The notes under the pieces: model-generated
Database searches by the model: none
Told to the model about the DNA's origin: nothing
Seen by the model: the letters and a program-made list of their open reading frames with translations, nothing else
Translations under genes and position numbers: made by a program
Virus record (IMG/VR): IMGVR_UViG_3300037264_006630
Span: 64,001 to 128,000 of that record
DNA: 64,000 bases
Strand: one strand, 5' to 3'
Origin: a virus
Shown: positions 1 to 64,000 of the stretch, one piece after another
Layout of the letters: every line of letters starts with the position of its first letter
How positions within the stretch are numbered: position 1 is the first letter of the stretch

Positions 1-355
1 TGATGAGGTGGGTGTTGCAGGAGTCGACGTGGACGGAGAGGACTTCGGTGGTGACCGAGCCGAAGACGGCGCCCCCGATCCCGATGGCCTCGCCGATGCG
101 TCGCTGGACCTCGGGGTCGAGCTGCTCGAGCCGGGCTCGCTCCGCCTTGGCCGCCTCCCAGGCGACCCGCGCGGTCTCCCACTTGAGCACCTCGGCCGCA
201 CGCTCGGCGGCGACGCGGTGCCGCGGCTGGCACTTCGCGACGCAGAGGTAGCGACCGGCCTCCGGCATCCAGGGGGAGTCGGGGACGTGGCACTCTTGGC
301 AGGTGTCAGTGGAGTCGGCGAGGGCAGGATCGAAGGTGGCGGCGGACATGGTCAC
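1..355 (-). CDS. Hypothetical protein, runs off window edge (Cys-rich N-terminus)
   Basis: GTG at 355 overlaps the stop of 352..861; open frame MTMSAATFDP...CQECHVP...CVAKC to the edge. Confidence 0.6.
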   Translation of the reverse strand, partial: MTMSAATFDPALADSTDTCQECHVPDSPWMPEAGRYLCVAKCQPRHRVAAERAAEVLKWETARVAWEAAKAERARLEQLDPEVQRRIGEAIGIGGAVFGSVTTEVLSVHVDSCNTHLI

Positions 356-861
356 TCCGAGTCGGGGATGGCGGGGACGAGCAGCACGAGCTTGTGCAGG
401 TCGGGGAAGTTGAGACGCGAGCCGTACCAGTCCGGCTTCTTGGACTCGTTGTCGTGACGCAGCCACTGCTCCATGTAGGGGGCGCCGCGACCGTCGGTGC
501 GAATGCGGTAGGTGGTGGTCCAAGCGCCCTTCCGGTTCACCGCCCACATCGAGCCGTTGGCGAACTCGTGGCGGTCGATCACGTCGAGCAGCCGGAGCGG
601 CGCGGGCTGCTCGGTGGTGGCACTCGCGACCGGCGCCGGGGTGGGTTGAAGGCTCCGCTGGTGAACCTCCAGCGCGGTGGCGATCGCATCGAGGCAGGCC
701 CGGTCGTCGTTGTCGCGGCGCGTGGCCTGGTCGCTGCGCAGCCACGCCAACGCGATGCCGATGGCCTCGGCGCCGAAGACCTCGGCCAGCGCGATCACCT
801 CCAGCACGAGCTCGTAGAACCGGAGCGCGTTGCGTGTGGTGAGGTTGGGGATGGGCGTCAC
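352..861 (-). CDS. Hypothetical protein
   Basis: 169-aa ORF, start and stop overlap both neighbours. Confidence 0.7.
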   Translation of the reverse strand: MTPIPNLTTRNALRFYELVLEVIALAEVFGAEAIGIALAWLRSDQATRRDNDDRACLDAIATALEVHQRSLQPTPAPVASATTEQPAPLRLLDVIDRHEFANGSMWAVNRKGAWTTTYRIRTDGRGAPYMEQWLRHDNESKKPDWYGSRLNFPDLHKLVLLVPAIPDSE

Positions 862-1088
862 GGCCGGACCTCGACAGTGCCGACGATGGGGCCGTTGATG
901 GTGTGGCAGGGGATGAGCCCACGGACACCGGCCGCTTGCGCGGCGGCACGGCAGACCTCGCGGAGCTCGTCGTCGAAGGCGAACATGTCGGCCTCCTCCC
1001 GCGATAGGAGCACTCCGGGCATGCCGTTGGTGAGGACCCAGCGCCCATCGACGCGGGTCCAGTTGACGTTGACGACTTCGATCTTCAC
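858..1088 (-). CDS. Hypothetical protein
   Basis: GTG at 1088 overlaps upstream TGA; MKIEVVNVNW... Confidence 0.6.
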   Translation of the reverse strand: MKIEVVNVNWTRVDGRWVLTNGMPGVLLSREEADMFAFDDELREVCRAAAQAAGVRGLIPCHTINGPIVGTVEVRP

Positions 1089-1396
1089 GACGCCAGCACT
1101 TTCTCGATCGCCTCGGCCAGCGCGACGACGCGCGCGAGGATGGTGACCCGCTTGTGGGCGTACCCGATCGGCTCGTGGCCGTGCGAGAAGATCAGGGAGA
1201 CCTCCATCGGGCGCCCATCGCGGTCGTCGCCGATGCGCATCTCGATGAGCGTCACCCGCTCCAGCACCCACTTCACGAAGGTGGTGTGGCCGTTGGTCAG
1301 ACTGAGCCGGAGGTTGTCGCCCGGGTTCTGCGAGGCGCCACCATCGACGTCGATGAGCGCCAAGATCTGTTCGACTTGGGCGGGCGTCGGGTTCAC
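1085..1396 (-). CDS. Hypothetical protein
   Basis: GTG at 1396 overlaps upstream TGA; C-terminal helix resembles that of 1393..1770. Confidence 0.65.
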   Translation of the reverse strand: MNPTPAQVEQILALIDVDGGASQNPGDNLRLSLTNGHTTFVKWVLERVTLIEMRIGDDRDGRPMEVSLIFSHGHEPIGYAHKRVTILARVVALAEAIEKVLAS

Positions 1397-1770
1397 GCCA
1401 GCACCGCCTCGAGCGCGGCGGCGAGCGCGAGAACGATCTGGTGGAGCGCGGCGACCTTGACCAGCTCGGCGCGCGAGCCGGAGGCGTACATGAGGGTGAC
1501 CCCCACGCGGGGATTGTCGCGGGTGACCTCGGCCGGAGTGCGGAGGGTGATGGCGGCGTGGTCGGCCGTCTCGCACCAGACCGAGGCGTCGGACCGGTAG
1601 CGAACCTCGACACGCTCACCGCGCGCGAAGGCGTCACGCATCATCGCGGCGTCGATCAGTGCCCCGTTGTGGTCGTACAGCCAGGGCTCTTTGGCGAGGA
1701 GCAGCATCACGAGGTTGACCTGGTTGTCGGTCGGGACGGCGGACGCGATCGTGGGCTGCGGTGCGTTCAT
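1393..1770 (-). CDS. Hypothetical protein, probably leaderless
   Basis: ATG at 1770 lies inside the operator of a sigma70-type cassette; MNAPQP... Confidence 0.75.
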   Translation of the reverse strand: MNAPQPTIASAVPTDNQVNLVMLLLAKEPWLYDHNGALIDAAMMRDAFARGERVEVRYRSDASVWCETADHAAITLRTPAEVTRDNPRVGVTLMYASGSRAELVKVAALHQIVLALAAALEAVLA

Positions 1771-1806
1771 ACACACGTTGATACGCACGAAACGCGCGCT
1801 CGTCAA
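1766..1806 (-). promoter_or_regulatory. Sigma70-type promoter with 26-bp operator (1766-1791)
   Basis: TTGACG-N17-TATCAA; operator TTCGTGCGT-ATCAACGT-GTGTATGAA contains the start codon. Confidence 0.8.
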
Positions 1807-1824
1807 GCACCATGATCGACCGAG

Positions 1825-2103
1825 TTGCAGGGCCTCCGATCTGGTAGCGTCGTGCGCGTGAAGCCTGCCGGCTCGGTGTGCCGCCTGACCTACCAGACGC
1901 CCGAGGTGGTTGAGGTTGGCGACGCCATCGTGACCGCTACGACCGGCCGGGCCTACCTCGTGATCGCCGCCAGGCGGATGCGGTCGAAGAAGCCCGGGAT
2001 GTGGATGCTCGACTGCATCGTGGCCGACGAGCTGCCGCCGGATGGCGTTCGGGTTCACCCGCTGGTCTGGTGGAGCCGAGAGCGTAAGACGCCTCGCCGG
2101 TGA
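1825..2103 (+). CDS. Hypothetical protein (start uncertain)
   Basis: Isolated plus-strand ORF with GC3-rich core EVGDAIVTATTGRAYLVIAARR. Confidence 0.45.
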   Translation: MQGLRSGSVVRVKPAGSVCRLTYQTPEVVEVGDAIVTATTGRAYLVIAARRMRSKKPGMWMLDCIVADELPPDGVRVHPLVWWSRERKTPRR

Positions 2104-2373
2104 CCACCCGATGCGCGCCTGCGCCCCGCGCATTCCCGCCACGCCGTGACTTCCGGGCACGGCCCGAATGTGCTATCTGGGCGACCCTCCGTTCACCCTG
2201 CTGGCATGAGTGGAGCAGGGAGCAGCGCCATGGACCACCGCACCGAGGACGAGAACACCCTGCCGCGCTCGGCGGCGCCGCGATCAGATGGCCAGCGGCT
2301 GGAGGCCAAGAGCGGCTTGCGGCGGCGCCTGCGGCGGACGACCCTCGGCGTCCTGCTCCGCAGCGACGAGGCG

Positions 2374-3441
2374 CTACGCGCGCTTCTCGAGGCTCTGCGC
2401 TGATGCCCCGTGGCCTTCGCCGCACTTGTTGACATCGACGCCCGCTGGCCAGCCGCTCCGCCAGAAGACCGGTGGCCGGGCGCCGGGGGCCTCGCAGCGG
2501 TCGCTCAGGAGCATCAGGTTGTGGCACAGGCACATGAGGACGAGCTCGTTCATCTGGCTCGTGAGCATCCGCGACATGAAGGCGTGGCCGAGGTGCCGCT
2601 TGATCTTGCTGACCGTTGGCCCGTCTCCGCACGCCGTCGACTGCGTGGTTGCGGCCAAGGCGACGATGACCCCGGTCCGGTCGCAGATCTCCAGGGTCAC
2701 CTCCACCCAGGTCTTCTTGTGGTAGTCCCGCTGGAAGGCGCCGCGTTCGATCCGCGTGTAGTCCCGCTCGTCTCGTTGCACCGCGGCCGATTCGGCGAGG
2801 AGTGCGGTGAAGACCGGAGTCATGTCCTCGCCAGCCAAGTAGCGCTCGTAGGCCGTGTGGCCCAGCGGGCGCCAGCCGCGCGGACGGAGGTTGATCGCTT
2901 CGATCGCCATCTCCCGGCCGCTCAGGCGCATGTACACTCGCGCTCCAACCAAGTAGACGATCTCGGCCGGGGGCACGCGAGGGCGTCCGCGCTTGGCGGG
3001 TGCCTTGGGGATGCCAGCGCAGAGATGCTCCATCAGGCCGAGAACCGTAGCGTCGTCGGCGGTGAGGGGGCCGTAGACGGTGTCCCGGGCCGGGGCGCTG
3101 GGGAGCGTTGGTGCCGCATCGGCCGAGGGTGGGGCATGGAACAGATGCGCGTGCTCGGGACGGATCGGCTCGTCACCCTCGCTCTCGGCCGACGCGGCGA
3201 TGAAGTCGAGGATCGCATCGAAGCGGGCCAGCGCCAGCCGGCCTCGCTCACTCTCGTCGTTCAGTACGCCATCGCGCATGTGGACCAGCGAGATGATCGT
3301 GTCGCGCGTGATCCCCTGCTCGGGCTCCGGGTCGCGAGCGACGTAGCCGCGCCGCTGGAGCTCGGCAAGGATCTCCTCCTCGGTCATGGGACCGGAGTCC
3401 TGCACGACGCGGAGGATGTGTTCCTGGAGTGACGCTGCCAT
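2374..3441 (-). CDS. Transposase-derived protein (IS4/IS5-like ends, catalytic core apparently deleted) with N-terminal winged-HTH-like segment
   Basis: HLCAGIP..KRGRPRVP..IVY, YHKK, and SKIKRHLGHAFMSR..SQMNELVLMCLCHNL match DDE transposase termini; no DSSGF or ADKAY-type Asp motifs; ATG overlaps upstream stop. Confidence 0.65.
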   Translation of the reverse strand: MAASLQEHILRVVQDSGPMTEEEILAELQRRGYVARDPEPEQGITRDTIISLVHMRDGVLNDESERGRLALARFDAILDFIAASAESEGDEPIRPEHAHLFHAPPSADAAPTLPSAPARDTVYGPLTADDATVLGLMEHLCAGIPKAPAKRGRPRVPPAEIVYLVGARVYMRLSGREMAIEAINLRPRGWRPLGHTAYERYLAGEDMTPVFTALLAESAAVQRDERDYTRIERGAFQRDYHKKTWVEVTLEICDRTGVIVALAATTQSTACGDGPTVSKIKRHLGHAFMSRMLTSQMNELVLMCLCHNLMLLSDRCEAPGARPPVFWRSGWPAGVDVNKCGEGHGASAQSLEKRA

Positions 3442-3623
3442 CAGGCCCTCATGCCGGTGATGAAGTCGACCCGCAGGGAGCCGCGGCTGGCAACCACCCA
3501 GGGCTTCGCGCCCGGCCGGAGCCAGAGGAACCAGTGCGAGGTGGTGAGGCCGGCGAGCTCGGCGCGCGCGACGACCTCGAGCGCCTTGCGGTAGATGAAC
3601 GGCCGGTGCCAGCGCGGGCTCAC
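3441..3623 (-). CDS. Hypothetical protein
   Basis: GTG overlaps upstream TGA; its TGA overlaps the next ATG. Confidence 0.55.
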   Translation of the reverse strand: MSPRWHRPFIYRKALEVVARAELAGLTTSHWFLWLRPGAKPWVVASRGSLRVDFITGMRA

Positions 3624-3892
3624 ACCACGCAGTCCCGGTGCCGGCGCACGAACGCCGCGAGGATGTAGCGCCGGAGGAGTCGCCCGGGGTCGTTGTCGGG
3701 AGCGGCCAGCGTGCTGGCGACCCCGCAGGTGCAGAGCCACCCGCGCTCCGTCACCCGGACGTGGCCGAGCTTGGTCTCCTCGCGCATGCGCGCGAGGATG
3801 AGGGCGGGCTGGGTGTTGGCGAAGATGCCAGCGTTCCCGATCTTGGCGTCGTCGCGTTCGCGCCGCGTGGGACCGCGACGATGGTCGGTCAC
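3620..3892 (-). CDS. Hypothetical protein (CxC...HxxC possible metal site)
   Basis: GTG at 3892 overlaps the LuxR stop. Confidence 0.6.
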   Translation of the reverse strand: MTDHRRGPTRRERDDAKIGNAGIFANTQPALILARMREETKLGHVRVTERGWLCTCGVASTLAAPDNDPGRLLRRYILAAFVRRHRDCVV

Positions 3893-4179
3893 GTCCCGCG
3901 CACGACGCCGCCATCCGGCGTCCAGCGGTCGGCCTGCGCGATCTCGCCGGAGCGCAGCGCCAGACGCGCGAGGTCGGCGTTGTTGCGGATGCCGAACGAC
4001 TTCGTCTTCTGCAAGACGTGGCCGCGGTGGGTGTCGACCGTCTTGACGGAGGTGCCGAGCCACTGGCCGATCTCCCGGTTGGTGGCGCCCAGCGCCAGGG
4101 CCAGGAAGACCTCGTGCTCGCGCTGGGACAGGGTGCCGATGGCTTCGAGCTCGGTGGTGGGCGGGGTGCGCTTCTTCAT
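3889..4179 (-). CDS. Stand-alone LuxR/GerE-type HTH protein
   Basis: LSQREHEVFLALALGATNREIGQWLGTSVKTVDTHRGHVLQK...RNNADLARLAL is a textbook LuxR C-terminal HTH; no receiver domain. Confidence 0.88.
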   Translation of the reverse strand: MKKRTPPTTELEAIGTLSQREHEVFLALALGATNREIGQWLGTSVKTVDTHRGHVLQKTKSFGIRNNADLARLALRSGEIAQADRWTPDGGVVRGT

Positions 4180-4233
4180 CTTCGGTTCCTCGGTCTTGGT
4201 GATGTCGGTGGTTATTAGGTCGGAGACGATCGG

Positions 4234-5685
4234 TCAGGCCCGCGACTGGAAGAACGCGGGGTCGCGTCGGGCGAGGTCCATGCCGAGCGCGCCGAGCTTG
4301 GTGGCCATGTCGTGGTAGCCGCTCTCGAGGTGGTGCCCTCCCTCGTGCGCCATCTCGTGGATGAGCAGGTCGTCGACCTCGACGCAGGGGCCGTGCTGGA
4401 ACCATGTCGACCCGAGCTTGCTGCGGTTGAGGGTGAGCACCGGCACCTTGCCGCGCAGCCATGTCGCGGCGGACGAGAGGTTGGGGCCGTCGATGACACG
4501 GACCCGGATGTGGAGGTCGAGCAGGCGCGAGGCCAGCGCGGAGGCGTAGCCGACCGCGCGCTGGTAGTGCTCGGGCAGGTCGTCGAACGGGATGGTGGTG
4601 TAGTCGTCGCTGGGCTTGGGGCTGGGGAAGACCTGGCCGGCGGGCTTGGCGAGCTCGTGCGCCTTGATCTTCGCCCACGTCGCGCCGGCCTCGGCGCCGC
4701 CGCGGATGGTCGCGTAGCCGGCCGCCACCGCCTTGTGGTTGGCTTCGGGGTCGGAGGCGTCGAAGATGACGCGCTTGTCGCCGTACTTCGCGTCGAGGTA
4801 CTTGTCCACGGCCTCCGCGGTCACGGCATCGTGCTGCACCGCCTCCGCCACCCATGGCGCGGTGAAGTCCTTGGGCGACATCTCCTTGGCGACCTGGTTG
4901 AGGACCAGGGTCTGCACCTTGACCACGTAGGCCGGCGCCACCGCGTCGCGGTCGAGCCCCTGGGGCAGCTTCTGGCACACGTCGATCGTCCAGCCGCCGT
5001 CGATCTCCGTGACCGGGATGCCCAGCTCGCAGAGCCACGCTTGGCCCTCGGCCGTGTGGACGTTGACCGCGGTCGAGCGGTCGCGGCGCGTGAGCCGCCC
5101 GGCACCGTCGGTCACCTCGGTCTGGAGCCGGGCCTCGAAGAGATGACGCGGCTCGCGGTAGGGGACGACCAGGGCCGGTTCGTCGTCGATGCGGATCGTG
5201 AGGGTCACGTCCATGGGCACGAGCAGGATGGCGAGCCGGGCCTGGACGTCGCGCAGCTCGGCGCGGGTCATGGGCATGCGGCCCGTGAAGGCCGACCCGA
5301 CCTCGGTCTTCCGGGTGAGGCGCCTGCGGCCGTCCTTGTTGAAGCCGAATCCGCCCTTGGTGCTGATCACCGTGGCCTCTTCGCAGAGCGCCAGGACCAT
5401 CTTGCAGCCGGCGTTGAACCGGCCGCGCTTCTCGGGGTCGTCGCCGCGCAAGCTGGTGGCGAACAGGGTGTGGATGTCCGACAGCCGCTGGAAGCCCTGC
5501 GGGTCGTCGTCCGTGACAGTGAGCCAGACCTGGGGCACGCCGGTGATCGCGGTGATCTCCACCGAGACGTTCTGGGCCTTGGTGTCGAGCGCGTTCTGGA
5601 TGAGCTCGTAGAGCGCCCACGCGCGCCCGCGGCGCTCGAGCAGGCGGGCCAGTCCTTCGCGGTCGGTGTCGAACCAGTCGTTCAT
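4234..5685 (-). CDS. GHKL (Hsp90/MORC-like) ATPase with C-terminal HExxH motif
   Basis: ELIQNALD (N-box), VTDDDPQGF (G1), KRGRFNAGCK (G2); LLIHEMAH near the C-terminus. Confidence 0.8.
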   Translation of the reverse strand: MNDWFDTDREGLARLLERRGRAWALYELIQNALDTKAQNVSVEITAITGVPQVWLTVTDDDPQGFQRLSDIHTLFATSLRGDDPEKRGRFNAGCKMVLALCEEATVISTKGGFGFNKDGRRRLTRKTEVGSAFTGRMPMTRAELRDVQARLAILLVPMDVTLTIRIDDEPALVVPYREPRHLFEARLQTEVTDGAGRLTRRDRSTAVNVHTAEGQAWLCELGIPVTEIDGGWTIDVCQKLPQGLDRDAVAPAYVVKVQTLVLNQVAKEMSPKDFTAPWVAEAVQHDAVTAEAVDKYLDAKYGDKRVIFDASDPEANHKAVAAGYATIRGGAEAGATWAKIKAHELAKPAGQVFPSPKPSDDYTTIPFDDLPEHYQRAVGYASALASRLLDLHIRVRVIDGPNLSSAATWLRGKVPVLTLNRSKLGSTWFQHGPCVEVDDLLIHEMAHEGGHHLESGYHDMATKLGALGMDLARRDPAFFQSRA

Positions 5686-5711
5686 TGGCGTCTCGTTTCG
5701 TGGGGGTGGGG

Positions 5712-6011
5712 TCAGTGGTACATGCCGAGGACGGCGATGACCGCGAGGAGTTGATGTTGCAGGCACGCGTCATCGCGGTCGAAGTCGGCTCGCAACTGCA
5801 CGGCGATGGCTTCGGTGGCGCAGGGGACGAGCACCTCGTACTCATTGACGATGATCTCGCTGGTGTCGTAGCGGCGGGAGTAGGGATGGACGCAGGCTGC
5901 CAGCGCGTGCGCCGCCTGCATGTTGCCGATGCGCTTGCTGCCCGTGATGCGGACCGCGACACGATGGCCGGCCCCCTCGCGACGATCGATCGTGGTCTGG
6001 ATGAAGATCAT
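5712..6011 (-). CDS. Hypothetical protein
   Basis: 99-aa ORF, weakly similar to 6008..6313. Confidence 0.65.
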   Translation of the reverse strand: MIFIQTTIDRREGAGHRVAVRITGSKRIGNMQAAHALAACVHPYSRRYDTSEIIVNEYEVLVPCATEAIAVQLRADFDRDDACLQHQLLAVIAVLGMYH

Positions 6012-6313
6012 GGCGGGTACGCTCCGAGGACGGTGAGGAGCGCGCCGAGGGTGGCGACGTGCTTGGTGGTGTCGGCGTTGAAGCGGTCGACGAACTCGTG
6101 GGCGCCGCCCATCGTCGTCTGCATCGAGTAGAGCAGGACCGCGACTCGACCGATCTCCACGATGACGTTCGACGAGAACCGGCGCAGGTCGTCGAAGACG
6201 ATCGTCGCGACCAGATGCGCAGCGATCCCCGGGACTCCGGTGCCGGCGATGTCGAGACAGATGGCCGAGTGCCCGTAGTCCCCGTGGTTGATGGAGGCGC
6301 GGATGGTGATCAC
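6008..6313 (-). CDS. Hypothetical protein
   Basis: GTG at 6313 overlaps upstream TGA. Confidence 0.65.
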   Translation of the reverse strand: MITIRASINHGDYGHSAICLDIAGTGVPGIAAHLVATIVFDDLRRFSSNVIVEIGRVAVLLYSMQTTMGGAHEFVDRFNADTTKHVATLGALLTVLGAYPP

Positions 6314-6474
6314 CGCGGCCCCCGCAGCCTCTCGCGCACGAGCAGCACCAGCGCGGGCGTGCAGGCGGCGAGCGCGAAGACCAGCGGCCAGCCGTCGATC
6401 TCGCGGGACAGTCCGACCGGCAACAGGGCCAGCGGCACGACCGCGAGCACGAGCCAGCGCCGACGCGGCATCAC
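6310..6474 (-). CDS. Small membrane protein
   Basis: 54 aa, two hydrophobic stretches (WLVLAVVPLALLPVGL; WPLVFALAACTPALVLLV); overlaps both neighbours. Confidence 0.6.
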   Translation of the reverse strand: MMPRRRWLVLAVVPLALLPVGLSREIDGWPLVFALAACTPALVLLVRERLRGPR

Positions 6475-7067
6475 GAGCTACCTCCGCTGGTGACACGCTG
6501 CCAGTCCTCGATGGGCACCAGGATCCCCTGGAAATGGGGCGTGTGGTTCCAGGGGGAGTCGCGAAGTTGCTCCCAGGCGGTGGCCGTCTTCGTCCACAGC
6601 AGGGGGTGGCTCTTCGGGTCGATGAGCGCCGTCCGGTAGGTGCGGCCTCGATCGCCCGTGTACTCGACCCCCATGGAGCCGCTCCCGAAGAGCGGGTGGT
6701 TGAGGAGCTGATGGAGTGCGCCGGAGATCCGGGCGACTGCCCCATGGGGCTGCGTCTGGTTGCACGCGTAGGCGGCGATGACCAGGGCTTGAACCAGGAG
6801 CGCCGGCTGGAGCCCGTCGATGGCGTCCTGGAGATCGCGCGCGGCGCGGTGCGAATCGCACTCGATGAGCAGGTCGCCGCCGCCGTTGACCCGACGCGGG
6901 AAGCGCTTCGGGAAGCCGTTGCCGTCCTGGGCGTCCATGGCCGGCGCGATCGCGGCGACGATGAAGGCGGCGAGTTGCGTGGAGGCGACGTGATCGAAGC
7001 CCTCGCTGATGACCACTACCTGCGGCACGTCCTGGTGCGTGCAGGCGTAGACCCGCTGCGGCTTCAC
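6471..7067 (-). CDS. Hypothetical protein
   Basis: GTG at 7067 overlaps upstream TGA; 198 aa. Confidence 0.7.
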   Translation of the reverse strand: MKPQRVYACTHQDVPQVVVISEGFDHVASTQLAAFIVAAIAPAMDAQDGNGFPKRFPRRVNGGGDLLIECDSHRAARDLQDAIDGLQPALLVQALVIAAYACNQTQPHGAVARISGALHQLLNHPLFGSGSMGVEYTGDRGRTYRTALIDPKSHPLLWTKTATAWEQLRDSPWNHTPHFQGILVPIEDWQRVTSGGSS

Positions 7068-7369
7068 GACGCGCACCCGAGGACTGCGAGGGCGGCGCGC
7101 ACGTAGTCGGCGAACGACGGGATGGCGTTGATGACGGCGGCGATCTCCTTGGCGTGCTCGTGGCTCTTGCACTTGATGAGCACGTTCTTGGTGTCGGCCG
7201 GAATGACTGGCTCCTCCACGCCGCTGAGGTGATGTACGGTGCGCCAGACGCCGGCGGCGACGGCGTGGGCGGCGACGGCGCGCGGAACGCCGATCCCGAC
7301 CAGGTTGTCGTGGGTGATGAACACGCCGCTGCCGAGCGCGATGGCTTCGATGCGGGGGCGCGTCGTCAC
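7064..7369 (-). CDS. Hypothetical protein
   Basis: 101-aa ORF; GTG overlaps the stop of a leader micro-ORF. Confidence 0.7.
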   Translation of the reverse strand: MTTRPRIEAIALGSGVFITHDNLVGIGVPRAVAAHAVAAGVWRTVHHLSGVEEPVIPADTKNVLIKCKSHEHAKEIAAVINAIPSFADYVRAALAVLGCAS

Positions 7370-7398
7370 GGGGACGCCTCGGGCTGCGTTGGTTTCAT
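7366..7398 (-). CDS. Leader micro-ORF MKPTQPEASP
   Basis: Starts at the operator-embedded ATG; its TGA overlaps the GTG of 7064..7369. Confidence 0.5.
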   Translation of the reverse strand: MKPTQPEASP

Positions 7399-7434
7399 GC
7401 GCTTCATCGTACGCACGAAGCCGTGCGAGGTCAA
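7394..7434 (-). promoter_or_regulatory. Sigma70-type promoter with 26-bp operator (7394-7419)
   Basis: TTGACC-N17-TACGAT; TTCGTGCGT-ACGATGAA-GCGCATGAA. Confidence 0.8.
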
Positions 7435-7459
7435 GAGGTTTACTCAGGCTTCCCGGCGA

Positions 7460-7636
7460 TCAGGTGAGGTAGCCGCCGCGGAAGTCGACGGGGGCGCCCT
7501 CGGGGTCGATGCGCTCGGCGCGCCGGCGCAGGCGGGTGACAGCGTGCTTGGCGGTGCGGCGGCGACGCGCGGCCTTCTTCGAGGTGCGGGCGATGAGACG
7601 GGTGGCAGCGGCGATGGACTCGGGCTTGAGGGCCAT
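7460..7636 (-). CDS. Small basic hypothetical protein
   Basis: 58 aa, Arg/Lys-rich, GAGGA upstream of the ATG. Confidence 0.6.
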   Translation of the reverse strand: MALKPESIAAATRLIARTSKKAARRRRTAKHAVTRLRRRAERIDPEGAPVDFRGGYLT

Positions 7637-7662
7637 GGCGTTTCCTCGGGTGCGACGGGTGG

Positions 7663-7956
7663 TCAGCGGGGGACGGTGTGGCTGGCGATGAAGTCGCTGG
7701 CGATGATGCGGAGGGCCTCGTCCACCAGTGCGGCGATGTTGGTGCAGATCCACCGCTGGCCGAAGTCGATGTAGATGCCGTTCTTGAGGTCGGCCTCCAT
7801 CAAGGTCTTGAGGCACCACGACCCTGCGGTATCGTCGATCTTGAGCCCCGGGCCGCCGCCGAATCGGTCAGCGGTGATCTGGGCGGTGTGCTCGTACTTG
7901 CCGCGGGTGTCCGCGCAGTGGGCGACGGTGGTGAGCTTGAAGGGGAGGGTCAGCAT
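7663..7956 (-). CDS. Hypothetical protein (may extend in frame to ATG 8133)
   Basis: AGGA-preceded ATG at 7956; the promoter-proximal ATG at 8133 is in frame. Confidence 0.65.
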   Translation of the reverse strand: MLTLPFKLTTVAHCADTRGKYEHTAQITADRFGGGPGLKIDDTAGSWCLKTLMEADLKNGIYIDFGQRWICTNIAALVDEALRIIASDFIASHTVPR

Positions 7957-8130
7957 GGTCGTCGTCCTGGGTGCGGGGTCGTGGCCGGGTCGCGGGGCGG
8001 TATCTTTCCTCGGTCCGTCGGGGGCGACCCTGTGCAGAGCACCTGGGCGGTGATGCGGGATCCTCGTTCCCCCGACGGCCGCTCGACAGAGCCTCTGGGC
8101 GAGGATGCCGAGTACCGCCCGCCGCCCGTC

Positions 8131-8233
8131 CATGTCCGAGTGATAGAGCACGTCGCGTGCCGATTCGTGCGCTCGTCGAAGTGTGCGAACCGGCTAGGAC
8201 GGCCACGGTCCGGAGTGTCGCTGGCGACGACAA
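8131..8233 (-). promoter_or_regulatory. Sigma54-type cassette A
   Basis: CGGCACG-CGAC-GTGCT (8162-8147), operator 8164-8189, palindrome 8215-8233, ATG 8133. Confidence 0.75.
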
Positions 8234-8294
8234 AATCGGTGGCCCCGAGACGGTGGCGGCTCGATTGTCGTTCGATGCCGGATGGTTAGCCTCG

Positions 8295-8313
8295 GTGTCG
8301 CCGCCGACGACAG
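8295..8313. repeat. Distal 19-bp palindrome of cassette A
   Basis: GTGTCGCCG-C-CGACGACAG, centre 80 bp from the proximal copy. Confidence 0.7.
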
Positions 8314-8331
8314 TGCGACGGGTTGGCGCGG

Positions 8332-11300
8332 TCAGGCCGCCAGGACTTCGTGCGCCAACTCCAAGAGGAAGTTGCCCCCGCCCGCATCGAACTGCGCCAA
8401 GCCGCCAGCCTCGTCGCCGTCGACCAGCTCGGCCGCTCGCATCTTCCGGGCGATCAGGTCGGTCGCTGTCGCCTGCATCGTGCCGGCGTAGGCCAGGAAC
8501 ACGACCCGCACGGGCTTGATCTGCCCGAGCCGCCAACTCCGGCGGATCGACTGGCGCAGCGTGTTGATGCTGTACTCGATCCCGTACTGGACGATCGTGT
8601 TGGCGAACATCAGGTCCAGTCCCGTCTCGACCAACCTCCCGTTGGTGAACATCACATCGAAGCCGTCCTCGCAGCGATCGCGCATCCACTGCTCCCGCTT
8701 CTCGGGATCGACGCTCGAGTCGAGTTGGACGACACGCAGGCCAGAGGCTTCGAGCGCGGCACGGACGCGGGGACGGGCATCGCGGCGCTGGGTCTGGGTG
8801 AAGAACACCAGCACCTTGCGACCCTTGGCGTGCTCCTCGCGCACCAGCGCGATCAGCTCATCGTCCTTGGGGTAGGAGTCCGGCTCGATTGCCGGGGCCG
8901 ACGCCAGGAGGTCGCCGCGCTCACCGTCGTCGTCGGTGTCGTAGATCTCCTCGCTCTGGTCCGGGCGATCGGGGTAGCCGAGGCACGCCTGGAGGTAGGC
9001 GCCGAGCGCCTTGGGGTGCTTGCGGATCAGCTTCTTCAACTTGCCCTGGAGGTCGGCAACCGCCGCGAGGACGGCCGGGTCCGGCTGCACCAAGCGCACT
9101 TCCTCGGTGTAGTCGGGCAGCTCGAGCCGCAGGTCCCGGAGCTTGACGAACACCGTGAAGGGCAAGAGCAGCGGGATCATGGCCGGCGACATGCCTGGGA
9201 TCTCGCGGATGCGCCCGCCGGTGGTGCCCTTCCGGTAGCCGTACGTGCTGGTGCGCTCCTCCTCCTTGTAGACCGTCTCGAAGAGGCCGTGATGCTCGAC
9301 GAAGGTCGCGCAGTCGGTGTGCTTGTACGTGCGGCGGAACGTCGGGGAGAGGCGGAAGAGCAGGTGGAAGATTGAGGACGCCCGGCCGCCGTAGAGCGTG
9401 CCGGTCATGACCAGCACCTTCCGCGCGCTCGAGATCAGTTGGTGGACGGCGCGCGCCTGGTCGGTCTCCCCCTTCGCGTGCTGGTGCGCTTCGTCGACCA
9501 CCAGCACGTAGCGGCGCGCGTAGTGGTCGTGGATGTAGGCCGCCAGCGGCCAGCGCTTGGTGCCCTTGTTCGTGATCGGCACGACCTGCCAGAGCGGGCT
9601 GCGGCACTCGCTGCACTTCGCCTGGACCTTCCGGTCGATGACCTTCACCTCGGCGCCGCATGCCGGGCAGGCGGCGAAGCTTCGGCGCTCCGTGACCATC
9701 TCCGTGCTGGTCTTGTACGGCCACTCGGTCGATCGGGTGGACACCTCGCGCTCGACGATCTCGCTACCCCGGGTCCAGGCCGACTCCCAGCGGCACCCGA
9801 GCTTGGCGACCTCCTTGCTCAAGACCAAGTAGGTGGCCGTCGGGGAGGCAAAGAACGCATCCACGTCCGCCAACTTCCGGGCGATCATCGCGACGCCGCG
9901 CCGGCCAGTGATGGCCGTGATCTCGCGGACCCACTTGCGGGTGAGATGGGTCGGGCAGACGACCACGACCTTCCGCGCGTGCGCCAACTCGGTGGCGACG
10001 GTGGCCACGCTCGTCTTGCCGCACCCCATTTCGCCGCACAGGATCACCTCCTTGTGCCTGCGCCAGCGGTGAACCACGGCCGCCGCCGCCTCGCGCTGGA
10101 TCGGGAGGATCTCTGGCTCGTCCCGGCCGGGCAGGATTCCAGGCGCGGACAGGCCAGTGAAGTCGTAGGCGTCGAGGTCGCTCGGCTTGAACTGCGGGAC
10201 GTGCGCAGCGAGGATGCCGGCCGCCAACTCGTCGCCGTGCTGCGCGAACCAAGCGCTGGTCTTGGGCTGGTCGTCCTCGACTTGCCACGAATCGAGCACG
10301 CCGGTCTTGAGGTCGAGCACCGAGAGGTACGAGGCGATGCGCTCGCGCACGGTCCGCTCGCCCTCGCCCTGGATCTCGACGGTGGTCTTCACGCTCCCGC
10401 CCTTCACGAGCAACCCCCGAGGGATCGGAGCCACCGGATCGCCGCCGCAGGTGGCGGCGCAACCGCCGGACATGTCGGTGAGCTCGAGCCCGTTCAGGGC
10501 GCCGGCCGCCAGGAGCATCGCTTGGTGACCAGGCCGCGGCGCGAGTAGCGGCGCCAGCTCGTGCGCGGCACCCTCGCCGGTGTGGGCGATCCACTGCTGC
10601 GACAGCCACGCGCCTTCATCGTCGGCGGGCGCGTAGCTCTCAGGCGCGCGGCCGATCAGATCGACCTTCGCGGCGATGACCGGGACGCGGATCGGATAGG
10701 GCTCGGCGTCGACCAGCGAGGGCAGACCGTCGGGGTCGTCGAAGCACTCCACGTTGCCGTAGCCGTAGGTCGAGTTGGTGCGCTGCGCGAAGACCACGAC
10801 TTGATCGAAGGCGGTGACCTCGGGGGCCGGGAAGGCGTAGGCACGGATCGACGAGTAGTGGTTCCGCATGAAGGTGCGGAAGGACTCGATGCGCAGGAGC
10901 TTCCGCGGCACGATGTAGATCAGCAAACCGTAGGGGGCGAGGAAGCGAGTCGTCGCGCGCAGGAATTCGATCTCCTGGCGCATGTTGGCGCCCGTCTCGT
11001 CGGTGCCCTCGTCGTACGGTGGGTTGAGGAACAGGATCCCGAACGGCCGCGCCGCCCGGTCCGGCTCGTGCGTGTCGGGGTTGAGCGCTTTGCCCTTGCC
11101 GTCGAGCACGGCGAGCTGGTGGTAGGAGCCGTGCCGCACCCAGATCATCACGCGAGCAGCCATCGCCGCCCGCTCCTGGTGCAGCTCGATGCCGTACGTG
11201 ACAGCGCCCCACAACTTGCCCAGCGCCGCGGCGGCGTACCCCTCGCCAGCGCAGGGATCGAGGAGCGCAGTGCCGGCCGATTCCGGGTCGAGCCGAACGA

Positions 11301-11376
11301 TGCGCCCGATCATCTGGGTCGGGCGGTCCGGGGTCGGGTAGTAGAGCGCCTTGGCGACGGCTTCGAGGCGCGCCAT
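8332..11376 (-). CDS. DNA N6-adenine/N4-cytosine methyltransferase fused to SF2 (SNF2-like) helicase
   Basis: LLDPCAGEG (motif I), YGIEL, FLNPPY (motif IV); CGEMGCGKT (Walker A), VVDEAHQ, MTGTLYGG, TNGRLVETGLDL, QSIRRSWRLGQ. Confidence 0.9.
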   Translation of the reverse strand: MARLEAVAKALYYPTPDRPTQMIGRIVRLDPESAGTALLDPCAGEGYAAAALGKLWGAVTYGIELHQERAAMAARVMIWVRHGSYHQLAVLDGKGKALNPDTHEPDRAARPFGILFLNPPYDEGTDETGANMRQEIEFLRATTRFLAPYGLLIYIVPRKLLRIESFRTFMRNHYSSIRAYAFPAPEVTAFDQVVVFAQRTNSTYGYGNVECFDDPDGLPSLVDAEPYPIRVPVIAAKVDLIGRAPESYAPADDEGAWLSQQWIAHTGEGAAHELAPLLAPRPGHQAMLLAAGALNGLELTDMSGGCAATCGGDPVAPIPRGLLVKGGSVKTTVEIQGEGERTVRERIASYLSVLDLKTGVLDSWQVEDDQPKTSAWFAQHGDELAAGILAAHVPQFKPSDLDAYDFTGLSAPGILPGRDEPEILPIQREAAAAVVHRWRRHKEVILCGEMGCGKTSVATVATELAHARKVVVVCPTHLTRKWVREITAITGRRGVAMIARKLADVDAFFASPTATYLVLSKEVAKLGCRWESAWTRGSEIVEREVSTRSTEWPYKTSTEMVTERRSFAACPACGAEVKVIDRKVQAKCSECRSPLWQVVPITNKGTKRWPLAAYIHDHYARRYVLVVDEAHQHAKGETDQARAVHQLISSARKVLVMTGTLYGGRASSIFHLLFRLSPTFRRTYKHTDCATFVEHHGLFETVYKEEERTSTYGYRKGTTGGRIREIPGMSPAMIPLLLPFTVFVKLRDLRLELPDYTEEVRLVQPDPAVLAAVADLQGKLKKLIRKHPKALGAYLQACLGYPDRPDQSEEIYDTDDDGERGDLLASAPAIEPDSYPKDDELIALVREEHAKGRKVLVFFTQTQRRDARPRVRAALEASGLRVVQLDSSVDPEKREQWMRDRCEDGFDVMFTNGRLVETGLDLMFANTIVQYGIEYSINTLRQSIRRSWRLGQIKPVRVVFLAYAGTMQATATDLIARKMRAAELVDGDEAGGLAQFDAGGGNFLLELAHEVLAA

Positions 11377-11919
11377 CTAGCGAAGCTCCCCGGCGACCAG
11401 GGCATCGCGGACGATCGGCTCCCAGACCTCGCGCTTGGTCGCCACATGCCAGACCTCGCGCCCGTGGCCGGTGACCTCGGTGATGGCGCCGCGCGCGCGG
11501 CCGATGTCCCAGAGCGGCTCACGCCACGCCGCGCGCAGCGGAACCGGGCACCAGCGCGCCAGCCGGTCGAAGTAGCGGCGCTCGGCGTCCGGCCCGGTCT
11601 GGTAGACGTACCCCAGGTCCGGCGCGTTGTGGCCGAGCTGCTGGTGGAAGATCACGCAGTGCAGAAGCCCGCGCTCGAGGGGGGGGTTCACGGTGGTGTA
11701 GGACGCCCGCTCGGACTTCGCGATGTAGGTGTCGCCGACCTGGATCGACTCCCGGCGCCCGCGCCGGCCGACCACCGACAGGGTGGCCCATGCTGCACGC
11801 ACCGCGTTGCGGGGGCCGAACATGGAGATCAGCACCAACTCGGACCGGTAGCCGTTGCCGGTCACGCGCAGCGCGTCGGCATGGCAGGTGAGCGCGCCTT
11901 TGATTGCGAGGAGGATCAT
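11377..11919 (-). CDS. Hypothetical partner of the methylase-helicase
   Basis: 180 aa; stop abuts the methylase ATG; ISMFGPRNAVRAAWA resembles proteins I recall upstream of such fusions in mobile elements. Confidence 0.7.
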   Translation of the reverse strand: MILLAIKGALTCHADALRVTGNGYRSELVLISMFGPRNAVRAAWATLSVVGRRGRRESIQVGDTYIAKSERASYTTVNPPLERGLLHCVIFHQQLGHNAPDLGYVYQTGPDAERRYFDRLARWCPVPLRAAWREPLWDIGRARGAITEVTGHGREVWHVATKREVWEPIVRDALVAGELR

Positions 11920-11957
11920 GGGTAGTCCAGGTATCACGTTGTCGGTGGAGCCCCGCC

Positions 11958-12203
11958 TCAGATGGCGCGGCGAACGAAGCGGATGTCCCGGGCGATCACG
12001 TCGCCGATGCGGTAGACGCCGTGCTGCACCGCAGCCAGGCCAGCGACGCTCATCACCACGGTCCCGTCCGCGATCGACTTCACCCGAGCGGTCACGTCCC
12101 GGCCCGCGTAGTCCTCGAAGACGCACAGACAGCCGGGCTCGAGGTCGGGCGCGATGGTCAGGTGGGCAGCGAGCTCGGGGGCCAGGATCGTCGCGTCGGG
12201 CAT
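11958..12203 (-). CDS. Hypothetical protein, first gene of cassette B
   Basis: ATG 14 nt after the -12 C. Confidence 0.7.
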   Translation of the reverse strand: MPDATILAPELAAHLTIAPDLEPGCLCVFEDYAGRDVTARVKSIADGTVVMSVAGLAAVQHGVYRIGDVIARDIRFVRRAI

Positions 12204-12303
12204 GTCAGGGTGTACTGCACGCGCGGTGCCACTTCGTGCGCGCGTGCAAGTGTACGAAAGCCCCACGCACGGGCCCCCGTGGGGGTGTCATCACGGACGA
12301 CAC
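12201..12303 (-). promoter_or_regulatory. Sigma54-type cassette B (left arm of divergent hub 1)
   Basis: TGGCACC-GCGC-GTGCA (12231-12216), operator 12233-12258, palindrome 12285-12303. Confidence 0.78.
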
Positions 12304-12376
12304 TCGCGCGATCCGGCTGGAAATCAGCCGCGAGAATACGCAACAAGTGAAGCATCCACGCGATGTTGCCACCAGG

Positions 12377-12395
12377 GCGTCGTCGCCACCGACAC
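12377..12395. repeat. Distal/shared 19-bp palindrome of hub 1
   Basis: GCGTCGTCG-C-CACCGACAC, centre 92 bp from 12285-12303. Confidence 0.6.
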
Positions 12396-12490
12396 CGCGT
12401 GACAGGCGGTCACGGCGTCTCCTAACCACGCGGATTGTGGCGGCGGTCGGGCGCTGGTTTCGAGGCCGATCGGCGGCGGCGCGACGAGGT

Positions 12491-12557
12491 TACGCGCGCT
12501 TATACGGGAGCGCAAACGCCGTGACTTGGCCCGCCGACTGCAATACAACTCGGCATG
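12491..12557 (+). promoter_or_regulatory. Sigma54-type cassette C (right arm of hub 1; weak operator)
   Basis: TGGCCCG-CCGA-CTGCA (12527-12542), ATG 12555; degenerate operator 12491-12516. Confidence 0.7.
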
Positions 12558-12824
12558 ACCACGACGCCGAACGAGGCCGCGCCGCCCACCTTCTTCATCG
12601 TCACCGAGGACGGCAACGTCGATGCGCCGGACGTCGACTCCTTCCTCATGGCGGCGAAGATCCTCGGCCACGAGCCCACCGGCGCCCTGCGCCAGCGCGG
12701 CTCGATCCCGCTCCGGCCGGTGCTGCTCGGCCAGCCAACGTTCAAGACCCTCGCCGGCCCCATGTTCGACGGTGGCCGCATCCGCTACGAGACGATCAAG
12801 ATGAACGAGCGCCTCGCGACCTGA
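12555..12824 (+). CDS. Hypothetical protein
   Basis: 89 aa, ATG 14 nt after the -12 C. Confidence 0.75.
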   Translation: MTTTPNEAAPPTFFIVTEDGNVDAPDVDSFLMAAKILGHEPTGALRQRGSIPLRPVLLGQPTFKTLAGPMFDGGRIRYETIKMNERLAT

Positions 12825-12834
12825 GCCCCACCCC

Positions 12835-13203
12835 ATGAGCAACCCCGACCCCGACCGCCTCGCGCTCACCTTCATGCTGGGCGCGGCGACGCGCGCAGGC
12901 GACTACCAGTTGGTGTCCGACGTGGCCCGTGCGCTCCTCGGCAACCCCGAGCTACGCGCCGCTTGCCTCGCCAGGAACGCCGCCAACGTGGTCAGGGTGC
13001 GTGCCCTGATGGCTCTCCGCTTCGAGCCCTGCGACGCCGCCTGCCCCGGCTGGGCCCTCATGAACGAGACCACGCACCCCGAGATCCAGCGCTGTGCCGC
13101 CTGCTTCTATGGCGTCAAGGGACCAACCGACGATGACGTGGGCGCGCTGCCCGAGGCGCAAGCGGCGCTGGCGCAGTACCAGCACAACGACAGCGAGGAC
13201 TGA
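12835..13203 (+). CDS. Hypothetical protein (CxxxC...CxxC)
   Basis: 122-aa ORF. Confidence 0.7.
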   Translation: MSNPDPDRLALTFMLGAATRAGDYQLVSDVARALLGNPELRAACLARNAANVVRVRALMALRFEPCDAACPGWALMNETTHPEIQRCAACFYGVKGPTDDDVGALPEAQAALAQYQHNDSED

Positions 13204-13205
13204 CC

Positions 13206-13454
13206 ATGAACGCCAAGCTCCTGACCGTCGCAGACGTAGCCGCCTACGTGGTCGAACGGCCCTTCATCCCCAACCAGATCGCCGTCCTGATCCAAGACGG
13301 CAAGGCGCCGATCGACATCATCACCTGGCTGCGCGCCGGCATCCGGGCGGCCGGCGACACGGTCAACCCGATCGCCCTGCTCCACTGGCTGGAGCGCACC
13401 TTCCCGCAGGCGTGGCCGCCGTGCCTGCCGGCCACCGAGTTCACCGAGATCTGA
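13206..13454 (+). CDS. Hypothetical protein
   Basis: 82-aa ORF 2 nt after upstream stop. Confidence 0.7.
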   Translation: MNAKLLTVADVAAYVVERPFIPNQIAVLIQDGKAPIDIITWLRAGIRAAGDTVNPIALLHWLERTFPQAWPPCLPATEFTEI

Positions 13455-13465
13455 GCCGCCACCGT

Positions 13466-13523
13466 CTCGCGCGCTCCATCGAGTGTGTGAACTGGCACCC
13501 GAAGTGCAATGCATCCGACCATG
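13466..13523 (+). promoter_or_regulatory. Sigma54-type cassette D
   Basis: Operator 13466-13491, TGGCACC-CGAA-GTGCA (13493-13508), ATG 13521; no palindrome seen. Confidence 0.72.
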
Positions 13524-14426
13524 ACCAACACGACGATCCCGGCCGCGACCGCCGATCACCCCATCGCGAAGTGGTACACGGGCAAGGCCCGCCAGATCAT
13601 CCTGACCTTCGTCCTCCCCACGCTGGCGGAGGCCGAGGCTCTCGGCTACTGGCCGCCCAACACCAGCCGGAAGGTCGCCGCCGCCCTCAACAAGCAGACG
13701 GTGGCGGCGAGGTTCGGCAAGTCGCAGGAGCGCTACACCGGCGGCGGCCACAGCGACAGGTCGCCCGACCTGCTCTCCAACATCGGCGCCCCGGACGCGC
13801 ACCACGCCGAGACCGGATGGCAGCTCGTCCACGCGATGCAGTTCGGGCAAGTCGGCTACGCGCCCAAGGCGCTCGCCCTGGTCGAGAAACTGCGGCCCTA
13901 CGCCACGACGCCGGCGGCTGTGGCTGCGCTCGAGACGGCCGCGCAGTGGGCCCGGGACTTCGCCCCGATCGGAGAGCTGCTCGCCATCCTGGACGCCACC
14001 CGCCCGCGCCCCACGATCGTCCTCGGCTCGCTCTCCCCGACCGTCGCTGGCAACGTGGGAAAGCTGATGGGGATCGACTTCGCAACGATCGTCTACCCGA
14101 AGATCGAGTGGTCTTACAAGTGGATGGAGGTGATGGTGAAGGGGAAGCCGGTGCGGGCTCGCGTGAGCGTCGCGACGATCATCTGGCCGGACGGCACGCG
14201 TCACGACGTGTCGCGCTACGCCCACGGGTCCAAGTCGGGCAACGACCAGTGCCACGCCTGCGGCCACGCCATCTTCGACGGCTTCAACTGGTGCCCCCTC
14301 GTCGCCACCACCGCGGACGGTCCCGTGTCCCTGTGGGTCGGCCGGGACTGCGCCCGCAAGCTCTTTGCGGTCGACGTGAAGGGCGACGCGCTCTACGACC
14401 GCACCGCCGTCTCCGCCCCGGTGTGA
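13521..14426 (+). CDS. Hypothetical protein with C-terminal Zn-finger-like motif
   Basis: CHACGHAI...WVGRDCARKL. Confidence 0.75.
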   Translation: MTNTTIPAATADHPIAKWYTGKARQIILTFVLPTLAEAEALGYWPPNTSRKVAAALNKQTVAARFGKSQERYTGGGHSDRSPDLLSNIGAPDAHHAETGWQLVHAMQFGQVGYAPKALALVEKLRPYATTPAAVAALETAAQWARDFAPIGELLAILDATRPRPTIVLGSLSPTVAGNVGKLMGIDFATIVYPKIEWSYKWMEVMVKGKPVRARVSVATIIWPDGTRHDVSRYAHGSKSGNDQCHACGHAIFDGFNWCPLVATTADGPVSLWVGRDCARKLFAVDVKGDALYDRTAVSAPV

Positions 14427-14440
14427 ATCTGGGACACGGG

Positions 14441-14459
14441 GTGTCGGTGGTGACGACAG
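14441..14459. repeat. Distal 19-bp palindrome of cassette E
   Basis: GTGTCGGTG-G-TGACGACAG, 83 bp from the proximal copy. Confidence 0.7.
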
Positions 14460-14523
14460 GTAGCCGGCAACGCCGCGCGTTCACTGGAGAAAACACCCGG
14501 TATCCATAGGATTCCGGGTGTGG

Positions 14524-14632
14524 GTGTCGGTGGCGACGACACTCCGGACGCCGCGTCCTCCCCGGGCGCCACGTTTCGTGCGCTTCCACGCGTGTGCAAA
14601 CTGGCCCGCACCCTGCAATACACCCAGACATG
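14524..14632 (+). promoter_or_regulatory. Sigma54-type cassette E
   Basis: Palindrome 14524-14542 then TCCGGA, operator 14575-14600, TGGCCCG-CACC-CTGCA (14602-14617), ATG 14630. Confidence 0.8.
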
Positions 14633-15049
14633 ACCACCTCGACGATCTGCGGTACCTGCGGCTGCGACACCACGGCCACCGATGGTCGGGTTGCCTGCTC
14701 CGCCTGCAAGCCGTCGTTCGCCCGGGTCACCCTGACGCTCCCGACCGGCACGGTCGAGCATGCCGAGTTGGCGATGTACGCCTGGTGCGGCGGCGGCACC
14801 CTCACCACCGCGCGCTTCACCGTCTGCGGTCTCGAGTTCGTGGCTCGTCGCTTCTGGCGTCGGGACATGGGCTGCGCTGGCATCGAGCTCTACACCGTCT
14901 GCCGCGGCGGCCTCGGGTCGGAGGATCCGATCGAGGGCTACTACTGCGACGCCAAGACCGACCCGGCGTCGCGCCGCGCCAAGTACCTCATCGCGGCGGG
15001 TCTGGCCGGGACCTCCGATCGCCCCCTGGATCTCGACCTCGCGGCCTGA
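14630..15049 (+). CDS. Hypothetical protein with N-terminal CxxC..CxxC
   Basis: CGTCGC...CSACKP. Confidence 0.72.
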   Translation: MTTSTICGTCGCDTTATDGRVACSACKPSFARVTLTLPTGTVEHAELAMYAWCGGGTLTTARFTVCGLEFVARRFWRRDMGCAGIELYTVCRGGLGSEDPIEGYYCDAKTDPASRRAKYLIAAGLAGTSDRPLDLDLAA

Positions 15050-15083
15050 CCCGCTGGCACGCAGCATGCTCAAGAGGAAAACC

Positions 15084-15398
15084 ATGGCCCGCATCGCTTT
15101 CGACCCCGCCGCCTACGCCCGCCTCTGCCGCCTCGCCACCGCTCTCCAGCGGCTCGTGCAGCGCTGGGAAGGCTACGCGGCCGACGCCCGGGACGATGCT
15201 ACCGAGGCCCGCTGGGTGCTCAACCTGGCGACCGCCCGCGCCTTCCAGCGCGACGTGCGCGCCGACCTCCTGACGGAGACCATCCGGAGCGAGATGGAGC
15301 CCCGACTCCTGACGCGCGCCGTCTACTCCGGCCCGGCTCCGGACCGCTGCAACAGCCGCGAGATCGACGCCGCGCCCTACGTCGCCGACGTTCGCTAA
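15084..15398 (+). CDS. Hypothetical protein
   Basis: GAGGA SD before ATG 15084. Confidence 0.7.
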   Translation: MARIAFDPAAYARLCRLATALQRLVQRWEGYAADARDDATEARWVLNLATARAFQRDVRADLLTETIRSEMEPRLLTRAVYSGPAPDRCNSREIDAAPYVADVR

Positions 15399-15407
15399 CC
15401 AACCCCC

Positions 15408-15447
15408 TTGACCGCGCACGGTTCGTGCGTATGATGGTGTGTATGAA
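15408..15447 (+). promoter_or_regulatory. Sigma70-type promoter with 26-bp operator (15422-15447)
   Basis: TTGACC-N16-TATGAT; TTCGTGCGT-ATGATGGT-GTGTATGAA. Confidence 0.82.
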
Positions 15448-15793
15448 CGCAGCGCAGTTGCAGCCCGTCACGTTCGCGACCGTCATCACCGCGATGACCG
15501 TCGACATCCTCCTGGGCATGACCGACGCCGAGCTCATCGCGGCCTGCACGGACCCGACGAGCCCGGCCTACAAGTTCGTCACCGACACCGACCGGTCCCA
15601 CGCCGAGGAGCAGCTCCGGCTTCGCGCGCCGCAGACGATCGACGAGTTCCGCAACCGCCGCACCCGCAACGCGGCCGTGGACGCCGCGACCCGCGCCGCC
15701 GAGTACCTCCGGTCCCGCCTGGCGGCCCGATGCCGTTCGTGCTGGCGCGTGATCGTCGCTCGCGGACTCTCCACCGAGGAGCGATCGTCGTGA
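15443..15793 (+). CDS. Hypothetical protein, probably leaderless
   Basis: Operator-embedded ATG; MNAAQ... Confidence 0.7.
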   Translation: MNAAQLQPVTFATVITAMTVDILLGMTDAELIAACTDPTSPAYKFVTDTDRSHAEEQLRLRAPQTIDEFRNRRTRNAAVDAATRAAEYLRSRLAARCRSCWRVIVARGLSTEERSS

Positions 15794-16407
15794 CCCTCTC
15801 TCTCGACGCGCCCGGCATGGCGCACACCTCTGACGGACCCGCCAGCCATCCGGGTGCGGCGCCCCTGTCCGCCGCTTCCGCGGAGGTGTGCGCCCCCTCG
15901 GGCTCGTCGATCGTCGGGTCCGTCGCGCTGTTCACTTACAACTGCGACCGCTCCGACGGTTCCAATCACGTCGAATGGCGGAGGCGCACCGGCCAGCGCG
16001 TCACGGTCGTGGCGCTCGACGCCCCCGCCGACGGATGGGCGCGCTCCACCCGCGAGGAGCGGATCGCGGCGGCGATGCCGTTCACCTACACGGTGCGGTG
16101 GGCGGATGGCTTCGAGGGCTCCGTGTTCGAGGACGAGATCTTGCCGGCCGCGGCCAGCGCTCCGGGCGTGATCGTCGGTCGCATCGGCCCCGCCCCCCGC
16201 CCGCCCGTCACCATTGACGCCTCCGTGCTCGCCCTGGTCCGCGCGCCGGTCCACCTGCGCGAGCGCCAGGCCCTCGGCACCTCCTACGCATCCGTGCGCC
16301 AGCTCGCCAGGCTGTCCCGCGCCGACGTCGCCGACGCGCTGGGCTGCGACGAGCAGCGCCTGGCCGACTTCGAGGCCGGGTCGATCCCGATCGACCGGAG
16401 GGGCTGA
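15790..16407 (+). CDS. Hypothetical protein with C-terminal XRE-like HTH
   Basis: VRQLARLSRADVADALGCDEQRLADFEAG. Confidence 0.6.
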   Translation: MTLSLDAPGMAHTSDGPASHPGAAPLSAASAEVCAPSGSSIVGSVALFTYNCDRSDGSNHVEWRRRTGQRVTVVALDAPADGWARSTREERIAAAMPFTYTVRWADGFEGSVFEDEILPAAASAPGVIVGRIGPAPRPPVTIDASVLALVRAPVHLRERQALGTSYASVRQLARLSRADVADALGCDEQRLADFEAGSIPIDRRG

Positions 16408-16409
16408 CC

Positions 16410-16601
16410 ATGTGCACGCCCGACCCCGACGACCTCACCACCGACCCGACGCCGGCGCTGCTCGCGGCCGAGCTCGACTGCTCGCTCAACGACCAGGCCG
16501 ACGAACTGGCCGCGCGCGCCACGTCGCGGCGCGACTTCCTCTACCGCGTCGCCGCGGTGGCCGTGCTGATCGCGGCGGCCGTCGCGTACCGACTCACCTG
16601 A
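16410..16601 (+). CDS. Small protein with C-terminal hydrophobic helix
   Basis: VAAVAVLIAAAVAY. Confidence 0.6.
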   Translation: MCTPDPDDLTTDPTPALLAAELDCSLNDQADELAARATSRRDFLYRVAAVAVLIAAAVAYRLT

Positions 16602-16615
16602 CCCCGAGGATTTCC

Positions 16616-16924
16616 ATGCCCACCGAGATCACCACCCACGGCGCGAACCCGATCGAGTTCTCCGGCGACATGGAAGGCTACATCGTCGTCGACGAGGCGA
16701 AGGCCGCGATCGCTCGCTGCCCGAAGTGCTCGGAGTGCCCCGACCGCGGCCACCACTGGCTGATCGGGTGCATGGATCCAGACGACGACGAAGCCGTCGC
16801 GGAATTCAAGGCGTCGCATCCGCAGGTCAAGCCAACGCGCGGGCTGCTCGAGGCGCACGTCGCCTGCAAGCACTGCCCCGCGGTCCGCCGCTACGACGAC
16901 CGCCGCGATTCGGAGCGCCCGTGA
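16616..16924 (+). CDS. Hypothetical Cys/His-rich protein
   Basis: CPKCSECP..GHHW..CKHC; GAGGA SD. Confidence 0.65.
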   Translation: MPTEITTHGANPIEFSGDMEGYIVVDEAKAAIARCPKCSECPDRGHHWLIGCMDPDDDEAVAEFKASHPQVKPTRGLLEAHVACKHCPAVRRYDDRRDSERP

Positions 16925-17427
16925 CCGCCCCCGACCTCACCGCCGCGCTTGCCCTCGCCGAGGAGGTGGAGCGGCTCGACGATCCGCGCAAGGTTCCCGC
17001 CTCGCCGTGGATCGTCAACAGGTTCGACAACGACGAGGGCGGCGTCGACTACCAGATCCAGTCCGAGGGCACGGCGCCCGACGGCGGCACCGACGGCTCC
17101 ATCGTCGGCTGGTGCGATGAAGTCGAACTGAAGGGCCGTGCCCGTCACACCGCCACGCTCATCGCTGCCTACCGCACCGCCGCCCCCGCACTGGCCGCCA
17201 CCCTCCGCACGCACGCCCCGGTGCTGCGCGCGGTCGCGGAATGGGTCGCGGCGCACCGTGCCTGCGATGCGGCGGGTGAGGAGTGCAGAGCCACGGAGCG
17301 CGGTGGCGTCGCTGCCGGGTTCGATTCGTTGGCCGCCACGCGCGAGCGGTGGAGCGCCGCCAAGCGCCGCCTGACGATCGCCGATGCCGCGCTGTTCGCC
17401 GCCGCGGCCGGGATGGTGTCGCCGTGA
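16921..17427 (+). CDS. Hypothetical protein
   Basis: GTGA overlap; MTAPDLTAALALAEEVERL. Confidence 0.65.
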   Translation: MTAPDLTAALALAEEVERLDDPRKVPASPWIVNRFDNDEGGVDYQIQSEGTAPDGGTDGSIVGWCDEVELKGRARHTATLIAAYRTAAPALAATLRTHAPVLRAVAEWVAAHRACDAAGEECRATERGGVAAGFDSLAATRERWSAAKRRLTIADAALFAAAAGMVSP

Positions 17428-17804
17428 CGCCGGCAGAGCGGGATGCGGTGCGCTACCTAGCGCGGTGCATCGTCGACTGCGAGACGCCGATCCGTGGCCG
17501 CCGCGAACTGGCCCGCGCCGTCCTCGCGTTCGTGCCTCCTGACGGCGCCGGACCGCCGCCCGGGATGCGCGTCTTCTACGACGGCCAGATCAAGATCTAC
17601 GACCACCGCGAGCGCAAGGGTCCGACGCTCATCCTCGACGACACCGACTCCGAGCGCCTCGCATGGGCGCTGCTCGCCGCCGTCGCCAAGGCACGAGACG
17701 CATGCACGAGAGGTGACCGCGGTCCGTACCGATGCCGCGCGGTCCCGGATCGCATCGACGTGATCGCCCGCCTCCGCACCATCCGCGCCGGCGGTGGCGC
17801 GTGA
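17424..17804 (+). CDS. Hypothetical protein
   Basis: GTGA overlap with both neighbours. Confidence 0.6.
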   Translation: MTPAERDAVRYLARCIVDCETPIRGRRELARAVLAFVPPDGAGPPPGMRVFYDGQIKIYDHRERKGPTLILDDTDSERLAWALLAAVAKARDACTRGDRGPYRCRAVPDRIDVIARLRTIRAGGGA

Positions 17805-18286
17805 CCGCCATCCTCTCGCCGTGCCGCCTCTACCGCTACCGACTCGAGCGCGAGTTGACGCCGCGCCTCGACACGTTCATGAGCGCCGTCGCGATCCTCA
17901 TGCTCAACCCGTCAGTGGCCGCCGAGACCGTAGACGACCCGACGGTCCGCCGGTGCATGGGGTTCGCGACAGCGTGGGGATTCCGGCGCCTGATCGTCGG
18001 CAACGCCTACGGTCTGCGATCGACGGACCCCCGCGGGCTGTGGGCTTCTGCCGATCCGGTCGGCCCTGACAACGATGCGCACGTCGAGCAAATCGCCCGC
18101 GACGCCGATCTCGTCGTCTGCGCATGGGGCGCGCACGCCAAGCCTGGTCGCGTCGCGGCCGTGCTCGCGGCGATCGGTCGCGCCGGCAGGACGCCACACG
18201 CCCTCCGGCTCACCGCCGCTGGTGCGCCCGGCCACCCGCTCTACCTGCCGGGGTCACTCCTACCGTTCGAGTGGGCCGCGCCATGA
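17801..18286 (+). CDS. DUF1643-family protein
   Basis: YRYRLER, MLNPS.A....DDPTVRRC, NAYGLRSTDP, VCAWG, GHPLYLP. Confidence 0.85.
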   Translation: MTAILSPCRLYRYRLERELTPRLDTFMSAVAILMLNPSVAAETVDDPTVRRCMGFATAWGFRRLIVGNAYGLRSTDPRGLWASADPVGPDNDAHVEQIARDADLVVCAWGAHAKPGRVAAVLAAIGRAGRTPHALRLTAAGAPGHPLYLPGSLLPFEWAAP

Positions 18287-18343
18287 CGCCGAGCAAGCGC
18301 ATGGTGATGCGCGCGATCGCGAATGACCGAGGAGCAACCGACT

Positions 18344-20821
18344 ATGACCCACGCCGACGACATCGAGACGATCCGCAACCACAACCCGCACACGTCCGTC
18401 ACCACGGCCGTCGAGGCGCTGTGCCGCATCGTGCTCGATCACGCGGTGGCCCTGACGCGCGTGTCAGATCTGGCCCAGCCGATCGACGCTATCGCCGCGC
18501 GCGACGTCGAGATCCTCGGGCTGCGCGGGGCGCTCGCGGTCGCGCGCGCGGCGCACGCCGACGCGATCGACCGGCTCGCCGGCGAGGGAGCCCGCCTCTC
18601 CGACCTGCTCGCCACCGCCACGAGCGCCTGCCAGCAGAACGCCGGGGCGCTCGACCGGGCGCGCAATGATGCCGCCGTCCTGCGCGCCAACATGGCGGGC
18701 GTGCGTGCCGACAGGGCCCGGATCACCGCCGAGCGCGACGAGGCCCGCGCCTCGCTCGACCGGGTGCTGCGCGAGTCGGCGGAGGTGCGCGACCGCCTCG
18801 CCGCGCGCGTGGCGGAACTGGAGGCGCCCCCGCCGCTCGACGTGTACCCGCCGCGCACCTACGCCGGCCTCATCGCCGAGACCGCGCCGAGCGATGAGGA
18901 GATACTCGCTGCGTACGACACGGCGAGCAGGAGCGCGCGGGCCGATGACCCGGGCATCGCAGGCGTTCGCGCCGTCGCCGATCTCGTCCGCGCCCGCCTC
19001 GCACCCGCGCCGGTGCTGACCGCGGTGGCACTCGGCCGTGCCATCTCGGCCGCGCACGAGGACGCGGTTGCACGGTGGGCCGGCGCCGACCCGAAGGCAC
19101 GAGAGGCCGCGACGATGACGCTGATCGCGGGCAACGACGTGATGCGGCACCTCGGGGCCGTGCATGTCGCGGCGCCCGCGCCCGAGGCGGACGATCTGCG
19201 CGACCGCATCCGCACGATCGCCGACGAGGCGTTCGGCCCGTTCCCGACGGCCTCGGCGGACGAGGCGCTGACGGCGATCGAGCGCGGGATCGCCAAGATG
19301 CGGCAGACCGCCCCGGCGGCGCTCACGGCGGTGCGGCTGACGGGCGCCATGCGGTCCTGGGCCGCGAGCGGCGGGTGCTGGCGCGAACTCGAAGGCACCG
19401 GACCTGCGTCACCGTATGCAGCCACCGAGAGCGCGGCACGGGGCATCCTCGCCCGCCTCGGCCCGATGACGCTGCCGAGTCGCGTCGATCTGGGCCCGGT
19501 CTCGGTGCAGCCCGGGCATCTCGCCGAACCCGCATGCCCGCCGCAATCGGTCTTGCTCATCCGCGGCGGCGTCGAGTATGTGATGGACGCGCACGACGCC
19601 TGCGCCCTCGGCGCGACGCTGACGGCGGTTGGCCGGCGCGTGCTCGGGCTGGATGCCCCGGTGACGCTGCCGACGGGCGCGCGGACGGAGTGGACCGCCT
19701 CCGACGAGGACGGCGAGGACGGCTGCCAGTTTCGCAGCGTCGGCCCGTTCACGCTGCGCGTGACGAACGGCGGCCACTGGCGCGAGTCGATCCGTGGCAA
19801 CATCGGGAAGCAGTCGATGGCCGACGAGAACGGCCGCAGTGCCGCGACCGCGCGTGCCAACGCCGACGCCTGGTCCGCTGCCACCCTCGCCGCGATGGCG
19901 CGGGACGAGGGGCAGGCGACGGGCGCATCGGTCACTTCGCCGACGCCCGTCGAAGGTGCCGCTGCCTGCCATGATGACGGGTGTGGCTGGTCCGGGTCCA
20001 TGGCCGACCTCGAGATCGCCGTCGGCGGCGTGACGCACTGCCCGCGCTGCTACTCGACTGCGATCGAGGAGCGCCCCAGCGCCGCCCCGCCGGTGACGCC
20101 GGTGCAGGGCGAGCCGGTGACGTGGGCCGCGCGGCTGCCTGGCGGCGAGTTGCTCTGCCACGATGACACCGTCGTGACGTACGAGAGCCGCGAGATGGTC
20201 GAGATGACCGCGAGCGCGTTCCGCACCGGCGGCGTGCCCGTCCCGCTCTACACCAGCCCGCCCGCCCCGGTCGCGCACGTCCCGGTGCAGGCGATGAGGG
20301 ACGCGCTCGCGCTGGCCGGGCGGGTGACGATCCCGCCGCCGAATCTCGAGGCTGGCATCGAAGACCGCGCCATCTACATGCGGCTGCGGGGCGTCGCTGA
20401 CGCTGCGGACCGAGCCGTCCCGGTCGCGCCGTCGGTCGTGACCGGGGATCCGTCGCCCAACGCCTGGCGGACCGAGTACCTGCACCACCCAGACCCGCGG
20501 ATCGAAGCCGCGGTGAGCGAAGGCATGGTCGACGATCTCGCCCGTGACGCCACTGCCAGGGCGTGGGCGCATCACGTCGTCGCCGAGTTCGCGCAGCTAA
20601 TCCAACCGGAGCCCCTGGACTTCATTGCGGCACGCACCATCCTCGCCTACCTCGCGGACGCGCCGACGGAGTGGGCCGTCCTGGATGCGTCGGGCAACGT
20701 GCGCGGCTACTTCGACAGCAAGGAGGTGGCTGATCGACAGTCGCCGCCGCCAGGCCAGGGGCGTGTCGAGTACACCGTGATCCCGATCTACGTCCGGCGG
20801 TTGGGCGGGGGCAGCCGGTGA
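18344..20821 (+). CDS. Large mosaic hypothetical protein (coiled coil plus repeated small modules)
   Basis: GAGGAG SD; 825-aa open frame; coiled-coil N-terminus, CxxxxC...CPRC, PVTW...PLYTSP module. Confidence 0.7.
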   Translation: MTHADDIETIRNHNPHTSVTTAVEALCRIVLDHAVALTRVSDLAQPIDAIAARDVEILGLRGALAVARAAHADAIDRLAGEGARLSDLLATATSACQQNAGALDRARNDAAVLRANMAGVRADRARITAERDEARASLDRVLRESAEVRDRLAARVAELEAPPPLDVYPPRTYAGLIAETAPSDEEILAAYDTASRSARADDPGIAGVRAVADLVRARLAPAPVLTAVALGRAISAAHEDAVARWAGADPKAREAATMTLIAGNDVMRHLGAVHVAAPAPEADDLRDRIRTIADEAFGPFPTASADEALTAIERGIAKMRQTAPAALTAVRLTGAMRSWAASGGCWRELEGTGPASPYAATESAARGILARLGPMTLPSRVDLGPVSVQPGHLAEPACPPQSVLLIRGGVEYVMDAHDACALGATLTAVGRRVLGLDAPVTLPTGARTEWTASDEDGEDGCQFRSVGPFTLRVTNGGHWRESIRGNIGKQSMADENGRSAATARANADAWSAATLAAMARDEGQATGASVTSPTPVEGAAACHDDGCGWSGSMADLEIAVGGVTHCPRCYSTAIEERPSAAPPVTPVQGEPVTWAARLPGGELLCHDDTVVTYESREMVEMTASAFRTGGVPVPLYTSPPAPVAHVPVQAMRDALALAGRVTIPPPNLEAGIEDRAIYMRLRGVADAADRAVPVAPSVVTGDPSPNAWRTEYLHHPDPRIEAAVSEGMVDDLARDATARAWAHHVVAEFAQLIQPEPLDFIAARTILAYLADAPTEWAVLDASGNVRGYFDSKEVADRQSPPPGQGRVEYTVIPIYVRRLGGGSR

Positions 20822-21033
20822 ACGCCCACGAACGGCGCGCATGGCGCTCGCTGGTCGATCTCGGCGCCAGGGAACTGGAGCTCGGCGGCCTCCAGGCGCT
20901 GGACCTCTCGACGGTGCGCGTCCGTTCCGATAGCGCGTGTTCGACCTTCATCGACGCGATCATCAACGTCGCCGGCCGCTCCGGCACCCGTGGTCACCGA
21001 CGACAAGAACCCCAAGGCCCCGGAGCCCATCCG

Positions 21034-21313
21034 ATGACCACCGGCATCTTCACCCCCCAAGGAGTGCGAGTGCCCGCTCGACCACTCCATCACCAAGCTC
21101 GGGCACTGCCGGACCTGCCCGCACTACGGCACCGAGAGCGACACGCGGATGGAGCCGCTGATCGCCTGCGCTCCCGGCTGCGGGCCCCGTCTACACGTCG
21201 ATGGGACCCCGCACGACTTCGACTACGCGACCTATGCCGACGAGCGGACGAGCTACGGCGTCTGTCGGTGCGGCTTCGACTCGATGTCCGAGTCGCTCTG
21301 GGAGGGACCATGA
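21034..21313 (+). pseudogene. Cys-rich hypothetical gene with apparent +1 frameshift in a C6 run (21053-21058)
   Basis: Removing one C gives MTTGIFTPKECECPLDHSITKLGHCRTCPHY...VCRCGFDSMSESLWEGP*, whose stop overlaps the next ATG. Confidence 0.45.
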
Positions 21314-21798
21314 GCATCGTCGATGATCCGAATTTTCAGGCATTGGTCCAGGAGTCCGTTCTCGGCGAGATCGTGGGAAGCACTGCCGCGGTCATCGCCA
21401 TCTTCGGACAGACTCCCGTGACCGACCGCCGATCCGAAGTCCTGAACGCCGCCGCCGAGGTCGTGGAAGCCTCGGTCGCCGCCGACCTGCTCGGCAAGGA
21501 CCATCCGAGCATCGTGGCCGAAGCGGCGTGGATCCGCGCTGGCATGCCGCCGCGTGAACCCGTCGCACCTTCGCGTCTTCGCCTGGAGGACGTGATGCGC
21601 GAGGTCGCGGTCATCGAAGGCGACATCGCCAACGGGACCACGGTCTACACCTCGACTCGCCGCATGGCCGAGTTCCTCCGGGCCATCGAACCGCACCTGG
21701 CCGCGATCGAGCGCGCGGCGCTCTCCGAGTCCGACGTGGAGATCCTCGATGCGGTCGAAGGACTGCGGGACGAGATCGATCTGGAGACCAACCCGTGA
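21310..21798 (+). CDS. Hypothetical protein
   Basis: GGAGG SD, MSIVDDPNFQ... Confidence 0.7.
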   Translation: MSIVDDPNFQALVQESVLGEIVGSTAAVIAIFGQTPVTDRRSEVLNAAAEVVEASVAADLLGKDHPSIVAEAAWIRAGMPPREPVAPSRLRLEDVMREVAVIEGDIANGTTVYTSTRRMAEFLRAIEPHLAAIERAALSESDVEILDAVEGLRDEIDLETNP

Positions 21799-22034
21799 CC
21801 GGCCTCTTCGGCCTCGGCGAGCGCGTGGTATGGACGCTCATCGCCCGCGGCGTCCCCCGCCAGCAACAGGGCATCATCACCCAGGTGGTGCCGGCCGGTG
21901 AGCGGCCGGTCGGGATGAAGCGCGGCCTGCCGCGCGACCACGAGTCATACGCCGTCACCGCCAGCGGGGTGCTCTACTGGCCGACGATCGACGCCCTCGC
22001 GCCGGCCCCGGCGCTGACCTCCGGCCGGGTGTGA
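21795..22034 (+). CDS. Hypothetical protein
   Basis: GTGA overlaps. Confidence 0.6.
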   Translation: MTGLFGLGERVVWTLIARGVPRQQQGIITQVVPAGERPVGMKRGLPRDHESYAVTASGVLYWPTIDALAPAPALTSGRV

Positions 22035-22522
22035 TGCTGGCGATCGACGACGTGAAGGATCTGGCGGTCCGGTTCTGCACCTACCCGGCGGCCGACCGGC
22101 AGATCATGCGCGTCTGGTCGCCGCCGCTGGGCTACGCCCACGAGATCGGCCACCTGCTCATCTCGACATCGGAAGATCGAGCGCAACTCTGGTACGGGCT
22201 CGGTGAGCCGGGAGGAGTGCCCGACCACGAGTTGGACGCGGAAGCTCCGGCCGTCGAGCTCGCGGCCTCCATCGTCCACGCCTGGATCGTCGTGGCCACC
22301 GACTGGTTCCGCCGGCGCCGGAGCAACCGCGCCGACCTGCGGCTCTCGATCAGCCCGCGCGATCCGCTGTCCGATTCGGCGTTCGCGCCCGAGTTCTTCT
22401 ACGAACCCGACGAGTGGCGTCGCGCCCGCGACCTGCTCACCGCCCGCGGGCTCCGAGCTCGCGACGTGCAGACCAAGACGGCCCTCAGGCGGACCATCAT
22501 CCGCACCCTGGAGACGACATGA
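22031..22522 (+). CDS. Putative ImmA/IrrE-like zinc metallopeptidase
   Basis: YAHEIGHLL followed by ELDAEAPAVELA (HExxH...E). Confidence 0.5.
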   Translation: MMLAIDDVKDLAVRFCTYPAADRQIMRVWSPPLGYAHEIGHLLISTSEDRAQLWYGLGEPGGVPDHELDAEAPAVELAASIVHAWIVVATDWFRRRRSNRADLRLSISPRDPLSDSAFAPEFFYEPDEWRRARDLLTARGLRARDVQTKTALRRTIIRTLETT

Positions 22523-23013
22523 ACCACCAGCGCAAGCGCGACCCCAACCACTGGCTCTCGAGGATCGAAGACCTCAAGCCCGGCGACCCGTGCGACGTGC
22601 GCGGCGGCCTCGATGGTCGCTGGTACCCGGGCGTCGTCGAGGTCAACGGCGGCGCCCACTACTGGCGCGTGCGGGTCGCCGGCTACGCCGCCAAGCAGCG
22701 GCTCTACAAGTCGTTCCTCGCGGCCTCCCAGCGAACCGGCCGCTTCGACCCGCCTGACCGACTGATGGAGGCGGTCCGCGCGCTGCCCGACACCACGCTC
22801 CTGCCGCGCCTGGCGATGGAGATGCGGACGCCGCTCCTGGACGCGCTCGCGATGGGGCGCCGCGAGGACGACGTGTTCTCGCCGTACATCGAGAACGTCC
22901 GGTGCCGCGGCCAGCTCGATGCGTGGCCACCGGGCGGGGGAGAGCAAGCTCCGCCGCCGCACCGCAAGCCGTTCGAGGACGAGGTGTGGGCGGTGGTCTG
23001 GGGGCCGACGTGA
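22519..23013 (+). CDS. Hypothetical protein with SH3/Tudor-like N-terminus
   Basis: LKPGDPCDVRGGLDGRWYPGVVEV. Confidence 0.6.
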   Translation: MNHQRKRDPNHWLSRIEDLKPGDPCDVRGGLDGRWYPGVVEVNGGAHYWRVRVAGYAAKQRLYKSFLAASQRTGRFDPPDRLMEAVRALPDTTLLPRLAMEMRTPLLDALAMGRREDDVFSPYIENVRCRGQLDAWPPGGGEQAPPPHRKPFEDEVWAVVWGPT

Positions 23014-23450
23014 GCGACGATCCCAAGCCGTTCACGGTCATCGACCTGAACACCACCGCAGGCGTCTACGACCGAGAGGCGCGCGCGTACCTCATGCGCC
23101 ACCCGGCGCCGACCATCCCGGACGTGGTGGTGCGGCGCATCCTCGAGCGGAACCCCGGAAGCCGGCGCGAGCCGCCGACGGAGCGGCAGGTCTGGGAGTA
23201 CGATGTCGCCTGCCCGCATGGGTGCCACGGACTGATCCACTTCCGCTGGATGGAGGTCGTCCCGATGGATCTGATCGGCTACGAGCGGGACCGGGCCTCG
23301 CGCGAGCGCTACGAGCAGCAACGCCGGCACGAGGCCGAGGTGGCGCGCCTGACCGCAGCGCTCGAGCTGGCCAACCGCGAGCGCGCCGCGCTCCGGTCCA
23401 AGGTCGTGAAGCAGGCACATCGCCGCAGCAAGCGCGACCGCGGGTACTGA
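23010..23450 (+). CDS. Hypothetical protein
   Basis: CPHGCHG then coiled coil. Confidence 0.65.
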   Translation: MSDDPKPFTVIDLNTTAGVYDREARAYLMRHPAPTIPDVVVRRILERNPGSRREPPTERQVWEYDVACPHGCHGLIHFRWMEVVPMDLIGYERDRASRERYEQQRRHEAEVARLTAALELANRERAALRSKVVKQAHRRSKRDRGY

Positions 23451-23468
23451 CGCTGCGGCGATCGGAGG

Positions 23469-23509
23469 TTGACGGCGGCGGCGTTCGTGCGTATGTTCAG
23501 GCGCATGAA
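23469..23509 (+). promoter_or_regulatory. Sigma70-type promoter with 26-bp operator (23484-23509)
   Basis: TTGACG-N17-TATGTT; TTCGTGCGT-ATGTTCAG-GCGCATGAA. Confidence 0.8.
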
Positions 23510-23684
23510 ACCCGCGAAGCCGACCACGATCGTGGTGACCGAGCGTCACAACGTCTTCCAAGCCTGCATCAAGGACAGTCCCGAGATCTGGGAGGCTGGA
23601 GCGACTCGTGCCGATGCGATCGGCAAGTTGATCATCGCGCGAGCCGAGCGCTTCTTCGGCATCACCATCCAGATCGAGGCGTGA
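23505..23684 (+). CDS. Small protein, possibly HicB-like N-terminal fold
   Basis: FQACIKDSPEIWEAGATRADAIGKL; operator-embedded ATG. Confidence 0.55.
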   Translation: MKPAKPTTIVVTERHNVFQACIKDSPEIWEAGATRADAIGKLIIARAERFFGITIQIEA

Positions 23685-23688
23685 CCCG

Positions 23689-23982
23689 GTGAGCATCCTG
23701 GACGCGGACGTTCAACTGAACGCGGTGGCGCTGGCAGACGGATGGCAGTCGACGCCGCGTCAGCGCACCGAGGCCGCTCGCATCTGCGCGATGGTGGCGT
23801 CGTCCGGTCACCGTCACAGAAAGCTGGGCGAGCACGCGCGGGCGGCGATCGGTGCCAGCCACGCCGCTCTCAAGCTGGCGAGGGACGTGGTGTTCTGGTC
23901 GGTCTGCCTCGGGAAGGCCAGCGACAGCAAGCGCGAGACGTTCGCGCGCGCCGAAGCTATGCTGCGCACGGTGCAGCCGTGA
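23689..23982 (+). CDS. Hypothetical protein
   Basis: 97-aa ORF. Confidence 0.6.
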   Translation: MSILDADVQLNAVALADGWQSTPRQRTEAARICAMVASSGHRHRKLGEHARAAIGASHAALKLARDVVFWSVCLGKASDSKRETFARAEAMLRTVQP

Positions 23983-24794
23983 CCGTCAGCCAGCGCTGGC
24001 AGGGCGGCCGGACGAGCTACAAGCCGCCGGGCCCGCCGTTCGTCCCCGCGATCCACGAGGTCGCGTTCATCGATCGCACGGCTGCGCGGCGGTTCACCCT
24101 CGAGCATCACTACGCGGACACGGTGCCGGCTTGGGTCTACAGCGTCGGCCTGTGGCGCCGCGGGGCGCTGGTCGGCGTCGCGATGTTCAGTCAGCCGGCG
24201 GCGCAAGCCGTCCTCGACATCCTGCCCGACGGCCGCGAGAGCGGGACCGAGCTCGGGCGGCTGGTGCTCACGCCCGAGGTGGAGACCAACGGCGAGACGT
24301 GGTTCATCAAGCGCGCTTTCGCGCTCGCTCACCGGCACGGCTACGAGCACGTCATGTCGTACGCCGACCCGCTCGAGCGGACTACCAGCGACGGGACGTT
24401 GGTGAAGCCCGGCCACGTTGGGCTGATCTATCAGGCGCACAACGGCATCTACACCGGCCGAGGTCGCGGCCGTCCGTTGTGGCTCCTGCCGTCGGGGCAG
24501 GTCTTGAACGAGCGCTCGATCTCCAAGTCAAAGGCCGGTCACCGAGGGGCGAGCACGGCGATCGGGAAGCTCGTCCAGTTCGGCGCGCCGCGGCCCGGGG
24601 ACGGAGACGATGTCGCCGCCTGGGTCGCCGAGTGGGTGCCGCGGCTGTGCCGTCGCGTCTCGCATCCAGGGAATTACCGGTACGTGTGGCCGCTCGGCGG
24701 CGACTCGCGCGCCCGCCGCGCGCTGGTCCGGCACCTCGCCGAGCGCGGCATCCCCGACAACCTCGAGCGCCCTCGCGCCGTGGAGGCAGCATGA
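23979..24794 (+). CDS. Mom-like DNA-modification protein (GNAT fold)
   Basis: FTLEHHY, LVGVAMFSQP, ELGRLVL, ETWFIKRAF, VMSYADP, GHVGLIYQAHNGIYTG, K/NYRYVWPL pattern typical of Mom homologues. Confidence 0.82.
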   Translation: MTVSQRWQGGRTSYKPPGPPFVPAIHEVAFIDRTAARRFTLEHHYADTVPAWVYSVGLWRRGALVGVAMFSQPAAQAVLDILPDGRESGTELGRLVLTPEVETNGETWFIKRAFALAHRHGYEHVMSYADPLERTTSDGTLVKPGHVGLIYQAHNGIYTGRGRGRPLWLLPSGQVLNERSISKSKAGHRGASTAIGKLVQFGAPRPGDGDDVAAWVAEWVPRLCRRVSHPGNYRYVWPLGGDSRARRALVRHLAERGIPDNLERPRAVEAA

Positions 24795-25264
24795 ACCGCG
24801 TCATCGACTTCATCGGCACCGCCCTTCACCCGCAGATCGCGGCGCGCACCCACTGCCTCCGGTTCGTCGACATGGTCCACGGTGCCGAGGCGTTCATCTT
24901 CCTCGACGAGCAAGACCGGCTGATGCTCCGGCGGCTGGGCAACCTCTACTCCTGGCCGCCCCTGAACGACTGGCACGCCGGCGCGATGATGTACGCGCTC
25001 GGCGAGTTGGTCGAGCACGACGGCAAGGGCAACCCGACGGCGCGCCCGCGCGGCCGGTTCGAGAGCGCCTTCCAGATCCTCCACTGCGGCGTGGAGCCCG
25101 TGTACCTCGGCAACATGTCCTTGCGGGAGGCTGGCGCCCGCTTCACCCAGGTCGCCTACCGCTGCCCGGCGTGCCTCCAGGAGTTCCTGCTCGTGGACCA
25201 GATCAACCTCAACACGCCCGAGGGCCAGGCCGCGATCAACGTGCTGCACGACGCGGTGGAGTAG
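24791..25264 (+). CDS. Hypothetical protein (HCG...RCPAC)
   Basis: GGAGG SD, ATGA overlap. Confidence 0.7.
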   Translation: MNRVIDFIGTALHPQIAARTHCLRFVDMVHGAEAFIFLDEQDRLMLRRLGNLYSWPPLNDWHAGAMMYALGELVEHDGKGNPTARPRGRFESAFQILHCGVEPVYLGNMSLREAGARFTQVAYRCPACLQEFLLVDQINLNTPEGQAAINVLHDAVE

Positions 25265-25273
25265 ACTCCGCCG

Positions 25274-26014
25274 GTGGGCGACGCGACGGACATCGGCATC
25301 GCCCGGAAGGCGCGCGACGCTGCGGCCGAGGTGGAGCAGCTCCGCGAGAGCAACGCGGCCCTCGCCGCGCAGCTCGATGCATACCGGGCGAACATGCCGG
25401 GGACAGCGCTGCCCGACGCCAAGGACACGCCGCACGGCTGGCGTTGCGGCAACGGGCATCCGTCCATCCTCGTCGACTCGAACAAGCGGAAGGTGACCTG
25501 CCGATACTGCGGCGCAGTGCTCGATGCGTTCACCGTGCTCTTGGAGTTCGCGACCGAGGAGCGCCGCTTCTGGAACGAGAACGAGCACGCGAAGCGCGAG
25601 CACGACCGCGTCAAGGCGCAGACAGAGTCGATGAAGGAGGCCATCGCCGCGGTGCATCGCGAGCGTCAGCGCGTCGAGTGCCCTCGCGGGTGCGGCGCGA
25701 AGATCGTCGCTGACTCGTGCGTGACCGGCGGCATCACGGCCCACGACTGCTACAAGCGGCGGGCGAAGGACGGCAAGGTGCCGCGTTTCACGGAGGAGCG
25801 CTGGCGCGCCGTCGTCGTCGACAAAGCGACGCGCTGGTGCGACCGCGTGACGGCAACGCGCTCGGCGACTGAACATGGTGGGAACGTCGAGGAGTTCAAG
25901 GGGCCGATCGGCGACAAGGCCGAGCGCGCGGCCGAGCGAGTCGCCGCGTTCACGAAGCAAGAGGCCGAGCGCGCCGCCGCGAGGCCACGCCGGACTCGGT
26001 CGCCCCGCACCTGA
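25274..26014 (+). CDS. Hypothetical Zn-finger/coiled-coil protein
   Basis: RCGNGH...TCRYCGAVLDAF; CPRGC...HDC. Confidence 0.7.
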   Translation: MGDATDIGIARKARDAAAEVEQLRESNAALAAQLDAYRANMPGTALPDAKDTPHGWRCGNGHPSILVDSNKRKVTCRYCGAVLDAFTVLLEFATEERRFWNENEHAKREHDRVKAQTESMKEAIAAVHRERQRVECPRGCGAKIVADSCVTGGITAHDCYKRRAKDGKVPRFTEERWRAVVVDKATRWCDRVTATRSATEHGGNVEEFKGPIGDKAERAAERVAAFTKQEAERAAARPRRTRSPRT

Positions 26015-26035
26015 CCTTGCGGGTGTTGCCCGGAA
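26013..26035 (+). promoter_or_regulatory. Possible late/middle promoter motif
   Basis: GACCTTGCG; TTGCGGGTGTTGCCCGGAA is 17/19 identical to 56789-56807. Confidence 0.4.
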
Positions 26036-26053
26036 ATCGGACCGTGGCCGCCG

Positions 26054-26443
26054 ATGTCCTCGGCGCTCAACCCGGCGATCCGCCGCCGCCTCCATGCCAT
26101 CGGCCTGGTGAACGAGCGCGACCGGCTGATCCTCTTCCTGCGGGCGATCGTGAACCGGGCGATCCGCTGCTACGAGAACGAGTTCCTGGAGGACGGCTAC
26201 GCCTTGGTGCAGCGCTGCGCTGAGATCTTCGTCGGTGACACCGCCGATCTCGGCGCCTTCTCCTGGTTCGGCATCCGCGACGGCGGTGACCTGATCGCGG
26301 TGCCCTGGCTCATCGCGCCTGGCCCCGACCGCGGCCTGATCGTGCCGGACGTGGGCGAGCTGGCGCGCTTGATCTTGAGCGGTGGCACACGTCGGGAGTG
26401 GCTAAGGCCGCGGGACCTGGAATTTACGGGTGATGCCCGGTAG
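26054..26443 (+). CDS. Hypothetical protein
   Basis: 129-aa ORF. Confidence 0.6.
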   Translation: MSSALNPAIRRRLHAIGLVNERDRLILFLRAIVNRAIRCYENEFLEDGYALVQRCAEIFVGDTADLGAFSWFGIRDGGDLIAVPWLIAPGPDRGLIVPDVGELARLILSGGTRREWLRPRDLEFTGDAR

Positions 26444-26517
26444 CCTGGATCGTGGAATGCGGTTTCCGGGCCAACACGATGTGATGCAGGAGGGGGCGCG
26501 CAAGCGCTCGCCTTGAC

Positions 26518-27240
26518 GTGCCGCGCGCCAAGGCCACGGCCGAGTCGAAGACCAAGGACCCGGGCGCGATCGTCACGGCGAAGCGGCAGAAGCTCGCCGC
26601 CAAGATCGCCGAGAAGGGGCCACCGTCGGTCTTCCAGCGGGGCGGCCGGCTGGTGCAGGTGCAGTTGCTGCTCGCCGAGTCGGTGAGCGAGCCGGAAATC
26701 GTCCGCTGGCTCACCACCGAGATCACCCCAGCGATGGTGACCGCCGCCGCCGCCGAGGGGCGCGCGCTCACCGTGAAGCCGTGGAAGGTGACCCCGGCGA
26801 CGGCGCGCGACTACATCAAGTCGGCCTGGCGCGAGTGGCAGGAAGACGAGCGCGCACCGCTGGGCAAGGTCCGCACCCTCGATCGCCAGCGCATCCTTCA
26901 CGTCTACCGGACCGCCCTCAAGGACGGCAACCTGATCGTGGCCCTGCGCGCGGCCGAGTCCGTGGCCCGGATGAACGGCTCGTTCGTGCCGCAGCTCGAG
27001 GCCCCGGTTGGGGTGGACATGGAAGCCGACGAGGCGGCGGAGGCGATCGAGCACGGCTACGCGACGCTCCTGCTCGCGCGGCGCCGCGGCGCGCTCTCGT
27101 TCAAGCAGACCGCCAACGCCATCGACGTGCCAGCCGGCGGCGATGCCGGTGATGATGCGCTCGAGGTGGAGGTCAAGGACGCGCTGTCGGCTGCGCCGCC
27201 GGTGCCTGTGGTCGAGCCCCCGCTGGGGAGCGCGAACTGA
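26518..27240 (+). CDS. Candidate terminase small subunit
   Basis: Helical HTH-like protein whose stop overlaps the large-terminase ATG; position-based call. Confidence 0.55.
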   Translation: MPRAKATAESKTKDPGAIVTAKRQKLAAKIAEKGPPSVFQRGGRLVQVQLLLAESVSEPEIVRWLTTEITPAMVTAAAAEGRALTVKPWKVTPATARDYIKSAWREWQEDERAPLGKVRTLDRQRILHVYRTALKDGNLIVALRAAESVARMNGSFVPQLEAPVGVDMEADEAAEAIEHGYATLLLARRRGALSFKQTANAIDVPAGGDAGDDALEVEVKDALSAAPPVPVVEPPLGSAN

Positions 27241-28820
27241 TGGGCGCCGCCGCGAAGAAGAAGCCGGCGGCGAGGCCGGAGCGGAAGTCGCACGCCGCCG
27301 CCAAGCACGAGCGCGGCTCGCGCGCCGACGTGATCGCCGCTGGCGCCAAGACCAAGCAGGCGACCGACGCGGTGCTGGTCCGCGCAGCTCGCCGCGACCC
27401 GGCGGTCTTCAACCAGTACGTCCTCCGGGACGAGTCGACCAACCGACCGATCCTGCTCTGCGACATGCACGCGGAGTGGCAAGACCTGCTCACCGCGCAT
27501 CCCCGCGTCGTGATCTGGTCGGGCACAGAGCAAGGAAAATCGGTTCAGTTGTCGGTGGGCCGGGTGCTGTGGGAGATCGGCAAGAACCCTTCGCTGCGCG
27601 TACTCATCGTCTGCGCCGCGCAGAGCGTCGCCAAGAACATCGTCGAGTCGATCCGCCGCTACATCGAGCAGTCGATCGAACTCGCCGCGGTCTTCCCGCA
27701 CTTGAAGAAGGGCAAGATCTGGAAGCAGTCCGAGATCACCGTGGCGCGGCCTGGCCAGTCGCGCGACCCGACGGTCAAGGCCGTGGGCTACGGGAGCAGG
27801 TCGGTGCTCGGCTCGCGCGTCGATCTGGTGGTCTGCGACGACTACCTGAACGATCAGAACACCGCGACCGAGAAGCAGCGCAAGCAGGCTTACTCCTGGC
27901 TCAAGTCGATCGTCGAGGGCCGCAAGACCCCCAACGCTCGGTGGTGGTTCATCGGCAACACCTGGCATGTGCGCGACGCGATGCACATGTACGCCAAGGA
28001 GCCGGGCACGGTCTCAAGGAAGTACCCGATCCTAGACGAGCACGGCAAGCCGCGCTGGGCCGAGCGCTGGCCGATCGAACGCTACTTGCAGGAGCGTGCG
28101 AACCGCGGTCCGGTCGCCGCCGCGCAGTCGCTCGACTGCATCGCTGCCAACGACAACTCGGTCTACTTCCCGATCAAGAGCATCTGGCCGGCGCTCGTCA
28201 AGGGTGACGGGTTCACCCTGCACCCGACCTTCCCGCCGCACCTCTCCCACGAGGGCTGGGCGACGTACACCGGCGTCGACCTCGCGTTCTCCGAGGAGAG
28301 CGACTCCGACGACACTGCGATCGTGACCATCTCCGTCGACCCCAAGGGGGAGTGCCGCATCCTCTGGATCGACGCGGGGAAGTGGACCGGGCCGGAGATC
28401 ATCGACCGCGTCATCGACCACCACAACCGCTACGGGTCGATCGTCTGGGTCGAGGACAACGCCGGTCAGATCTACATCAAGCAGGGGGTCAGCGAGCGGA
28501 AGATCTCGGTGCCGGTTCGCGGCCACACCACCACCGCGACCAACCGCCTCCACCGCCGGACCGGCATCGCCTCTCTCGCGGTCACCATGCAGAACGGACG
28601 CTACCTGATCCCGAACCGCAACGCCGGGAAGGTTGATCCCGTCGCCGCTGGCCTGGGGGCGCTGATCCTGGCTCCCGAGATCAAGAAGCTGATCGCCGAG
28701 ATGATGGAGTGGTCACCGGAGTCGCACACCGGCGACCGCTTGCAGGCGCTCTGGATCGCCACGCTGGCCGCCAACAAGCACGGCTCGACCGCCGTGGTGA
28801 AGAAGCCGAGGGGGACCTGA
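27240..28820 (+). CDS. terL: Terminase large subunit
   Basis: SGTEQGKS (Walker A), LVVCDD (Walker B), IGNTWH..D coupling motif, TGVDLA...SDDTAIV and GDRLQALW nuclease motifs. Confidence 0.92.
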   Translation: MGAAAKKKPAARPERKSHAAAKHERGSRADVIAAGAKTKQATDAVLVRAARRDPAVFNQYVLRDESTNRPILLCDMHAEWQDLLTAHPRVVIWSGTEQGKSVQLSVGRVLWEIGKNPSLRVLIVCAAQSVAKNIVESIRRYIEQSIELAAVFPHLKKGKIWKQSEITVARPGQSRDPTVKAVGYGSRSVLGSRVDLVVCDDYLNDQNTATEKQRKQAYSWLKSIVEGRKTPNARWWFIGNTWHVRDAMHMYAKEPGTVSRKYPILDEHGKPRWAERWPIERYLQERANRGPVAAAQSLDCIAANDNSVYFPIKSIWPALVKGDGFTLHPTFPPHLSHEGWATYTGVDLAFSEESDSDDTAIVTISVDPKGECRILWIDAGKWTGPEIIDRVIDHHNRYGSIVWVEDNAGQIYIKQGVSERKISVPVRGHTTTATNRLHRRTGIASLAVTMQNGRYLIPNRNAGKVDPVAAGLGALILAPEIKKLIAEMMEWSPESHTGDRLQALWIATLAANKHGSTAVVKKPRGT

Positions 28821-29124
28821 TGAACGACATCGAACGAGCTCGTGATCGCCGGGACGACAAGGCGGGCCCCTGGGAGGTCTGCCGGATCATGTGCCTGGTG
28901 TGCCAGTTCCGGTACGTGAGCGTCCACCCGCTGTACAAGAACGACGAGGGCGATCTGGTCGACCTCACGACACTCCAGTGCGCGCGCTGCAAGGAGCGCA
29001 TGAGCGCGGTCCTGCCGATGCCCGACGAGCCACCGCCCGGCGACTCCGACGCCCCGCCCGACGAGCCAGCGACAGACGTTGCCGCTGGCGCCAGCGTCGG
29101 CGACTCTCCCACCCGGAGCACGCC

Positions 29125-29143
<19 letters not shown>
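28820..29143 (+). CDS. Small Zn-ribbon protein
   Basis: CLVC...CARC; ATG overlaps the terL stop. Confidence 0.6.
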
Positions 29144-31178
<2,035 letters not shown>

Positions 31179-31182
<4 letters not shown>

Positions 31183-31346
31183 GCCACATCGAGCGGGTTA
31201 TCCGCATGCCGGCGCCGTCGCCCAAGGCGGCGGTGATCGAGGTGGTGATGATCGAGAGGCGGCCCGGTCGCTTCAGGGCCTGGGTCGCGAAGCTGCTCGT
31301 GCGGCTGGCCGGGCGCATCGCGGGGATGCGCGTCCGGATCATCTGA
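31179..31346 (+). CDS. Small hypothetical protein
   Basis: GTGA overlap with the portal stop; 55 aa. Confidence 0.5.
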
Positions 31347-31352
31347 GCGCGG

Positions 31353-31595
31353 CTACTTCGGGACGAGCATCGACAGGCGCTTGGCCAGGCTAAACCCGCC
31401 GTCGCGCTGGTCGAGGAGCGAGCGGGCCGCGCGGCAGGCGTCCTGGTACTGACCGGGGTAACGCTCCGGATCGCGGCCCGCCGCACGCATGAGCCGCTGG
31501 ATCTCGGCCGCGAGCTCGTCGTCACTGGCGCCGTGTGGGAAGTCGCCGTCGTCGAGGTCGACGAGGATGCACCACATCTTCAAGTCGAGGCGCAT
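31353..31595 (-). CDS. Hypothetical protein
   Basis: 80-aa ORF. Confidence 0.6.
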   Translation of the reverse strand: MRLDLKMWCILVDLDDGDFPHGASDDELAAEIQRLMRAAGRDPERYPGQYQDACRAARSLLDQRDGGFSLAKRLSMLVPK

Positions 31596-31596
31596 T

Positions 31597-32127
31597 CTAC
31601 TTGCCGTCTGCCGCCGCGAAGTCGATGCCGATCACGGTCCAGCGCTCGCCGTCGATCTCGACGGTGTGCAGGCGGTCATCGATGAACCGGGACGCCCCGC
31701 GCAGGATGCGGATCACGGTGGCCAAGCGCTTGCGCGCGAGGAGGGCGAACACCTTGGCGATCGCGGTGTCCGCGTCCCGCCATCGCGCTCGCCGCACCTC
31801 GATGTCGGCCGTGGCGCCGGCGTCGATGGCCTGCCGGTAGGCGGTGATGTGGGCCAGGTAGCAGGAGCGGATGAGGTCGATCGCCTGGGCGGCTGGCACC
31901 ATCTCGTAGTAGGCGTCACCGCCGATCCAGACGTGACCCTCGGGGATGGGACCGCCGGGTGCGTCGTCGGCGGGCCCGCGGATGATGACCAAGTCCCGTC
32001 CGGGCGGACAGACGTTCATGTCGAAGAGGATGCGCGAGAGCCAGGTGGAGAGGGAGCGCAGGTCGTCCACCGACGGGGAGGTGAAGGGCGGCCCCGGGAA
32101 CGCGATCACGCCGTCGTCAGGTTTCAT
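31597..32127 (-). CDS. Hypothetical protein, probably leaderless
   Basis: Operator-embedded ATG; MKPDDG... Confidence 0.7.
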   Translation of the reverse strand: MKPDDGVIAFPGPPFTSPSVDDLRSLSTWLSRILFDMNVCPPGRDLVIIRGPADDAPGGPIPEGHVWIGGDAYYEMVPAAQAIDLIRSCYLAHITAYRQAIDAGATADIEVRRARWRDADTAIAKVFALLARKRLATVIRILRGASRFIDDRLHTVEIDGERWTVIGIDFAAADGK

Positions 32128-32163
32128 ACACACCATGATGCGCACGAAGTTGGGCGTGGTCAA
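32123..32163 (-). promoter_or_regulatory. Sigma70-type promoter with 26-bp operator (32123-32148)
   Basis: TTGACC-N17-CATCAT; TTCGTGCGC-ATCATGGT-GTGTATGAA; the -35 overlaps the upstream TGA. Confidence 0.78.
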
Positions 32164-32848
32164 GCGGGTTGGGCGAGCGAGCGCAGGGCTTCGAGGAAGG
32201 GGACGAGGTGCTCGTTGTGCATGAGGGGGAGGGAACTGTCTATCGAATCGGCGCCGACGGCGCCGGCCCAGCGAACCCGATCGGGCGGACCGACGCGGCC
32301 GATGTGGCACGGCAGCCCGCGTGCGTGCGCGAACCGGACCCAGGCGGCGCCGGTCTCGAGCTTCCACGCGGTGTCGCCCCGACGAAGACCCCGCCGTAGC
32401 ACTGCTCGTCGATCGCCGCACCCACCTCGTCCTCGGTCATGCCGTTCTGGACGGCGACGTAGGCCGGGACGCGCGGATCGATGTCATCGCGCCAGTAGGC
32501 CGAGAAGGCGAGCGATGCGGCTCCGGCGGCGACCATGTCCGGGACCACGATGAAGGCTGGCGGCGGCACCGGCGCGGTCTCGGGGTAGTCGAGGTGGATG
32601 GCGATCCGGCGCATGTCGAACCGCGAGGGCATGATCGCCGCGGACGCCTCGCCGAGCGGCTGGCCGGCGGCACACCAGTCGGCGTAGGTCCGGCAGTCGT
32701 GGAACCAGCCGTGCTCGGTGCGGCGCGGGTTCATCTCGCCGCGCTGGGTGCATTCCCCGATGCTGGCGTCGGCGAGCTGGCGGACCATCTCGGGCACGCG
32801 GCGCCGAGGGTTCCAGCGGGTCTGGCCGACGTAGGCTTGGAGGGTCAC
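32160..32848 (-). pseudogene. TGT/DpdA-like TIM-barrel protein, frameshifted at a G4 run (32377-32380)
   Basis: WFHD..Y..W, FIVVPDMVA, YVAVQNGM, GGVFVG in frame 1; GDTAWKL, CHIGRVG, GADSIDSS in frame 2; one extra G restores VGGDTAWKL. Confidence 0.55.
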
Positions 32849-33030
32849 GAAACGTGCTCGTCCGCGGTCGCGAGGATGAGGTTCGGGACTCCATCGGCGA
32901 ACACGTACTCGCGGATCTCGCGGGTCTTGGTGCGACGGATGAGCCGGCCCTTGATGCCGTGCTCTCGGGCGAAGGCCAGCGCCTGGGCAGCGGTGCCATG
33001 GGTGAAGTCGGGCAGGTTCGCGGTGGTCAT
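32845..33030 (-). CDS. Hypothetical protein
   Basis: 61-aa ORF, stop overlaps the next GTG. Confidence 0.6.
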   Translation of the reverse strand: MTTANLPDFTHGTAAQALAFAREHGIKGRLIRRTKTREIREYVFADGVPNLILATADEHVS

Positions 33031-33061
33031 GCTCTGGAAGAGATGCACGTCGAGGGCCACT

Positions 33062-33991
33062 TCACGCGCTCGGTGAGGTGTGCGAAGCAGCGGCGGGGCC
33101 GGGCTCGAGGTAGCCGCAGCCGGCCGCCTTGGTCGCGCGTACCGCCCGGCCGCAGACCTTGCAGGGCTTGCGGTCGCGCTGCGGGGTGTAGGGCGTGGCG
33201 ACCCAGCGATCGAGCGGCGTGCCGGTCTGGGTCTTCGAGTTGTAGGCCATGATCGAGAGCTTGCGGCCGTTCTTCGCGGTGGGCGGCTTGTCGGCCTCGA
33301 GCTTGACGACCCGGGCAAACTGCTCGGGCAGGTCGACGGCGAAGCGCTGCCAGTCGCCCTTGGTGCCGTAGGGGCAGAACACGCAGGCGGACTTGCGCGG
33401 AACCGGGAAGCCGGCGCGCCGCACGAGATCCTCGCACGCGCAACGGCAGAGGCCGCGCTCGATCAGCGGGAAGCGGTTGCGGCGGATCGCGCCGCCCGGC
33501 CGGCGGCGGCGACGGCCGCCCGCGTTCGGATCCTTGTCTGCGCGGGATTCCTCGCCGCGCTCGAACCCGATCCAGACCTCGACCTCTTGGCCGGGGTACC
33601 GATCGTCGAGCCAGCTCTCGAAGCGCTCGACCTTGGCGACGGTGGTGCAGATCCGGTTCGGCCCGGCCATCGGGATCTGCTTCCGCGCGCGCAGCCACGC
33701 GAACAGGCTGCGCGCGTCGCGGACCGGGTAGTTGCTGTGGTCGATGCACACGAACTCGATCCCGTGGCGCGCGCACAGCGGCCGCACCACCTCGTCGATG
33801 TGGCGGTAGGTGCCGGGCCACTCGCCTGGATCGTCGGGGTGGCCGACGTCGATGAACACCACGACGTCGATCCGCTCGCCGCGCGCGATGCCCTCGACGA
33901 GCATGGCGAAGCTGTCGAGGCCACCGCCGAGCGAGAGCACGACGGGGCGGCGCCGGAGCCCCAGGTCGACGGTGAAGTCGAGCTGGTTCAC
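33062..33991 (-). CDS. PP-loop (PAPS-reductase-like) adenine nucleotide alpha hydrolase
   Basis: VVLSLGGGLDS, FIDVG..GEWPGTY, RICT..AK, WIGFERGE..R, FPLIE, KSACVFCPY. Confidence 0.8.
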   Translation of the reverse strand: MNQLDFTVDLGLRRRPVVLSLGGGLDSFAMLVEGIARGERIDVVVFIDVGHPDDPGEWPGTYRHIDEVVRPLCARHGIEFVCIDHSNYPVRDARSLFAWLRARKQIPMAGPNRICTTVAKVERFESWLDDRYPGQEVEVWIGFERGEESRADKDPNAGGRRRRRPGGAIRRNRFPLIERGLCRCACEDLVRRAGFPVPRKSACVFCPYGTKGDWQRFAVDLPEQFARVVKLEADKPPTAKNGRKLSIMAYNSKTQTGTPLDRWVATPYTPQRDRKPCKVCGRAVRATKAAGCGYLEPGPAAASHTSPSA

Positions 33992-34218
33992 GATGTCTCG
34001 TACAACTTGAGCGCGAGCTCGAGCGCTACGCCGCCGCGGGTGCGGTAGGCCGCGAGCACCGCGGACTTGACGGTCGGCCCGGTGCAGTCCTCGCCCCCGC
34101 CGGGGAGCGGGACTACCGGCGCGAGGTCGTGGATCGGACATGGCCCGTGCGGCGGGTGCGAGTGGCACGGGGTCTTGCCGGACCGCGCCATCGAGCAACA
34201 CATGCAGGTGACGATCAC
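33988..34218 (-). CDS. Small Cys/His-rich protein
   Basis: CMCC...CHSH...CPIH; overlaps both neighbours. Confidence 0.55.
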   Translation of the reverse strand: MIVTCMCCSMARSGKTPCHSHPPHGPCPIHDLAPVVPLPGGGEDCTGPTVKSAVLAAYRTRGGVALELALKLYETS

Positions 34219-34634
34219 GACACCGCTCCGAGCTCGCCGCTGGTGTCGTCGACCGCGCCGCGCTTGACCAGCGCGCGGGCGATCTCGATCGGGCCGACCC
34301 AGCGCAGGCAGTAGCGCATCCGCTCGGAGGCGCTCTCGAACCGCACGTCCGTGGTGTTGCCCGGAGCCCACCGGACGATGCCCCAATCGAGATCATCGGT
34401 GCCGTCGTCGATCGCGTTGGGGTTCATGTGGCCGATGGTGACCGGGACTCCGTCATCCGGGTCGATGGCGTGGAGGATGCCGAAGTCCTGAATCTCGGCG
34501 ATCGCCAGACCGGCGATCTTGTGGCGGTCGAGCAGGCGACCCAGGGCGGGGACGCCCGTGTAGAGCTCGCGCTTCATGGCGTCGAGAGTGGGGATCACGG
34601 GGAGGCCAGCGGTGGTGAGGGTGGCGGTGTTCAT
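34215..34634 (-). CDS. Hypothetical protein
   Basis: 139-aa ORF, ATGA overlap. Confidence 0.7.
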   Translation of the reverse strand: MNTATLTTAGLPVIPTLDAMKRELYTGVPALGRLLDRHKIAGLAIAEIQDFGILHAIDPDDGVPVTIGHMNPNAIDDGTDDLDWGIVRWAPGNTTDVRFESASERMRYCLRWVGPIEIARALVKRGAVDDTSGELGAVS

Positions 34635-34900
34635 GAGCGGCGGCCCTTCCCGGTCTTCCGGGTCTTGGCGGTGAGGATGGTGTACGCCTCGAGCGGCGTC
34701 AGGCGCGTCCCGTCGGCGGCGATGCAGCGCTCGGCGAGCCAGCGCACGGCGCCGCGCTTGGACTTGAGGGTCTTGCTCTCGACGCCGGTGAGGGCGAGCC
34801 AGCCGGCGTTGGTCTGGGTCATGCCGGTCGACCGGCTCTCGTTGTTGCCGAGGTCTTCGGTGGTGAGGCCGGGCCTGGTCGTGGTCGCCGTCGTGTCCAT
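34631..34900 (-). CDS. Hypothetical protein, first gene of cassette F
   Basis: ATG 14 nt after the -12 C. Confidence 0.72.
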   Translation of the reverse strand: MDTTATTTRPGLTTEDLGNNESRSTGMTQTNAGWLALTGVESKTLKSKRGAVRWLAERCIAADGTRLTPLEAYTILTAKTRKTGKGRRS

Positions 34901-34996
34901 GCCGAGGAGTATTGCACGGCCGGTGCCACTTCACGCGCATCAGCAGACGCACGAACGACGGCCGGCTTCCGTCCGGAGTGTCGTCGGCGACGACAC
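34898..34996 (-). promoter_or_regulatory. Sigma54-type cassette F
   Basis: TGGCACC-GGCC-GTGCA (34928-34913), operator 34930-34955, perfect palindrome 34978-34996 with TCCGGA. Confidence 0.8.
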
Positions 34997-35070
34997 TCGC
35001 TCCGGATTCGGTCGCGGAACCGACGATCCGGAGGCGGATCCACCTGCGACCACGCTGCGTTGGCCGCCGC

Positions 35071-35089
35071 CTGTCGCCGTGGCCGACAC
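35071..35089. repeat. Distal 19-bp palindrome of cassette F
   Basis: CTGTCGCCG-T-GGCCGACAC, 93 bp from the proximal copy. Confidence 0.65.
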
Positions 35090-35121
35090 CCCTGTGTCCG
35101 CAACGCCACACTCCCGGCGGG

Positions 35122-35403
35122 TCAGCCGACGATGACCGGATAGGTGGCGTTGTGCGCGAGACCGTTGTGCCAGGCGGCCTTGGCCCTGGCTGCTTCGAGG
35201 TCCCAGGCCCACGTCTCGACGTTGAACGCGAGCAGGATCGCGGGCGTGTCGGTCGAGACGAAGTAGACCAGGGTGTCCCGGTTGGTGAAGTTGAGGACGT
35301 AGCCGCGCGCGAGCGCCGCGTCCTGGACGGCGGCGCGGCGGGCCTTCTTCGAGCCACGCCGCGGCACGGTGGCGACGGCGGCTCTGATCTCGTCGGCGGT
35401 CAC
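35122..35403 (-). CDS. Hypothetical protein
   Basis: 93-aa ORF. Confidence 0.7.
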   Translation of the reverse strand: MTADEIRAAVATVPRRGSKKARRAAVQDAALARGYVLNFTNRDTLVYFVSTDTPAILLAFNVETWAWDLEAARAKAAWHNGLAHNATYPVIVG

Positions 35404-35723
35404 TTGTCACCCAGGGCGTCGAGCCGGGCAGCCTCGGCCTCGTGGAGTGCGGTGGTGGCGGCGCGGTACGCTGCCAGGGCACGGTCCAGGCGGACGCGCT
35501 CGGGCGGGTGGAAGGCGGAGCGGTCGAAGGTCAGCCGGCTCCGCTGGACCATGGCGATGTCGCCGCCGCGCGACACGCACAGGTAGTGATTGCGCACGTA
35601 TACGCGCGCGCCGATCGACGGCTTGGACCAGCGCCTCGCCGGGAAGCCCTCGGCTGCGAGGGCGGCGACGAGGCGGTCGGCGTGCCCCTCGGCTTCGGCG
35701 AGGTCGGTCTGGACGGGGCTCAC
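35400..35723 (-). CDS. Hypothetical protein
   Basis: GTGA overlaps. Confidence 0.65.
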   Translation of the reverse strand: MSPVQTDLAEAEGHADRLVAALAAEGFPARRWSKPSIGARVYVRNHYLCVSRGGDIAMVQRSRLTFDRSAFHPPERVRLDRALAAYRAATTALHEAEAARLDALGDK

Positions 35724-36001
35724 GACATCCCCATCAGGTTCGCGGCCTCGGCGTCGGTGAGGATGATGTCGGTGCCGCAGTCCAGGTAGGCGTGCTTGCC
35801 GGTGCTCGGTTGCCAGCAATAGAGCAGGCGGGCCCCGGTGCGCGTGGTGAACGGGACCTCGGTGCCGCCGCACGCCGGAATCCAGGGGCCCTGCGCCTTG
35901 CGCGCATCGGCCGCGTCGAGCAACTCGACGAGCGTACGCTGGCGCGGTCCGAAAAAGGGGTACGGCTCAATCGGGCGGTCGGGGGTGGCGTCGGTCATCA
36001 T
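35720..36001 (-). CDS. Conserved phage hypothetical protein
   Basis: PACGGTEVPF.TRTG.RLLYCWQPSTGKHAYLDCGTDIIL is a motif I recognise from other phages. Confidence 0.75.
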   Translation of the reverse strand: MMTDATPDRPIEPYPFFGPRQRTLVELLDAADARKAQGPWIPACGGTEVPFTTRTGARLLYCWQPSTGKHAYLDCGTDIILTDAEAANLMGMS

Positions 36002-36056
36002 GGTCGAGATGCTTTGCACGCGGTGTGCCGTTCGTGCGCCTAATGATGTGTACGAT
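35999..36056 (-). promoter_or_regulatory. Sigma54-type cassette G
   Basis: CGGCACA-CCGC-GTGCA (36030-36015), operator 36031-36056, ATG 36001; no palindrome seen. Confidence 0.72.
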
Positions 36057-36484
36057 CAGGCGGCCAGAAGCTCCGCGCTCTCATCGTCCCAGGTGCGCTC
36101 GAGGTCCCACGCCGCCGAGCCGCGGACCCAGGTGTTGCCGCGGTGGTCGGCGCGCGCGGCCAGCGCGGTCACCAGCAGCTCGTGTCGGTCGGCATCCCGC
36201 AGCCGCGCCCGCTCGACCCGACGGCGGATCGTGCGGCGGTTGTCGGCCCGGAAGACCTCGACGGAGCGGATGTACTCCGACATGAAGTCACTCTCGCCGC
36301 GGAGCAGCCGCTCCATCTCGCGCACTGCGGCGCCCGCGGTCGGGAAGCGGCCGGTGGTGATGATCCGGAAGCCGGCGGGAACGACCGCGTAGGAGGTGTC
36401 CCGTAGCCAGGGCCGATCGACCACCGTCACCGCGACGCAGTGGTAGTTGCCGGTCCCGAACCCGGTGGTGATCGAGCCGCTCAC
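36056..36484 (-). CDS. Hypothetical protein
   Basis: GTGA overlap; 142 aa. Confidence 0.65.
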   Translation of the reverse strand: MSGSITTGFGTGNYHCVAVTVVDRPWLRDTSYAVVPAGFRIITTGRFPTAGAAVREMERLLRGESDFMSEYIRSVEVFRADNRRTIRRRVERARLRDADRHELLVTALAARADHRGNTWVRGSAAWDLERTWDDESAELLAA

Positions 36485-36858
36485 TTGGCCCGTTCCGCGC
36501 GGAAGCGGCAGTCCCGGGCCCGGTCCGCCCACGAGGTGAGACCGGTCTCCGTCGCCGCCCGATCGAGCCGCGCGGCCAGCGCCACCAGCTCGTCGCGGCT
36601 GGCGCTGTAGTCGCGCCGCGACGCCTGCTCGTACCACTCGTTGACGCCGAGCTCACCCAGGGTCGCCGCGTAGGCCAAGCCCTCGCTGCGGGTGATGACC
36701 TCGCCCCGCTCGTCCCGCAGGAGGTCGCCGAACTCGTCGGTCGTCTCGCTTGGCGCCAGCGCCGCCTCCATCATCGCGGCCCCGTGCCAGTCGGCCGAGG
36801 TGCGGCGCTCGATGTGGAGGGAGCGGAGCTGGGCCAGCGTCAGGAGCGTCGTGGTCAT
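36481..36858 (-). CDS. Hypothetical protein, first gene of cassette H
   Basis: ATG 14 nt after the -12 C. Confidence 0.72.
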   Translation of the reverse strand: MTTTLLTLAQLRSLHIERRTSADWHGAAMMEAALAPSETTDEFGDLLRDERGEVITRSEGLAYAATLGELGVNEWYEQASRRDYSASRDELVALAARLDRAATETGLTSWADRARDCRFRAERAK

Positions 36859-36912
36859 GCCTCGATCATAAGCACGCGGCGTGCCGTTCGTGCGCTTGTT
36901 CATGTGCGCGAA
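36856..36912 (-). promoter_or_regulatory. Sigma54-type cassette H (left arm of divergent hub 2)
   Basis: CGGCACG-CCGC-GTGCT (36886-36871), operator 36887-36912. Confidence 0.78.
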
Positions 36913-37027
36913 ATCTGGTCGCAGGTCCGCTGTTCGGGCTCGATCTCCCCTTGATTCATGCCGCCCCACCCCATCTCGAGGCGTGTAGATCCGAGCGGTT
37001 GCATCCCAGGTGTGACGGCGTGGCGCG

Positions 37028-37046
37028 CTGACTGCGGCGGCGACAG
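37028..37046. repeat. Distal/shared 19-bp palindrome of hub 2
   Basis: CTGACTGCG-G-CGGCGACAG, 92 bp from 37120-37138. Confidence 0.55.
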
Positions 37047-37119
37047 GCGCGCGCCAACCCGGCGTGACTGCCAGTCTTTACGCCGCCGGACGCGGCCCCT
37101 ACGGTCGAAATCGTGGCGA

Positions 37120-37222
37120 GTGTCGTCGGTGGTGACAGGGGCAGCGCCGGCGTGGGTGTGGTGTTTCGTGCGCTTGGACGTGCGCACGAAGTGGCACGTA
37201 GCATGCTCTACATCCAGACATG
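37120..37222 (+). promoter_or_regulatory. Sigma54-type cassette I (right arm of hub 2)
   Basis: Palindrome 37120-37138, operator TTCGTGCGC-TTGGACGT-GCGCACGAA 37165-37190, TGGCACG-TAGC-ATGCT (37192-37207), ATG 37220. Confidence 0.82.
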
Positions 37223-37762
37223 ACCCCGACGACGAGCCCCGACGGCCAGTACCTCTCCACCGCGGACCGTTGCCGCCTTGCCCTCAAGACCGCTGGCTTC
37301 AAGTCCAAGCAGGTCACGGTCCGGTCGGACGGCGGCTCCATCTACGTCACCATCCGGACCGCGGACGTGTCGATCACCGCAGTCACCGCGATCGTCAACG
37401 AGTTCGTGGTGGTCTACCGCGACCACGGCCCCTCGCAGGAGATCCTCACCGGCGGCACCAGCGTCTACACCAAGTACGCCCCGGAGGCGCTGGCCCCGCT
37501 CAAGGCCGAGATCACCGCCATCCTCATGGCGACCCCGGCCCGCATCGCCGTCGCCATCGGCCCGCACCATGCGTACTGGTCGCCGGACTACGGCACGACC
37601 GCAACCCCCGATCGCAACTCGACCATCCACACCACGACCGCGATGGTCGTCGGCTCGCAGATGACGCTGCGCGCCAGCGGCCTGGACTTCGGCGCCGAGC
37701 AGCTCGCCACCGACCTGCTCGCCCGCGGGATCAAGACCCTGGCGCCGGAGGTGACGGCGTGA
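37220..37762 (+). CDS. Hypothetical protein
   Basis: 180 aa, ATG 14 nt after the -12 C. Confidence 0.75.
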   Translation: MTPTTSPDGQYLSTADRCRLALKTAGFKSKQVTVRSDGGSIYVTIRTADVSITAVTAIVNEFVVVYRDHGPSQEILTGGTSVYTKYAPEALAPLKAEITAILMATPARIAVAIGPHHAYWSPDYGTTATPDRNSTIHTTTAMVVGSQMTLRASGLDFGAEQLATDLLARGIKTLAPEVTA

Positions 37763-37986
37763 TCGCCCAACTCGGCCTCTGCCCCGCGTCCACCGCTCGC
37801 CTCGAGCCGATCGAGGAAGCCTTCCCGCTCTGGTCCACCACCTGGCACAAGGGCGACCTCTGCACCGTCGTCGGTCACGACTCCGAGTCGTACCCGGAGC
37901 CGATGGTCAGGGTCGTCTTCGACGACGGCCGACCGGGGCCCGGCATCTTCAAGCGCACCGAGCTCGGCTACCGGGCGGGGTCGTGA
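37759..37986 (+). CDS. Small SH3-like hypothetical protein
   Basis: KGDLCTVVG...MVRVVFDDG. Confidence 0.6.
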   Translation: MIAQLGLCPASTARLEPIEEAFPLWSTTWHKGDLCTVVGHDSESYPEPMVRVVFDDGRPGPGIFKRTELGYRAGS

Positions 37987-38330
37987 AGATCACCCTGACC
38001 CTGTGGTCGTGCTGGTGCGGCGACGGCAACCACGACCGCAACGGGTCGACCTGCTCTCGCACCCCTGACGGCTCCACCGTCGCCGTGACGGTGCCCTACG
38101 ATGACGCCCCGCACGCCGAGGCCGATACCGCCTGCCCCGTCTGCAAGGCCCCGGCGCCCATCCTGGTGGCCGGTACGGGCAAGCGGATCGTCAACGATCG
38201 AGAGGTCCACGCCGACGGGTACCACCTCGCCTGCAAGGCTCATCTGGGGCTGCTCGTCGCCAAGCCTGACACCCTGTTCGGACTCGAGGAGGATCGCCGC
38301 GTCCTCCACGGTCGCCCCCGCGTCTACTGA
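37983..38330 (+). CDS. Hypothetical Cys-rich protein
   Basis: CPVC...HLAC; GTGA overlap. Confidence 0.7.
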   Translation: MKITLTLWSCWCGDGNHDRNGSTCSRTPDGSTVAVTVPYDDAPHAEADTACPVCKAPAPILVAGTGKRIVNDREVHADGYHLACKAHLGLLVAKPDTLFGLEEDRRVLHGRPRVY

Positions 38331-38360
38331 CCTGGCTCGTTCCTCGCAACAAGATCCCGC

Positions 38361-38921
38361 ATGACCACCGACCCAGCCTCTCTCGTGATCGGCATCCGCT
38401 CCCTCAAGGTCCAGCGCCGGCTCTCCGAGGAGACCCTGTGCTTCTCGGCCACCATCGTGGTCAACGGCAAGGCCGCCGGCGAGGCGACCAACCGGGGCTC
38501 CGGCGGGGCGACCGACATCCACATCAAGTCGCCCGAGCTACGCGAGGCAGCGGGCGCGTGGGCTCAAGCCTACTACGCCAACCCCGCGGCCGACGCCGAC
38601 CCCGAGCGGCGCGAACTGGCCGAGGGCAAGGGCGCCGCGTGGTGTCTCGAGCTCTACATCGACTACCTCGTCTACGCTGAGGACGGGCGCCGCGAGGCCG
38701 AGAAGGAAGCCAAGAAGCTCAAGCAGATCGACGCGAAGAACGGCGCCTTGTTCGCGGCCAAAGGCTTCGGCTGGATGGTGCGGCTCACCGGCGACGGCGT
38801 CATCCGCTGGATTCCCATGCGAGAGGCTGCCGAGCAAGCCAGCGTCGTGGCGCAGACCGTCGCCAAGCACCAGATCGCGACCGTCAAGGAGGTCGTCCTC
38901 CTGTCCACCGCGCCGGTCTGA
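38361..38921 (+). CDS. Conserved phage hypothetical protein
   Basis: SEETLCFSATIVVNGK..GEATNRGSGG motif recognised from other phages. Confidence 0.75.
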   Translation: MTTDPASLVIGIRSLKVQRRLSEETLCFSATIVVNGKAAGEATNRGSGGATDIHIKSPELREAAGAWAQAYYANPAADADPERRELAEGKGAAWCLELYIDYLVYAEDGRREAEKEAKKLKQIDAKNGALFAAKGFGWMVRLTGDGVIRWIPMREAAEQASVVAQTVAKHQIATVKEVVLLSTAPV

Positions 38922-38951
38922 CCCGCGGGAGTGTGGCGCTGGGGATACGGG

Positions 38952-38970
38952 GTGTCAGCCACGACGACAG
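38952..38970. repeat. Distal 19-bp palindrome of cassette J
   Basis: GTGTCAGCC-A-CGACGACAG, 93 bp from the proximal copy. Confidence 0.7.
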
Positions 38971-39044
38971 ATGATGGCCAAGTCAACGCAACCGCTGGCT
39001 GGAATGCTCGTCGAGCGCACGGAATCGCCGCGGATCTAGGCCGA

Positions 39045-39143
39045 GTGTCGTCGCCGACGACACTCCGGACTCGGGTCCCCCGCGTTTCGTGCGCCTGAAC
39101 GTACGCGCGAACCGGCACGCCGACTGCAATACACCTCGACATG
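39045..39143 (+). promoter_or_regulatory. Sigma54-type cassette J
   Basis: Perfect palindrome 39045-39063 then TCCGGA, operator 39086-39111, CGGCACG-CCGA-CTGCA (39113-39128), ATG 39141. Confidence 0.82.
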
Positions 39144-39530
39144 CCCACGACGACCAACGAGTTCGAGACGATCACCACGGTCACCAGCGCGGACGGCCTG
39201 ACCACCATCGTCTACCGGCCCCCGAACACCGACAGCGAGCGGGCTCGCCGCGCGATGGCATGCACCCGTCTCAACTGGAACGTCACCCGCAACGCCCCGG
39301 GCGGCTGGGTCACCGCCAACGTCACCGTCTCCACCGCGGGCGCCAAGGGCTTCCGGGTCGGCTGGTGCGGCAACCGCGGCAACGGCTGGGGCAAGAACTA
39401 CGGCCGGTGCTTCAAGCTCGAGGCCGACGCGCTCACCTTCGCCGGCATCAAGGCCAGCCAGATGTTCTCGTGGGCCGAGCGCCAGGAGGGCAAGCCCTCG
39501 CGCCCCATCGTCCTCGCCACCATGCACTGA
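39141..39530 (+). CDS. Hypothetical protein
   Basis: 129 aa. Confidence 0.72.
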   Translation: MPTTTNEFETITTVTSADGLTTIVYRPPNTDSERARRAMACTRLNWNVTRNAPGGWVTANVTVSTAGAKGFRVGWCGNRGNGWGKNYGRCFKLEADALTFAGIKASQMFSWAERQEGKPSRPIVLATMH

Positions 39531-39543
39531 CCGCCGCTTCCCG

Positions 39544-39583
39544 TTGACCTCGCCAGTTTCGTGCATATCATGGAGTGTATGAA
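39544..39583 (+). promoter_or_regulatory. Sigma70-type promoter with 26-bp operator (39558-39583)
   Basis: TTGACC-N16-TATCAT; TTCGTGCAT-ATCATGGA-GTGTATGAA. Confidence 0.8.
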
Positions 39584-40949
39584 CATGACGCCCGACGCCG
39601 TTTACGTCCCCGCGCACGCGCTCGCGTCGATCCGCGCCGCGCTCGACAAGGCCACCAACGCCGACCGCCGCCACGCCACGCGCCTCAACCTCGCGGTTCC
39701 GGCCGCGCCGGTTCTCACCGTCGGTGAGGAGCGCCAGGTCCGCGAGTGCTGCGCCTGCCGCCACCAGGCCACCGACATCACGCAGTGGATGTCGGCCTGC
39801 TGCACCGCGCCGGCCCGCCTGCTCACCCTGGTCCCCGTGACGATCAGCGCGCCGCGCCCGACCTGCGGCGCCTGGGAGTTGCTCGCGGTGGTCGAGCGCC
39901 AGCCGGCCGACTTCGAGGGCAAGCCATCGCCGAACCTCCTGCGCCGCGTCCCCGGCTCGACCGAAGATCTAGATCTCGGGCGCTGGCGCACCGGCGACGC
40001 CACCCACTGCGACCACTGCGACGTGGATCGCCGCCGGAACGAGACCTTCCTGGTGCTCTCGCTCGAGAACGGCGAGATCAAGCAGGTCGGCCGCCAGTGC
40101 CTCGCCGCCTTCCTCGGCGACCAGTCCTACGAGTCGATCATCCGTCGCCTCGCCTGGCGCGAGTTGCTCACCGACGGTGGTGACGACGGCGAGGGCGGGT
40201 ACGGTGGTGGTGGTCGCTGGGGCGAGCCGGCGCCTGACATCGAGACGGTGCTGGCGCTCACCGCGACGGTCATCCGCAACGACGGCTGGCTGTCGAAGAC
40301 CGCCGCGCGCGAGCGCTTCGACGGGATCCGGGCGACCGCGGACCAGGTCTACTCGCTGCTCAACCCGCCGCGCGAGGGTGAGCAGCTCCGCGAGTGGCGC
40401 AAGGAGATCGTCCGCCTGGCCCCGCAGCCGACCGACATGGAGCACGCGACGGCGGCGCTCACCTGGGTTCGCGACATGGCCCCGACCTCGGACTACGACT
40501 GGTCGATCCACACCGCCGGCCGGCTCACCCACGTCGAGCACTTCGGGATCGTCTGTTCGATCGTTCCGGCCTACGACCGCGTGATCGGTCGCGAGATCGA
40601 GAAGCGCACCCGGCGCGCCGCAGTACCGGCCTCGGTCCACGTCGGTGCCGTCGGCGAGAAGCTCTCCGCCACCGGCATCTGCGAGAGCGCCCGCGCCGTT
40701 CCCGGCGACCAGTGGGGCACCCGGACTGTGATCACGATCGTGGCCGCCGATGGCGCGGTGGTGCAGTGGTGGAAGTCCGGGATCGTCGATGAGGTCATCG
40801 CGGGCCGCACCGTCACCATCACCGGCAAGGTGAAGAGCCACGGCCAGTACGACGGCCGCGCGATCACCACTCTCACCCGCTGCAAGCTGGTGGTGCTGCC
40901 CGAGGCAGCGCCCGACTGCGGCGGCGAGCAGACGGCGGTGGCGTCGTGA
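39579..40949 (+). CDS. Phage protein with Zn-binding motif and C-terminal OB-fold-like domain
   Basis: CDHC...RRNETF...KQVGRQCLAAFLG; HVGAVGEKL...VTITGKVKSHGQYDG...TTLTRCK. Confidence 0.75.
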   Translation: MNMTPDAVYVPAHALASIRAALDKATNADRRHATRLNLAVPAAPVLTVGEERQVRECCACRHQATDITQWMSACCTAPARLLTLVPVTISAPRPTCGAWELLAVVERQPADFEGKPSPNLLRRVPGSTEDLDLGRWRTGDATHCDHCDVDRRRNETFLVLSLENGEIKQVGRQCLAAFLGDQSYESIIRRLAWRELLTDGGDDGEGGYGGGGRWGEPAPDIETVLALTATVIRNDGWLSKTAARERFDGIRATADQVYSLLNPPREGEQLREWRKEIVRLAPQPTDMEHATAALTWVRDMAPTSDYDWSIHTAGRLTHVEHFGIVCSIVPAYDRVIGREIEKRTRRAAVPASVHVGAVGEKLSATGICESARAVPGDQWGTRTVITIVAADGAVVQWWKSGIVDEVIAGRTVTITGKVKSHGQYDGRAITTLTRCKLVVLPEAAPDCGGEQTAVAS

Positions 40950-41188
40950 GCTCGGCCCTGTTGCAGCCGCGAGCCGGCATCATCGTCGTGCGGGTCGGGC
41001 AGCTCGTCGTGGCCGGCAACGACTCCTACCAACTCGTCGCCCTGGGCGGCGTCTACGGCGAGGAGGTGCGGCTCTTGGGCAACAAGCCCTACCGGAAGTC
41101 CCGCGCCAAGCCGCTCGGCTGGCGTCGGACCGCGCCACGTCGGCGCACCTGTCGTCCGTGCCGACAGCCGGATGCCAAGGCCGCGTAG
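40946..41188 (+). CDS. Hypothetical protein
   Basis: GTGA overlap; 80 aa. Confidence 0.5.
   Translation: MSSALLQPRAGIIVVRVGQLVVAGNDSYQLVALGGVYGEEVRLLGNKPYRKSRAKPLGWRRTAPRRRTCRPCRQPDAKAA
41149..41167. repeat. Distal 19-bp palindrome of cassette K (inside the upstream ORF)
   Basis: CTGTCGTCC-G-TGCCGACAG, 93 bp from the proximal copy. Confidence 0.65.
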
Positions 41189-41241
41189 CGGCAAGAGATA
41201 CCGTCGTGAATCCACAGAGAACACAGGTTGATCACAGGGCA

Positions 41242-41327
41242 CTGTCGTCGCGGACGACACTCCGGACCGCCGCGCGGGACGAGATCGTGCGCACTTGGAG
41301 GCGCGTGAACTTGGCACCGCTCATGCT
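41242..41327 (+). promoter_or_regulatory. Sigma54-type cassette K (no proximal ATG)
   Basis: Palindrome 41242-41260 then TCCGGA, operator 41284-41309, TGGCACC-GCTC-ATGCT (41312-41327). Confidence 0.75.
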
Positions 41328-41382
41328 CTACACCGGGCTGTTCGGTCGTCGAGCCGCCAACGTCTACAGGAGGACACGAGCC

Positions 41383-41883
41383 ATGATCTGGGTACACCGC
41401 GACCTACTGCCACCCGCCGTACATGTCATCGTCTCGGGCTGCACTGCGCGTCACGGCGCTGCGGCCGGTATCGCCACCACGTGGGCATCCCAGATCGTGC
41501 AGCGGCGAGGCGCCGACCCGCAGGCGCACATTTTCGCGGGCATGGCGCCCGACGAGCCCATCACCACGATCGGCGTGGCGCGCGGCGTCTCCGCGACGGC
41601 GGCGGCAGGCCGGGTCGTCACGGTGCTGCCGGGCGAGCGCGACCCCGCCGACCGCTCGTGGCTCCGCGAGCTGGCCGCGATGGCGCCGGCGTCCCCCGTC
41701 GGACTCGCGATCGTCGCGATCGTCGACGCCTGGGATTGGGCGGATCGCACGCCCCACGACACCTGCACCGAGTCCGAGGCGCGGGCGCTGGGCCTGCACA
41801 TCGGCTACCCAGGCGAGCGGCACGTCGCCTACCCGGAGGCGATGGGCGTCCGCCTGATCCCGGACCATCCGCCGCAGTGCTGA
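41383..41883 (+). CDS. Hypothetical protein
   Basis: AGGAGG SD before ATG 41383. Confidence 0.65.
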   Translation: MIWVHRDLLPPAVHVIVSGCTARHGAAAGIATTWASQIVQRRGADPQAHIFAGMAPDEPITTIGVARGVSATAAAGRVVTVLPGERDPADRSWLRELAAMAPASPVGLAIVAIVDAWDWADRTPHDTCTESEARALGLHIGYPGERHVAYPEAMGVRLIPDHPPQC

Positions 41884-41911
41884 CCGACCCCGACCCCGAG
41901 GAGATCCTGAC

Positions 41912-42376
41912 ATGAGCTACACCTACACCGTCGCGTCCTACCAGGCCGCTGTCGCGCTGTCGCGGCAGATCGTCGATACCGAGCGTGAGGCAGCCGACGC
42001 CGTCAGCGCCGAGCTCGTGGATGCGACGTACGCGACTCGCTACGCTGACAGCCACGCGCTCTATGCCCGCGTCTCGACGTGGCTCGGCCGGTCGCTCGGC
42101 GCCCGCCCCATGCGCGACACCGTCGACGCGATGGTGCGCGAGGATCCGCGATGCGCCCGCTACGCCGTCGCGCTCGCCGACGCGCGCGAGTTCGCGCGAC
42201 ACAGCGACGCCGACATCGGCAGGGGCGCGCACCTGGCGTACCTGGTCGTGCTCCGACTCGCGCGCCGCAACGCCGCGTGGCAGCCGGTCGCGGATGCGTG
42301 GCCGGATCACCTGCGAGAGCGTGGCCCGGTCGGCGAGCGCGACCCGGGCGCAGGCACCGGACACCGCGAGCGCTGA
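41912..42376 (+). CDS. Hypothetical protein
   Basis: GAGGAG SD; 154 aa. Confidence 0.7.
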   Translation: MSYTYTVASYQAAVALSRQIVDTEREAADAVSAELVDATYATRYADSHALYARVSTWLGRSLGARPMRDTVDAMVREDPRCARYAVALADAREFARHSDADIGRGAHLAYLVVLRLARRNAAWQPVADAWPDHLRERGPVGERDPGAGTGHRER

Positions 42377-42510
42377 CCGGCTATCGACGCCGGCGCGAGG
42401 CTGACGGCCTCGCAGCGCACCACACAGCGGCACCCGCCATCTGGCGCAGGCGCTGAGATCGACATGAGCACACCAGCGCCGGCATGACCGGCGCACGAAA
42501 GGCTACGACC

Positions 42511-42984
42511 ATGAGCACCCTGACCCCGCACCTCGACGCCCTCGCTCGCCTCCCCCGCTCCATCACCGACGGCCTCGCCGCGTGGATGTCCTCCGCGATC
42601 CGCGAGGCCGCGCAGGACGCCGACTACGACGAGGCGCCCGCCGACGTCGGCACCGCCTGCCGCGAGATCGCCGCGAGCATCACGACCCCCGACTGCCCCG
42701 TCACGCCGGGCGCCGTCCTCGCCGACCCGTGGCACGCCGCGCGGCTCGTCGTCTGTCGCCGCCTCGCCGCCGAGGGCTACGGGCTGCGCGGCGACGGGTC
42801 CGGCCGTGGCGTCGCCCACGAGTCGGTCATCGCGCAGCACCGGGCCGACGTGCTCGCAGGCTGGCCGGGCGCTCTCGTCGATCTGGCGTGGACCGGGCCG
42901 ACCTGCGCCGAGCGCGGGCCGCAGCAGTGGGAGACGGCGTACCGGATCGTCGAGCGCCCCGACGGCACGGCCGAGATCTCGTGA
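42511..42984 (+). CDS. Hypothetical protein
   Basis: 157 aa; alternative start 42484. Confidence 0.65.
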   Translation: MSTLTPHLDALARLPRSITDGLAAWMSSAIREAAQDADYDEAPADVGTACREIAASITTPDCPVTPGAVLADPWHAARLVVCRRLAAEGYGLRGDGSGRGVAHESVIAQHRADVLAGWPGALVDLAWTGPTCAERGPQQWETAYRIVERPDGTAEIS

Positions 42985-43169
42985 CCTCCGACGTCGACGC
43001 CCTCGCCATCGCCCGCACCCACCGCATCGACGCCGGCACCCCGGCCGACGAGGGCGAGGCGGCGGACCTGCGGGTCATCGAGCGGATCGCCGCGCTCGAT
43101 CTCGTCGAGCCCGCGCCTGGCTGGATCGATCGCGCCGTCGCGCGGTGGCGCAACACCACCCGCAAGTAG
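42981..43169 (+). CDS. Hypothetical protein
   Basis: GTGA overlap. Confidence 0.55.
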   Translation: MTSDVDALAIARTHRIDAGTPADEGEAADLRVIERIAALDLVEPAPGWIDRAVARWRNTTRK

Positions 43170-43206
43170 CCATCAACCGTCACCGACAACGACAGGAAAC
43201 CAAACG

Positions 43207-43620
43207 ATGACCACTCAGACCATCGCTCCCGCCCGCCTCTGGCCGTCCTCCGATCACCGCTGGGAGATCCCCGCGCGCCCGTCGTCCAACCCCGACGCGG
43301 CAGTGTACGACATGCTCGTCGACGTCCTCCACGACATCGACCTCATCGCCGCGCAGTGCCCCGACGGCGCCGCGACCGGGTGGCTCGCGCTGCGCACGAC
43401 GGTCCGCGATCGGATCGACGTCGTGGCGCACGCGCCGACCGCGCCGGTGCAGCGCTCGCTCACCAGCGGCGACCGCGTCCGGCGAACCGACGTCGCCGAC
43501 GTGCGCGGCAGGATCACCAGCACCCGCACCAGCGGTGGCGTGTCGTACGCGGTCGTCCGGTACGACGGCGGCATGAACACGGCCGAGTTGCCGACGGCCC
43601 TGTTGGAGCGCGCGTCGTGA
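43207..43620 (+). CDS. Hypothetical protein with SH3-like C-terminus
   Basis: AGGA SD; GDRVRR...GRITS...AVVRYDGG. Confidence 0.68.
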   Translation: MTTQTIAPARLWPSSDHRWEIPARPSSNPDAAVYDMLVDVLHDIDLIAAQCPDGAATGWLALRTTVRDRIDVVAHAPTAPVQRSLTSGDRVRRTDVADVRGRITSTRTSGGVSYAVVRYDGGMNTAELPTALLERAS

Positions 43621-43991
43621 CGCTGGTGGCACGGACGGAATGGGAGGCGCTCATCCGAGCCGAGGGGATCGATCCGCCGCCGATGGGAGACGGGTTCACG
43701 CGCTGGGCGCCGACGGGCGACCCGGCGCCGGGTGCGCTGTCGCGCCTCGTGTCGACCGGCCTCATCGTGCGCTCGGATGGCACCGCCGTCATGGTCACGG
43801 CGCTGCCGACCATGGAGGACCACGGCATGCTCAAGGCTCACACGGGCGCCGGGGCATTCGCTCGCATGTACCCCGGTCGCGCGACGCCGCTGGACGCGAT
43901 CGGCGCGCTGGGATGGGACGCCTACTGCGAGCTGCTCATCACCGGACCGCCCTCGCGGACGCCGCCGGGTGGCGAACCACGCAAAAAGTAG
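43617..43991 (+). CDS. Hypothetical protein
   Basis: GTGA overlap. Confidence 0.6.
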   Translation: MTLVARTEWEALIRAEGIDPPPMGDGFTRWAPTGDPAPGALSRLVSTGLIVRSDGTAVMVTALPTMEDHGMLKAHTGAGAFARMYPGRATPLDAIGALGWDAYCELLITGPPSRTPPGGEPRKK

Positions 43992-43994
43992 CGG

Positions 43995-44096
43995 GTGTCG
44001 TCGGCGACTACAGGCCGGCGACCACTCCGGAACCAGACTTCGCACACCTGCACGAGCGCACGAACCGGCACACCCCGTGCAGTACCAGGCACCATG
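43995..44096 (+). promoter_or_regulatory. Sigma54-type cassette L
   Basis: Palindrome 43995-44013, operator 44039-44064, CGGCACA-CCCC-GTGCA (44066-44081), ATG 44094. Confidence 0.8.
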
Positions 44097-45029
44097 ATCA
44101 TCACCGTCCAGTTCGCGTTCACCTGCCGTATCTGTGGTCGTCGCGGTGCAGCGGGGTCGCAGGCCGAGTGGAGCAAGGCCGGGGGCACGGCGCACACGAG
44201 CTGCGCCGCCAAGTCGGCCCCGGCGCCCAAGGCGAAGTCCGCACGCAAGCCGGCTGCCCCGCGCCCGGCACCGCGGGTTCCGCAGGCCGGTGAGATCGAG
44301 ATCTCGCGCAAGGGCGACCGCCACGGCCGCTACACCGTTGGCGAGACGATCTACGCGGCCAAGGTCAACGGCGGTGGTGGCGATGGCCACTACTGGACGG
44401 TGGTCGCCGAGGGCTTCTCGCGCGCGAACGAGGACATGGGTCACTACGACGACTTCTGTTGGGCGACCGTGCGCCCGGCGACCGATGCCGAGGTCGCGCC
44501 GGTGGCGGCGCGCCGCGCGGCGGCGGATGCCGCGAAGTCCGCTGCGGCGGTGGCCGCGGGTGGGATGGTCGCGCTGGCGCGCGTCGGCCAGGCGGTCACC
44601 GAAGGCACCTGCCTGTCGCTGGTGGCCGTCGAGGCGCACCGCGTCGTGATGGCGGGCGCCTCCAAGATCTCGACGGTCAAGGACCGCTCGACCACGACCA
44701 CCTGGTTCCGCACTGTCGACGGTACGCTGGTGCGCGAGTCGCACGGCTACGACGACCATCGCCAGTGCGCGTACATCACGGCCGAGGCGCTGCTCGCGTC
44801 GGTGGCCGCCCAGGTCGACGCGGACGCCGATGACCTGCCGCTGGCCGACTCGCTGCGCAACGTCGCCAGCCGCTACAGCTACCCGGTCCACCGCGCCCGC
44901 GTCTGGCTCGCCGCCTCGCGCGGCGAGACGGTCCCGGTGGAGGTCGTGCCGCCGACCCTCGAGCCGCGCGAGTTGGAGACGGACGCCGATGTCCTGGCGA
45001 TGTCGGCCCAGATGGGAGCCTCCCTGTGA
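44094..45029 (+). CDS. Hypothetical protein with N-terminal CxxC...HxxC
   Basis: TCRICG...AHTSC; 311 aa. Confidence 0.72.
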   Translation: MIITVQFAFTCRICGRRGAAGSQAEWSKAGGTAHTSCAAKSAPAPKAKSARKPAAPRPAPRVPQAGEIEISRKGDRHGRYTVGETIYAAKVNGGGGDGHYWTVVAEGFSRANEDMGHYDDFCWATVRPATDAEVAPVAARRAAADAAKSAAAVAAGGMVALARVGQAVTEGTCLSLVAVEAHRVVMAGASKISTVKDRSTTTTWFRTVDGTLVRESHGYDDHRQCAYITAEALLASVAAQVDADADDLPLADSLRNVASRYSYPVHRARVWLAASRGETVPVEVVPPTLEPRELETDADVLAMSAQMGASL

Positions 45030-45445
45030 CGATCACGGTCGACGACTCCACCGTCCACTGCGGCGCCATCCGGCACCTCTGCGCGACCAAGCGTACCGCA
45101 CAGATCACGGCGGCCACGCTCGCGCTCCGTGACGCTGGGTGGACCGTCGTTGGTCCCGCGTCTGGCCTCGGCTACCGCCGCCCCCTCGCGCTGCCTGGCG
45201 AGCGCATGTGCCAGCCGCTCGACGGGTCGCTCGCTGACCAGCGCGCACAGGGCTTCACCGTGTGGCGCCACGACGGCTCCATCAACCCTGACACCGGTGT
45301 TGGCCCGCGCACCGCCGCGCGAGCGATCACGATCGACGCCTGCGCCGGTCTGCCTCTGCTCGTGACCGAGGAGCGCGGCGATGTCGCCGAGGCGCGCGAG
45401 ATCATCGAGTGGTACATCGGGTCGATCGTGCAGGCCAACCCGTGA
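45026..45445 (+). CDS. Hypothetical protein
   Basis: GTGA overlaps. Confidence 0.65.
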   Translation: MTITVDDSTVHCGAIRHLCATKRTAQITAATLALRDAGWTVVGPASGLGYRRPLALPGERMCQPLDGSLADQRAQGFTVWRHDGSINPDTGVGPRTAARAITIDACAGLPLLVTEERGDVAEAREIIEWYIGSIVQANP

Positions 45446-46032
45446 CCGTCGGCCGCCTCAAGATCCTCCGCATCGAGGTGGATGGGCACTTCCGCGGCTC
45501 GTCGGATGTGCCCCGCCCCTGGGTGGCGCAGATCGACGGGCCGGACGCTCGCTGGGGCCTGGCTCGCACGTTCATTCAGTGCCTGCGCGACTGGCGTGGC
45601 GCTCACCGCGCGAACAGCGGCAACCTCTACGGCGTGGTCGCGGCGTTCCCGCTCCACGACGGCAAGCTCTACGAGGTGTGCCGCCTGCGCGGCAAGTCGA
45701 GCAAGCGCCACGTCGCGCGCGAGTTCTGGCGCGTGGTCGACGGCAAGATGGTCGAGCTCGAGCCGAGCGAGGCGCTCGCTCTTGCCGATGGCTACGATGG
45801 CCCCGCGGTCGAGCACACGGTCGCCGACGGGACCAAGGTGGCGCTCGTCACCGGGCTCGGGACCCCGACGCCGCTCGGGTTCGTGATGGCGGACGGCCGG
45901 CGCCTGTTCCGGCTGCGCGACGGCCACATCCACGAGGTCATGACCGACACCGGCCGCGAGCTCCTCGCGGTGCGAGACGGCGATGTCGCGTCCATCTCGG
46001 ACATGGAGGCGTTGGCGTGGCTGATGCGATGA
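45442..46032 (+). CDS. Hypothetical protein with internal domain duplication, upstream of the IbrA-like gene
   Basis: WVAQIDG...FPLHDGKLYEV...REFWRVVDG...EALALA repeated as KVALVTG...FRLRDGHIHEV...RELLAVRDG...EALAWL. Confidence 0.7.
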   Translation: MTVGRLKILRIEVDGHFRGSSDVPRPWVAQIDGPDARWGLARTFIQCLRDWRGAHRANSGNLYGVVAAFPLHDGKLYEVCRLRGKSSKRHVAREFWRVVDGKMVELEPSEALALADGYDGPAVEHTVADGTKVALVTGLGTPTPLGFVMADGRRLFRLRDGHIHEVMTDTGRELLAVRDGDVASISDMEALAWLMR

Positions 46033-47243
46033 AGCGACCGATCGGGATCGACGTCCTCGCCGCCGCTCGCCAGCGGATCGCGTGGGTGTTCGACGCCTTC
46101 CCGCGGATCTACCTGTCCGGCCCCAGCGGCAAGGACTCGTCGGTGATGATGCACCTGGTCTGCCAGGAGGCGCGTCGCCGCGGTCGGCGGGTGGGCGTGC
46201 TGTTCCTCGATCTCGAGGCGCAGTACCGCCTCACCATCGACCACGTCCGCGACATGTTCGCGCTCTACGCCGACGTGATCGATCCGTTCTGGGTCGCCCT
46301 GCCGCTCAACCTGCGCAACGCGGTGAGCCAGATCGCCCCGTTCTGGACGTGCTGGGATCCTGCGGCCGAGCCGCTCTGGGTGCGGCCCCGGGAGCCGGGC
46401 AGCATCGCCGACCCCGAGCGCTTCCCGTTCTACCGCCACGCGATGGAGTTCGAGGAGTTCGTCGAGGGGTTCGGCAACTGGTACGCGGGCGACGAGGCGT
46501 GCGCGTGCTTCGTCGGCATCCGCGCCAACGAGTCGCTCAACCGCTGGCGGGCGATCGTCCGGCGCCGGAAGTCGCGGCTCGAGGGCCGCGCCTACACCAC
46601 CTGGCGCGGTGACCAGCTCGTGAACGTCTACCCGATCTACGACTGGCGCACCGAGGATATCTGGACCTACGTCGGCCGCGAGCGCGCGGCCTACAACCGC
46701 ATCTACGACGGCATGCACCAGGCCGGGATGTCGATCCACCAGATGCGGATCTGCCAGCCCTACGGGGATGACCAGCGCCGGAGTTTGAACCTTTACCACG
46801 TCCTCGAGCCCCTCACCTGGACCCGCGTCGTCGCGCGCGTGGCCGGCGCCAACCAGGGCGCGCTCTACGCCGGCAAGCGCGGCAACATCCTCGGCAACGG
46901 CAACATCGTGCTGCCCGCCGGCCACACCTGGCAGAGCTTCGTGGAGTTCCTGCTCGCCTCGATGCCGCAGGCCGAGGCAGACAACTACCGCGACAAGATC
47001 GCGGTGTTCATCCAGTGGTGGCGCAACCGGTACGGCCTCGAGATGACCGAGGACGACGACCCCGATCTGGTCGGCACGTACAAGCGCCAGCCGACGTGGA
47101 AGCGGGTGGCCAAGGTCATCCTCAAGAACGACTTTCTCTGCAAGGGTCTGAGCTTCTCGCAGCAACGCAGCGAGCCGAGCTCGTACGACCGGTACAAGAA
47201 GCTGATGCGCGACCGCCGCGCGAGATGGGGCATCTACGCATGA
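46029..47243 (+). CDS. IbrA/YbdN-like PAPS-reductase-family (PP-loop) protein with DUF3440-like tail
   Basis: YLSGPSGKDSSV, FLDLEAQY, WVALPLNLRNAVS, FVGIRANESLNRW, VYPIYDWRTEDIW, MRICQPYGDDQR, ILKNDFLCKGLSF. Confidence 0.88.
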   Translation: MKRPIGIDVLAAARQRIAWVFDAFPRIYLSGPSGKDSSVMMHLVCQEARRRGRRVGVLFLDLEAQYRLTIDHVRDMFALYADVIDPFWVALPLNLRNAVSQIAPFWTCWDPAAEPLWVRPREPGSIADPERFPFYRHAMEFEEFVEGFGNWYAGDEACACFVGIRANESLNRWRAIVRRRKSRLEGRAYTTWRGDQLVNVYPIYDWRTEDIWTYVGRERAAYNRIYDGMHQAGMSIHQMRICQPYGDDQRRSLNLYHVLEPLTWTRVVARVAGANQGALYAGKRGNILGNGNIVLPAGHTWQSFVEFLLASMPQAEADNYRDKIAVFIQWWRNRYGLEMTEDDDPDLVGTYKRQPTWKRVAKVILKNDFLCKGLSFSQQRSEPSSYDRYKKLMRDRRARWGIYA

Positions 47244-47614
47244 CCGACGACAAGGACAAGAACGGCATCCCGCTGGACCTCGTGCGCGCTGCGCGCCGCG
47301 AGGAGTCGCTCCGCGGACGGGTCCACCTGTGCAGCACCCGCCGCGAGCCGCTCCTGGTCGATGGGCAGGTGGTCGGCTTCGTCACTCCGCGCCAGGTCGG
47401 CGACGCCTGGCGGCACGGCCCGATCTACGTGGCCCCGGGCTTCCGCAGTCGGGGACTCGTGGCCGCCTACTACGCCTCCCACCCGGAGCGGATCTGCGTG
47501 GCGTTCGTCGCCGACAGTAACCGCTCGTCGCGGTCTGCGCACGTCGCGGCTGGGTTCGCCAACTGGCGCCGCGGCAAGGACGGCTGGTTCATGCGGCGGG
47601 AGGCGCAGCCGTGA
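47240..47614 (+). CDS. Small GNAT-fold acetyltransferase-like protein
   Basis: VVGF...GPIYVAPGFRSRGL (motif A), NRSS..AHVAAGF (motif B). Confidence 0.65.
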   Translation: MTDDKDKNGIPLDLVRAARREESLRGRVHLCSTRREPLLVDGQVVGFVTPRQVGDAWRHGPIYVAPGFRSRGLVAAYYASHPERICVAFVADSNRSSRSAHVAAGFANWRRGKDGWFMRREAQP

Positions 47615-48240
47615 TCGAGGCCCTGACCGAGCAGCTCTGCGCCGAGCTCGCGCAGCTCGACGAGGACGCGCGGATCGACGCACTCAACGCCGTGCGCACC
47701 GCCCTGCACGCGGTGTCGCCGCTGCGCGCCGAGCCGGTCGACCTGGTGCTGTGGGTCCGGGCCGAGCAGGTCCGCGGCAACGACTACAACCCCAACAGCG
47801 TAGCGCCGCCCGAGATGCGGCTCCTCCAGCACAGCGTCCTGGCCAACGGCTTCACCATGCCGATCGTCACCCATGAGATCGACGACGGCGTGACCGAGGT
47901 GGTCGATGGGTTCCACCGCCACCGCATCGGCAAGGACACCCCGGAGATCCGCACGCGCTGTCACGCCCGCCTGCCGGTCACCCGGATCCGCGCCGACCGC
48001 GCCGACACCGGCGCCCGCATCGCCGCCACCATCGAGCACAACCGCGCCCGCGGTGAGCATCAGGTCGGCCGCATGAGCGAGATCGTCCGCATGCTGTACC
48101 AGCAGGGCTGGAGCGAGACGCGGATCATGAAGGAGTTGGGGATGGAGGCCGACGAAGTGTTGCGCCTCAAGCAGATGACCGGGCTCGCTGACCTGTTCGC
48201 GGGCCGTGAATTCTCCGAGGCATGGGAGCCGAACGAATGA
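47611..48240 (+). CDS. IbrB/YbdM-like ParB/Srx-domain protein
   Basis: NDYNPNSVAPPEMRLL..SVLANGFTMPIV, VVDGFHRH, ATIEHNRARGEH, ELGMEADEVLRLKQMTG. Confidence 0.9.
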   Translation: MIEALTEQLCAELAQLDEDARIDALNAVRTALHAVSPLRAEPVDLVLWVRAEQVRGNDYNPNSVAPPEMRLLQHSVLANGFTMPIVTHEIDDGVTEVVDGFHRHRIGKDTPEIRTRCHARLPVTRIRADRADTGARIAATIEHNRARGEHQVGRMSEIVRMLYQQGWSETRIMKELGMEADEVLRLKQMTGLADLFAGREFSEAWEPNE

Positions 48241-48461
48241 CCGACCGCATCCGCCACCTCACCGTCCTGCTCGAGCAGGACACCCGCACCGACGATCTCG
48301 AACCGATCATCGCCGCCATCTCCCACATCCGCGGCGTCGCCAAGGTGACGCCCGGCCAGCCGGTGAACATGAGTGACTACATCGCCCGCGAGACCGCCAA
48401 GCGCGAACTCGGCGTGCAGCTCTTGGCGATCGTCTTCCCGAAGCAGGAGCCGCGGTCGTGA
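48237..48461 (+). CDS. Hypothetical protein
   Basis: ATGA overlap; 74 aa. Confidence 0.65.
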   Translation: MTDRIRHLTVLLEQDTRTDDLEPIIAAISHIRGVAKVTPGQPVNMSDYIARETAKRELGVQLLAIVFPKQEPRS

Positions 48462-48652
48462 GCGGCAAGATCGGAGTCGGTTCAGTGGTCCTCTTGAATG
48501 GCGCCCATTGGACCGTGGAGGAGGTGTTCAACGCGCACGGACACGATGCGGCGCACTTGGTCCGGGACGCGGGCGGCCAGCCGCAGCGTGCGCTGGCCGT
48601 GCCGCTGGATGGGTTGGCCGCCGTCGATGTCGCCGTCCCGGTCAAGGAGTGA
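48458..48652 (+). CDS. Hypothetical protein
   Basis: GTGA overlap. Confidence 0.6.
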   Translation: MSGKIGVGSVVLLNGAHWTVEEVFNAHGHDAAHLVRDAGGQPQRALAVPLDGLAAVDVAVPVKE

Positions 48653-48654
48653 CC

Positions 48655-48993
48655 ATGCCCGAGCCGATCAGCCTAACCCCGCCGGCCGCCGCCTGCGCCA
48701 TCCTCACCATCACCACCGACCGCGGCACCATCGAGGCGTGGGTCGTCTTCGACGATCTCCACACCGCGCAGGCACGCTTCGTCGAAGCGCCGACCTGGCC
48801 CGAGGCCACGAAGTACATCATGCAGGCGGACGGCAACACCTCCGCGGTCGCGGGTCGCGGGCGCCGCTGGTACGTCGTCCGCGACAGCGGCGAGGTCACG
48901 CCCTGGCACCTGGCCCCGGCCGAGCTCACCTACGCCGCCGACCTGCGCCGCGCCTGCGAGGCCGCGCTGGTCATGAACGGCTCGCACTCGTGA
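48655..48993 (+). CDS. Hypothetical protein
   Basis: AAGGAG SD; 112 aa. Confidence 0.65.
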   Translation: MPEPISLTPPAAACAILTITTDRGTIEAWVVFDDLHTAQARFVEAPTWPEATKYIMQADGNTSAVAGRGRRWYVVRDSGEVTPWHLAPAELTYAADLRRACEAALVMNGSHS

Positions 48994-49011
48994 TGCGCCA
49001 CCTCGTCACGC

Positions 49012-49030
49012 CTGTCGTCGGCGCCGACAC
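49012..49030. repeat. Distal 19-bp palindrome of cassette M
   Basis: CTGTCGTCG-G-CGCCGACAC, 95 bp from the proximal copy. Confidence 0.7.
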
Positions 49031-49106
49031 CTGCACCGCAAGCCCGCAGGCCGGCACGTCGTTCGAGGGACTGGCGAGATCGCGCACGGTCACCATCCGT
49101 TCCGCG

Positions 49107-49208
49107 CTGTCGCCGCCAGCGACACCCGGCCCCGATCGCCCCCAGCATCCGCGCCACCTTCCGTCCACCGCCAACCTGGCACCCCTCGTGCTCTACACCT
49201 CCACCATG
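49107..49208 (+). promoter_or_regulatory. Sigma54-type cassette M (operator absent)
   Basis: Palindrome 49107-49125, TGGCACC-CCTC-GTGCT (49177-49192), ATG 49206. Confidence 0.72.
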
Positions 49209-49364
49209 ACCAACGCCTCGACCGACACCAGCACGCCGCCCGCGGAGCCCACGCCCGCTGCCACCGAGCGGCGGCCGAGCCCGCCCTTCCCGTTCATCGA
49301 CATCAGCGGGGCCGCCGAAGCCAGGGCCGCCGTGGGTCAGCCCGTCCCGCCCGGAGTCAACTGA
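49206..49364 (+). CDS. Small Pro-rich hypothetical protein
   Basis: 52 aa from the promoter-proximal ATG; stop 1 nt before the next ATG. Confidence 0.55.
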   Translation: MTNASTDTSTPPAEPTPAATERRPSPPFPFIDISGAAEARAAVGQPVPPGVN

Positions 49365-49365
49365 G

Positions 49366-49635
49366 ATGCCCGAGTCCAAGCCCAAGAAGCTCCGCGCCGA
49401 GGTCGCCGCTCGCGCAGCCCACGGCACCCGCCAGGCCATCCCCGTCATCACCGATGTGGCGCCGGTGCCGAAGCGCCACCTGACCCTGCCGGACGTCGTT
49501 CGCGAGGTCACCCACCGCGGTCGGTTCACGGTGACCCAGATCGCCGGCGCCATCGGCGTCTCGGCCGGGTCAGTCCGGTTCTCTGAGATCGCCACCGAGG
49601 TCGGCAAGGTCCCCGGCTACCGGCCGCTCCGGTAA
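49366..49635 (+). CDS. Small protein, possible HTH
   Basis: LPDVVREV...FTVTQIAGAIGVSAGSV. Confidence 0.55.
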   Translation: MPESKPKKLRAEVAARAAHGTRQAIPVITDVAPVPKRHLTLPDVVREVTHRGRFTVTQIAGAIGVSAGSVRFSEIATEVGKVPGYRPLR

Positions 49636-49788
49636 CCGCTCCCCGTTCACGCGCTCCAGCCTGGCCTTCCCCAGCGGGCGCCCGGGGCTGTCGATGGGAC
49701 CTCACCTGTCGATAGCACCCCTCACCCGGGTTTGGTAGCTGACCTCGGAGGTCAGACTGGAACGCGCGAGCAGCCAAGGATTACGATC

Positions 49789-50070
49789 ATGCCCACCACC
49801 AAGACCCTCACTCACCCGACGATCCACCTGAACGGCTCCGGCCGCCAGCACCTCCTGGACGGCTACAGCAACGCGCGCGACAAGGTCCGCGAGCTCGAGT
49901 CCGCGCTCATGGCGGCGGCGCCCAACGGCCGCGACTACTACCCGCAGGGCGAGTCCGCGATCGGCCGTGCCATCGCCGAGCACTGCTCGCGCCTGGACCG
50001 CCTCCGGGCGCTCGATGCCGAGTTGGCCGAGCTCCAGCAGGCCGTGGCCGACGCGTCGGGTCGCCGGTGA
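49789..50070 (+). CDS. Conserved phage hypothetical protein
   Basis: PTIHLNGS...APNGRDYYPQG motif recognised from other phages. Confidence 0.75.
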   Translation: MPTTKTLTHPTIHLNGSGRQHLLDGYSNARDKVRELESALMAAAPNGRDYYPQGESAIGRAIAEHCSRLDRLRALDAELAELQQAVADASGRR

Positions 50071-50273
50071 TGTCGGCCCTGTTCTACCGGCTGCACCAGA
50101 CCGGACGCGGCGCGCGCGACTTCACCGAGCGGTACGAGGCGATCGCGCAGTGGCGGCACGCAACCACCCAGGTGGAGGACGGCGAGAGCACCAGCCTCTA
50201 CGCGGTCCGGGAGAGCAAGAACGAGGAGGAGCTCCTGGCTCACTACCAGCCGGTCCCGCACCGGATGGTGTAG
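50067..50273 (+). CDS. Hypothetical protein
   Basis: GTGA overlap. Confidence 0.55.
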   Translation: MMSALFYRLHQTGRGARDFTERYEAIAQWRHATTQVEDGESTSLYAVRESKNEEELLAHYQPVPHRMV

Positions 50274-50291
50274 CTATGCAACTTCTGCGGA

Positions 50292-50392
50292 CTGGAGTCG
50301 GCGACGACAGTTGAGCCGCTACTCCGGACCAGCCTTCGCGCACATGAACGTGCGCACGAACGGCACGCCGCGTGCTGTAGTATCCGGGCATG
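50292..50392 (+). promoter_or_regulatory. Sigma54-type cassette N
   Basis: Palindrome 50292-50310, operator TTCGCGCAC-ATGAACGT-GCGCACGAA 50335-50360, CGGCACG-CCGC-GTGCT (50361-50376), ATG 50390. Confidence 0.8.
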
Positions 50393-51544
50393 CAAGCGCT
50401 CCTGAACATCACGACGACGAGGCCCGGCCGCACTGACCGTGGCGTCATCGACGATGACGCGGTTGCGGCGCTGCTCGCCGCCAACGCGCCGGTGGCGATC
50501 GGCGTGTCGGGCGGGAAGGACTCCTGCGCCTGCGCGCTGAAGACCATCGAGCACCTCGACGCGATCGGTCACACCGGCCCCCGCGTCCTGGTCCACAGCG
50601 ACTTGGGCCGGGTGGAGTGGGCGGATTCGGGCCCCACCTGCGAGCGGCTGGCCGCCCACCTCGGCCTCGAGTTGCTGACCGTCCGTCGCGAGGCTGGCGA
50701 CATGATGGACCGCTGGCTCGTCCGCTGGTCCAACAACTGCGAGCGCTACCGCACCCTCCGGTGCGTGAAGAAGATCCTGCCCTGGTCGACGCCGGCCATG
50801 CGGTTTTGCACCAGCGAGATGAAGACCGCCGTCATCTGCCGTGCCCTGGTGGCGCGCTTCCCGGGCCAGACCATCGTGTCGGCCAGCGGCATCCGCCGCG
50901 AGGAGAGCGCCCGACGGAAGAAGGCGCCGATCTCCAAGCCGCAGAAGAAGCTGACCAGCACGACCCGCTGCACCACCGGCCTGGACTGGAACCCGATCCT
51001 CGAGTGGACCAAGACCGACGTGTTCGCCTTCTGCGCTGACCGCGGCTTCGCGATGCACGAGGCGTACGCCACCTACGGGGTGACGCGGGTGAGCTGCGTG
51101 TTCTGCATCATGTCGAGCGCCGACGACCTCGTGGCCTCGGCCGCGTGCCTGGGCAACCAGGACGTCTTCCGCGAGATGGTCGACCTGGAGATTCGCAGCA
51201 CCTTTGCCTTCCAGGGCGGCAAGTGGCTGGCTGATTCTGCACCCCACCTGCTCGACGCCGACCGCCGCGCGGCCCTCGTGGTCGCCAAGGAGCGTGCAGC
51301 CCGGCGAGTGGCGGCGGAGAGCCGGATCCCCAAGCACCTCCTCTTCACCAAGGGCTGGCCCACCGTCATGCCCACCGCGGAAGAGGCGGTGATGCTGTGC
51401 GAGGTTCGCTCCGAGGTGGCCGCGCTGCTCGGCCTCACCATCGAGTACACCGAGCCCGCGGCGCTACTCGGGCGCTACCGCGAGCTGATGGCGATGAACG
51501 CGGCAAAGGTGCAGGTCGATGACGAGGACGACGACGACGCTTGA
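50390..51544 (+). CDS. PAPS-reductase-family (PP-loop) protein
   Basis: IGVSGGKDS, HSDLGRVEW, RFCTSEMK, SGIRREESARR, WNPILEWT, RVSCVFCIMSS. Confidence 0.88.
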   Translation: MQALLNITTTRPGRTDRGVIDDDAVAALLAANAPVAIGVSGGKDSCACALKTIEHLDAIGHTGPRVLVHSDLGRVEWADSGPTCERLAAHLGLELLTVRREAGDMMDRWLVRWSNNCERYRTLRCVKKILPWSTPAMRFCTSEMKTAVICRALVARFPGQTIVSASGIRREESARRKKAPISKPQKKLTSTTRCTTGLDWNPILEWTKTDVFAFCADRGFAMHEAYATYGVTRVSCVFCIMSSADDLVASAACLGNQDVFREMVDLEIRSTFAFQGGKWLADSAPHLLDADRRAALVVAKERAARRVAAESRIPKHLLFTKGWPTVMPTAEEAVMLCEVRSEVAALLGLTIEYTEPAALLGRYRELMAMNAAKVQVDDEDDDDA

Positions 51545-51581
51545 CCATCGCACGTTTCGTGCGTATGGTCGTGTGTATGAA
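51541..51581 (+). promoter_or_regulatory. Sigma70-type promoter with 26-bp operator (51556-51581)
   Basis: TTGACC-N17-TATGGT; TTCGTGCGT-ATGGTCGT-GTGTATGAA; the -35 overlaps the upstream TGA. Confidence 0.8.
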
Positions 51582-52275
51582 CGCAACGCAGTCGCGGAAC
51601 CATCGCGCCGCGGCCCGGGAGATCCGGGACCGCCGGTCCCCCATGCCCAACATTTCGACCGATGATCGCACCCTGGTCACCGCTGCTCGGCGCCCCGTGG
51701 CCACCTGCCCGCCCGGCTACAGCGTGTCGGTCGGCAAGGGCGGGACGTTCCTGCCGTACAGGGGAGACCAGTCGTGGGGCTGGTGCGGTGGCGTTCACCA
51801 GTCCAGGGAGTCCGCCGTGGGCGAAGCCTGGGACCACTACGATCGCCAGGTCACCCCCGTCGATCGGCGCACCGGCATGGTCGAGATCGACGGGGTGTGG
51901 CAGTGCCGTGCCCCCGGCGAGTTCGCGCGCCGCCTGACGCGGAAGGGCGCGGCGTCCTGGCTCGCCAAGCGCGGACTCAACCCCGACGGCACCCCGATCG
52001 CGACGCCCGCCGATACCGAGGCCGCCGCCAAGGTGATGGCCTACGCCGACCGTCACGTCGCCAACCGCGGCCTCAAGCCGACCTTCCCCGCCCTCTGGCC
52101 GTGCGATCGCACGGTGCTGGACGCCTGGCCGGTCGTGGACGTCAACCACCCCAACCCGACCATCAAGACCGAGATCGCCCACTTCACCACCCGCGCGCTC
52201 GCGATGGCCGCCGTTGCCGCGGCCGAGGCGAAGCACGCCGACGTGATCACCGCGCAGCGCGGCCGAGGCGAATGA
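51577..52275 (+). CDS. Hypothetical protein, probably leaderless
   Basis: Operator-embedded ATG; MNATQ... Confidence 0.7.
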   Translation: MNATQSRNHRAAAREIRDRRSPMPNISTDDRTLVTAARRPVATCPPGYSVSVGKGGTFLPYRGDQSWGWCGGVHQSRESAVGEAWDHYDRQVTPVDRRTGMVEIDGVWQCRAPGEFARRLTRKGAASWLAKRGLNPDGTPIATPADTEAAAKVMAYADRHVANRGLKPTFPALWPCDRTVLDAWPVVDVNHPNPTIKTEIAHFTTRALAMAAVAAAEAKHADVITAQRGRGE

Positions 52276-52487
52276 CGCCACCGGTCATAATCGCCGTCGT
52301 GTTCGGCGGGTTGCTCTACACGTTCATCGGTGCGGCCTTGGCGCTGTTCCGGTCCCGCGGCGCAGGGCGCGGCATCTGGGATGGAGCCTTCACGGCTGCC
52401 GTTTGGCCAGTGCTGATCTATCTCGTCTGGATGACCATCGTGATCCGTTGCATCGAGCGCATGTTCGCTTCGACGAAAGGCCGCTGA
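52272..52487 (+). CDS. Small membrane protein
   Basis: Two hydrophobic helices; ATGA overlap. Confidence 0.65.
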   Translation: MTPPVIIAVVFGGLLYTFIGAALALFRSRGAGRGIWDGAFTAAVWPVLIYLVWMTIVIRCIERMFASTKGR

Positions 52488-52489
52488 CC

Positions 52490-52660
52490 ATGGCACGCAG
52501 AACCAGCATCCAGCCCAAGGACACGCACTGGCCGCCGGCCGGTGTCCGCGACATCCGGCCTGACGACCCGATGAACGCGGGGCCCCTGACCATCCGTCTC
52601 GGCAACCAGTTCGCCGCTGCCTTCGCGAAGATGAAGGCCAAGCAAGGAGCCAGTCAGTGA
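52490..52660 (+). CDS. Hypothetical protein
   Basis: 56 aa. Confidence 0.5.
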   Translation: MARRTSIQPKDTHWPPAGVRDIRPDDPMNAGPLTIRLGNQFAAAFAKMKAKQGASQ

Positions 52661-53043
52661 TCACCTACGGCATCATCTACGCCATCGTCGCCGTCGTCGT
52701 GGTGTGCGGTCTCATCCTCGCCACCGACTACACCGTCGACCGGCTCAAGCTCCTGGCCCGCGGCATCCTCTGGCCGGTCACGCTCTTCCAGATCCTCTAC
52801 CTGTTCATCGCGGGCGTCGTCTGGCACCGGCGGATCAGCGGTCCGCACAAGCGTCTCCAGGTCGCCTACGCGGACTGGCAGACCGCCAACGCAAAGACGT
52901 TCGTGCGGCGGTCCTTCCACGAGTTCGTGCGCGACGTGTACTGCCAGCGGCGGATCTCGGGCGCTGTCGATCCGGTCCCGTCCGAGAGCTTGCTGGCCGA
53001 CGCCAAGCGCTGGATCGATCTCGAAGTCAGGCGCCCGAAGTGA
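52657..53043 (+). CDS. Membrane protein
   Basis: N-terminal and second hydrophobic helices. Confidence 0.65.
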   Translation: MITYGIIYAIVAVVVVCGLILATDYTVDRLKLLARGILWPVTLFQILYLFIAGVVWHRRISGPHKRLQVAYADWQTANAKTFVRRSFHEFVRDVYCQRRISGAVDPVPSESLLADAKRWIDLEVRRPK

Positions 53044-53375
53044 GCGGCATCGTCATCCAGGACCACGTTGGCAAAGACGGCACCCGCTCGGCGCTGATCG
53101 TCGACACCTCGCGCACCGAGGAGTTGGGCGGCCCGGTCATCCTCGCGGCCGTGCCCGAGGCGCAGGTGCTCGGGCTCTACGATGCGATCGGCAAGTGGCT
53201 CTACGTGGAGGTGGTGGTCCAGGAAGTTGGCAACGTGAGGTTGGTCAGGAATGCTCTCGGGCTCTGGGGAGTGCTTGTCAGCAACCCCTACGGTATCTGC
53301 GCCCCCTGTCGCTACGAGACGTCCGAGAGGGTCGCGCGTGAGGAGTTCCATCAGCGGACCAGAGGGACGCCGTGA
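53040..53375 (+). CDS. Hypothetical protein
   Basis: GTGA overlaps. Confidence 0.6.
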   Translation: MSGIVIQDHVGKDGTRSALIVDTSRTEELGGPVILAAVPEAQVLGLYDAIGKWLYVEVVVQEVGNVRLVRNALGLWGVLVSNPYGICAPCRYETSERVAREEFHQRTRGTP

Positions 53376-54379
53376 CGCCGCTGATGGAGCGTGCGCTCAT
53401 CGAGCTCGCCGGCCGCGTCGATCCGGCCGTCCGCGGCGTGGTCGCCTTCTCGCTCGGCTTGAAGTCGCGCGCACTGGTGACGCCGTTCTGCAAGCTCGAG
53501 GACGAACGACTGATCGAGCGCACCGGCGACTCTGACCACTGGCGGATCACCGAGAAGGGCCTGGCCTACGCCGTCCACGGCATCGCCGACACCCCGGCGG
53601 GCATCGTCGCGCGCTACCGAGCCCTCGTCGATGCCCGGGAGGCAGTGGTTCCGCCCGTCCGTGATGCGCGCCAGGTCGCCGCCGATGCGCGCCTCGCCGA
53701 TCTCATCGCCGCCGCGGCCCGGGACGGCGACCTGACGGAGACCGACCTCGCGGGCGTCATGGTCGGCCTGCCGATGTCCAGGCTCGGCACCATGGCCGAG
53801 TACATCACCCGCATGGTGATCGAGTTGCGCCGCCGCCGCGAAGCCGTCGCCACCCAGGCGCCAGCGGCGTACCAGGTGGTCGGTGTGGCCGGGAACGAGC
53901 TGCTAACGACCTCGTCCGCGGACACGGCCGCGGCGCGGGTGCGCGATGCGGGACAGGGCGCAACGGTTCGTCCGCTCTACACCGCCGCATCGATCGGTCC
54001 CGACGACTCGCCGCTCATGGAGGAACTGCGCCAGCATCGCGAGCGCGTCGAGGATGCGAGGCTGGGCGCGATCGCGACAGGCACGCCGGAAGGTGTGGGT
54101 CCGGCGGAACCGTGGGACCAAGCCGAGCTCGAAGCGTTCGCCGAAGAGGTGACGCTGCTCGACGGCGTGCAGATGGCGATGTTCAACGGCTCCGCCGTGG
54201 CCAGCCTCGCCTGCGAGGTTCTGCGCAGCCGGCGCGCGCTCTCTGACCCGGCGCTCCAACCGCCGTGGCTACCCGACCTGCTCGCGATGTTCGGCTGGCA
54301 AGGCGGGACGTACAGTCAAGCTCTCGCCGAGGTGCGCCGACTGCGTGCCTTCGAGCTCGCCGCCCCGAAGGGATCCTGA
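53372..54379 (+). CDS. Mosaic hypothetical protein (N-terminal wHTH-like; PxxY...PLYT module)
   Basis: 335 aa; LIERTG...WRITEKG. Confidence 0.7.
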   Translation: MTPLMERALIELAGRVDPAVRGVVAFSLGLKSRALVTPFCKLEDERLIERTGDSDHWRITEKGLAYAVHGIADTPAGIVARYRALVDAREAVVPPVRDARQVAADARLADLIAAAARDGDLTETDLAGVMVGLPMSRLGTMAEYITRMVIELRRRREAVATQAPAAYQVVGVAGNELLTTSSADTAAARVRDAGQGATVRPLYTAASIGPDDSPLMEELRQHRERVEDARLGAIATGTPEGVGPAEPWDQAELEAFAEEVTLLDGVQMAMFNGSAVASLACEVLRSRRALSDPALQPPWLPDLLAMFGWQGGTYSQALAEVRRLRAFELAAPKGS

Positions 54380-54381
54380 CC

Positions 54382-55359
54382 ATGCCACCCACCCTGCTCG
54401 AGCTCTACGATCGCCTCATGACGATGGAGGGCACCGACATCCGCAACGAGGTCGCCACCCTGTGCGGGATCATGAGCGGCATCGAGGGCCGGGTGGAGAA
54501 GATGCGGCGCGGCTTCGTGCCGCTCTCCGACCTCGAAGACTGGAAGGAGCGCGCGAGGGAGGCGGGAAGCCGCCACCAGATGTTCGCGTTCGCGCTCGAC
54601 GGCATCGGCAAGATGGTCGGCGTGGCCATCGACCAGGAAGAGGGCTGGACGCACGAGGACATCGACCGGCTGGAGGCCGCGGTGTCGGCGGCGCTCCGTG
54701 ATGCCGGCATCGCCGATGCAGGCGGGATCACTGCGGGCCGACTGGCCGGGGCGTGGGCTCGGATGGAAGGCGACCCGGCGCACGCCGACAAGGACCCGAT
54801 CGATCGGGCCGGCGTGGTGCTGGGCCAGCTCAGACACAAGCCAGCGGCCACGGTCGAGACGCCGACCCAACAGCCGTACGGCTACGTCGTCACCAAGGCC
54901 CGGCCCGGCGCGTCCTTCACGACCAGCAAGGCCATCGCCGATGGGATGGTGAAAGCCCGGGACGGTGCCGAACTCGTCACGGTCTACACGGCGCCGATGC
55001 CGCCGCAGCCGTTCGCTCCGGCCAAGCGCTCCCGGCCGAGCTGCACCAACTGCCTCATCGCCAACCGCGATGACATCGACCACCGCACGGTCGACTGCCC
55101 GCATCAGACCCTCACCGTCCTCGTCGCGCTGGCTTCCCCGGACTTCATTCAGCGCCGGTTCCACGTCCGCTGTCTGATCGGCTCAAGCGACGGCCCTGCC
55201 TTCGCGCGGATCCGCTGCGGACCCAGCGGTGTACTTCAACTCGCGTGGTCCGACTCCCCCACGCGCGAGCCATGCTCCTGGGAGTTGCTCGACTGGACCG
55301 CAGACCTCATCGCCGCCGAGCAGGTCTCCTTCGTCCCGGCTCCGCCGGAGGATGCGTGA
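54382..55359 (+). CDS. Mosaic hypothetical protein (coiled coil; PYGY...VYT module; CxxC..H...CPH)
   Basis: 325 aa. Confidence 0.7.
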   Translation: MPPTLLELYDRLMTMEGTDIRNEVATLCGIMSGIEGRVEKMRRGFVPLSDLEDWKERAREAGSRHQMFAFALDGIGKMVGVAIDQEEGWTHEDIDRLEAAVSAALRDAGIADAGGITAGRLAGAWARMEGDPAHADKDPIDRAGVVLGQLRHKPAATVETPTQQPYGYVVTKARPGASFTTSKAIADGMVKARDGAELVTVYTAPMPPQPFAPAKRSRPSCTNCLIANRDDIDHRTVDCPHQTLTVLVALASPDFIQRRFHVRCLIGSSDGPAFARIRCGPSGVLQLAWSDSPTREPCSWELLDWTADLIAAEQVSFVPAPPEDA

Positions 55360-55664
55360 GCGAGGCGCCGCTGGTCGGCGGCGACCTGCACGTCTCCGCG
55401 GTCTGGTACGGCCAGAACACCGAGCGTGCGACCCGCGACGGCATGGTCTCCCTGACGCTGTCGACGCCAATCGGCGATCTGCACCAAGACCTGGGGCCGC
55501 TGTCCGCCGTCTCCTTCGGTCGCGCGCGGTCGATCGCCGACCGGCTGGGGGCGCACTTCGTGGTCCACCACGCGCTGGTCGCACTGGTCACGTCGTGGGG
55601 CTGCGATGTTTCGTGCCCCTGCGCCGACTGCTCGGCCAAGTCTCGGTCCGGCAAGCGTCCTTGA
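55356..55664 (+). CDS. Hypothetical protein
   Basis: GTGA overlap; C-terminal CxxxCxCxxC. Confidence 0.6.
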   Translation: MSEAPLVGGDLHVSAVWYGQNTERATRDGMVSLTLSTPIGDLHQDLGPLSAVSFGRARSIADRLGAHFVVHHALVALVTSWGCDVSCPCADCSAKSRSGKRP

Positions 55665-55701
55665 CGCGCCAGACGTTCGCGCGTATCGATATGTGTATGA
55701 A
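55661..55701 (+). promoter_or_regulatory. Sigma70-type promoter with 26-bp operator (55676-55701)
   Basis: TTGACG-N17-TATCGA; TTCGCGCGT-ATCGATAT-GTGTATGAA. Confidence 0.75.
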
Positions 55702-55720
55702 CGTTCGGAGCCCCGCATGA
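55697..55720 (+). CDS. Leader micro-ORF MNVRSPA
   Basis: Starts at the operator-embedded ATG; its TGA overlaps the ATG of 55717..56166. Confidence 0.5.
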   Translation: MNVRSPA

Positions 55721-56166
55721 GCAAGTCCACATCCACCAGCGCCCCCCGCCAGCGCCGCCGCCACGTCACGCCGCCGGGTGCCACCCCGCCGCCCGCCGCG
55801 CCGCGCCGCGCCGCCAAGCCCGCCATCGCGCCGCCGGTCGAGTGGGACCCGAGCCGCACGAGGATGGCCGGCAACAGCCGCATCCAGGTGCCGGCGACCG
55901 ACGAGCAGAAGACGCTGCTCAAGCGCGCCGCCGACGCGGCCGGCTTCGGCAACGTCCGCGCCACCGGCGGCATGGGCGCCTACATCGCCAACCGCGTCCT
56001 GGTGGTCGCCGCCGCCGAGCTGGCCGGCGAGGCGCCGCTGGTCCTGGGGGCCAAGGTCGCCGCCGACGCCAAGGCTCTCGCCGCCGCCGAGGGCTGCACC
56101 TCGGACGATCTCATCGCCAAGTCGCTCGATATGCTCCGCGCGGTGCGCGCCTCGGCCTCGCGGTGA
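55717..56166 (+). CDS. Ribbon-helix-helix-like DNA-binding protein
   Basis: SRIQVPATDEQKTLLKRAADAAG...MGAYIANRVL fits the RHH strand-helix-helix pattern. Confidence 0.6.
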   Translation: MSKSTSTSAPRQRRRHVTPPGATPPPAAPRRAAKPAIAPPVEWDPSRTRMAGNSRIQVPATDEQKTLLKRAADAAGFGNVRATGGMGAYIANRVLVVAAAELAGEAPLVLGAKVAADAKALAAAEGCTSDDLIAKSLDMLRAVRASASR

Positions 56167-56774
56167 ACGACGCGCCGGACGACCAGCGGGCGGACAGGGA
56201 TCGGCGCCGCGCCGAGTGCATCCGCCTCAAGGTCTACCGGCGCACCGCGAGCGAGATCGATCTGGCTTGGCTCGCCCGCTGGGAGGTCAGCGCCACGGCC
56301 CGGCGCCCTCGGCACTCGCGCCCGCCGGTGGACATCGAGCCGGTGGTGAAGACGATCTGCCGCGACCACGGCGTGACGCTGGACGAGCTCCGCGAGAAAG
56401 GGCGGGCCCGTCGCCCCGAGGTCAAGCTGGCTCGGCGGCTTTTGGTACGGGCCCTCAACCTAGCTGGCAGCACGCCATCACAGATTGGCGAGGTGCTCGG
56501 GCGACCGGGGCCGATCGCGTCCAAGATGATCGGGAGGGCCAAGCATGCCGCGGGGCTCATCGACGACCGAGCCAATGCTCTCCTCATCGATGCGCGCGGT
56601 GCGGCGGCCGGCGAGGTGGTGATGCTGCCTGTCGTGGTGGGGTCGGAGGCGTGGTGCTACCTGGACCGGCTGGCCGAGATCGAGGAGATCACCGGTGCGG
56701 CGATCGCGAAGGCTGCCCTCCGCGCCGGGCTCGGTCTGCGGACGCGCACCGACCATGCCGTGGGGGCCGAGTAA
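56163..56774 (+). CDS. Protein with DnaA C-terminal/TrpR-like HTH
   Basis: IEPVVKTICRDHGVTLDELREKGR....VKLARRLLV...TPSQIGEVLGR. Confidence 0.6.
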   Translation: MNDAPDDQRADRDRRRAECIRLKVYRRTASEIDLAWLARWEVSATARRPRHSRPPVDIEPVVKTICRDHGVTLDELREKGRARRPEVKLARRLLVRALNLAGSTPSQIGEVLGRPGPIASKMIGRAKHAAGLIDDRANALLIDARGAAAGEVVMLPVVVGSEAWCYLDRLAEIEEITGAAIAKAALRAGLGLRTRTDHAVGAE

Positions 56775-56779
56775 ACAGC

Positions 56780-56813
56780 GACCTTGCGTTGCGGGTGACG
56801 CCCGGAACATCCT
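56780..56813 (+). promoter_or_regulatory. Putative late promoter
   Basis: GACCTTGCG; TTGCGT-N18-CATCCT, ATG 56821 follows. Confidence 0.5.
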
Positions 56814-56820
56814 GCCTGGC

Positions 56821-57243
56821 ATGGGCTCTCCCGTCGTTCACCGCAAGCGGAACTTCGCCACGAAGTCGATCGAGGAAGTGGCGTTCGATGTGATGTTCCG
56901 CGGGTTCCGCTGCACGAGCTGCGGCAACCCCAGGCCCTGCATCCGCATCCAGATGTTCTGCGCGATCGACGACCTGCCGCCGGTCTGGAAGGTCGCGGTG
57001 GAGCGGATGAAAGCGGCCGGCGAGCTGCGCACCGTGAACCTCAAGACGAGCGACCCGAACAAGCCCAAGCCCGGCATCCGGGTGGGTGAGGCGTACGCCT
57101 GCCATTCCTGCAAGCGCGAGCTCGAGATCGCGGCGGCCAGGGCGCCGAGCTTCTACGTGGTGGCGATCGATCGGCAGGAGCAGACGGCGGGCGCGCAGGT
57201 CCAGGGCGGGCTGATCCTGCTCCCCTCCCACGCCGGGGGGTGA
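56821..57243 (+). CDS. Zn-ribbon hypothetical protein
   Basis: RCTSCG...ACHSC. Confidence 0.68.
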   Translation: MGSPVVHRKRNFATKSIEEVAFDVMFRGFRCTSCGNPRPCIRIQMFCAIDDLPPVWKVAVERMKAAGELRTVNLKTSDPNKPKPGIRVGEAYACHSCKRELEIAAARAPSFYVVAIDRQEQTAGAQVQGGLILLPSHAGG

Positions 57244-57246
57244 GGC

Positions 57247-58695
57247 GTGGACCTCAAGCGCTACCTCGCGATCCTCCGCGAGCAACGGCACCGGCTGGAG
57301 GTGATGGCGAGGGTCCAGGGGGTGGTGCCGCTCCGGGGGGTCTACGACGCGCTGCTCGCCACCATCGCCAAGGGGTCAGGCGGCGGGAAGATGGACCGAG
57401 GCCAGCAGATTGAGATCATGCAGCGCGCGCGGCAGGCGATGTCGCGGTTCGTCCGCTCCGGCGCCGACGTGCTCAACATCGCCGCGGCCCACGTCGTCAC
57501 CGCCACCGCCGGGCAGGCGTTCGGCGTGATGTCGGCGCTCGAGCGGGACCGGACAGGACGACCGCTGATCATGTCCGACCGTGCCCGCGACGCGATCGCG
57601 TCGGCAGGGCCCAAGCCCGGAACGCTCATCGGCGCGCACCAGCGCAGCCTCGCCAGGTACGGCGCCCACGTCGTCACCCGGATCGACGAGCAGGTGAGTG
57701 CCGGGCTGGCGCTGGGGGAGACGCACACCGAGGTCATCGACCGGGTGATGGGAGCAGCCGACCTCGAGTGGTACCAGGCCGACCGCATCGCGCGCACCGA
57801 GCTTTCCTACGCCGGCAACAGCGCGGCGCGCGCGGCGATCGGCAAGGAGCACGAGATCCTGGGCGATGTGTACTCGCAGTGGACCGAGAACGCCGACGAG
57901 GACGGGCGACCGCTGGACGACATCGTGTGCGTCGACTCGCTGGCGCTGCACGGTCAGATCGCCGGGCCCGGTCAACTCTTCGTCATGCCGCCTACCTCGG
58001 TCTACCCGGACGCTCGTGGGCGCACCGAGGTCCCCCTCAAGATGATCGGCATGACCTGGGCCCATCCGCCAAACCGTCCGAACGACCGCTCCGTGATCGG
58101 ACCCTGGCGTCCGCATTGGGCGACCCCAGGTTGGCGCTGGGAGGAAGAGGCCCGCATCGACAAGCGGAAGTCGCTCGAGGATGCCGAGCCGGGACAGGAA
58201 GAGCCGGCGAGCGAAGAAGACCTGGCCGCCGCGCGCCGGGTGCAGGTGCAGTCGGCCAAGGCGTTGGCGCAGACCCAGGGCGAGGCACCGCGTGGACTCA
58301 GTGGGCGTCCGCGCCAGCCGCCGGACGCTCCGGCTGTCCCGGGCGCCGCGCCGCGCCGCGCATCGGTCGCGGCTCCAGTCGTCGCTCCGCCCGGCGGCGG
58401 ACGATCGGCTCCTCCGGCCCGGACGATTCCCGCTGCCACGCCAGGTGCGCGGCCTACGCTGCTCCCGGCGCCGACCATCGCCGAAGGTCGCGCCCGCGCC
58501 TTGGAGTCGACGGGCACGCCGCAACAGCGCGCGCAGGAGTTCCTCCTGGATCGCGCCAAGCGGCGAGACTCCGCAGACGAGGCAATGCGGACGATCGACA
58601 AGATCGTGGCAGACGCGGCCTCTGCCGCCGCCAAGGATATGCCACCTCCGAAGCCATCACGGCCGCATCCCAAGCCGCCCAAGAAGGGCAAGTAG
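57247..58695 (+). CDS. Head morphogenesis / minor capsid protein (Mu gpF/SPP1 gp7-like)
   Basis: ADRIARTELSYAGN, SQW......D..VCVDSLALHGQ, HPPNRPNDRSVIGPW; low-complexity C-terminus. Confidence 0.8.
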   Translation: MDLKRYLAILREQRHRLEVMARVQGVVPLRGVYDALLATIAKGSGGGKMDRGQQIEIMQRARQAMSRFVRSGADVLNIAAAHVVTATAGQAFGVMSALERDRTGRPLIMSDRARDAIASAGPKPGTLIGAHQRSLARYGAHVVTRIDEQVSAGLALGETHTEVIDRVMGAADLEWYQADRIARTELSYAGNSAARAAIGKEHEILGDVYSQWTENADEDGRPLDDIVCVDSLALHGQIAGPGQLFVMPPTSVYPDARGRTEVPLKMIGMTWAHPPNRPNDRSVIGPWRPHWATPGWRWEEEARIDKRKSLEDAEPGQEEPASEEDLAAARRVQVQSAKALAQTQGEAPRGLSGRPRQPPDAPAVPGAAPRRASVAAPVVAPPGGGRSAPPARTIPAATPGARPTLLPAPTIAEGRARALESTGTPQQRAQEFLLDRAKRRDSADEAMRTIDKIVADAASAAAKDMPPPKPSRPHPKPPKKGK

Positions 58696-58713
58696 ACCAC
58701 GCTCCGCACACTT

Positions 58714-58747
58714 GACCTTGCGCGCGCTTCTGCGCGCTCGGCATCCT
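58714..58747 (+). promoter_or_regulatory. Putative late promoter
   Basis: GACCTTGCG; TTGCGC-N18-CATCCT. Confidence 0.5.
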
Positions 58748-58774
58748 CCGGCGCAAGTAGGAGGATTGCCACCC

Positions 58775-59122
58775 ATGTTCCCCGCCGCATCGCCCATCGC
58801 GAGCCCCCTGATCGGGGGTGACCCCGCCGTCACTCCGGTCGCAGCCCCCCTGCCCGAGCCCGCCGCCGCCTGGTCGGAGGCCGCCGCGCAGGCGGTGAAG
58901 GACCACGCCGCCCTCATCGCGTCGGTCACCTCCGCGCTCGAGAACGCCGAGGAGAGCGACTTCTGCGAGAAGCCCGACGAGGATCTCATGAAGGCCGCGC
59001 TCGTCACCCTCACCGGCATGACCGCCGATCTGGCCAAGGTCGTCGAGGCAGCGAAGGTCGCCGTCGAGGACGAAGCCGAGGCCGCCGAGCAGGCTGCCGC
59101 GGAAGCCGCTCCCCCGGGCTGA
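58775..59122 (+). CDS. Acidic hypothetical protein in the head module
   Basis: AGGAGG SD; 115 aa. Confidence 0.68.
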   Translation: MFPAASPIASPLIGGDPAVTPVAAPLPEPAAAWSEAAAQAVKDHAALIASVTSALENAEESDFCEKPDEDLMKAALVTLTGMTADLAKVVEAAKVAVEDEAEAAEQAAAEAAPPG

Positions 59123-59124
59123 CC

Positions 59125-59508
59125 ATGGCCGACCTCGCCGACATCGCGCTTTGCGTCACCGCCGCTCGAGCCGTCACCTCGACGAGCCTGAGCGGTAGTC
59201 ATGCGAAGTACGAGGCCACCGAGGCGTTCGACCGCATCGAGACGCGCACCATCGACCTCGAAACCGACAGCCCCGAGAGCGTGGCCTTCGGTGATCTTCC
59301 GTCGGCGGCGCTCGTCATGCTCCAGTCTCCCGGGGGCAAGGTTCGCGCCCGCCTGACCTCGGCCGATGGGACCTTGCAGTCGGTCCCCGTCGACCCGGTG
59401 GCGTTCATCCTCTCCCTCACCGTCCCCATCACCGCCATCGACCTGACCCGGGTTGCCGGGTCTCCCACCGTCCGTGTCAGCGCCACCCTCGGCGCGCCAA
59501 CTGTCTGA
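59125..59508 (+). CDS. Probable virion structural protein
   Basis: Beta-rich 127 aa within the head module; position-based. Confidence 0.6.
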   Translation: MADLADIALCVTAARAVTSTSLSGSHAKYEATEAFDRIETRTIDLETDSPESVAFGDLPSAALVMLQSPGGKVRARLTSADGTLQSVPVDPVAFILSLTVPITAIDLTRVAGSPTVRVSATLGAPTV

Positions 59509-59526
59509 CCTCACAGGAGCCCCGCC

Positions 59527-59970
59527 ATGCCGACCGAGTTCACCGTCACGTCCGCCCTCGAGCAGCTCAACCCCAACTACCTCGCGGACGCGCTCCGCAG
59601 GCTCCACATCGGGCTCCGCGAGGCCGGCGTCAAGGTGGCGGTCGCCGCCAGCGTGCAGACCCCGGCGGTCGGCCGCGGCACGATCGAGAGCCCCAAGGTC
59701 ACCGTGGCCACCGTCGTGGCGACCTTCGACCCGCCGATCGCGGCGGTGAAGGCGCTGCGCGTCACCTCGGGCGCGGCGACCGGCGGTCGCATCCTGCTCG
59801 ATGCCGCCGGCACCGCCGCGCAGATCGGCACCTCCGGCGTGTACGCGGCCGTCATCTCCGACGACGGCTCGACGATCACGTTCGAGGCCACCATCACCGG
59901 CTTCGTGATCTCGTACATCCCGCGCCTGTCGGCGGCCGACCTCGCCGCCAAGTTCTACCCCCTGACCTGA
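59527..59970 (+). CDS. Probable virion structural (decoration-type) protein
   Basis: AGGAG SD; Ala/Thr/Val-rich 147 aa; position-based. Confidence 0.6.
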   Translation: MPTEFTVTSALEQLNPNYLADALRRLHIGLREAGVKVAVAASVQTPAVGRGTIESPKVTVATVVATFDPPIAAVKALRVTSGAATGGRILLDAAGTAAQIGTSGVYAAVISDDGSTITFEATITGFVISYIPRLSAADLAAKFYPLT

Positions 59971-60004
59971 TCGCTTCGGCGACTGGTCAGCGGTTCGACG
60001 CCGC
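59962..60004 (+). terminator. Structured 3-prime end (UUCG hairpin plus second hairpin)
   Basis: CTGACC...TCGC-TTCG-GCGA...GGTCAG followed by GCGG-TTCGACG-CCGC; no U-tract. Confidence 0.35.
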
Positions 60005-60133
60005 ACTCACCCCGAACACGTCAACCCTTCACCCCTGAACCGTCCGCTTCACCCACAGTCGTCTCGCTGTCTACGCTCACGCGAACAACGGCGGAACAAT
60101 CAGTTGGAAGAAACGGGACCCTGAAAGGCAAGC

Positions 60134-61270
60134 ATGACGGTCGCAGCCAACGCCACGGACCCTCCAGCCCAGCCTGCCCCGCCGCCACCGGCGAGTGCGG
60201 CCACGGCCGATCCCCCATCGCCAGTGGCCGCGCCCATCCCGCCCGAGAGCCAGCCCCAGGTCGTCTTCGAGGTCCCGCCCGTCTCGCCGGTTGTCCCGGC
60301 AGTCGTGGTGGCGCCCGCGCCGACCGAGGTGACGCCACCGCCCCAAGTCGTCCCGCCTCCCACGCCATCGCCCGAGTCGCCCCCGGTCACTGCGGTTCCC
60401 GCCGCTCCCGATCCGGATCTCGACGAAGACGACGTGAAGGAGGGCGCGGTCGCCAAGGGCGATGTCCTGACCGTCCCCCGCAAGTCGTTCAACGGACGCA
60501 TGTCGCGCGAGCGCCGCAAGGGACGCGAGGCCGCCGAAGAGAAGCTCCTCCAGCCAGTGCTGGCCGCGGGGTTCACCTCCTTCGCCGACGTTCTCGAGCA
60601 CGCCACGAAGTACAAGCAGCAACAGGCCAAGGCCAAGGAGATCCCCGTGACCGTTCCCGCAGTCGTTCCCATCCCCGATCCCGCGGCCATCGCCGCGACC
60701 ACCCAGCCGCCGGGCACGCCGCCGCCCCTGATCGCGCCCCCCCCGAGCGGTCAGCCGCCGGGCGACGGTCGCACCCTGTCGGCCGAGGAGCGCAAGAGCC
60801 AGCGGATGGCGCGCCAGCAGGCGGCGCAGGCCGAGGCCGATCGCAAGGCCGCGGTCGAGCGGTCCAACGCCGAAGTCGCCGCGGCCAAGGCCGAGACGGA
60901 CCGCATCAAGGCGCGGACCACGATCGGCTACAAGCTGGCCGCCGAGCGCCCGGTCGACATCGAGTTCGCGCTCGCGCGCTACGACACCCACGTCGCCACC
61001 CTGGACGACGCCGGCAAGGCGGCGCTCGCCACCACCGACGGCTGGAACAAGTGGATGGCCGACTTCAAGAAGGCCAACCCGTTCCTCTTCGCCTCGCCAG
61101 CGCCGACGCAGGTCCCGGCCACCACCGGCCCCGTCGTCATCCCGCCCCCGGCCCCCGGCCCCGCCGCGGTCGGCGCGGTCGCGGGCGACGGTGCCAAGAT
61201 CGACGCGCGCACCATGACCCCGGCGGCGTACGCGCAGCTCAAGCAGCAACGCGGCCTGGCCGCACGCTGA
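60134..61270 (+). CDS. Capsid scaffolding protein
   Basis: Pro-rich N-terminus, coiled coil, KKANPFLF near the C-terminus, directly upstream of the major capsid gene. Confidence 0.72.
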   Translation: MTVAANATDPPAQPAPPPPASAATADPPSPVAAPIPPESQPQVVFEVPPVSPVVPAVVVAPAPTEVTPPPQVVPPPTPSPESPPVTAVPAAPDPDLDEDDVKEGAVAKGDVLTVPRKSFNGRMSRERRKGREAAEEKLLQPVLAAGFTSFADVLEHATKYKQQQAKAKEIPVTVPAVVPIPDPAAIAATTQPPGTPPPLIAPPPSGQPPGDGRTLSAEERKSQRMARQQAAQAEADRKAAVERSNAEVAAAKAETDRIKARTTIGYKLAAERPVDIEFALARYDTHVATLDDAGKAALATTDGWNKWMADFKKANPFLFASPAPTQVPATTGPVVIPPPAPGPAAVGAVAGDGAKIDARTMTPAAYAQLKQQRGLAAR

Positions 61271-61273
61271 CCC

Positions 61274-61307
61274 GACCTTGCGCGCGGTGATTTCGCGCTC
61301 GTAGCCT
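61274..61307 (+). promoter_or_regulatory. Putative late promoter upstream of the major capsid gene
   Basis: GACCTTGCG; TTGCGC-N18-TAGCCT. Confidence 0.5.
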
Positions 61308-61344
61308 TTCTCGCACCACCTCTCTTCACCTCCCGGAGAACCCC

Positions 61345-62772
61345 ATGAGCATCCTCGACACGCCGTACTACCGCTCGCTGGTGCAGGACAACCTGATCAT
61401 CGCCGAGTTCCAGTTGGCCCTCTTCCCCCTCCTCCAGTTCCGGGACGAGGCGCTGCCCGAGGCGTGGGGCGAGAACACCGGCGACACCAAGATCTTCACC
61501 GCCAACGGCCTGCTCCCGACGCGGACCGCGCCGATCCGGCAGGGTGACGAGCCGCCCGTGGCCAACTACGGCCGCGAGCAGTGGGCGGTGACCCAGCAGG
61601 CGTACGGCACGTCGATCGACACCAACGTGCCGACCGCGACCCAGGCGGCGGTGAACCTGCTCCTCCAGGACATCAAGGAGCTCGGCCGGGCGGCGGGCCG
61701 TTCGATCAACCAGATCGCGCGCAACGTGATGTACAACGCGGCGCTCTCCGGCCACACCGTCTGCTACGGCGGCTCGGGCGGTTCGACGGTCACCATCCCG
61801 GTGCTCCGCCTGAACGGCCTCACCCGCGCCCGGCGCCCCGACCTCGCGGCCGGCTCGCCCGTCCGCTACGACACGGTGTCGGTGAGCAACCCGCTCCCGA
61901 TCAGGTGGGGCGCGACCCTGTCCACCACCGCGCTCGTGGTCGGCTACACCCCGACCTTCACGGGCGACGAGATCGGGCCCGGCACCATCACGCTGGCCGT
62001 GGCGGCGTCCATCGCCGACCGCGACCCGATCGTGGCGGACACCGCGACCTGGATCCGGCGCTCCGGCGGCGGCAACTCGGTCGACTCGCTGTCGACCTCG
62101 GACCTGCTCACGTTCGCCGACCTGCGCGAGGCCCTGGCCCGCCTCGGCAACATGAACATCCCGCGCCACGCGGACGGCTACTACCACGGCCACTTCGACT
62201 CGATCTCGAGCAACCAGATCTTCTCGGACACCGAGTGGCGGCAGCTCACGGAGACCCGGGTCGACGGCATCCAGTACCAGGAGCACGCCATCGGGCAGAA
62301 GCTCAACACGGTCTGGTACAAGAACGAGGAGTCGCCGACCCCGTACACCGTCAACCTGCCCAACGGCCAGACCGACGGCACGGCCGGCGACCAGTTCCGC
62401 CCGACCGTGGACAACTTCGCGGGCGAGCTCTACTCGAACGGCGACCCGGCCTCCGGTGTGGCGGTCCACCGCACCCTCATCACCGGCGGCGAGGGCCTCC
62501 GGGAGTACTACGTCGACCAGGACGCGTACATCACCGAGGCCGGCACCACCGGCAAGATCTCGGACTGCCCGCTGGTCACCGCGGGCGCGGTGCAGATGGC
62601 GACTACCAACGCGCACATCAAGCTCATCCAGCGCGCGCCGCTCGATCGCCGCCAGCAGACGGTGTCGAACACCTGGAGCTACGACGGCGCGTTCGTCGAG
62701 CGCACGGACGGCGCGTCGGGCGATGGTCGCTACTTCAAGCGCGTCGCCGTGGTCGAGCACGGTCGCCCCTGA
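61345..62772 (+). CDS. Major capsid protein
   Basis: After the scaffold; GDTKIFT, EQWAVTQQAYG.SIDT, ELGRAAGRSINQIARN, YYHGHFD, LIQRAPLDRRQQTVSNTWSYDG resemble HK97-fold capsid proteins. Confidence 0.82.
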   Translation: MSILDTPYYRSLVQDNLIIAEFQLALFPLLQFRDEALPEAWGENTGDTKIFTANGLLPTRTAPIRQGDEPPVANYGREQWAVTQQAYGTSIDTNVPTATQAAVNLLLQDIKELGRAAGRSINQIARNVMYNAALSGHTVCYGGSGGSTVTIPVLRLNGLTRARRPDLAAGSPVRYDTVSVSNPLPIRWGATLSTTALVVGYTPTFTGDEIGPGTITLAVAASIADRDPIVADTATWIRRSGGGNSVDSLSTSDLLTFADLREALARLGNMNIPRHADGYYHGHFDSISSNQIFSDTEWRQLTETRVDGIQYQEHAIGQKLNTVWYKNEESPTPYTVNLPNGQTDGTAGDQFRPTVDNFAGELYSNGDPASGVAVHRTLITGGEGLREYYVDQDAYITEAGTTGKISDCPLVTAGAVQMATTNAHIKLIQRAPLDRRQQTVSNTWSYDGAFVERTDGASGDGRYFKRVAVVEHGRP

Positions 62773-62803
62773 TCGCTGACCGCTGAGTCCGGTCGACCTG
62801 GAG

Positions 62804-62854
62804 AACATCCCGGGGAGTGGGTCGCACCGAGTCCCATCCACCCCGGGATGTTTT
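62804..62854 (+). terminator. Long hairpin with U-tract after the major capsid gene
   Basis: AACATCCCGGGG (62804-62815) pairs with CCCCGGGATGTT (62841-62852); TTTT 62851-62854. Confidence 0.6.
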
Positions 62855-62870
62855 GCGTCCAGAGGTCCCC

Positions 62871-63773
62871 ATGGTCCACGATCCGATCTTCTCCCCCGGC
62901 GCTCTCCCCGTCTCGACGGCGCTCACCGGCGACCCCAGCGTGGACGCCATCCACACCGCGACCGAGAACGCGCGTCTCGCCGAGATGATGGCAGCGGCCC
63001 GCATCTTCGCGACGTCCGACATGGTGATCGCGTCGCCGTACGGCATGATGTCGCCGGGCGCGCTGCGCACGCTGGTCGAGAGCGTCGGGTTCCGGCACCA
63101 ATCCTACGACGACCTCGAGCTCCGGCGGCTCATGGTGTACGTCGATGCTCGCCAGGTCCAGGCGGGCAAGCGGCCGTACGCGATCAAGGAGACCCAGCGC
63201 CAGTCCCACGCCGCGCCGGCGGCGCCGGTGAGGATCCCGCAGCTCCCGCGGTCGGCCTCGAACGAGTGGGAGGTGACCGAGCTCCACAACCGGGTGTGCA
63301 TCCCGGGCGGGGTCTACACCTGGCGCAAGGGTCTCATCGTCAAGCTCGCCGAGCTCGGCGAGGTCACCCTGCGCTCGGTCGTCGAGCAGGGCGTGAAGCT
63401 CAAGGCGTACCCCGAGGAGATGCCGCGGCGCACCTGTTCGACCTGCGACACGAGCTGGCCGGCGGACCTGCCGAACGGCGCCTCCTGCCCGATGTGCTTC
63501 CTCAACGAGCGCGGCGAGGACACGCGGCTCCGCGCTGTGGCCGAGCGCCTGGAAGCGATGGTCGGCTGGGCGCTCGCCGTGGGCGCGCCGCCGCTGGACG
63601 GCGACGGGACGTGGAGCGGTCAGCCGACCCCGGACCCCGGCAAGCTCGAGGTTCCCAAGACGATCGCGGCCCCGGTCGTGGAGTCGGTGGCCGACCCGCT
63701 GGCGGCCACGACCGAAGGTGCCGCCGAGTCGGAGCCGGTCGGCGGCAAGAAGCGCGCGAAGAAGGACGGCTGA
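62871..63773 (+). CDS. Hypothetical protein in the head module (CxxC...CxxC)
   Basis: 300 aa. Confidence 0.7.
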   Translation: MVHDPIFSPGALPVSTALTGDPSVDAIHTATENARLAEMMAAARIFATSDMVIASPYGMMSPGALRTLVESVGFRHQSYDDLELRRLMVYVDARQVQAGKRPYAIKETQRQSHAAPAAPVRIPQLPRSASNEWEVTELHNRVCIPGGVYTWRKGLIVKLAELGEVTLRSVVEQGVKLKAYPEEMPRRTCSTCDTSWPADLPNGASCPMCFLNERGEDTRLRAVAERLEAMVGWALAVGAPPLDGDGTWSGQPTPDPGKLEVPKTIAAPVVESVADPLAATTEGAAESEPVGGKKRAKKDG

Positions 63774-63776
63774 TCC

Positions 63777-64000
63777 GTGGCGGCGCTCTCGGCTGCGGAC
63801 AAGGCCCGGGTGCGCTATCACCTGGGATACCAGGCCGCCATGCCGGGCATGGGGTTCACGTTCGGCGTGCCGATCCTGTCGGCGCCGCACTACATCTTCG
63901 AGAGCGCGGTCCAGCACCTCATCGCCGAGAACGTGCCACAGGTCATCCGGCTGCTCGACACTCTCGACTGCATCGAACAGAAGATGATGGCGAGCGCGAC
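63777..64000 (+). CDS. Probable head completion/adaptor protein, partial
   Basis: GTG 63777; MAALSAADKARVRYHLGY... open to the window end; position-based. Confidence 0.55.
   Translation, partial: MAALSAADKARVRYHLGYQAAMPGMGFTFGVPILSAPHYIFESAVQHLIAENVPQVIRLLDTLDCIEQKMMASA

Follow-up and report, generated by a model that had tools for sequence, protein, structure and literature searches.

A predicted 26-bp operator placed at sigma-70-type and sigma-54-type promoters across a phage genome

Results

The window, which is the whole 64-kb stretch of DNA analyzed here, contains 21 copies of a 26-bp inverted repeat, TTCRYRCRY-N8-RYGYRYGAA, and the complete 184,943-bp genome of this uncultured phage contains 37 (Table 1). 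All 37 sites lie at promoters and none elsewhere, with 24 at sigma-70-type promoters (class A) and 13 at sigma-54-type promoters (class B). Matching the repeat at two or fewer mismatches gave 22 matches in the window compared with 1.09 expected, and shuffled sequences gave at most five. All 20 copies listed in a preliminary description of this DNA were recovered in the mismatch scan and are real, but its count overlooked a 13th class B copy, which belongs to a minus-strand promoter (33061–33086). A match with two mismatches at 28979 is located within coding sequence and has no promoter context. The whole-genome PWM scan called for in that description returned the 37 sites; every other sequence scored more than 4 bits below the weakest true site, and the same half-site scan of shuffled phage genomes yielded zero or one site. 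Across the 74 half-sites the tally is T68 T74 C73 R Y R C74 R Y, with variation consisting essentially of transitions only, and the repeat is found in both orientations only because the promoters are. The association with promoters also holds from the promoter side. The strict pattern TTGAC-N17-19-TAnnnT has 15 matches in the phage genome, 13 of which carry the repeat, and when the 16 sigma-54-type cores and 24 sigma-70-type promoters are taken together, one common operator is present at 37 of the 40.

Table 1. Repeat copies, sigma-54-type cores and a candidate regulator gene in the window
Feature	Position	Strand	Core	UAS	Remarks
Class A copy	1766–1791	−			TTGAC-N10-repeat, −10 box and leaderless ATG inside; drives minus-strand gene ending near 1393
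Class A copy	7394–7419	−			in-repeat ATG opens only 10 codons; real gene begins downstream with leader
Class A copy	15422–15447	+			ATG 15443 opens 116-aa ORF (GC3 0.94)
Class A copy	23484–23509	+			heads operon leading to large terminase (27240–28820) and putative portal
Class A copy	32123–32148	−			leaderless ATG, 176-aa ORF
Class A copy	39558–39583	+			leaderless ATG, 456-aa ORF (phrog_2319)
Class A copy	51556–51581	+			directly after PAPS-reductase-like gene; syntenic copy in relative L108
Class A copy	55676–55701	+			gene 55717–56166 with short leader and GGAG; heads head-morphogenesis and capsid block
Class B copy	8164–8189	−	8148–8161	8216–8232	2 nt from core
Class B copy	12233–12258	−	12217–12230	12286–12302	
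Class B copy	13466–13491	+	13494–13507	none	1 mismatch
Class B copy	14575–14600	+	14603–14616	14525–14541	1 mismatch
Class B copy	33061–33086	−	33045–33058	none	
Class B copy	34930–34955	−	34914–34927	34979–34995	perfect UAS
Class B copy	36031–36056	−	36016–36029	none	1 mismatch
Class B copy	36887–36912	−	36872–36885	none of its own	divergent from 37193 cassette
Class B copy	37165–37190	+	37193–37206	37121–37137	perfect palindrome arms
Class B copy	39086–39111	+	39114–39127	39046–39062	perfect UAS
Class B copy	41284–41309	+	41313–41326	41243–41259	1 mismatch
Class B copy	44039–44064	+	44067–44080	43996–44012	
Class B copy	50335–50360	+	50362–50375	50293–50309	drives PAPS-reductase-like gene 50390–51544
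Cassette M, no operator	49108–49191	+	49178–49191	49108–49124	drives 52-aa ORF 49206–49364 and 89-aa HTH protein
Core with decayed operator	12528–12541	+	12528–12541	none	operator remnant about 12491–12516
Core without operator	15056–15069	+	15056–15069	none	gene with Shine-Dalgarno-like leader
89-aa protein gene	49366–49635	+			from operator-less sigma-54 cassette M; helix-turn-helix segment FTVTQIAGAIGVSAGSVRF

The 24 class A sites share one geometry, in which TTGAC is followed after 9 to 12 nt (mostly 10 or 11) by the repeat, with repeat positions 9–14 forming the −10 box and positions 22–24 the ATG. These promoters thereby comprise a −35 TTGAC, a 17- to 18-bp spacer, a −10 TAnnnT and a start codon located 7–8 nt past the −10 box. 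The eight class A copies in the window had been described as covering the −10 box and start codon, and the geometry holds at all eight (9–11 nt after TTGAC, TAnnnT at 9–14 and ATG at 22–24). At 20 of the 24 sites the ATG inside the repeat opens a long ORF with high GC3 and thus a real gene, indicating, from predicted start sites, that these mRNAs are leaderless. In addition, an independent gene call in a related phage, L063, begins exactly at the equivalent in-repeat ATG.

At all 13 class B sites the repeat ends 1–3 nt before a canonical GG-N10-GC (−24/−12) core, and an ATG follows about 13 nt after the core. The window contains 16 such cores, GG[C/T][A/C]C-N6-TGC[A/T], in each of which exactly 10 bp separate GG from GC in a (T)GGCAC-N5-TTGCW-like setting. 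The 12 sigma-54-type copies reported earlier are all positioned 1–3 nt upstream of GG[C/T][A/C]C-N6-TGC, and the gap of 0–2 nt given for them is the same distance with the box counted from the base before GG. A predicted upstream activator (UAS) palindrome, TGTCGTCG-N-CGACGACA (TGT-N11-ACA-type), is found 60–70 bp upstream of the GG at 10 of the 16 cores, with its center at about −85 to −89, and at −95 in one cassette. The two upstream elements do not always occur together, as the operator is present at four class B cores that have no UAS palindrome and is absent or decayed at 3 of the 16 cores. The copy at 12491, previously called weak, is a decayed copy with indels. The absence noted at cassette M (core 49178) was borne out, and the repeat is also missing at core 15056. 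The 41284 cassette alone combines a long leader (56 nt) with an AGGAGG.

Comparison of the two arms of the repeat bears on how it is read. Class A copies contain 146 inter-arm Watson–Crick pairs compared with 144 ± 2.3 when arms are shuffled among copies, and class B copies contain 83 compared with 88 ± 3.4. A-C and G-U arm combinations are present on both strands of the repeat. Thus, the arms vary independently, with no compensatory covariation, which argues for a protein site rather than a hairpin and agrees with the dimeric-protein site proposed at the outset. These data support the notion that the repeat is one sequence family that a symmetric protein would recognize in the DNA itself. The arms are 9 bp long and GC rich, their alternating pyrimidines and purines are prone to unusual DNA conformations, and the repeat is placed at operon boundaries, all of which could suit a structural nucleic-acid element such as a cruciform, RNA hairpin, terminator or insulator. 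However, such an element is very improbable given the independent arms. Moreover, in both classes most of the repeat precedes the predicted start site and so would not be transcribed from its own promoter, no T-run follows it, and its outer TTC/GAA triplets are near-invariant, as base-specific contacts would predict. The 8-bp center, which had been thought free to vary, proved to be conserved, with an information content of 8.2 bits in class A, whose −10 box lies there, and of 6.5 bits in class B, where the consensus is yTGnACGn, compared with 1.5 ± 0.43 bits (maximum 3.8) for random 8-mers. The class B conservation counts against a repressor–operator model, which gives no reason for it.

The phage beta-clamp is 60–72% identical to cellular DnaN, with every named match from Kofleriaceae or "Deltaproteobacteria," and the best match of the phage transposase (65%) is also from Kofleriaceae. 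The host is therefore probably a soil myxobacterium of the Kofleriaceae. With regard to this inferred host, the closest relatives of the transposase occur in two MAGs, one Kofleriaceae and one Polyangia, and each of these encodes a Sigma54_DBD protein (219 and 224 bits, respectively); the UAS palindrome is not enriched in these MAGs. The exact GG-N10-GC spacing, the TGT-N11-ACA-type palindrome at 10 of the 16 cores and the signs of a Kofleriaceae host with RpoN together make the sigma-54 reading of class B credible.

It is improbable that the class B cassettes are instead read by a phage-specific transcription factor or polymerase, in which case the operator would still occupy two promoter classes but an AND gate with an enhancer-binding protein would fall away. 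In its favor, the phage lacks both an RpoN gene and a functional enhancer-binding protein, starts that are nearly leaderless are uncommon among sigma-54 genes, and the UAS type varies among related phages (TGTCGTCG-N-CGACGACA versus GGGTA-N6-TACCC), as if the activator were phage specific. One relative contig is also binned as Gaiellaceae, within the Actinomycetota, a phylum in which sigma-54 is not known. Against this, the GG-N10-GC spacing and the GGCAC and TGCW identities are exact at 16 sites, GG-N10-GC is kept in relatives even where adjacent bases differ, the upstream dyads are at typical enhancer distance and RpoN is present in the inferred host clade. Further, the search for an r2 domain of the sigma-70 family in the phage gave no match, and Pfam detected no RNA polymerase among the 30 largest phage proteins.

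Pfam analysis of 212 small phage proteins for a binder of the repeat returned only GerE, a weak HTH_31, one Sigma70_r4 and a weak zf-HC2, none tied to the site. Two of the regulators suggested earlier, 55717 (RHH) and 56163 (HTH), find no support as binders; neither matches Pfam or PHROG significantly, and neither has a homolog in the syntenic block of the operator-positive L063. The phage does encode a ParB-like protein (ParB_N and HTH_ParB), which is a candidate for a KorB-like binder. Another candidate binder or regulator is the 49366 protein, whose helix-turn-helix was spotted by eye; it has no Pfam or PHROG match, and its predicted model has three C-terminal helices at low confidence. The search for an enhancer-binding protein gave Sigma54_activat scores of 12.9–14.7 bits, below the cut-off, and the sole NtrC-like phage gene is degenerate and inside a transposon, with the Walker-A lysine absent and the GAFTGA segment missing. 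Thus, the activator arm of the logic gate lacks a phage-encoded candidate. The complete phage genome also contains no Phage_integrase, Resolvase or ParA-type (AAA_31) match and no recognizable immunity repressor, so the classic prophage master-repressor setting is missing.

Comparison with related phages provides evidence on whether one protein serves both classes. L063 shows the same double wiring of the operator, and the operator has drifted alike in both. Among its six sites, which are on short contigs of one relative population, the outer TT is kept in 3 of 8 class A half-sites versus 45 of 48 here (p = 7e-4) and in 0 of 4 class B half-sites versus 23 of 26 here (p = 1.3e-3), and all 12 half-sites keep the inner TGCG. 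The same drift in specificity in both classes is as one common binder predicts. More distant relatives have sigma-54 cassettes with no repeat (six in L111 and three in L106). The lack of the operator there, and at 3 of the 16 cores here, indicates that the repeat is a control layer added to the sigma-54 cassettes.

Discussion

Through the 37 predicted operator copies, a single DNA-binding protein most probably governs almost all of the phage genome. We lean toward the view that the repeat is the predicted operator of one symmetric phage repressor acting on both promoter classes, and not an architectural part. The protein would be dimeric or tetrameric and sequence specific, and is most probably phage encoded, from a family outside the reach of the profile libraries. 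At class A promoters the operator would extend from about −21 to +5 and thus include the −10 hexamer together with the start site and the ATG-AAn start codon of the leaderless gene; it follows from this geometry that the bound protein would necessarily shut out host RNA polymerase of the sigma-70 type. At class B promoters it would extend from about −53 to −28, between the UAS palindrome and the core and 1–3 bp from the −24 element, where the bound protein most likely would block the sigma-54 holoenzyme at its upstream edge and/or quench the loop between activator and polymerase. One protein would in this way gate almost every strong phage promoter. Class A genes would fire on its loss alone. 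Class B genes would require both its loss and an enhancer-binding activator. A protein bound between a UAS and a sigma-54 core can indeed quench activation (PMC4740811).

The proposal in the preliminary description that a single repressor silences both classes is upheld in several respects, namely one sequence family, fixed geometry on two promoter architectures, repression at class A from that geometry and a drift common to both classes in L063. For class B, repression is plausible, and with it the AND gate; the evidence is indirect, namely that the cassette can do without the repeat at 3 of 16 cores here and in L111 and L106, and that the repeat also accompanies four cores with no UAS palindrome. 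As the genome shows no lysogeny module, the protein may serve in lytic-cycle shut-off or timing, a role that may be as likely as that of a prophage immunity repressor. The late structural genes have promoter-like regions with leaders that are operator-free.

Two other readings accept a common binder. In one, which we regard as unlikely, the protein represses class A and aids class B, either as an IHF-like bender or by holding the sigma-54 holoenzyme, and as it builds up, transcription would shift from the sigma-70-type genes to the sigma-54-type ones, as with phi29 p4 or Myxococcus xanthus PexR. The class B repeat is where IHF-type factors act, between the UAS at about −85 and the core, and so short a loop would gain from a bend; its center is conserved in a way unlike that of class A. 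There are precedents, as PexR, one myxobacterial protein, represses a sigmaA promoter and activates a sigma-54 promoter via the same dyads (PMC12754779), and in synthetic enhancers a bound factor raises or lowers output according to phase (PMC4740811). However, the cassettes of L111 and L106 and the 3 of 16 cores here that lack the repeat indicate that it is not needed for cassette function, and four class B cores carry it with no UAS from which to loop. Simple recruitment does not activate sigma-54 (RpoN) promoters. Such a switch would also be expected to turn on the late structural genes, whereas class B consists of small accessory genes. In the other reading, a host protein binds the repeat. 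The phage would have taken over the operator of a global or stress-responsive repressor of its host and put it on the phage promoters, so that the phage genome would be silenced or released according to host physiology. This is doubtful, although no convincing phage-encoded DNA-binding protein was found and 12 metagenome contigs have similar-type palindromes over the leaderless promoters of a gene that is either cellular or part of a mobile element. That resemblance was imposed by the search pattern, and the protein of the element has no relative in the phage. The host-side scan proposed earlier revealed no regulon: in 401 Myxococcota genomes, a Kofleriaceae MAG included, the operator is at background level only (0–3 sites per genome), which indicates that the site is not a host regulon. 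The drift of operator specificity between close phage relatives is, in addition, typical of phage-encoded immunity/regulator pairs.

The P1 C1 operators, the phiC31 conserved inverted repeats and the RK2 KorB operators are dispersed sites of phage or plasmid global repressors. The phage repeat resembles them in that one regulator would act through many copies scattered over a large replicon, mostly at promoters, and gate many operons. It differs in occupying two fixed positions, on sigma-70-type and sigma-54-type promoters, in including the −10 box and leaderless start codon, and in a genome with no recognized cognate repressor, integrase or partition system. In mycobacteriophages, stoperators are oriented with transcription, and SAS/ESAS elements lie around ribosome-binding sites with variable spacing between their inverted repeats. 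The analogy to these elements drawn in the first account is loose. Cluster A stoperators (PMC9283540, PMC6550527) are likewise repressor sites present in tens of copies genome-wide and bring about genome-wide silencing, but they are described as short, asymmetric, read by a monomeric two-domain repressor and stopping elongation (PMC9283540), whereas the site here is a 26-bp palindrome on promoters in a phage with no integrase, resolvase, ParA, recognizable immunity repressor or other lysogeny module. The cluster K SAS/ESAS (PMC3203893) are also repeats at the starts of many small phage genes; in contrast, the repeat here has a fixed 8-bp center, overlaps promoter elements and serves leaderless genes.

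PexR (PMC12754779), from what is inferred to be the same host phylum, provides another likeness, as one dyad-binding protein acts on sigma-54 and sigmaA promoters. However, PexR is itself an enhancer-binding protein, with UAS dyads that overlap the sigmaA promoter, whereas the phage repeat is separate from the UAS, lies at about −40 abutting the −24 box, and recurs at 37 promoters in a phage that encodes no AAA+ activator. In synthetic NtrC/sigma-54 enhancers (PMC4740811) a repressor-type protein between the UAS and a poised promoter reduces output by disturbing the looping. Those enhancers have loops of >150 bp, whereas the natural phage site sits in a loop of about 60–65 bp and touches the −24 element, so that quenching is no more likely than direct occlusion. 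Finally, phage YuA uses both host sigma classes, as the phage described here is predicted to do; one sigma-54-like promoter and no common operator are reported for YuA, compared with 16 sigma-54-type cores and 24 sigma-70-type promoters here.

One inverted repeat on two promoter architectures

The 26-bp inverted repeat TTCRYRCRY-N8-RYGYRYGAA occurs on σ70-type promoters (class A) and on σ54-type promoters (class B). At up to two mismatches the window holds 22 matches, against an expectation of 1.09 and no more than 5 in shuffled sequence, and the genome holds 36 matches at up to one mismatch. A half-site weight matrix derived from the sites retrieves exactly 37 copies genome-wide, with no other sequence less than 4 bits from the weakest true site, and finds 0–1 matches in shuffled genomes. 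All 20 operator coordinates of the preliminary description are correct, but it missed a class B copy at 33061. The match at 28979 lies inside a coding sequence, without promoter context. In IMG/VR, exact-pattern searches for the class A operator, for the class B junction, and for the tail of the putative upstream activator palindrome yielded only chance or coding matches.

Class A comprises 24 sites in the genome, 8 of them in the window, in which cTTGAC is followed by 9–12 nt (mostly 10–11) and then by the repeat. TAnnnT occupies repeat positions 9–14, giving a spacer of 17–18 bp, and an ATG occupies positions 22–24, its A lying 8 nt past the −10 hexamer. This ATG starts a long ORF (GC3 0.80–0.98) at 20 of the 24 sites, so that the mRNAs would be leaderless; at the other four, a short leader separates the repeat from a gene start further downstream. 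The repeat is present at 13 of 15 strict host-type promoters.

The 13 class B sites all lie in the window. Here, the repeat ends 1–3 nt upstream of GG[C/T][A/C]C-N6-TGC[A/T], which has the exact GG-N10-GC spacing of σ54 promoters, and the ATG follows 13–14 nt after the −12 C, except at 41313, where the leader is 56 nt. A putative upstream activator palindrome, TGTCGTCG-N-CGACGACA, is found at 10 of 16 such cores, centered 60–70 bp upstream of the GG. Four cores have the repeat without the palindrome, one has the palindrome without the repeat, and two have neither, although one of these retains a decayed remnant of the repeat (see table). The repeat and the upstream palindrome are independent modules. 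We also considered that class B operators might be inverted class A operators; 9 of 13 score better reversed, which is not significant, and the idea was rejected.

The capsid and tail block (∼31 kb after 55676) contains no repeat and instead has operator-free CCTTGCG...TAGnnT-like regions with normal leaders. Head, capsid, and tail genes are preceded by GC-rich CCTTGCGCG-(N)-GCGC...TAGnnT elements with GGAG leaders after them; these elements may be late promoters free of the operator, or hairpins. Among the strong TTGAC/TAnnnT promoters, only two lack the operator. At one, a GC-rich hairpin and a T-run (GGCCTCCGA...TCGGAGGCC ATTCGCTTTT) follow within ∼40 nt, and the whole looks like a short non-coding RNA unit. 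The second has a leaderless ATGAAC start and serves a 135-aa protein of unknown function, encoded directly upstream of the β-clamp gene.

Coordinates of promoter elements, genes, and related units. L063, L105, L106, L108, and L111 are metagenome contigs of related phages; L002, L005, and L008 are segments of the phage genome.
Feature	Sequence	Coordinates	Other coordinates
σ54-type cores with repeat, without upstream palindrome	Window	13494, 33058, 36029, 36885	
σ54-type core with upstream palindrome, without repeat	Window	49178	
σ54-type cores with neither	Window	12528, 15056	
89-aa helix-turn-helix protein	Window	49366-49635	
GC-rich elements with TAGnnT	Window	58696-58760, 61271-61344	genome 132078-132130
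Operator-free promoter, hairpin and T-run	Genome	56102-56190	L005 ∼10100-10190
Operator-free promoter, 135-aa protein	Genome	180675-181120	L008 ∼15675-16120
NtrC-like gene	Genome	∼19,800-20,830 (+)	L002 ∼1800-2830
SNF2-type helicase with intein	Genome	175777-179991	L008:10777-14991
Class B promoter cassette of the PAPS-reductase-like gene	Window	50274-50389	
Class A promoter cassette of the PAPS-reductase-like gene	L063	2700-2764	
Corresponding promoter-less region of the PAPS-reductase-like gene	L108	2756-2768	
σ54-type cassettes without 26-bp operator (gaps)	L111	4189, 6731, 7560, 9013, 13057, 15447	
σ54-type cassettes without 26-bp operator	L106	5200(-), 8432, 16941	
Translation initiation factor IF3	L105, L106	L105:15668-16387(-), L106:11402-12121(-)	
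Tandem array of a longer palindrome	Myxococcota genome G364	G364:C92:19881-20118	
Conserved leaderless unit	Metagenome contigs	L139:2580-3100(-), L151:1680-2190(+)	L115, L117, L131, L137, L138, L144, L145, L148, L149, L152

The repeat has the properties of a symmetric protein site

Watson–Crick complementarity within a copy does not exceed that obtained when arms are shuffled among copies, and the two arms fit the consensus independently of each other. This speaks for a symmetric protein site and against a hairpin or cruciform under selection; a hairpin, terminator, or RNA element was rejected on this basis. Over the 74 half-sites the consensus is T68 T74 C73 R Y R C74 R Y, with essentially only transitions at the variable positions; thus, the arms are a strict pyrimidine–purine alternation flanked by near-invariant TTC/GAA. 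The 8-bp center, previously described as free to vary, is in fact constrained, carrying 8.2 bits in class A, where it includes the −10 box, and 6.5 bits in class B, compared with 1.5 ± 0.43 for random 8-mers. In class B the center (operator positions 10–17) follows its own consensus, yTGnACGn, whose conservation no −10 box accounts for; it may be a second contact or an extension of the proximal half-site.

The phage and its probable host

The window covers positions 64,001–128,000 of one 184,943-bp contig with a GC content of 69%, which IMG/VR lists as a complete virus bearing direct terminal repeats. Its genes include those for a large terminase, a putative portal, and a major head protein, as well as for DnaB, a β-clamp, a UvrD-type helicase, and proteins resembling RecT and SbcC. 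A 1404-aa SNF2-type helicase is split by an intein that carries a LAGLIDADG homing endonuclease domain. No near relative was found among cultured phages, and searches of the phage for RpoN, the σ70 region 2 domain (Sigma70_r2), HTH_8, and IF3 found none of them.

Two independent genes point to a Kofleriaceae (Myxococcota) host. The best genome match of the phage-borne transposase is from Kofleriaceae (65% identical), and the β-clamp is 60–72% identical to cellular DnaN proteins, all named matches being Kofleriaceae or "Deltaproteobacteria" on contigs of up to 1.2 Mb. RpoN is encoded in both metagenome-assembled genomes, one Kofleriaceae and one Polyangia, that carry the nearest transposase relatives. 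In Myxococcus xanthus, rpoN is an essential gene. The leaderless starts and TAnnnT −10 boxes had initially suggested an actinobacterial host, which would make the σ54 reading impossible; this was dropped as the main reading after the Kofleriaceae DnaN and transposase relatives were found, with the caveat that one homolog contig is binned as Gaiellaceae.

Related phages share, modify, or lack the repeat

Metagenomes contain many relatives of the capsid and PAPS-reductase-like proteins. L063, whose capsid protein is 53% identical, displays the same double wiring. Two of its σ54 cores are adjoined by the repeat with a 2-nt gap, the upstream palindrome of this phage occurs there too, and three TTGAC/TTGCG promoters carry the repeat over the −10 box, with the in-repeat ATG as the start in an independent gene call. 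In L108 one class A site is syntenic, and a σ54 cassette lacks the operator. The L063-type and L108-type phages come from samples ERZ1292619/ERZ1292625 and SRR7877885. In the L063-type population the outer TT is kept in 3 of 8 class A half-sites, compared with 45 of 48 here (p = 7e-4), and in none of 4 class B half-sites, compared with 23 of 26 here (p = 1.3e-3), while the inner TGCG is fixed. Such a specificity change common to both classes is predicted by a single binder.

The more distant L111 and L106 keep near-leaderless GG-N10-GC cassettes (core GGCAC-N6-AGCA/TGCT) but have no 26-bp repeat, and their upstream palindrome differs from that of this phage, being a tandem GGGTA-N6-TACCC. The repeat is thus a lineage-specific layer on top of an older σ54 cassette design. 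Promoter cassettes are swapped between relatives and turn over quickly: for the PAPS-reductase-like gene the cassette is of class B in this phage and of class A in L063, and L108 has no promoter there. A repeated motif in L105 proved to be a coding repeat, QLDREI. Both L105 and L106 have a gene for complete translation initiation factor IF3 (IF3_N plus IF3_C). IF3 disfavors leaderless mRNAs, and its presence is intriguing in a phage group rich in leaderless starts.

Candidates for the binder and the activator

The site occurs at background frequency in 401 Myxococcota genomes, which argues against a host regulon and favors a phage-encoded binder. The sole outlier, a genome with 32 pattern matches, contains a 53-bp-period tandem array of a different, longer palindrome, TTCRCGCACC-N6-GGTGCRYGAA. 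In 212 small proteins of the phage, Pfam detected few domains that bind DNA. The proteins at 55717 (ribbon-helix-helix) and 56163 (helix-turn-helix), proposed earlier as regulators, are disfavored, having no family match above noise and no homolog in the syntenic block of L063. The 89-aa protein contains a clear helix-turn-helix segment and lies on the one cassette with an upstream palindrome and σ54 core but no operator, which makes it an attractive but unproven candidate binder; its single-sequence AlphaFold model (pLDDT 59) was too poor for a fold search. A ParB-like phage protein (genome 160947–162626) could, by analogy with KorB, be another candidate. Further candidate binders are the GerE protein (window 3889–4179), the protein at window 15886–16407, and the Sigma70_r4 protein at genome 171584–172225 with its neighbor at 172222–172605. 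On 12 metagenome contigs a leaderless gene shows a similar palindrome; it was dismissed as a lead because its protein has no relative in the phage. That unit is highly conserved (TTGACA-N10-ATCGTGCGT ATGATCGT ACGCATGAG) and starts a ∼157-aa protein with a weak DUF6247 match and an N terminus that by eye resembles an antitoxin; the gene probably belongs to a mobile element and regulates itself.

For the activator, the upstream palindrome is not enriched in the two host-related genomes as a site for a host enhancer-binding protein (7 matches versus 3 control matches at 2 mismatches). The only NtrC-like phage gene lies within or at the edge of an inserted IS903-like transposon. Its product has a Walker-A-like GPRGTEGE without the lysine, no GAFTGA segment, the sequence WPGNLASL, and an intact C-terminal Fis-type helix-turn-helix; it cannot work as a σ54 activator and is probably a simple DNA-binding protein. 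It was rejected as activator or binder because it is degenerate and was inserted recently; the sites, by contrast, occur in L063 too.

Proposed mechanism and comparison with known systems

A shared operator with a single reader, as put forward in the preliminary description, is well supported. In class A the operator would span about −21 to +5, a geometry in which a bound protein would have to exclude RNA polymerase. In class B it would span about −53 to −28 and contact the −24 element. Since σ54 holoenzyme footprints extend to about −34, the promoter-proximal half-site would be expected to collide with polymerase there. Alternatively, or in addition, a bound protein could quench the short activator loop, as bound proteins can in synthetic enhancers (PMC4740811). 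A less likely rival model casts the protein as an architectural co-activator or switch, similar to phi29 p4 or PexR (PMC12754779). However, the repeat is dispensable for a cassette and is also present without the upstream palindrome, so that repression at both classes is favored. An AND gate is plausible.

The prophage analogies in that description are weak. Integrase, resolvase, and ParA were searched for in the phage and not found, so the immunity framing implied by its comparison with stoperators is unsupported. A regulator of lytic-cycle timing or shut-off is no less likely. We consider it unlikely that the following holds in full: a virulent myxobacterial phage would express nearly all early and middle genes leaderless from host σ70 and σ54 promoters, with one operator gating both, a new-fold reader using arm alternation (shape readout) and the TTC/GAA ends, and σ54 cassettes fired by a phage-specific activator rather than a canonical AAA+ enhancer-binding protein. 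If leaderless two-promoter gating with such a reader is true, it would constitute a natural, compact two-input gate whose modular promoter cassettes are exchanged rapidly.

To our knowledge, gene regulation in large uncultured myxobacterial phages is essentially unknown, and the operator, if confirmed, would offer a way into their transcription program. It would also be a natural case of direct repression at σ54 promoters, many of them together, and a ready-made two-input gate responding to derepression alone or to derepression plus an activator. Short and modular, and swapped from one relative to another, the cassettes lend themselves to reporter assays and to synthetic biology in high-GC hosts. 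That phages build regulons from a single dispersed operator is well known. We found no description of one operator at fixed, differing positions on σ70-type and σ54-type promoters; within dispersed operator regulons, the wiring to two σ classes and the inclusion of the −10 box and leaderless start codon inside the operator are unusual.

Follow-up and report, generated by a model that had tools for sequence, protein, structure and literature searches.

The closest described relatives of the promoters reported here are the enhancer-dependent sigma54 promoters of the glnAp2/NtrC, nifH/NifA and pilA/PilR systems, together with those of M. xanthus NmpR and PexR, which have the same GG-N10-GC core and paired dyads upstream (sigma54 consensus yTGGCACGrnnnTTGCw; PMC12754779). 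The present promoters differ from these in being phage-borne, in numbering 16 copies, in being leaderless, in having V rather than T at -15, and in an operator that adjoins the -24 box; their enhancer-like sites are also about 90 bp apart, compared with 5-24 bp for NmpR (PMC11841059). The phage sites have the outline TGT-N11-ACA, resembling the PilR hallmark quoted in PMC6058289.

In phages, sigma54 use is described as rare and, in the accessible portion of the literature, rests mainly on Pseudomonas phage YuA, which has no RNA polymerase of its own and is reported to depend on host sigma54 (PMC5053324). One sigma54-like promoter, P015, has been mapped in YuA (PMC10914365). Neither an enhancer array nor leaderless starts nor an operator common to several promoters is mentioned in the available parts of these accounts, in contrast to the phage described here. 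A first-pass annotation of this DNA knew of no comparable phage regulon: YuA provides a precedent, so that phage use of sigma54 is not unprecedented, but the literature searched, as far as it is accessible, holds only isolated promoters. Among the cultured phages compared, the best terminase identity was 25% and the cassette was unmatched.

The ribbon-helix-helix (RHH) proteins P22 Arc/Mnt, MetJ and NikR give weak sequence and fold matches to our candidate repressor, and share with it an operator of two pseudo-palindromic 8-mers and autoregulation (operator binding and autoregulation both being predictions in our case); they differ in having one or few operators against about 36 here, where the candidate carries two predicted RHH units per chain. 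Dispersed operators are also a feature of the repressor systems of phages P1 (C1) and phiC31 (CIRs). Likewise, in cluster A mycobacteriophages one phage repressor has dozens of genome-wide sites, the stoperators (PMC9283540). Unlike in these three systems, the sites described here are symmetric, lie all at promoters, span two unrelated sigma classes and have an RHH candidate.

Sigma54-type promoters in the phage

The window, i.e. the whole 64-kb stretch of DNA analysed, is part of a complete 185-kb uncultured phage. The first-pass annotation had listed 14 intergenic sigma54-type cores; all 14 match YGGCMC-N6-TGCW exactly, on the strands given, and point into the downstream genes as it had claimed. 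Two further intergenic cores (15055-15070, +; 33044-33059, -) bring the total to 16, and a match at 33086 (-) is intragenic and was discarded as a chance occurrence. Two elements absent from that annotation accompany these class I promoters: Box A (TGTCG-N7-CGACA) and Box B, a 26-bp palindrome composed of two pseudo-palindromic 8-mers 12 bp apart. The promoters are as follows:

8147-8162 (-): core; Box B 8164-8189; Box A 8215-8233 and 8295-8313; ATG 8133
12216-12231 (-): core; Box B 12233-12258; Box A 12285-12303 and 12377-12395, common to the divergent 12527; ATG 12203
12527-12542 (+): core, divergent from 12216; weak Box B only; ATG 12555
13493-13508 (+): core; Box B 13466-13491; no Box A of its own; ATG 13521
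14602-14617 (+): core; Box B 14575-14600; Box A 14524-14542 and 14441-14459; ATG 14630; orthologous promoter in relative L214
15055-15070 (+): core; no boxes; ATG 15084; kept at the same place in L214
33044-33059 (-): core; Box B 33061-33086; ATG 33030
34913-34928 (-): core; Box B 34930-34955; Box A 34978-34996 and 35071-35089; ATG 34900
36015-36030 (-): core; Box B 36031-36056; ATG 36001
36871-36886 (-): core, divergent from 37192; Box B 36887-36912; ATG 36858
37192-37207 (+): core; Box B 37165-37190; Box A 37120-37138; ATG 37220; orthologous promoter in L214
39113-39128 (+): core; Box B 39086-39111; Box A 39045-39063 and 38952-38970; ATG 39141
41312-41327 (+): core; Box B 41284-41309; Box A 41242-41260 and 41149-41167; predicted leadered transcript bearing a Shine-Dalgarno
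44066-44081 (+): core; Box B 44039-44064; Box A 43995-44013; ATG 44094
49177-49192 (+): core; decayed Box B; Box A 49107-49125 and 49012-49030; ATG 49206
50361-50376 (+): core; Box B 50335-50360; weak Box A; ATG 50390, of a gene in the PAPS-reductase family

In the comparison with shuffled sequence, proposed at first pass as a check, dinucleotide shuffling gave 2.4 cores (maximum 7) where the window has 17, and the window has 15 cores with an ATG at +13 to +15 against a shuffled mean of 0.07 (maximum 1). Only spacer 6 is enriched (17 cores versus 0-4 for spacers 3-5 and 7-9), the gap between GG and GC is exactly 10 nt in 16/16 class I cores, and the other 121 kb of the genome hold only 2 cores. 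When sites were selected by Box B only, with no start codon in the box, 13 of 14 were followed within 0-2 nt by a core without mismatch, for which the chance expectation is about 3e-4 per site.

The predicted near-leaderless starts noted earlier hold for 15 of the 16 promoters, where the A of an ATG lies 14 nt (nine sites) or 15 nt (six sites) past the C of the -12 box. The exception, 41312, has no near ATG, and a leader with AGGAGG precedes an ATG near 41383. An independent gene caller chose the same ATG for 8 of 9 proteins, which lends weak support; ATG 8133 opens a 59-codon extension with a weak coding score and may not be a genuine start.

Box A, operator, core and an ATG at +14/15 are all retained in the relatives L214, L220 and L310, and the boxes persist while the spacers diverge among phages whose terminases are 53-76% identical. 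IMG/VR was scanned for relatives by capsid, terminase and motif, and none with multi-copy cassettes was found; a scan of JGI metagenomes for Box B plus core gave no match. The 16 class I promoters, spread over 8-50 kb of the window, appear to drive about 45 small accessory genes. They very probably use sigma54, a reading of the first-pass annotation that is backed by the host comparison below, by enhancer-like palindromes at fixed distance and by conservation in related phages.

Box B, a second promoter class and a candidate repressor

Box B is present in 36 copies at one mismatch or less, and in 38 at two or less, against 0-3 in Markov simulations. It adjoins the -24 box of 13 class I promoters with a gap of 0-2 nt, and at class I it lies at -54 to -28, between enhancer and core. 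Genome-wide, it also spans the -10 and start of 23 leaderless sigmaA-type promoters (class II), whose layout is TTGAC, 16-19 nt, TAnnnT, 7 nt, ATG. Class II copies lie in the window at:

1766-1791 (-): Box B; ATG 1770
7394-7419 (-): Box B; ATG 7398, the start of a leaderless uORF of 10 codons that is coupled to the gene after it
15422-15447 (+): Box B; ATG 15443
23484-23509 (+): Box B; ATG 23505; heads a co-oriented run including terminase and portal
32123-32148 (-): Box B; ATG 32127
39558-39583 (+): Box B; ATG 39579
51556-51581 (+): Box B; ATG 51577
55676-55701 (+): Box B; ATG 55697, opening a uORF of 7 codons; the stop of this uORF and the start of the RHH gene overlap

No match was found for the ORF behind an ATG-less Box B at genome position 23510. 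Two host-related identities for the box were rejected: as a host regulon motif, since among inspected matches there were only bacterioferritin coding matches, and as a LexA/SOS box, since it is absent upstream of host lexA and recA: host lexA has tandem GTTCAG sites and the best Box B match has 3-7 mismatches.

It is quite likely, judging from its placement, that Box B acts in repression. Alternatively, it might be an activator or DNA-bending site aiding looping, or be bound by a non-RHH protein. Its class I location would suit bending, as IHF sites usually lie between enhancer and core, and a LuxR HTH gene (3889-4179) belonging to a class II operon could supply another binder, as LuxR-type boxes also have 8-4-8 symmetry. 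However, coverage of -10 and +1 at 23 sigmaA-type promoters is compatible only with repression, the box lies immediately beside -24, and the RHH gene together with a related operator is retained in L221, L306 and L307, for which the stretches fetched contain no sigma54 cores. We regard this alternative as unlikely.

Our preferred repressor is encoded behind a Box B of its own:

55717-56166 (+): 149-aa protein with two predicted RHH units, candidate Box B repressor

The matches to it are weak but concordant: four RHH Pfam families below cut-off (E 0.01-0.03) and two RHH PDB profiles at E 0.0035 and 0.039; for its structural model (pTM 0.42) most Foldseek rows are RHH, with E above 4 and none significant. 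Orthologues occur in L220, L221, L304 and L306 and in 54 representatives, and in four phages (G000, L307, L308, L310) the gene lies behind an operator-bearing promoter. We are moderately confident that this tandem-RHH protein binds Box B. Besides the LuxR HTH, the other DNA-binding candidates comprise sigma70-r4 proteins and an XRE/Cro-like one; the gene of the latter (genome 166527) is flanked by a separate repeat and lacks Box B. A gene at genome 153547 has an ECF-like beginning yet no sigma domain.

Host sigma54-type genes and Box A, a probable enhancer

The phage likely infects myxobacteria of the Kofleriaceae, an assignment that rests on one captured gene (DnaN, 70% identical to Kofleriaceae) and on promoter style. 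We found rpoN in 5/5 Kofleriaceae, with 60-79 enhancer-binding proteins (bEBPs) and 58-75 leaderless sigma54-type sites of the same form per genome, versus 6-10 such sites in controls; the number drops to 18-31 at spacings 3 nt longer, and the density is 8/Mb against a Myxococcota median of 0.85/Mb. In four Kofleriaceae the pilin promoter, situated between that gene and pilR, has the same form, YGGCAC-N5-VTGCW; in other bacteria this position holds an established sigma54 promoter. Because host sites share the leaderless form, leaderlessness is a host trait: the almost leaderless use of sigma54 proposed at first pass stands as regards form, but it is not a phage invention.

Box A is present in 10/16 class I promoters, 73-83 and 155-170 nt upstream, and 16 of its 18 genome matches lie at these distances from a core; six class I promoters have no strong Box A of their own. 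Box A plus core was also found in 11 of 101 host genomes, with 7/14 at 74-77 nt and no control matches, although these matches are few, partly mutual orthologues and from one part of the family, and the backwards-pattern control is imperfect; a further count placed 10/15 at 100-124 nt. No bEBP gene lies within 1.5 kb of these host sites. Box A is likely a host-type enhancer bound by a host activator. This activator is not PilR, because Kofleriaceae pil promoters use another dyad (GGTGACG-N5-CGTCACC-like) instead of Box A; pilR and pilA were absent from the pilB regions.

The class I promoters might instead be opened by a phage activator, and hence give no report of host state. The phage does encode a bEBP-derived FHA-AAA-HTH protein (genome 19741 onward), but its GAFTGA loop is deleted and its Walker motifs are degenerate, so that it was rejected as a functional bEBP; it is the only bEBP-profile match in a six-frame search, which found no intact bEBP in the phage, and its gene neighbours a DDE transposase. 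Host promoters, moreover, carry Box A at the same distance, and a phage activator, whether this protein or an unrecognised one, appears improbable.

The first-pass annotation had also considered an ECF-type promoter, in which an ECF or other sigma70-family factor would read GAAC as -35 and a TACAYC-like element as -10, with GG-N10-GC as a mere spacer. The 16-17 nt from GAAC to TACA are ECF-like, and TA is frequent at -9/-8 in the phage. However, GAAC and TACA occur in 9/22 sites each and together in 2/22, whereas GGC-C and TGC, in the supposed spacer, are invariant across all 22; GAA drifts by 0-2 nt relative to the core, and GAAC is the end of the separate operator. The proposal fails because same-form host sites have neither element (both are absent from thirty), and it leaves the paired distant palindromes unexplained; no sigma54 or sigma70 region 2 was found encoded by the phage. 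We consider it very improbable. There is similarly little to suggest that the core is a palindromic protein site or a functionless relic of duplicated cassettes: 11/22 cores are perfect GCAC-N5-GTGC and the cassettes are alike, but half lose the palindrome yet keep GG and GC, the 5-prime YG is mirrored in 0/22, orientation and ATG distance are fixed, and boxes outlast spacers in the related phages.

A proposed two-class regulatory circuit

On balance, and with some reservation, we favour a circuit in which two host-read leaderless promoter classes would lie under one operator, class I being AND-gated. Class II, of sigmaA type, would need no activator. At class I, sigma54 holoenzyme on -24/-12 would remain closed until one host enhancer-binding ATPase, on paired Box A, loops over and opens the promoter; the mRNA would begin at the AUG or 1-3 nt before it, a pattern shared with many host sigma54 genes. 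Box B would be bound at both classes by a phage repressor, for which the tandem-RHH protein is the most likely candidate; at class I this would obstruct sigma54 holoenzyme or looping, and at class II, the repressor's own promoter included, the -10/+1. Under a host activator and a phage repressor, class I would therefore be an AND gate, requiring host signal on and repressor off. The start sites and the life-cycle role of the two classes are what we infer from the arrangement of these elements.

Sigma54 alone among sigma factors is inactive by default, and a conserved 16-promoter regulon with host-type enhancers, if true, would make a large block of phage genes conditional on a host signalling pathway; a single operator over two unrelated holoenzymes would also be an unusual design. 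More tentatively, the phage clade may have co-opted a single host enhancer-binding protein to sense the state of the host, so that the 45-gene module fires only with the host signal, and one tandem-RHH master repressor may silence both this module and the sigmaA genes in an integrase-free dormancy, alongside genome-scale leaderless sigma54 transcription in Kofleriaceae. The phage has no match to PF00589 (tyrosine integrase) and possesses a ParB-like gene; an Rfam search of the window gave no match.

No description of this host trait, leaderless sigma54-type genes by the dozen in each Kofleriaceae genome, was found in the literature searched. Such genes would allow start sites to be calibrated against the -12 box.

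Sigma54-type cores and predicted leaderless starts

A first-pass annotation of this DNA had described 14 sigma54-type promoters, and all 14 motifs are indeed present in the window, together with two further cores of the form YGGCMC-N6-TGCW at window 15055(+) and 33044(-); the resulting 16 promoters are called class I here. In a shuffle comparison, the window holds 17 cores against 2.4 in shuffled sequence, and 15 against 0.07 when an ATG is required at the claimed 14-15 nt after the -12 C. Other spacer lengths occur at background level in the window, and the phage genome outside it has 2 cores. Since 13 of the 14 sites picked by the upstream palindrome Box B alone carry a perfect core, core invariance is no artefact of the search pattern. 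This motif family is real, and its promoters are, judging from their sequence, probably sigma54-dependent.

The ATG follows the -12 C by 14 nt at nine sites and 15 nt at six, and the base before each is C. Sigma54 transcription starts 11-13 nt after the -12 C, and a leader of 1-3 nt is therefore predicted; the pyrimidine preceding the A of the ATG suggests that this A is itself the start. An ECF-type (sigma70-family) reading had been offered as an alternative, on the grounds that GAAC often precedes the motif and TACA-like hexamers the ATG. It fails, because the GAA forms the terminus of Box B, its offset from the core varying by 0-2 nt, and because GAAC and TACA are jointly present in 2 of 22 phage-family sites.

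Box A and Box B

Box A is a dyad (STGTCG-N7-CGACAS). At one mismatch or fewer the phage genome contains 18 copies, and 16 of these have their centre 73-83 or 155-170 nt ahead of a -12 C; seven promoters carry the pair. As far as sequence can tell, its position and symmetry are those of an enhancer for a bEBP (enhancer-binding protein). Box A resembles the PilR hallmark (PMC6058289). PilR itself was rejected as the activator: the dyad at host pil promoters is GGTGACG-N5-CGTCACC and not Box A, which would make the activator another bEBP. The sole bEBP profile match in a six-frame search of the phage (genome 19741 onward; L003:1741 onward) lacks the GAFTGA loop and adjoins a transposase gene. Its product combines an FHA-like domain, an AAA remnant and an HTH, has four close homologues (38-50% identity), and is adjoined by two small ribbon-helix-helix (RHH) genes. 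A short element is found beside the proximal Box A, or a little downstream of it, at seven promoters, as well as in the related phage stretch L220:

window 8207-8215, 14541, 34971-34979, 39062, 41259, 44024 and 50321: ACTCCGGA near proximal Box A

Box B (TTCRYRCRY-N8-RYGYRYGAA) has 36 genome copies with at most one mismatch, against 0-3 in simulations even at two. Thirteen copies stop 0-2 nt ahead of the -24 box; another 23 cover promoters of a second class, class II, whose ATG falls within the right half-site. The class II layout is a TTGAC-like -35 (22/23), 16-19 nt, TAnnnT, exactly 7 nt, and ATG. Because Box B there overlies -10 and +1, it should be able only to repress. At the core of Box B, two pseudo-palindromic 8-mers lie 12 bp from each other, an arrangement that suits cooperative binding by RHH proteins (Arc, MetJ). 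At genome 23510 a perfect Box B covers a TTGACA promoter that lacks an ATG; the 175-aa ORF downstream gave no hits in searches and may be non-coding. Box B was not supported as a host motif in the host genomes searched, and was rejected as a host LexA box, host lexA carrying tandem GTTCAG sites.

Host assignment and host promoters

The phage genome is complete (184,943 bp, with terminal repeats), the window covering its bases 64001-128000, and no cultured relatives were found. The phage's DNA clamp shows full-length identity of up to 70% to Kofleriaceae DnaN, and the best 80 loci are nearly all in Kofleriaceae/Haliangiales or unnamed deltaproteobacterial bins, from which we infer a Kofleriaceae myxobacterium as host. 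A search of the phage genome found no encoded sigma54, sigma70 region 2 or tyrosine integrase. The phage does encode an orphan LuxR-type HTH protein (window 3889-4179(-)) and a Cys-rich sigma70-region-4 protein (genome 171584-172225). Outside the window it has four tRNA genes (L005:5753-7472) and genes for several methyltransferases, a Mom-family protein, an SNF2 helicase that contains an intein, and a protein with a release-factor (PCRF) domain.

Host genomes have rpoN and at least 60-79 bEBPs each, and in four of them the pilR-pilin intergenic promoter shares the form of the phage cores, with a non-T at -15. Five Kofleriaceae genomes contain 58-75 cores each with an ATG at +13 to +15, nearly all at +14/15, against 6-10 sites with a reversed pattern and 18-31 with the ATG at +16 to +18. 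Thirty inspected host sites open plausible genes and show neither GAAC nor TACA. Such leaderless sites reach 8 per Mb in Kofleriaceae versus a median of 0.85 in 80 other Myxococcota, about ten times the density. These data together argue that the phage mimics the promoter style of its host, the leaderless start being a host trait. Many of the sites in the five genomes head genes for secreted proteins and lipoproteins.

Among 101 host genomes, 11 have Box A together with a core, half of the sites at 74-77 nt (control hits, 0); at 100-124 nt the combination is present in 10 of 15 selected genomes. Behind these host promoters lie mostly lipoprotein genes (PLD with HhH, DUF6748), along with a gene for an efflux protein of the outer membrane and a stretch of conserved, non-coding DNA. 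That stretch spans at least 360 nt and follows a sigma54-type promoter with Box A in three of the host genomes (L158:1600-1960, L166, L227); it has no convincing ORF and no Rfam match in L158 or L166, and is possibly a new non-coding RNA. In the hosts, one recA copy sits behind a sigma54-like promoter that bears TGTCCG/CGGACA repeats.

A candidate repressor, the proposed switch and related phages

A profile from small proteins of three relatives matches window 55717-56166 (E 1e-10), with an orthologue in a fourth. The protein gives weak, concordant RHH matches (Pfam, PDB, Foldseek), one per half, and its gene leads a class II unit, in which a leaderless uORF of 7 codons provides the coupling. 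In three further phages an operator-bearing promoter likewise precedes this gene, immediately so in L308. By this association the protein is a candidate for the Box B repressor. Leaderless uORFs of 7-10 codons, their stop overlapping the next start codon, occur at window 55697 and 7398 and genome 5749, and could be starter peptides for translational coupling. An XRE/Cro-like gene (L008:6400-6900, genome 166400-166900), between the recombination and replication operons, is flanked by two copies of an 18-bp repeat beginning CGGTTTCGGGC, which we read as a separate local operator.

At phage entry, sigmaA would transcribe class II, repressor gene included; class I, some 45 small and mostly uncharacterised genes, would fire only with an active host bEBP, and repressor accumulation would shut both classes alike. 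Two features would favour a switch into dormancy over a simple early shut-off: class II promoters also head runs with terminase, portal and capsid genes, and the phage has a ParB-like gene.

Phage YuA is a precedent for phage sigma54 use, which is termed rare (PMC5053324); a single YuA promoter of this kind has been mapped (PMC10914365). In mycobacteriophages, dispersed operators have been described (PMC9283540). The literature searched, which takes in few subscription journals, yielded no phage sigma54 regulon with enhancers and no description of leaderless sigma54 transcription at genome scale in myxobacteria.

Of the related phages, L214 (terminase 76%) retains class I promoters orthologous to those described here, each ahead of an orthologous gene and with spacers that have diverged. 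Two class I promoters are present in L220 (53%) and one in L310. The more distant L221 and L306 (46-47%), as 21-kb stretches, have only sigmaA-type promoters with a related operator, and a PAPS-reductase-family gene that is class I in this phage is class II in L220 and L307. In the simplest history, the operator and repressor system would be older, and sigma54 cassettes would have been added in one branch. The accessory region has the terminase and portal genes (window 27240-31182) in its middle, with the capsid gene 30 kb away, an order that relatives share.

Follow-up and report, generated by a model that had tools for sequence, protein, structure and literature searches.

The palindrome and its distribution

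The window, i.e. the whole stretch of 64,000 nucleotides of phage DNA that was analysed, carries 18 copies of a 17-19 bp palindrome with the core TGTCGnnG-N-CnnCGACA. We estimate at roughly 0.5 the probability that these copies are enhancers for a host enhancer-binding protein (bEBP), acting at sigma-54-type phage promoters. The original prediction had claimed 18 copies of a 19-bp palindrome, and the repeat proved to be real: the pattern TGTCGTCG-N-CGACGACA, searched with at most 3 mismatches, gave 21 matches in the window, as compared with 1.62 ± 1.33 expected from 100 shuffles (maximum in a shuffle, 5). Seventeen of the predicted sites are among these 21 matches, and the eighteenth (37028-37046) has a degenerate left half. 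The outer TGT/ACA is missing from the matches at 20989, 25807, 37911 and 56055, which appear to be chance occurrences. The two copies said to be perfect, at 34978 and 39045, indeed have no mismatch, and the outer TGT/ACA, proposed as the most conserved part, lies within the best-conserved segments, TGTCG/CGACA, present in 23-27 of 27 copies from four phage sequences. When the whole genome of this uncultured phage (184,943 bp) was scanned, true copies were confined to 8.2-50.3 kb of the window, the same 42-kb block that holds all promoters of the GGCAC-N6-TGC class.

A sigma-54-like promoter class

About 16 sigma-54-like promoters were found on the phage, ten of them with palindromes. The motif GGC-C-N6-TGC is invariant in 23 of 23 promoters from four phage sequences; a T precedes the GG in 16 of these 23 cores, an A or T usually follows TGC, and the core fits the sigma-54 consensus TGGCACG-N4-TTGCW at nearly every conserved position. 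On the phage, the ATG lies 27-28 nt from the GG in 15 of the 16 promoters, and the ATGs downstream of the cores open ORFs with a GC3 of 0.88-0.98. A sigma-70-like site overlapping these promoters was looked for and none was found; the TACA downstream of the core is not conserved in the related contig L011, which argues against a -10 hexamer. The promoters are the following.

8131-8189, minus strand: promoter 8161; 26-bp operator, GGCAC-N6-TGC core and ATG (ORF 7663-8133, GC3 0.88)
12201-12258, minus strand: promoter 12230; operator, core and ATG
12491-12557, plus strand: promoter 12528; displaced operator-like repeat, GGCCC core and ATG; closest palindrome 142 bp off
13464-13523, plus strand: promoter 13494; degenerate operator, core and ATG; no palindrome within 400 bp
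14575-14632, plus strand: promoter 14603; operator, GGCCC core and ATG
15056-15086, plus strand: promoter 15056; core and ATG only; orthologous copy at L011 11173
33028-33086, minus strand: promoter 33058; operator, GGCCC core and ATG; no palindrome
34898-34955, minus strand: promoter 34927; operator, core and ATG
35999-36056, minus strand: promoter 36029; operator, core and ATG; no palindrome
36856-36912, minus strand: promoter 36885; operator, core and ATG; closest palindromes about 152 and 244 bp upstream
37165-37222, plus strand: promoter 37193; perfect operator, TGGCACG-N4-ATGC core and ATG
39086-39143, plus strand: promoter 39114; operator, core and ATG
41284-41326, plus strand: promoter 41313; operator and core; ATG absent at the usual distance, a Shine-Dalgarno-led gene comes next
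44039-44096, plus strand: promoter 44067; operator, core and ATG
49178-49208, plus strand: promoter 49178; core and ATG, no operator
50335-50392, plus strand: promoter 50362; operator, core and ATG of a PAPS-reductase-like gene

For cores 12528, 13494, 33058, 36029 and 36885 the nearest palindrome is more than 140 bp away, and core 15056 has neither palindrome nor operator.

Geometry of the sites

Ten proximal copies had been predicted, centred 59-69 bp upstream of the -24 box. Measured from the palindrome centre to the first G of the core, the distances are 60, 60, 61, 62, 62, 63, 63, 64, 64 and 70 bp, so that nine of the ten modules fall within 60-64 bp, with a single outlier. A distal partner is present in eight modules (none for 43995 and 50292), further out by 80, 92, 83, 93, 92, 93, 93 and 95 bp, exactly the spacings first reported; one partner was said to lie inside a coding sequence (41149), and it does. 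The TCCGGA described as frequent on the promoter side begins 10 bp from the centre in 5 of the 10 proximal sites and is found 22 bp from it in 2 more.

8215-8233: proximal palindrome of minus-strand promoter 8161; TTGTCGTCGCCAGCGACAC plus TCCGGA; centre 63 bp from GG
8295-8313: distal palindrome, 80 bp from its partner; 2 mismatches to consensus; about 20 nt past the stop of ORF 8332-11376
12285-12303: proximal palindrome of minus-strand promoter 12230; centre 64 bp from GG
12377-12395: distal palindrome, 92 bp beyond its partner and 142 bp upstream of plus-strand promoter 12528
14441-14459: distal palindrome, 83 bp out; 16 nt past the stop of ORF 13521-14426
14524-14542: proximal palindrome of plus-strand promoter 14603; centre 70 bp from GG; TCCGGA flank
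34978-34996: perfect proximal palindrome (0 mismatches) of minus-strand promoter 34927; centre 60 bp from GG
35071-35089: distal palindrome, 93 bp out
37028-37046: weak distal palindrome, 92 bp out, with a degenerate left half (CTGACTGCG) and CGGCGACAG as right half
37120-37138: proximal palindrome of plus-strand promoter 37193; centre 64 bp from GG
38952-38970: distal palindrome, 93 bp out; 32 nt past the stop of ORF 38361-38921
39045-39063: perfect proximal palindrome (0 mismatches) of plus-strand promoter 39114; centre 60 bp from GG; TCCGGA flank
41149-41167: distal palindrome within the 3′ end of ORF 40946-41188; 93 bp from its partner
41242-41260: proximal palindrome of plus-strand promoter 41313; centre 62 bp from GG; TCCGGA flank
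43995-44013: proximal palindrome of plus-strand promoter 44067; centre 63 bp from GG; TCCGGA 22 bp from centre; no distal partner
49012-49030: distal palindrome, 95 bp out
49107-49125: proximal palindrome of plus-strand promoter 49178, which lacks the 26-bp operator; centre 62 bp from GG
50292-50310: proximal palindrome of plus-strand promoter 50362; centre 61 bp from GG; no distal partner

Three related metagenomic phage contigs (L011, L015 and L112) retain the palindrome with its TCCGGAC flank, at a distance of 62-64 bp and with the partner at about 93 bp. Terminase identity, which covers only the two contigs carrying a terminase, is 76% for L011 and 53% for L015. The 26-bp operator has diverged among the phage and these contigs; a palindrome kept while the operator changed is expected if its reader is a conserved factor, for example one of the host.

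Activator and host

No GAFTGA activator had been seen in the window. This holds, and the search for an AAA+ GAFTGA protein in the whole genome was likewise empty: none of the six frames contained a GAFTGA-like motif, and Sigma54_DBD, Sigma54_activat, HTH_8 and Sigma70_r2 had no matches in the phage genome. No Fis-type HTH was found in the phage either. With neither bEBP nor sigma-54 of its own, the phage would need a host factor.

Similar arrangements were found in bacteria. TGTCG-N7-CGACA followed 40-68 nt on by GGCAC-N6-TGC was matched 7 times among 301 Planctomycetota, as compared with 1 in the control, and 9 times among 301 Myxococcota, as compared with 3. Full TGGCAC...TTGC-type cores are present in 9 of these 16 matches; in these the palindrome centre is 57-63 or 71-74 bp from the GG, so that both distance classes of the phage recur. 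Two matches precede fliO, with a bEBP of 374 or 404 aa (Sigma54_activat plus HTH_8) within about 4 kb, and one match and a 656-aa bEBP gene are divergently arranged. A regulon built on the exact phage palindrome was found in none of the genomes searched, with 0 matches in 41 Gemmataceae and 101 Gemmatimonadota genomes.

Of 30 terminase relatives in genome bins, 20 belong to Planctomycetota, with others in Polyangiaceae and Armatimonadetes and none in Actinobacteria; sigma-54 is encoded in all 5 genome bins tested, and among named cellular dCTP deaminases the nearest belong to Verrucomicrobiota, Bacteroidota and Bdellovibrionota. These phylum-level hints point weakly to sigma-54-bearing phyla, and so to a host that may have rpoN and a matching bEBP. 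Against the enhancer reading, the nearest capsid relative among cultured phages is one of Streptomyces (30% identity), and leaderless starts, when widespread, are characteristic of Actinobacteria and Deinococcota, both devoid of sigma-54; the control genomes Corynebacterium and Deinococcus agree with this absence.

The closest known systems are the upstream activating sequences of sigma-54/bEBP promoters (NifA with TGT-N10-ACA, NtrC, AcoR-type, flagellar FlbD/FleQ-type). The phage GG-N10-GC core matches TGGCAC-N5-TTGC, the 17-bp TGT...ACA palindrome has its centre about 85-95 bp before the expected start, -35/-10 elements are absent, and palindromes of this type stand at these distances from genuine sigma-54 promoters, some by genes for bEBPs with Fis-type HTH domains, in Planctomycetota and Myxococcota. 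Unlike these systems, the sites here are on a phage without its own bEBP or sigma-54, transcripts would have almost no leader, the site is missing from some promoters of the class, and the pairs are about 93 bp apart, whereas bEBP sites in the host examples and in textbook cases are adjacent or about 30 bp apart. The 26-bp operator, moreover, abuts the -24 box and occupies the usual place of IHF.

Alternative readings

A serious though less probable reading is that the phage itself encodes the regulator for which the palindromes serve as operators, one of the LuxR/GerE HTH type or an unrecognised protein. Its oligomer would connect sites separated by about 93 bp on one helix face, as in repressor looping. 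The output of a phage-specific promoter class, for which sigma-54 dependence is not needed, would thereby be raised or lowered. The only clear HTH regulator found in the phage is encoded here:

3889-4233, minus strand: LuxR/GerE-type HTH protein of 114 aa (Pfam GerE, 9.8e-12), candidate phage-encoded binder

This gene is the last of a co-oriented run downstream of the palindrome-bearing promoter 8161, and the groundwater samples that yielded the module-bearing contigs L015 and L112 also contain a 59%-identical homologue; the homologue in L218-L221 has no adjoining module, though, and no link between the gene and the palindrome sites was found in the relatives. LuxR-family boxes are 16-20-bp TGT...ACA palindromes, a form that counts for the GerE binder, but LuxR/TraR activators usually bind sigma-70 promoters between about -40 and -60, versus -87 and -180 here. 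Some 18 sites present only on the phage and its relatives resemble the dispersed arrays of phiC31 (CIR repeats) or P1 (C1 operators), with many copies of one palindrome across early and middle promoters, phiC31 having 15-30 copies of CTACTCACGTGAGTAG-type 12-mers. The phiC31 sequence is different, its few GGCAC-N6-TGC matches are chance-like and not promoter-like, and the present palindromes are clear of the core promoter, the overlapping role fitting the 26-bp operator instead. Spacings of 80-95 bp, about 8-9 helical turns, suit repressor loops better than bEBP pairs. The lac O1-O3 spacing is 92 bp, again two like sites on the same helix face; here, in contrast, neither site overlaps the core, and no tetrameric repressor was identified in the phage. 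Promoters without palindrome exist, so that the sites would be modulators and not obligatory. Against a phage regulator, the palindrome is unchanged at 53% terminase identity whereas the other operator co-diverged, sites about 62 bp upstream of the core are too distant for polymerase occlusion, and the sigma-54-like core and host parallels are left unexplained.

It is very unlikely that the palindromes, chiefly the distal copies 16-34 nt past an upstream co-oriented stop, are RNA hairpins terminating or stabilising the preceding transcripts. Four distal copies (8304, 14450, 35080, 38961) do lie just past a stop codon, and perfect copies could give stems of 8-9 bp. However, no copy is followed by a T-run, the terminator scan called none, and compensatory covariation is absent: inner position 7 is paired in 14 of 27 copies, most copies have 1-4 unpaired positions, and the flanking ±9 positions pair at random. 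Conservation is strongest at the outer bases, the pattern of a protein half-site, and proximal copies are fixed relative to the promoter, not to gene ends. Without compensatory changes or T-run, the conserved palindromes behave as protein-binding sites rather than terminators. Least probable of all, the modules would be copies of one duplicated cassette that inherited a functionless palindrome: block order is common to the ten modules, but spacers vary while blocks are conserved, blocks occur in varied combinations (palindrome only, operator only, neither), and sequence and distances are preserved in diverged phages.

A model for the modules

For the enhancer reading, then, binding-site behaviour, the fixed distance to a sigma-54-type core, the host parallels and the lack of a phage bEBP or sigma-54 speak in favour; the five promoters of the class without palindrome within 140 bp and the pair spacing of about 93 bp, unlike that of bEBP sites, do not fit. 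From the sites and cores we infer sigma-54 dependence, the transcription start, a host bEBP as binder and activation by DNA looping. A dimeric DNA-binding activator would bind the palindromes as upstream activator sites; the likeliest candidate is an NtrC-family AAA+ enhancer-binding protein of the host that has a Fis-type HTH. Host RNA polymerase carrying sigma-54 would read the promoter class. From upstream to downstream, a module would have a distal palindrome near -180, which is optional, and the proximal palindrome near -87, after which TCCGGAC often comes. A variable spacer, the 26-bp operator (about -54 to -28), the -24/-12 elements in the form of yGGCAC-N6-TGC, an AT-richer patch that would melt and the ATG would follow. 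Since the ATG is 14-15 nt past the -12 C, the mRNA leader would be only about 2 nt. To our knowledge sigma-54 promoters always require an activator, so the palindrome-less promoters would need its action from a distance or from solution.

In 9 of the 10 palindrome modules, the stretch from palindrome to core includes the 26-bp operator, which did not figure in the original prediction. The same operator is found at 19 leaderless promoters of sigma-70 type, where it overlaps the -10 and the start codon; it probably binds a separate phage regulator that represses these promoters and modulates the GGCAC-N6-TGC class.

If the enhancer reading is true, a whole gene block of the phage would be run through a host activator, which would be unusual for a phage.

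Palindromes, promoter cores and their arrangement

A search of the window for TGTCGTCG-N-CGACGACA, with at most 3 mismatches, gave 21 matches, where chance would give 1.6 and no shuffled sequence had more than 5. When the whole genome was searched, true copies of the palindrome, i.e. those keeping the outer TGT/ACA, were confined to positions 8.2-50.3 kb of the window. The coordinates of the original prediction were all confirmed, as were its two perfect copies, its ten proximal and eight distal copies and its pair spacings of 80-95 bp. One distal copy, 37028-37046, is half a site only. The consensus in ten aligned modules is aGTGTCGTCG-N-CGACGACACt.

Each module is built in the same order: palindrome, TCCGGAC, a spacer whose sequence varies, an inverted repeat of 26 bp (the operator), 1-3 bp, the core box yGGCAC-N6-TGC, an AT-richer patch (nnTACAcC) and an ATG. 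The centre of the proximal palindrome is 60-64 bp from the first G of the GG in 9 modules, and 70 bp in one. Palindrome centres are therefore found near -87 (proximal) and -180 (distal), a placement in keeping with the upstream activating sequences of bEBPs, the AAA+ enhancer-binding activators of sigma-54 polymerase (about 80-150 bp upstream). The TCCGGAC flank starts 10 bp from the palindrome centre in five modules and 22 bp in two. Its counterpart at the distal palindromes is a G(G/C)CAA(C/G) motif, which recurs 7-9 nt promoter-side of most of them, including in L011, a related metagenomic phage contig. Examples of this motif are:

35055-35065
37052-37060
38975-38985
41172-41182
14465-14472

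All 16 cores lie within positions 8.1-50.4 kb of the window, each pointing towards a gene. A proximal palindrome is present at 10 of the 16, five have none inside 140 bp, and one (15056) is bare; bEBPs can act over a distance. Sorted by their upstream elements, the cores are:

Nine cores: palindrome and operator
49178: palindrome, no operator
12528, 13494, 33058, 36029, 36885: operator, no palindrome
15056: neither palindrome nor operator

The bare core (15056-15086) and its upstream context (gacctcgc-gcctgaccc-ct GGCACGC) are kept in L011 around position 11173; the two are orthologous, differently controlled members of the class.

A sigma-54-like core followed by leaderless genes

In the four phage sequences (this phage and its relatives L011, L015 and L112), GGC-C-N6-TGC is present in 23 of 23 promoters, with T before GG in 16, G after GGCAC in 13, and usually A or T next after TGC. 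GG and GC are exactly 10 bp apart in a TGGCAC-N5-TTGC-like sequence, which is the doublet spacing of sigma-54 promoters. The phage core, TGGCACG-N4-nTGCW, compares with the sigma-54 consensus TGGCACG-N4-TTGCW of the compilation by Barrios et al. The patch after TGC is AT-richer, but contains no conserved hexamer in L011, where TACA is not kept, and the -7 T of sigma-70 promoters is missing. A sigma-70 consensus scan found one sigma-70-like site in 17 kb, at another promoter, hence no overlap with the cores. On spacing, and because the -7 T is absent, the core was judged to be neither an ECF-type nor an extended -10 promoter.

The association of GGCAC-N6-TGC with an ATG at fixed distance (27-28 nt from the GG) occurs in 15 of the 16 promoters, the 16th core (41313) having a Shine-Dalgarno-led gene instead. 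Such ATGs each open an ORF of 52-384 codons with a third-position G+C of 0.88-0.98; they are therefore real start codons, with no space for a ribosome-binding site. The ATG stands 14-15 nt after the -12 C, which is compatible with a leader of ~2 nt. Transcription starting 12 nt past the -12 C would land on a purine 2 nt before the ATG and yield a nearly leaderless mRNA, consistent with ATG as every first codon. Leaderless genes often begin with ATGACC(A), i.e. Met-Thr (about 10 of 23 promoters in the four phage sequences), a bias suggesting that the first bases to be transcribed or translated are under selection. Examples are:

12555
13521
14630
36858 (-)
37220
49206

Conservation in related phages

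Relatives were found by protein search with the terminase, and L112 by pattern scan. Modules are carried by L011 (terminase 76% identical; samples SRR14751619-21), by L015 (53%; Hainich groundwater) and by L112, from the same site as L015 (Hainich assemblies ERZ1292619/ERZ1292625). In these relatives, the palindrome and the TCCGGAC flank are unchanged and the ATG distance is equal. The proximal centre is 62-64 bp from the GG, with exceptions of 71 and 50 bp (a single palindrome common to divergent promoters), and the distal partner is 93-94 bp further out. The 26-bp repeat, on the other hand, has diverged to a CCRTGCGC-ttag-CCRTGCGC-like form in L015 and L112, where the palindrome is unchanged. 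A palindrome that stays fixed while the adjoining operator co-diverges is expected if its reader is a conserved factor, such as one of the host.

No modules were found near the terminase gene in terminase relatives at 40-53% identity (L016, L018, L077-L079), nor in the 30 terminase loci from genome bins, and a metagenome pattern scan returned 120 loci with real modules in L112 only. In IMG/VR, the exact palindrome and CGACGACACTCCGGAC gave isolated chance matches only. The terminase of L011 (4552-7158) is 868 aa long and contains a LAGLIDADG-type intein insert, which the 526-aa terminase of this phage does not have.

Phage gene content

The phage record is 184,943 bp long, has direct terminal repeats, is rated complete, and has a G+C content of 69%; the window corresponds to its positions 64,001-128,000. 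Megablast gave no close relative among cultured phages; none was found in IMG/VR either, where a terminase scan was also empty. Structural landmarks in the window are:

27240-28820, large terminase
28891-31182, portal
61345-62772, major head protein

The 42-kb block of palindrome-bearing promoters contains DNA-modification-type enzymes, a methyltransferase-helicase and many proteins without known function; PHROGs assigned no function to most of the operon first genes. It includes:

33062-34396 (-), 45381-47243, 47611-48240 and 50390-51544, three PAPS-reductase-like genes and a ParB-like nuclease-domain gene

The PAPS-reductase-like gene 50390-51544 is the first behind a promoter of the sigma-54-like class, the other such genes being further downstream. 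Together, the PAPS-reductase-like and ParB-like nuclease-domain genes suggest that the block is concerned with modifying DNA or nucleotides.

The whole phage genome gave no match to Sigma54_DBD, Sigma54_activat, Sigma70_r2, HTH_8 or HU/IHF, and a GAFTGA-like motif is absent from all six frames. The absence of a GAFTGA-type activator, already noted for the window, thus extends to the entire genome. No RNA polymerase was detected by Pfam among the large phage proteins scanned. Having no sigma factor or bEBP of its own and no detected RNA polymerase, the phage is therefore dependent on the host polymerase.

Host and cellular parallels

Among the 30 genome-bin loci with terminase-clade relatives, about 20 were from Planctomycetota and none was actinobacterial; the best two bins, Polyangiaceae and Armatimonadetes, were at 35-37% identity. 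Sigma-54 (Sigma54_DBD) was encoded in 5 of 5 genome bins tested. Among named cellular proteins, those closest to the phage dCTP deaminase (~55% identity) belong to Verrucomicrobiota, Sphingobacteriales and Bdellovibrionota. DnaB was only 26-30% identical to proteins of plasmids and phages, and a TnpB atlas look-up returned mixed taxa. Two observations count against a sigma-54-bearing host: among cultured phages, the capsid is most similar to that of Streptomyces phage Kromp (30% identity), and leaderless starts are found throughout the phage. Such starts are typical of Actinobacteria and Deinococcota, groups without sigma-54. On balance, the host probably has sigma-54.

Samples of ~300 Planctomycetota and ~300 Myxococcota genomes were searched for TGTCG-N7-CGACA with GGCAC-N6-TGC 40-68 nt downstream. 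We obtained 7 and 9 matches respectively, while the reversed control pattern gave 1 and 3. A full TGGCAC...TTGC-type core was present in 9 of the 16 matches, and a second palindrome 20-30 bp upstream was often found. Distances from centre to GG formed two groups, 57-63 bp and 71-74 bp, which differ by one helical turn; in the phage they are 60-64 and 70 bp. Three examples are near bEBP genes. Two precede fliO, with a bEBP of 374 or 404 aa (Sigma54_activat and HTH_8, no receiver domain) within ~4 kb. The third lies before an aldehyde dehydrogenase-like gene and is divergent from a bEBP of 656 aa. The fliO-operon sigma-54 promoters of Planctomycetota, with the site 62 or 71 bp upstream of GG, are:

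L209 (G009), ~8955-9461
L210 (G179), ~9547-10122

We conclude that this palindrome type at a phage-like distance is a genuine bEBP enhancer layout in Planctomycetota/Myxococcota. The exact phage palindrome sequence, or a multi-site regulon, was found in none of the cellular genomes searched, and a host regulon search gave 0 matches in 41 Gemmataceae and 0 in 101 Gemmatimonadota genomes.

What reads the palindromes

The original prediction saw the palindromes as bEBP enhancers. Position, sequence-level conservation and cellular parallels now speak for this claim; against it, some promoters are without a site. The phage encodes no cognate activator, so one from the host would be needed. The best single explanation is that the palindromes serve as enhancers for a host bEBP at sigma-54-type phage promoters, and we put its probability at about one half. 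It comes first because under it the sequence of the core, the fixed distance upstream, the pattern of conservation, the parallels in cellular genomes and the lack of an activator in the phage all make sense. It is weakened by the promoters lacking a site and by the odd 93-bp pair spacing.

The main rival, less likely but serious, is a phage-encoded regulator bridging the paired palindromes. The only clear HTH regulator found is a 114-aa LuxR/GerE protein, 3889-4233 (-), directly downstream of a 510-aa protein, 4234-5766 (-), with a weak HATPase_c (GHKL) match. Its gene is the last of a co-oriented run downstream of the palindrome-bearing promoter 8161. A homologue, 59% identical, is present in the same Hainich samples as the relatives, but the contigs that carry it have no module alongside. 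A Pfam scan of 133 small ORFs for a further phage-encoded binder gave ribbon-helix-helix proteins and a sub-threshold HTH_3 match only. No phage repressor cognate to the palindromes was identified, and they differ from operator arrays of the phiC31 CIR or P1 C1 type, in which the operators overlap core promoter elements: here the palindromes lie ~62 bp upstream of the core and it is the 26-bp operator that overlaps. The likeness to phiC31 is a conceptual analogy only, as phiC31 has no promoter-like GGCAC-N6-TGC sites (its few matches are chance-like) and its CIR repeat is unrelated.

An RNA role for the palindromes, as hairpins or terminators, is unlikely. When 27 copies from the four phage sequences were compared, the outer TGTCG/CGACA was nearly invariant (23-27 of 27 copies), while inner positions varied one-sidedly without compensation (at pair 7, 10 copies have T-A, 6 have G-A, and the rest have other combinations) and the flanking +/-9 positions paired at random. 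None of the copies has a T-run after it or is called by a terminator scan. Without T-run or compensatory pairing changes the palindromes fail as intrinsic terminators, and outer conservation combined with these two absences is therefore the pattern of a dimer-binding site. It is thus almost certain that they bind a protein. A stop codon is found 16-34 nt before four of the distal copies, and copies so placed may have a minor role at transcript ends, secondary to the main signal. That the palindromes are passive repeats is likewise unlikely.

A probable 26-bp operator

The 26-bp inverted repeat is TTCGTGCGC-N8-GCGCACGAA. In 19 places genome-wide, it is found 12 nt after TTGACn and holds a TAnnnT -10 hexamer, and its right half (GCGCATGAA) carries the leaderless ATG. 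These 19 sigma-70-type promoters have the form TTGACn-N12-TTCGTGCGTAnnnT...GCGCATGAA, the last two elements belonging to the repeat. Examples of the repeat at such promoters in the window are:

15422-15447
39558-39583
51556-51581
55676-55701
7394-7419 (-)
1766-1791 (-)

At these sites, a protein bound to the repeat would block the sigma-70 promoter. In at least 11 other places, the repeat is directly next to the GGCAC box, with its centre near -41. We take it to be the target of a phage regulator, which would shut off the sigma-70 class and also modulate the sigma-54-type class; it may act in repression or in DNA bending in place of IHF. Candidates for binding it are three ribbon-helix-helix (NikA-like) proteins, from the scan of 133 small ORFs, encoded on the left arm before the window (genome coordinates):

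12467-12571
15124-15237 (+)
17878-17994 (-)

Implications

Phages are known to time gene expression by sigma-70 promoters with phage repressors or activators, by phage sigma factors or sigma appropriation, and by phage RNA polymerases. In our literature search, no phage described so far had a sigma-54 promoter class, and we know of no phage that drives a whole gene class from enhancer-equipped sigma-54 promoters. We tentatively propose, at clearly less than even odds, that a lineage of large uncultured phages runs ~16 promoters via host sigma-54, having taken over a host AAA+ activator's enhancer (at a fixed position of -87, with a second copy at -180), with no activator of its own. One operator protein, bound over the -10 in the 19 early promoters of sigma-70 type and at -41 in those of sigma-54 type, would switch between polymerase forms. 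If this is true, expression of the 42-kb block would hinge on how active a signal-responsive ATPase of the host is, and infection would be coupled to host physiology. The phage would also offer a small natural collection of sigma-54 promoters whose enhancer layouts are graded (paired, single, common to two divergent promoters, or absent), and the palindrome could be used as a probe for the host and its activator.
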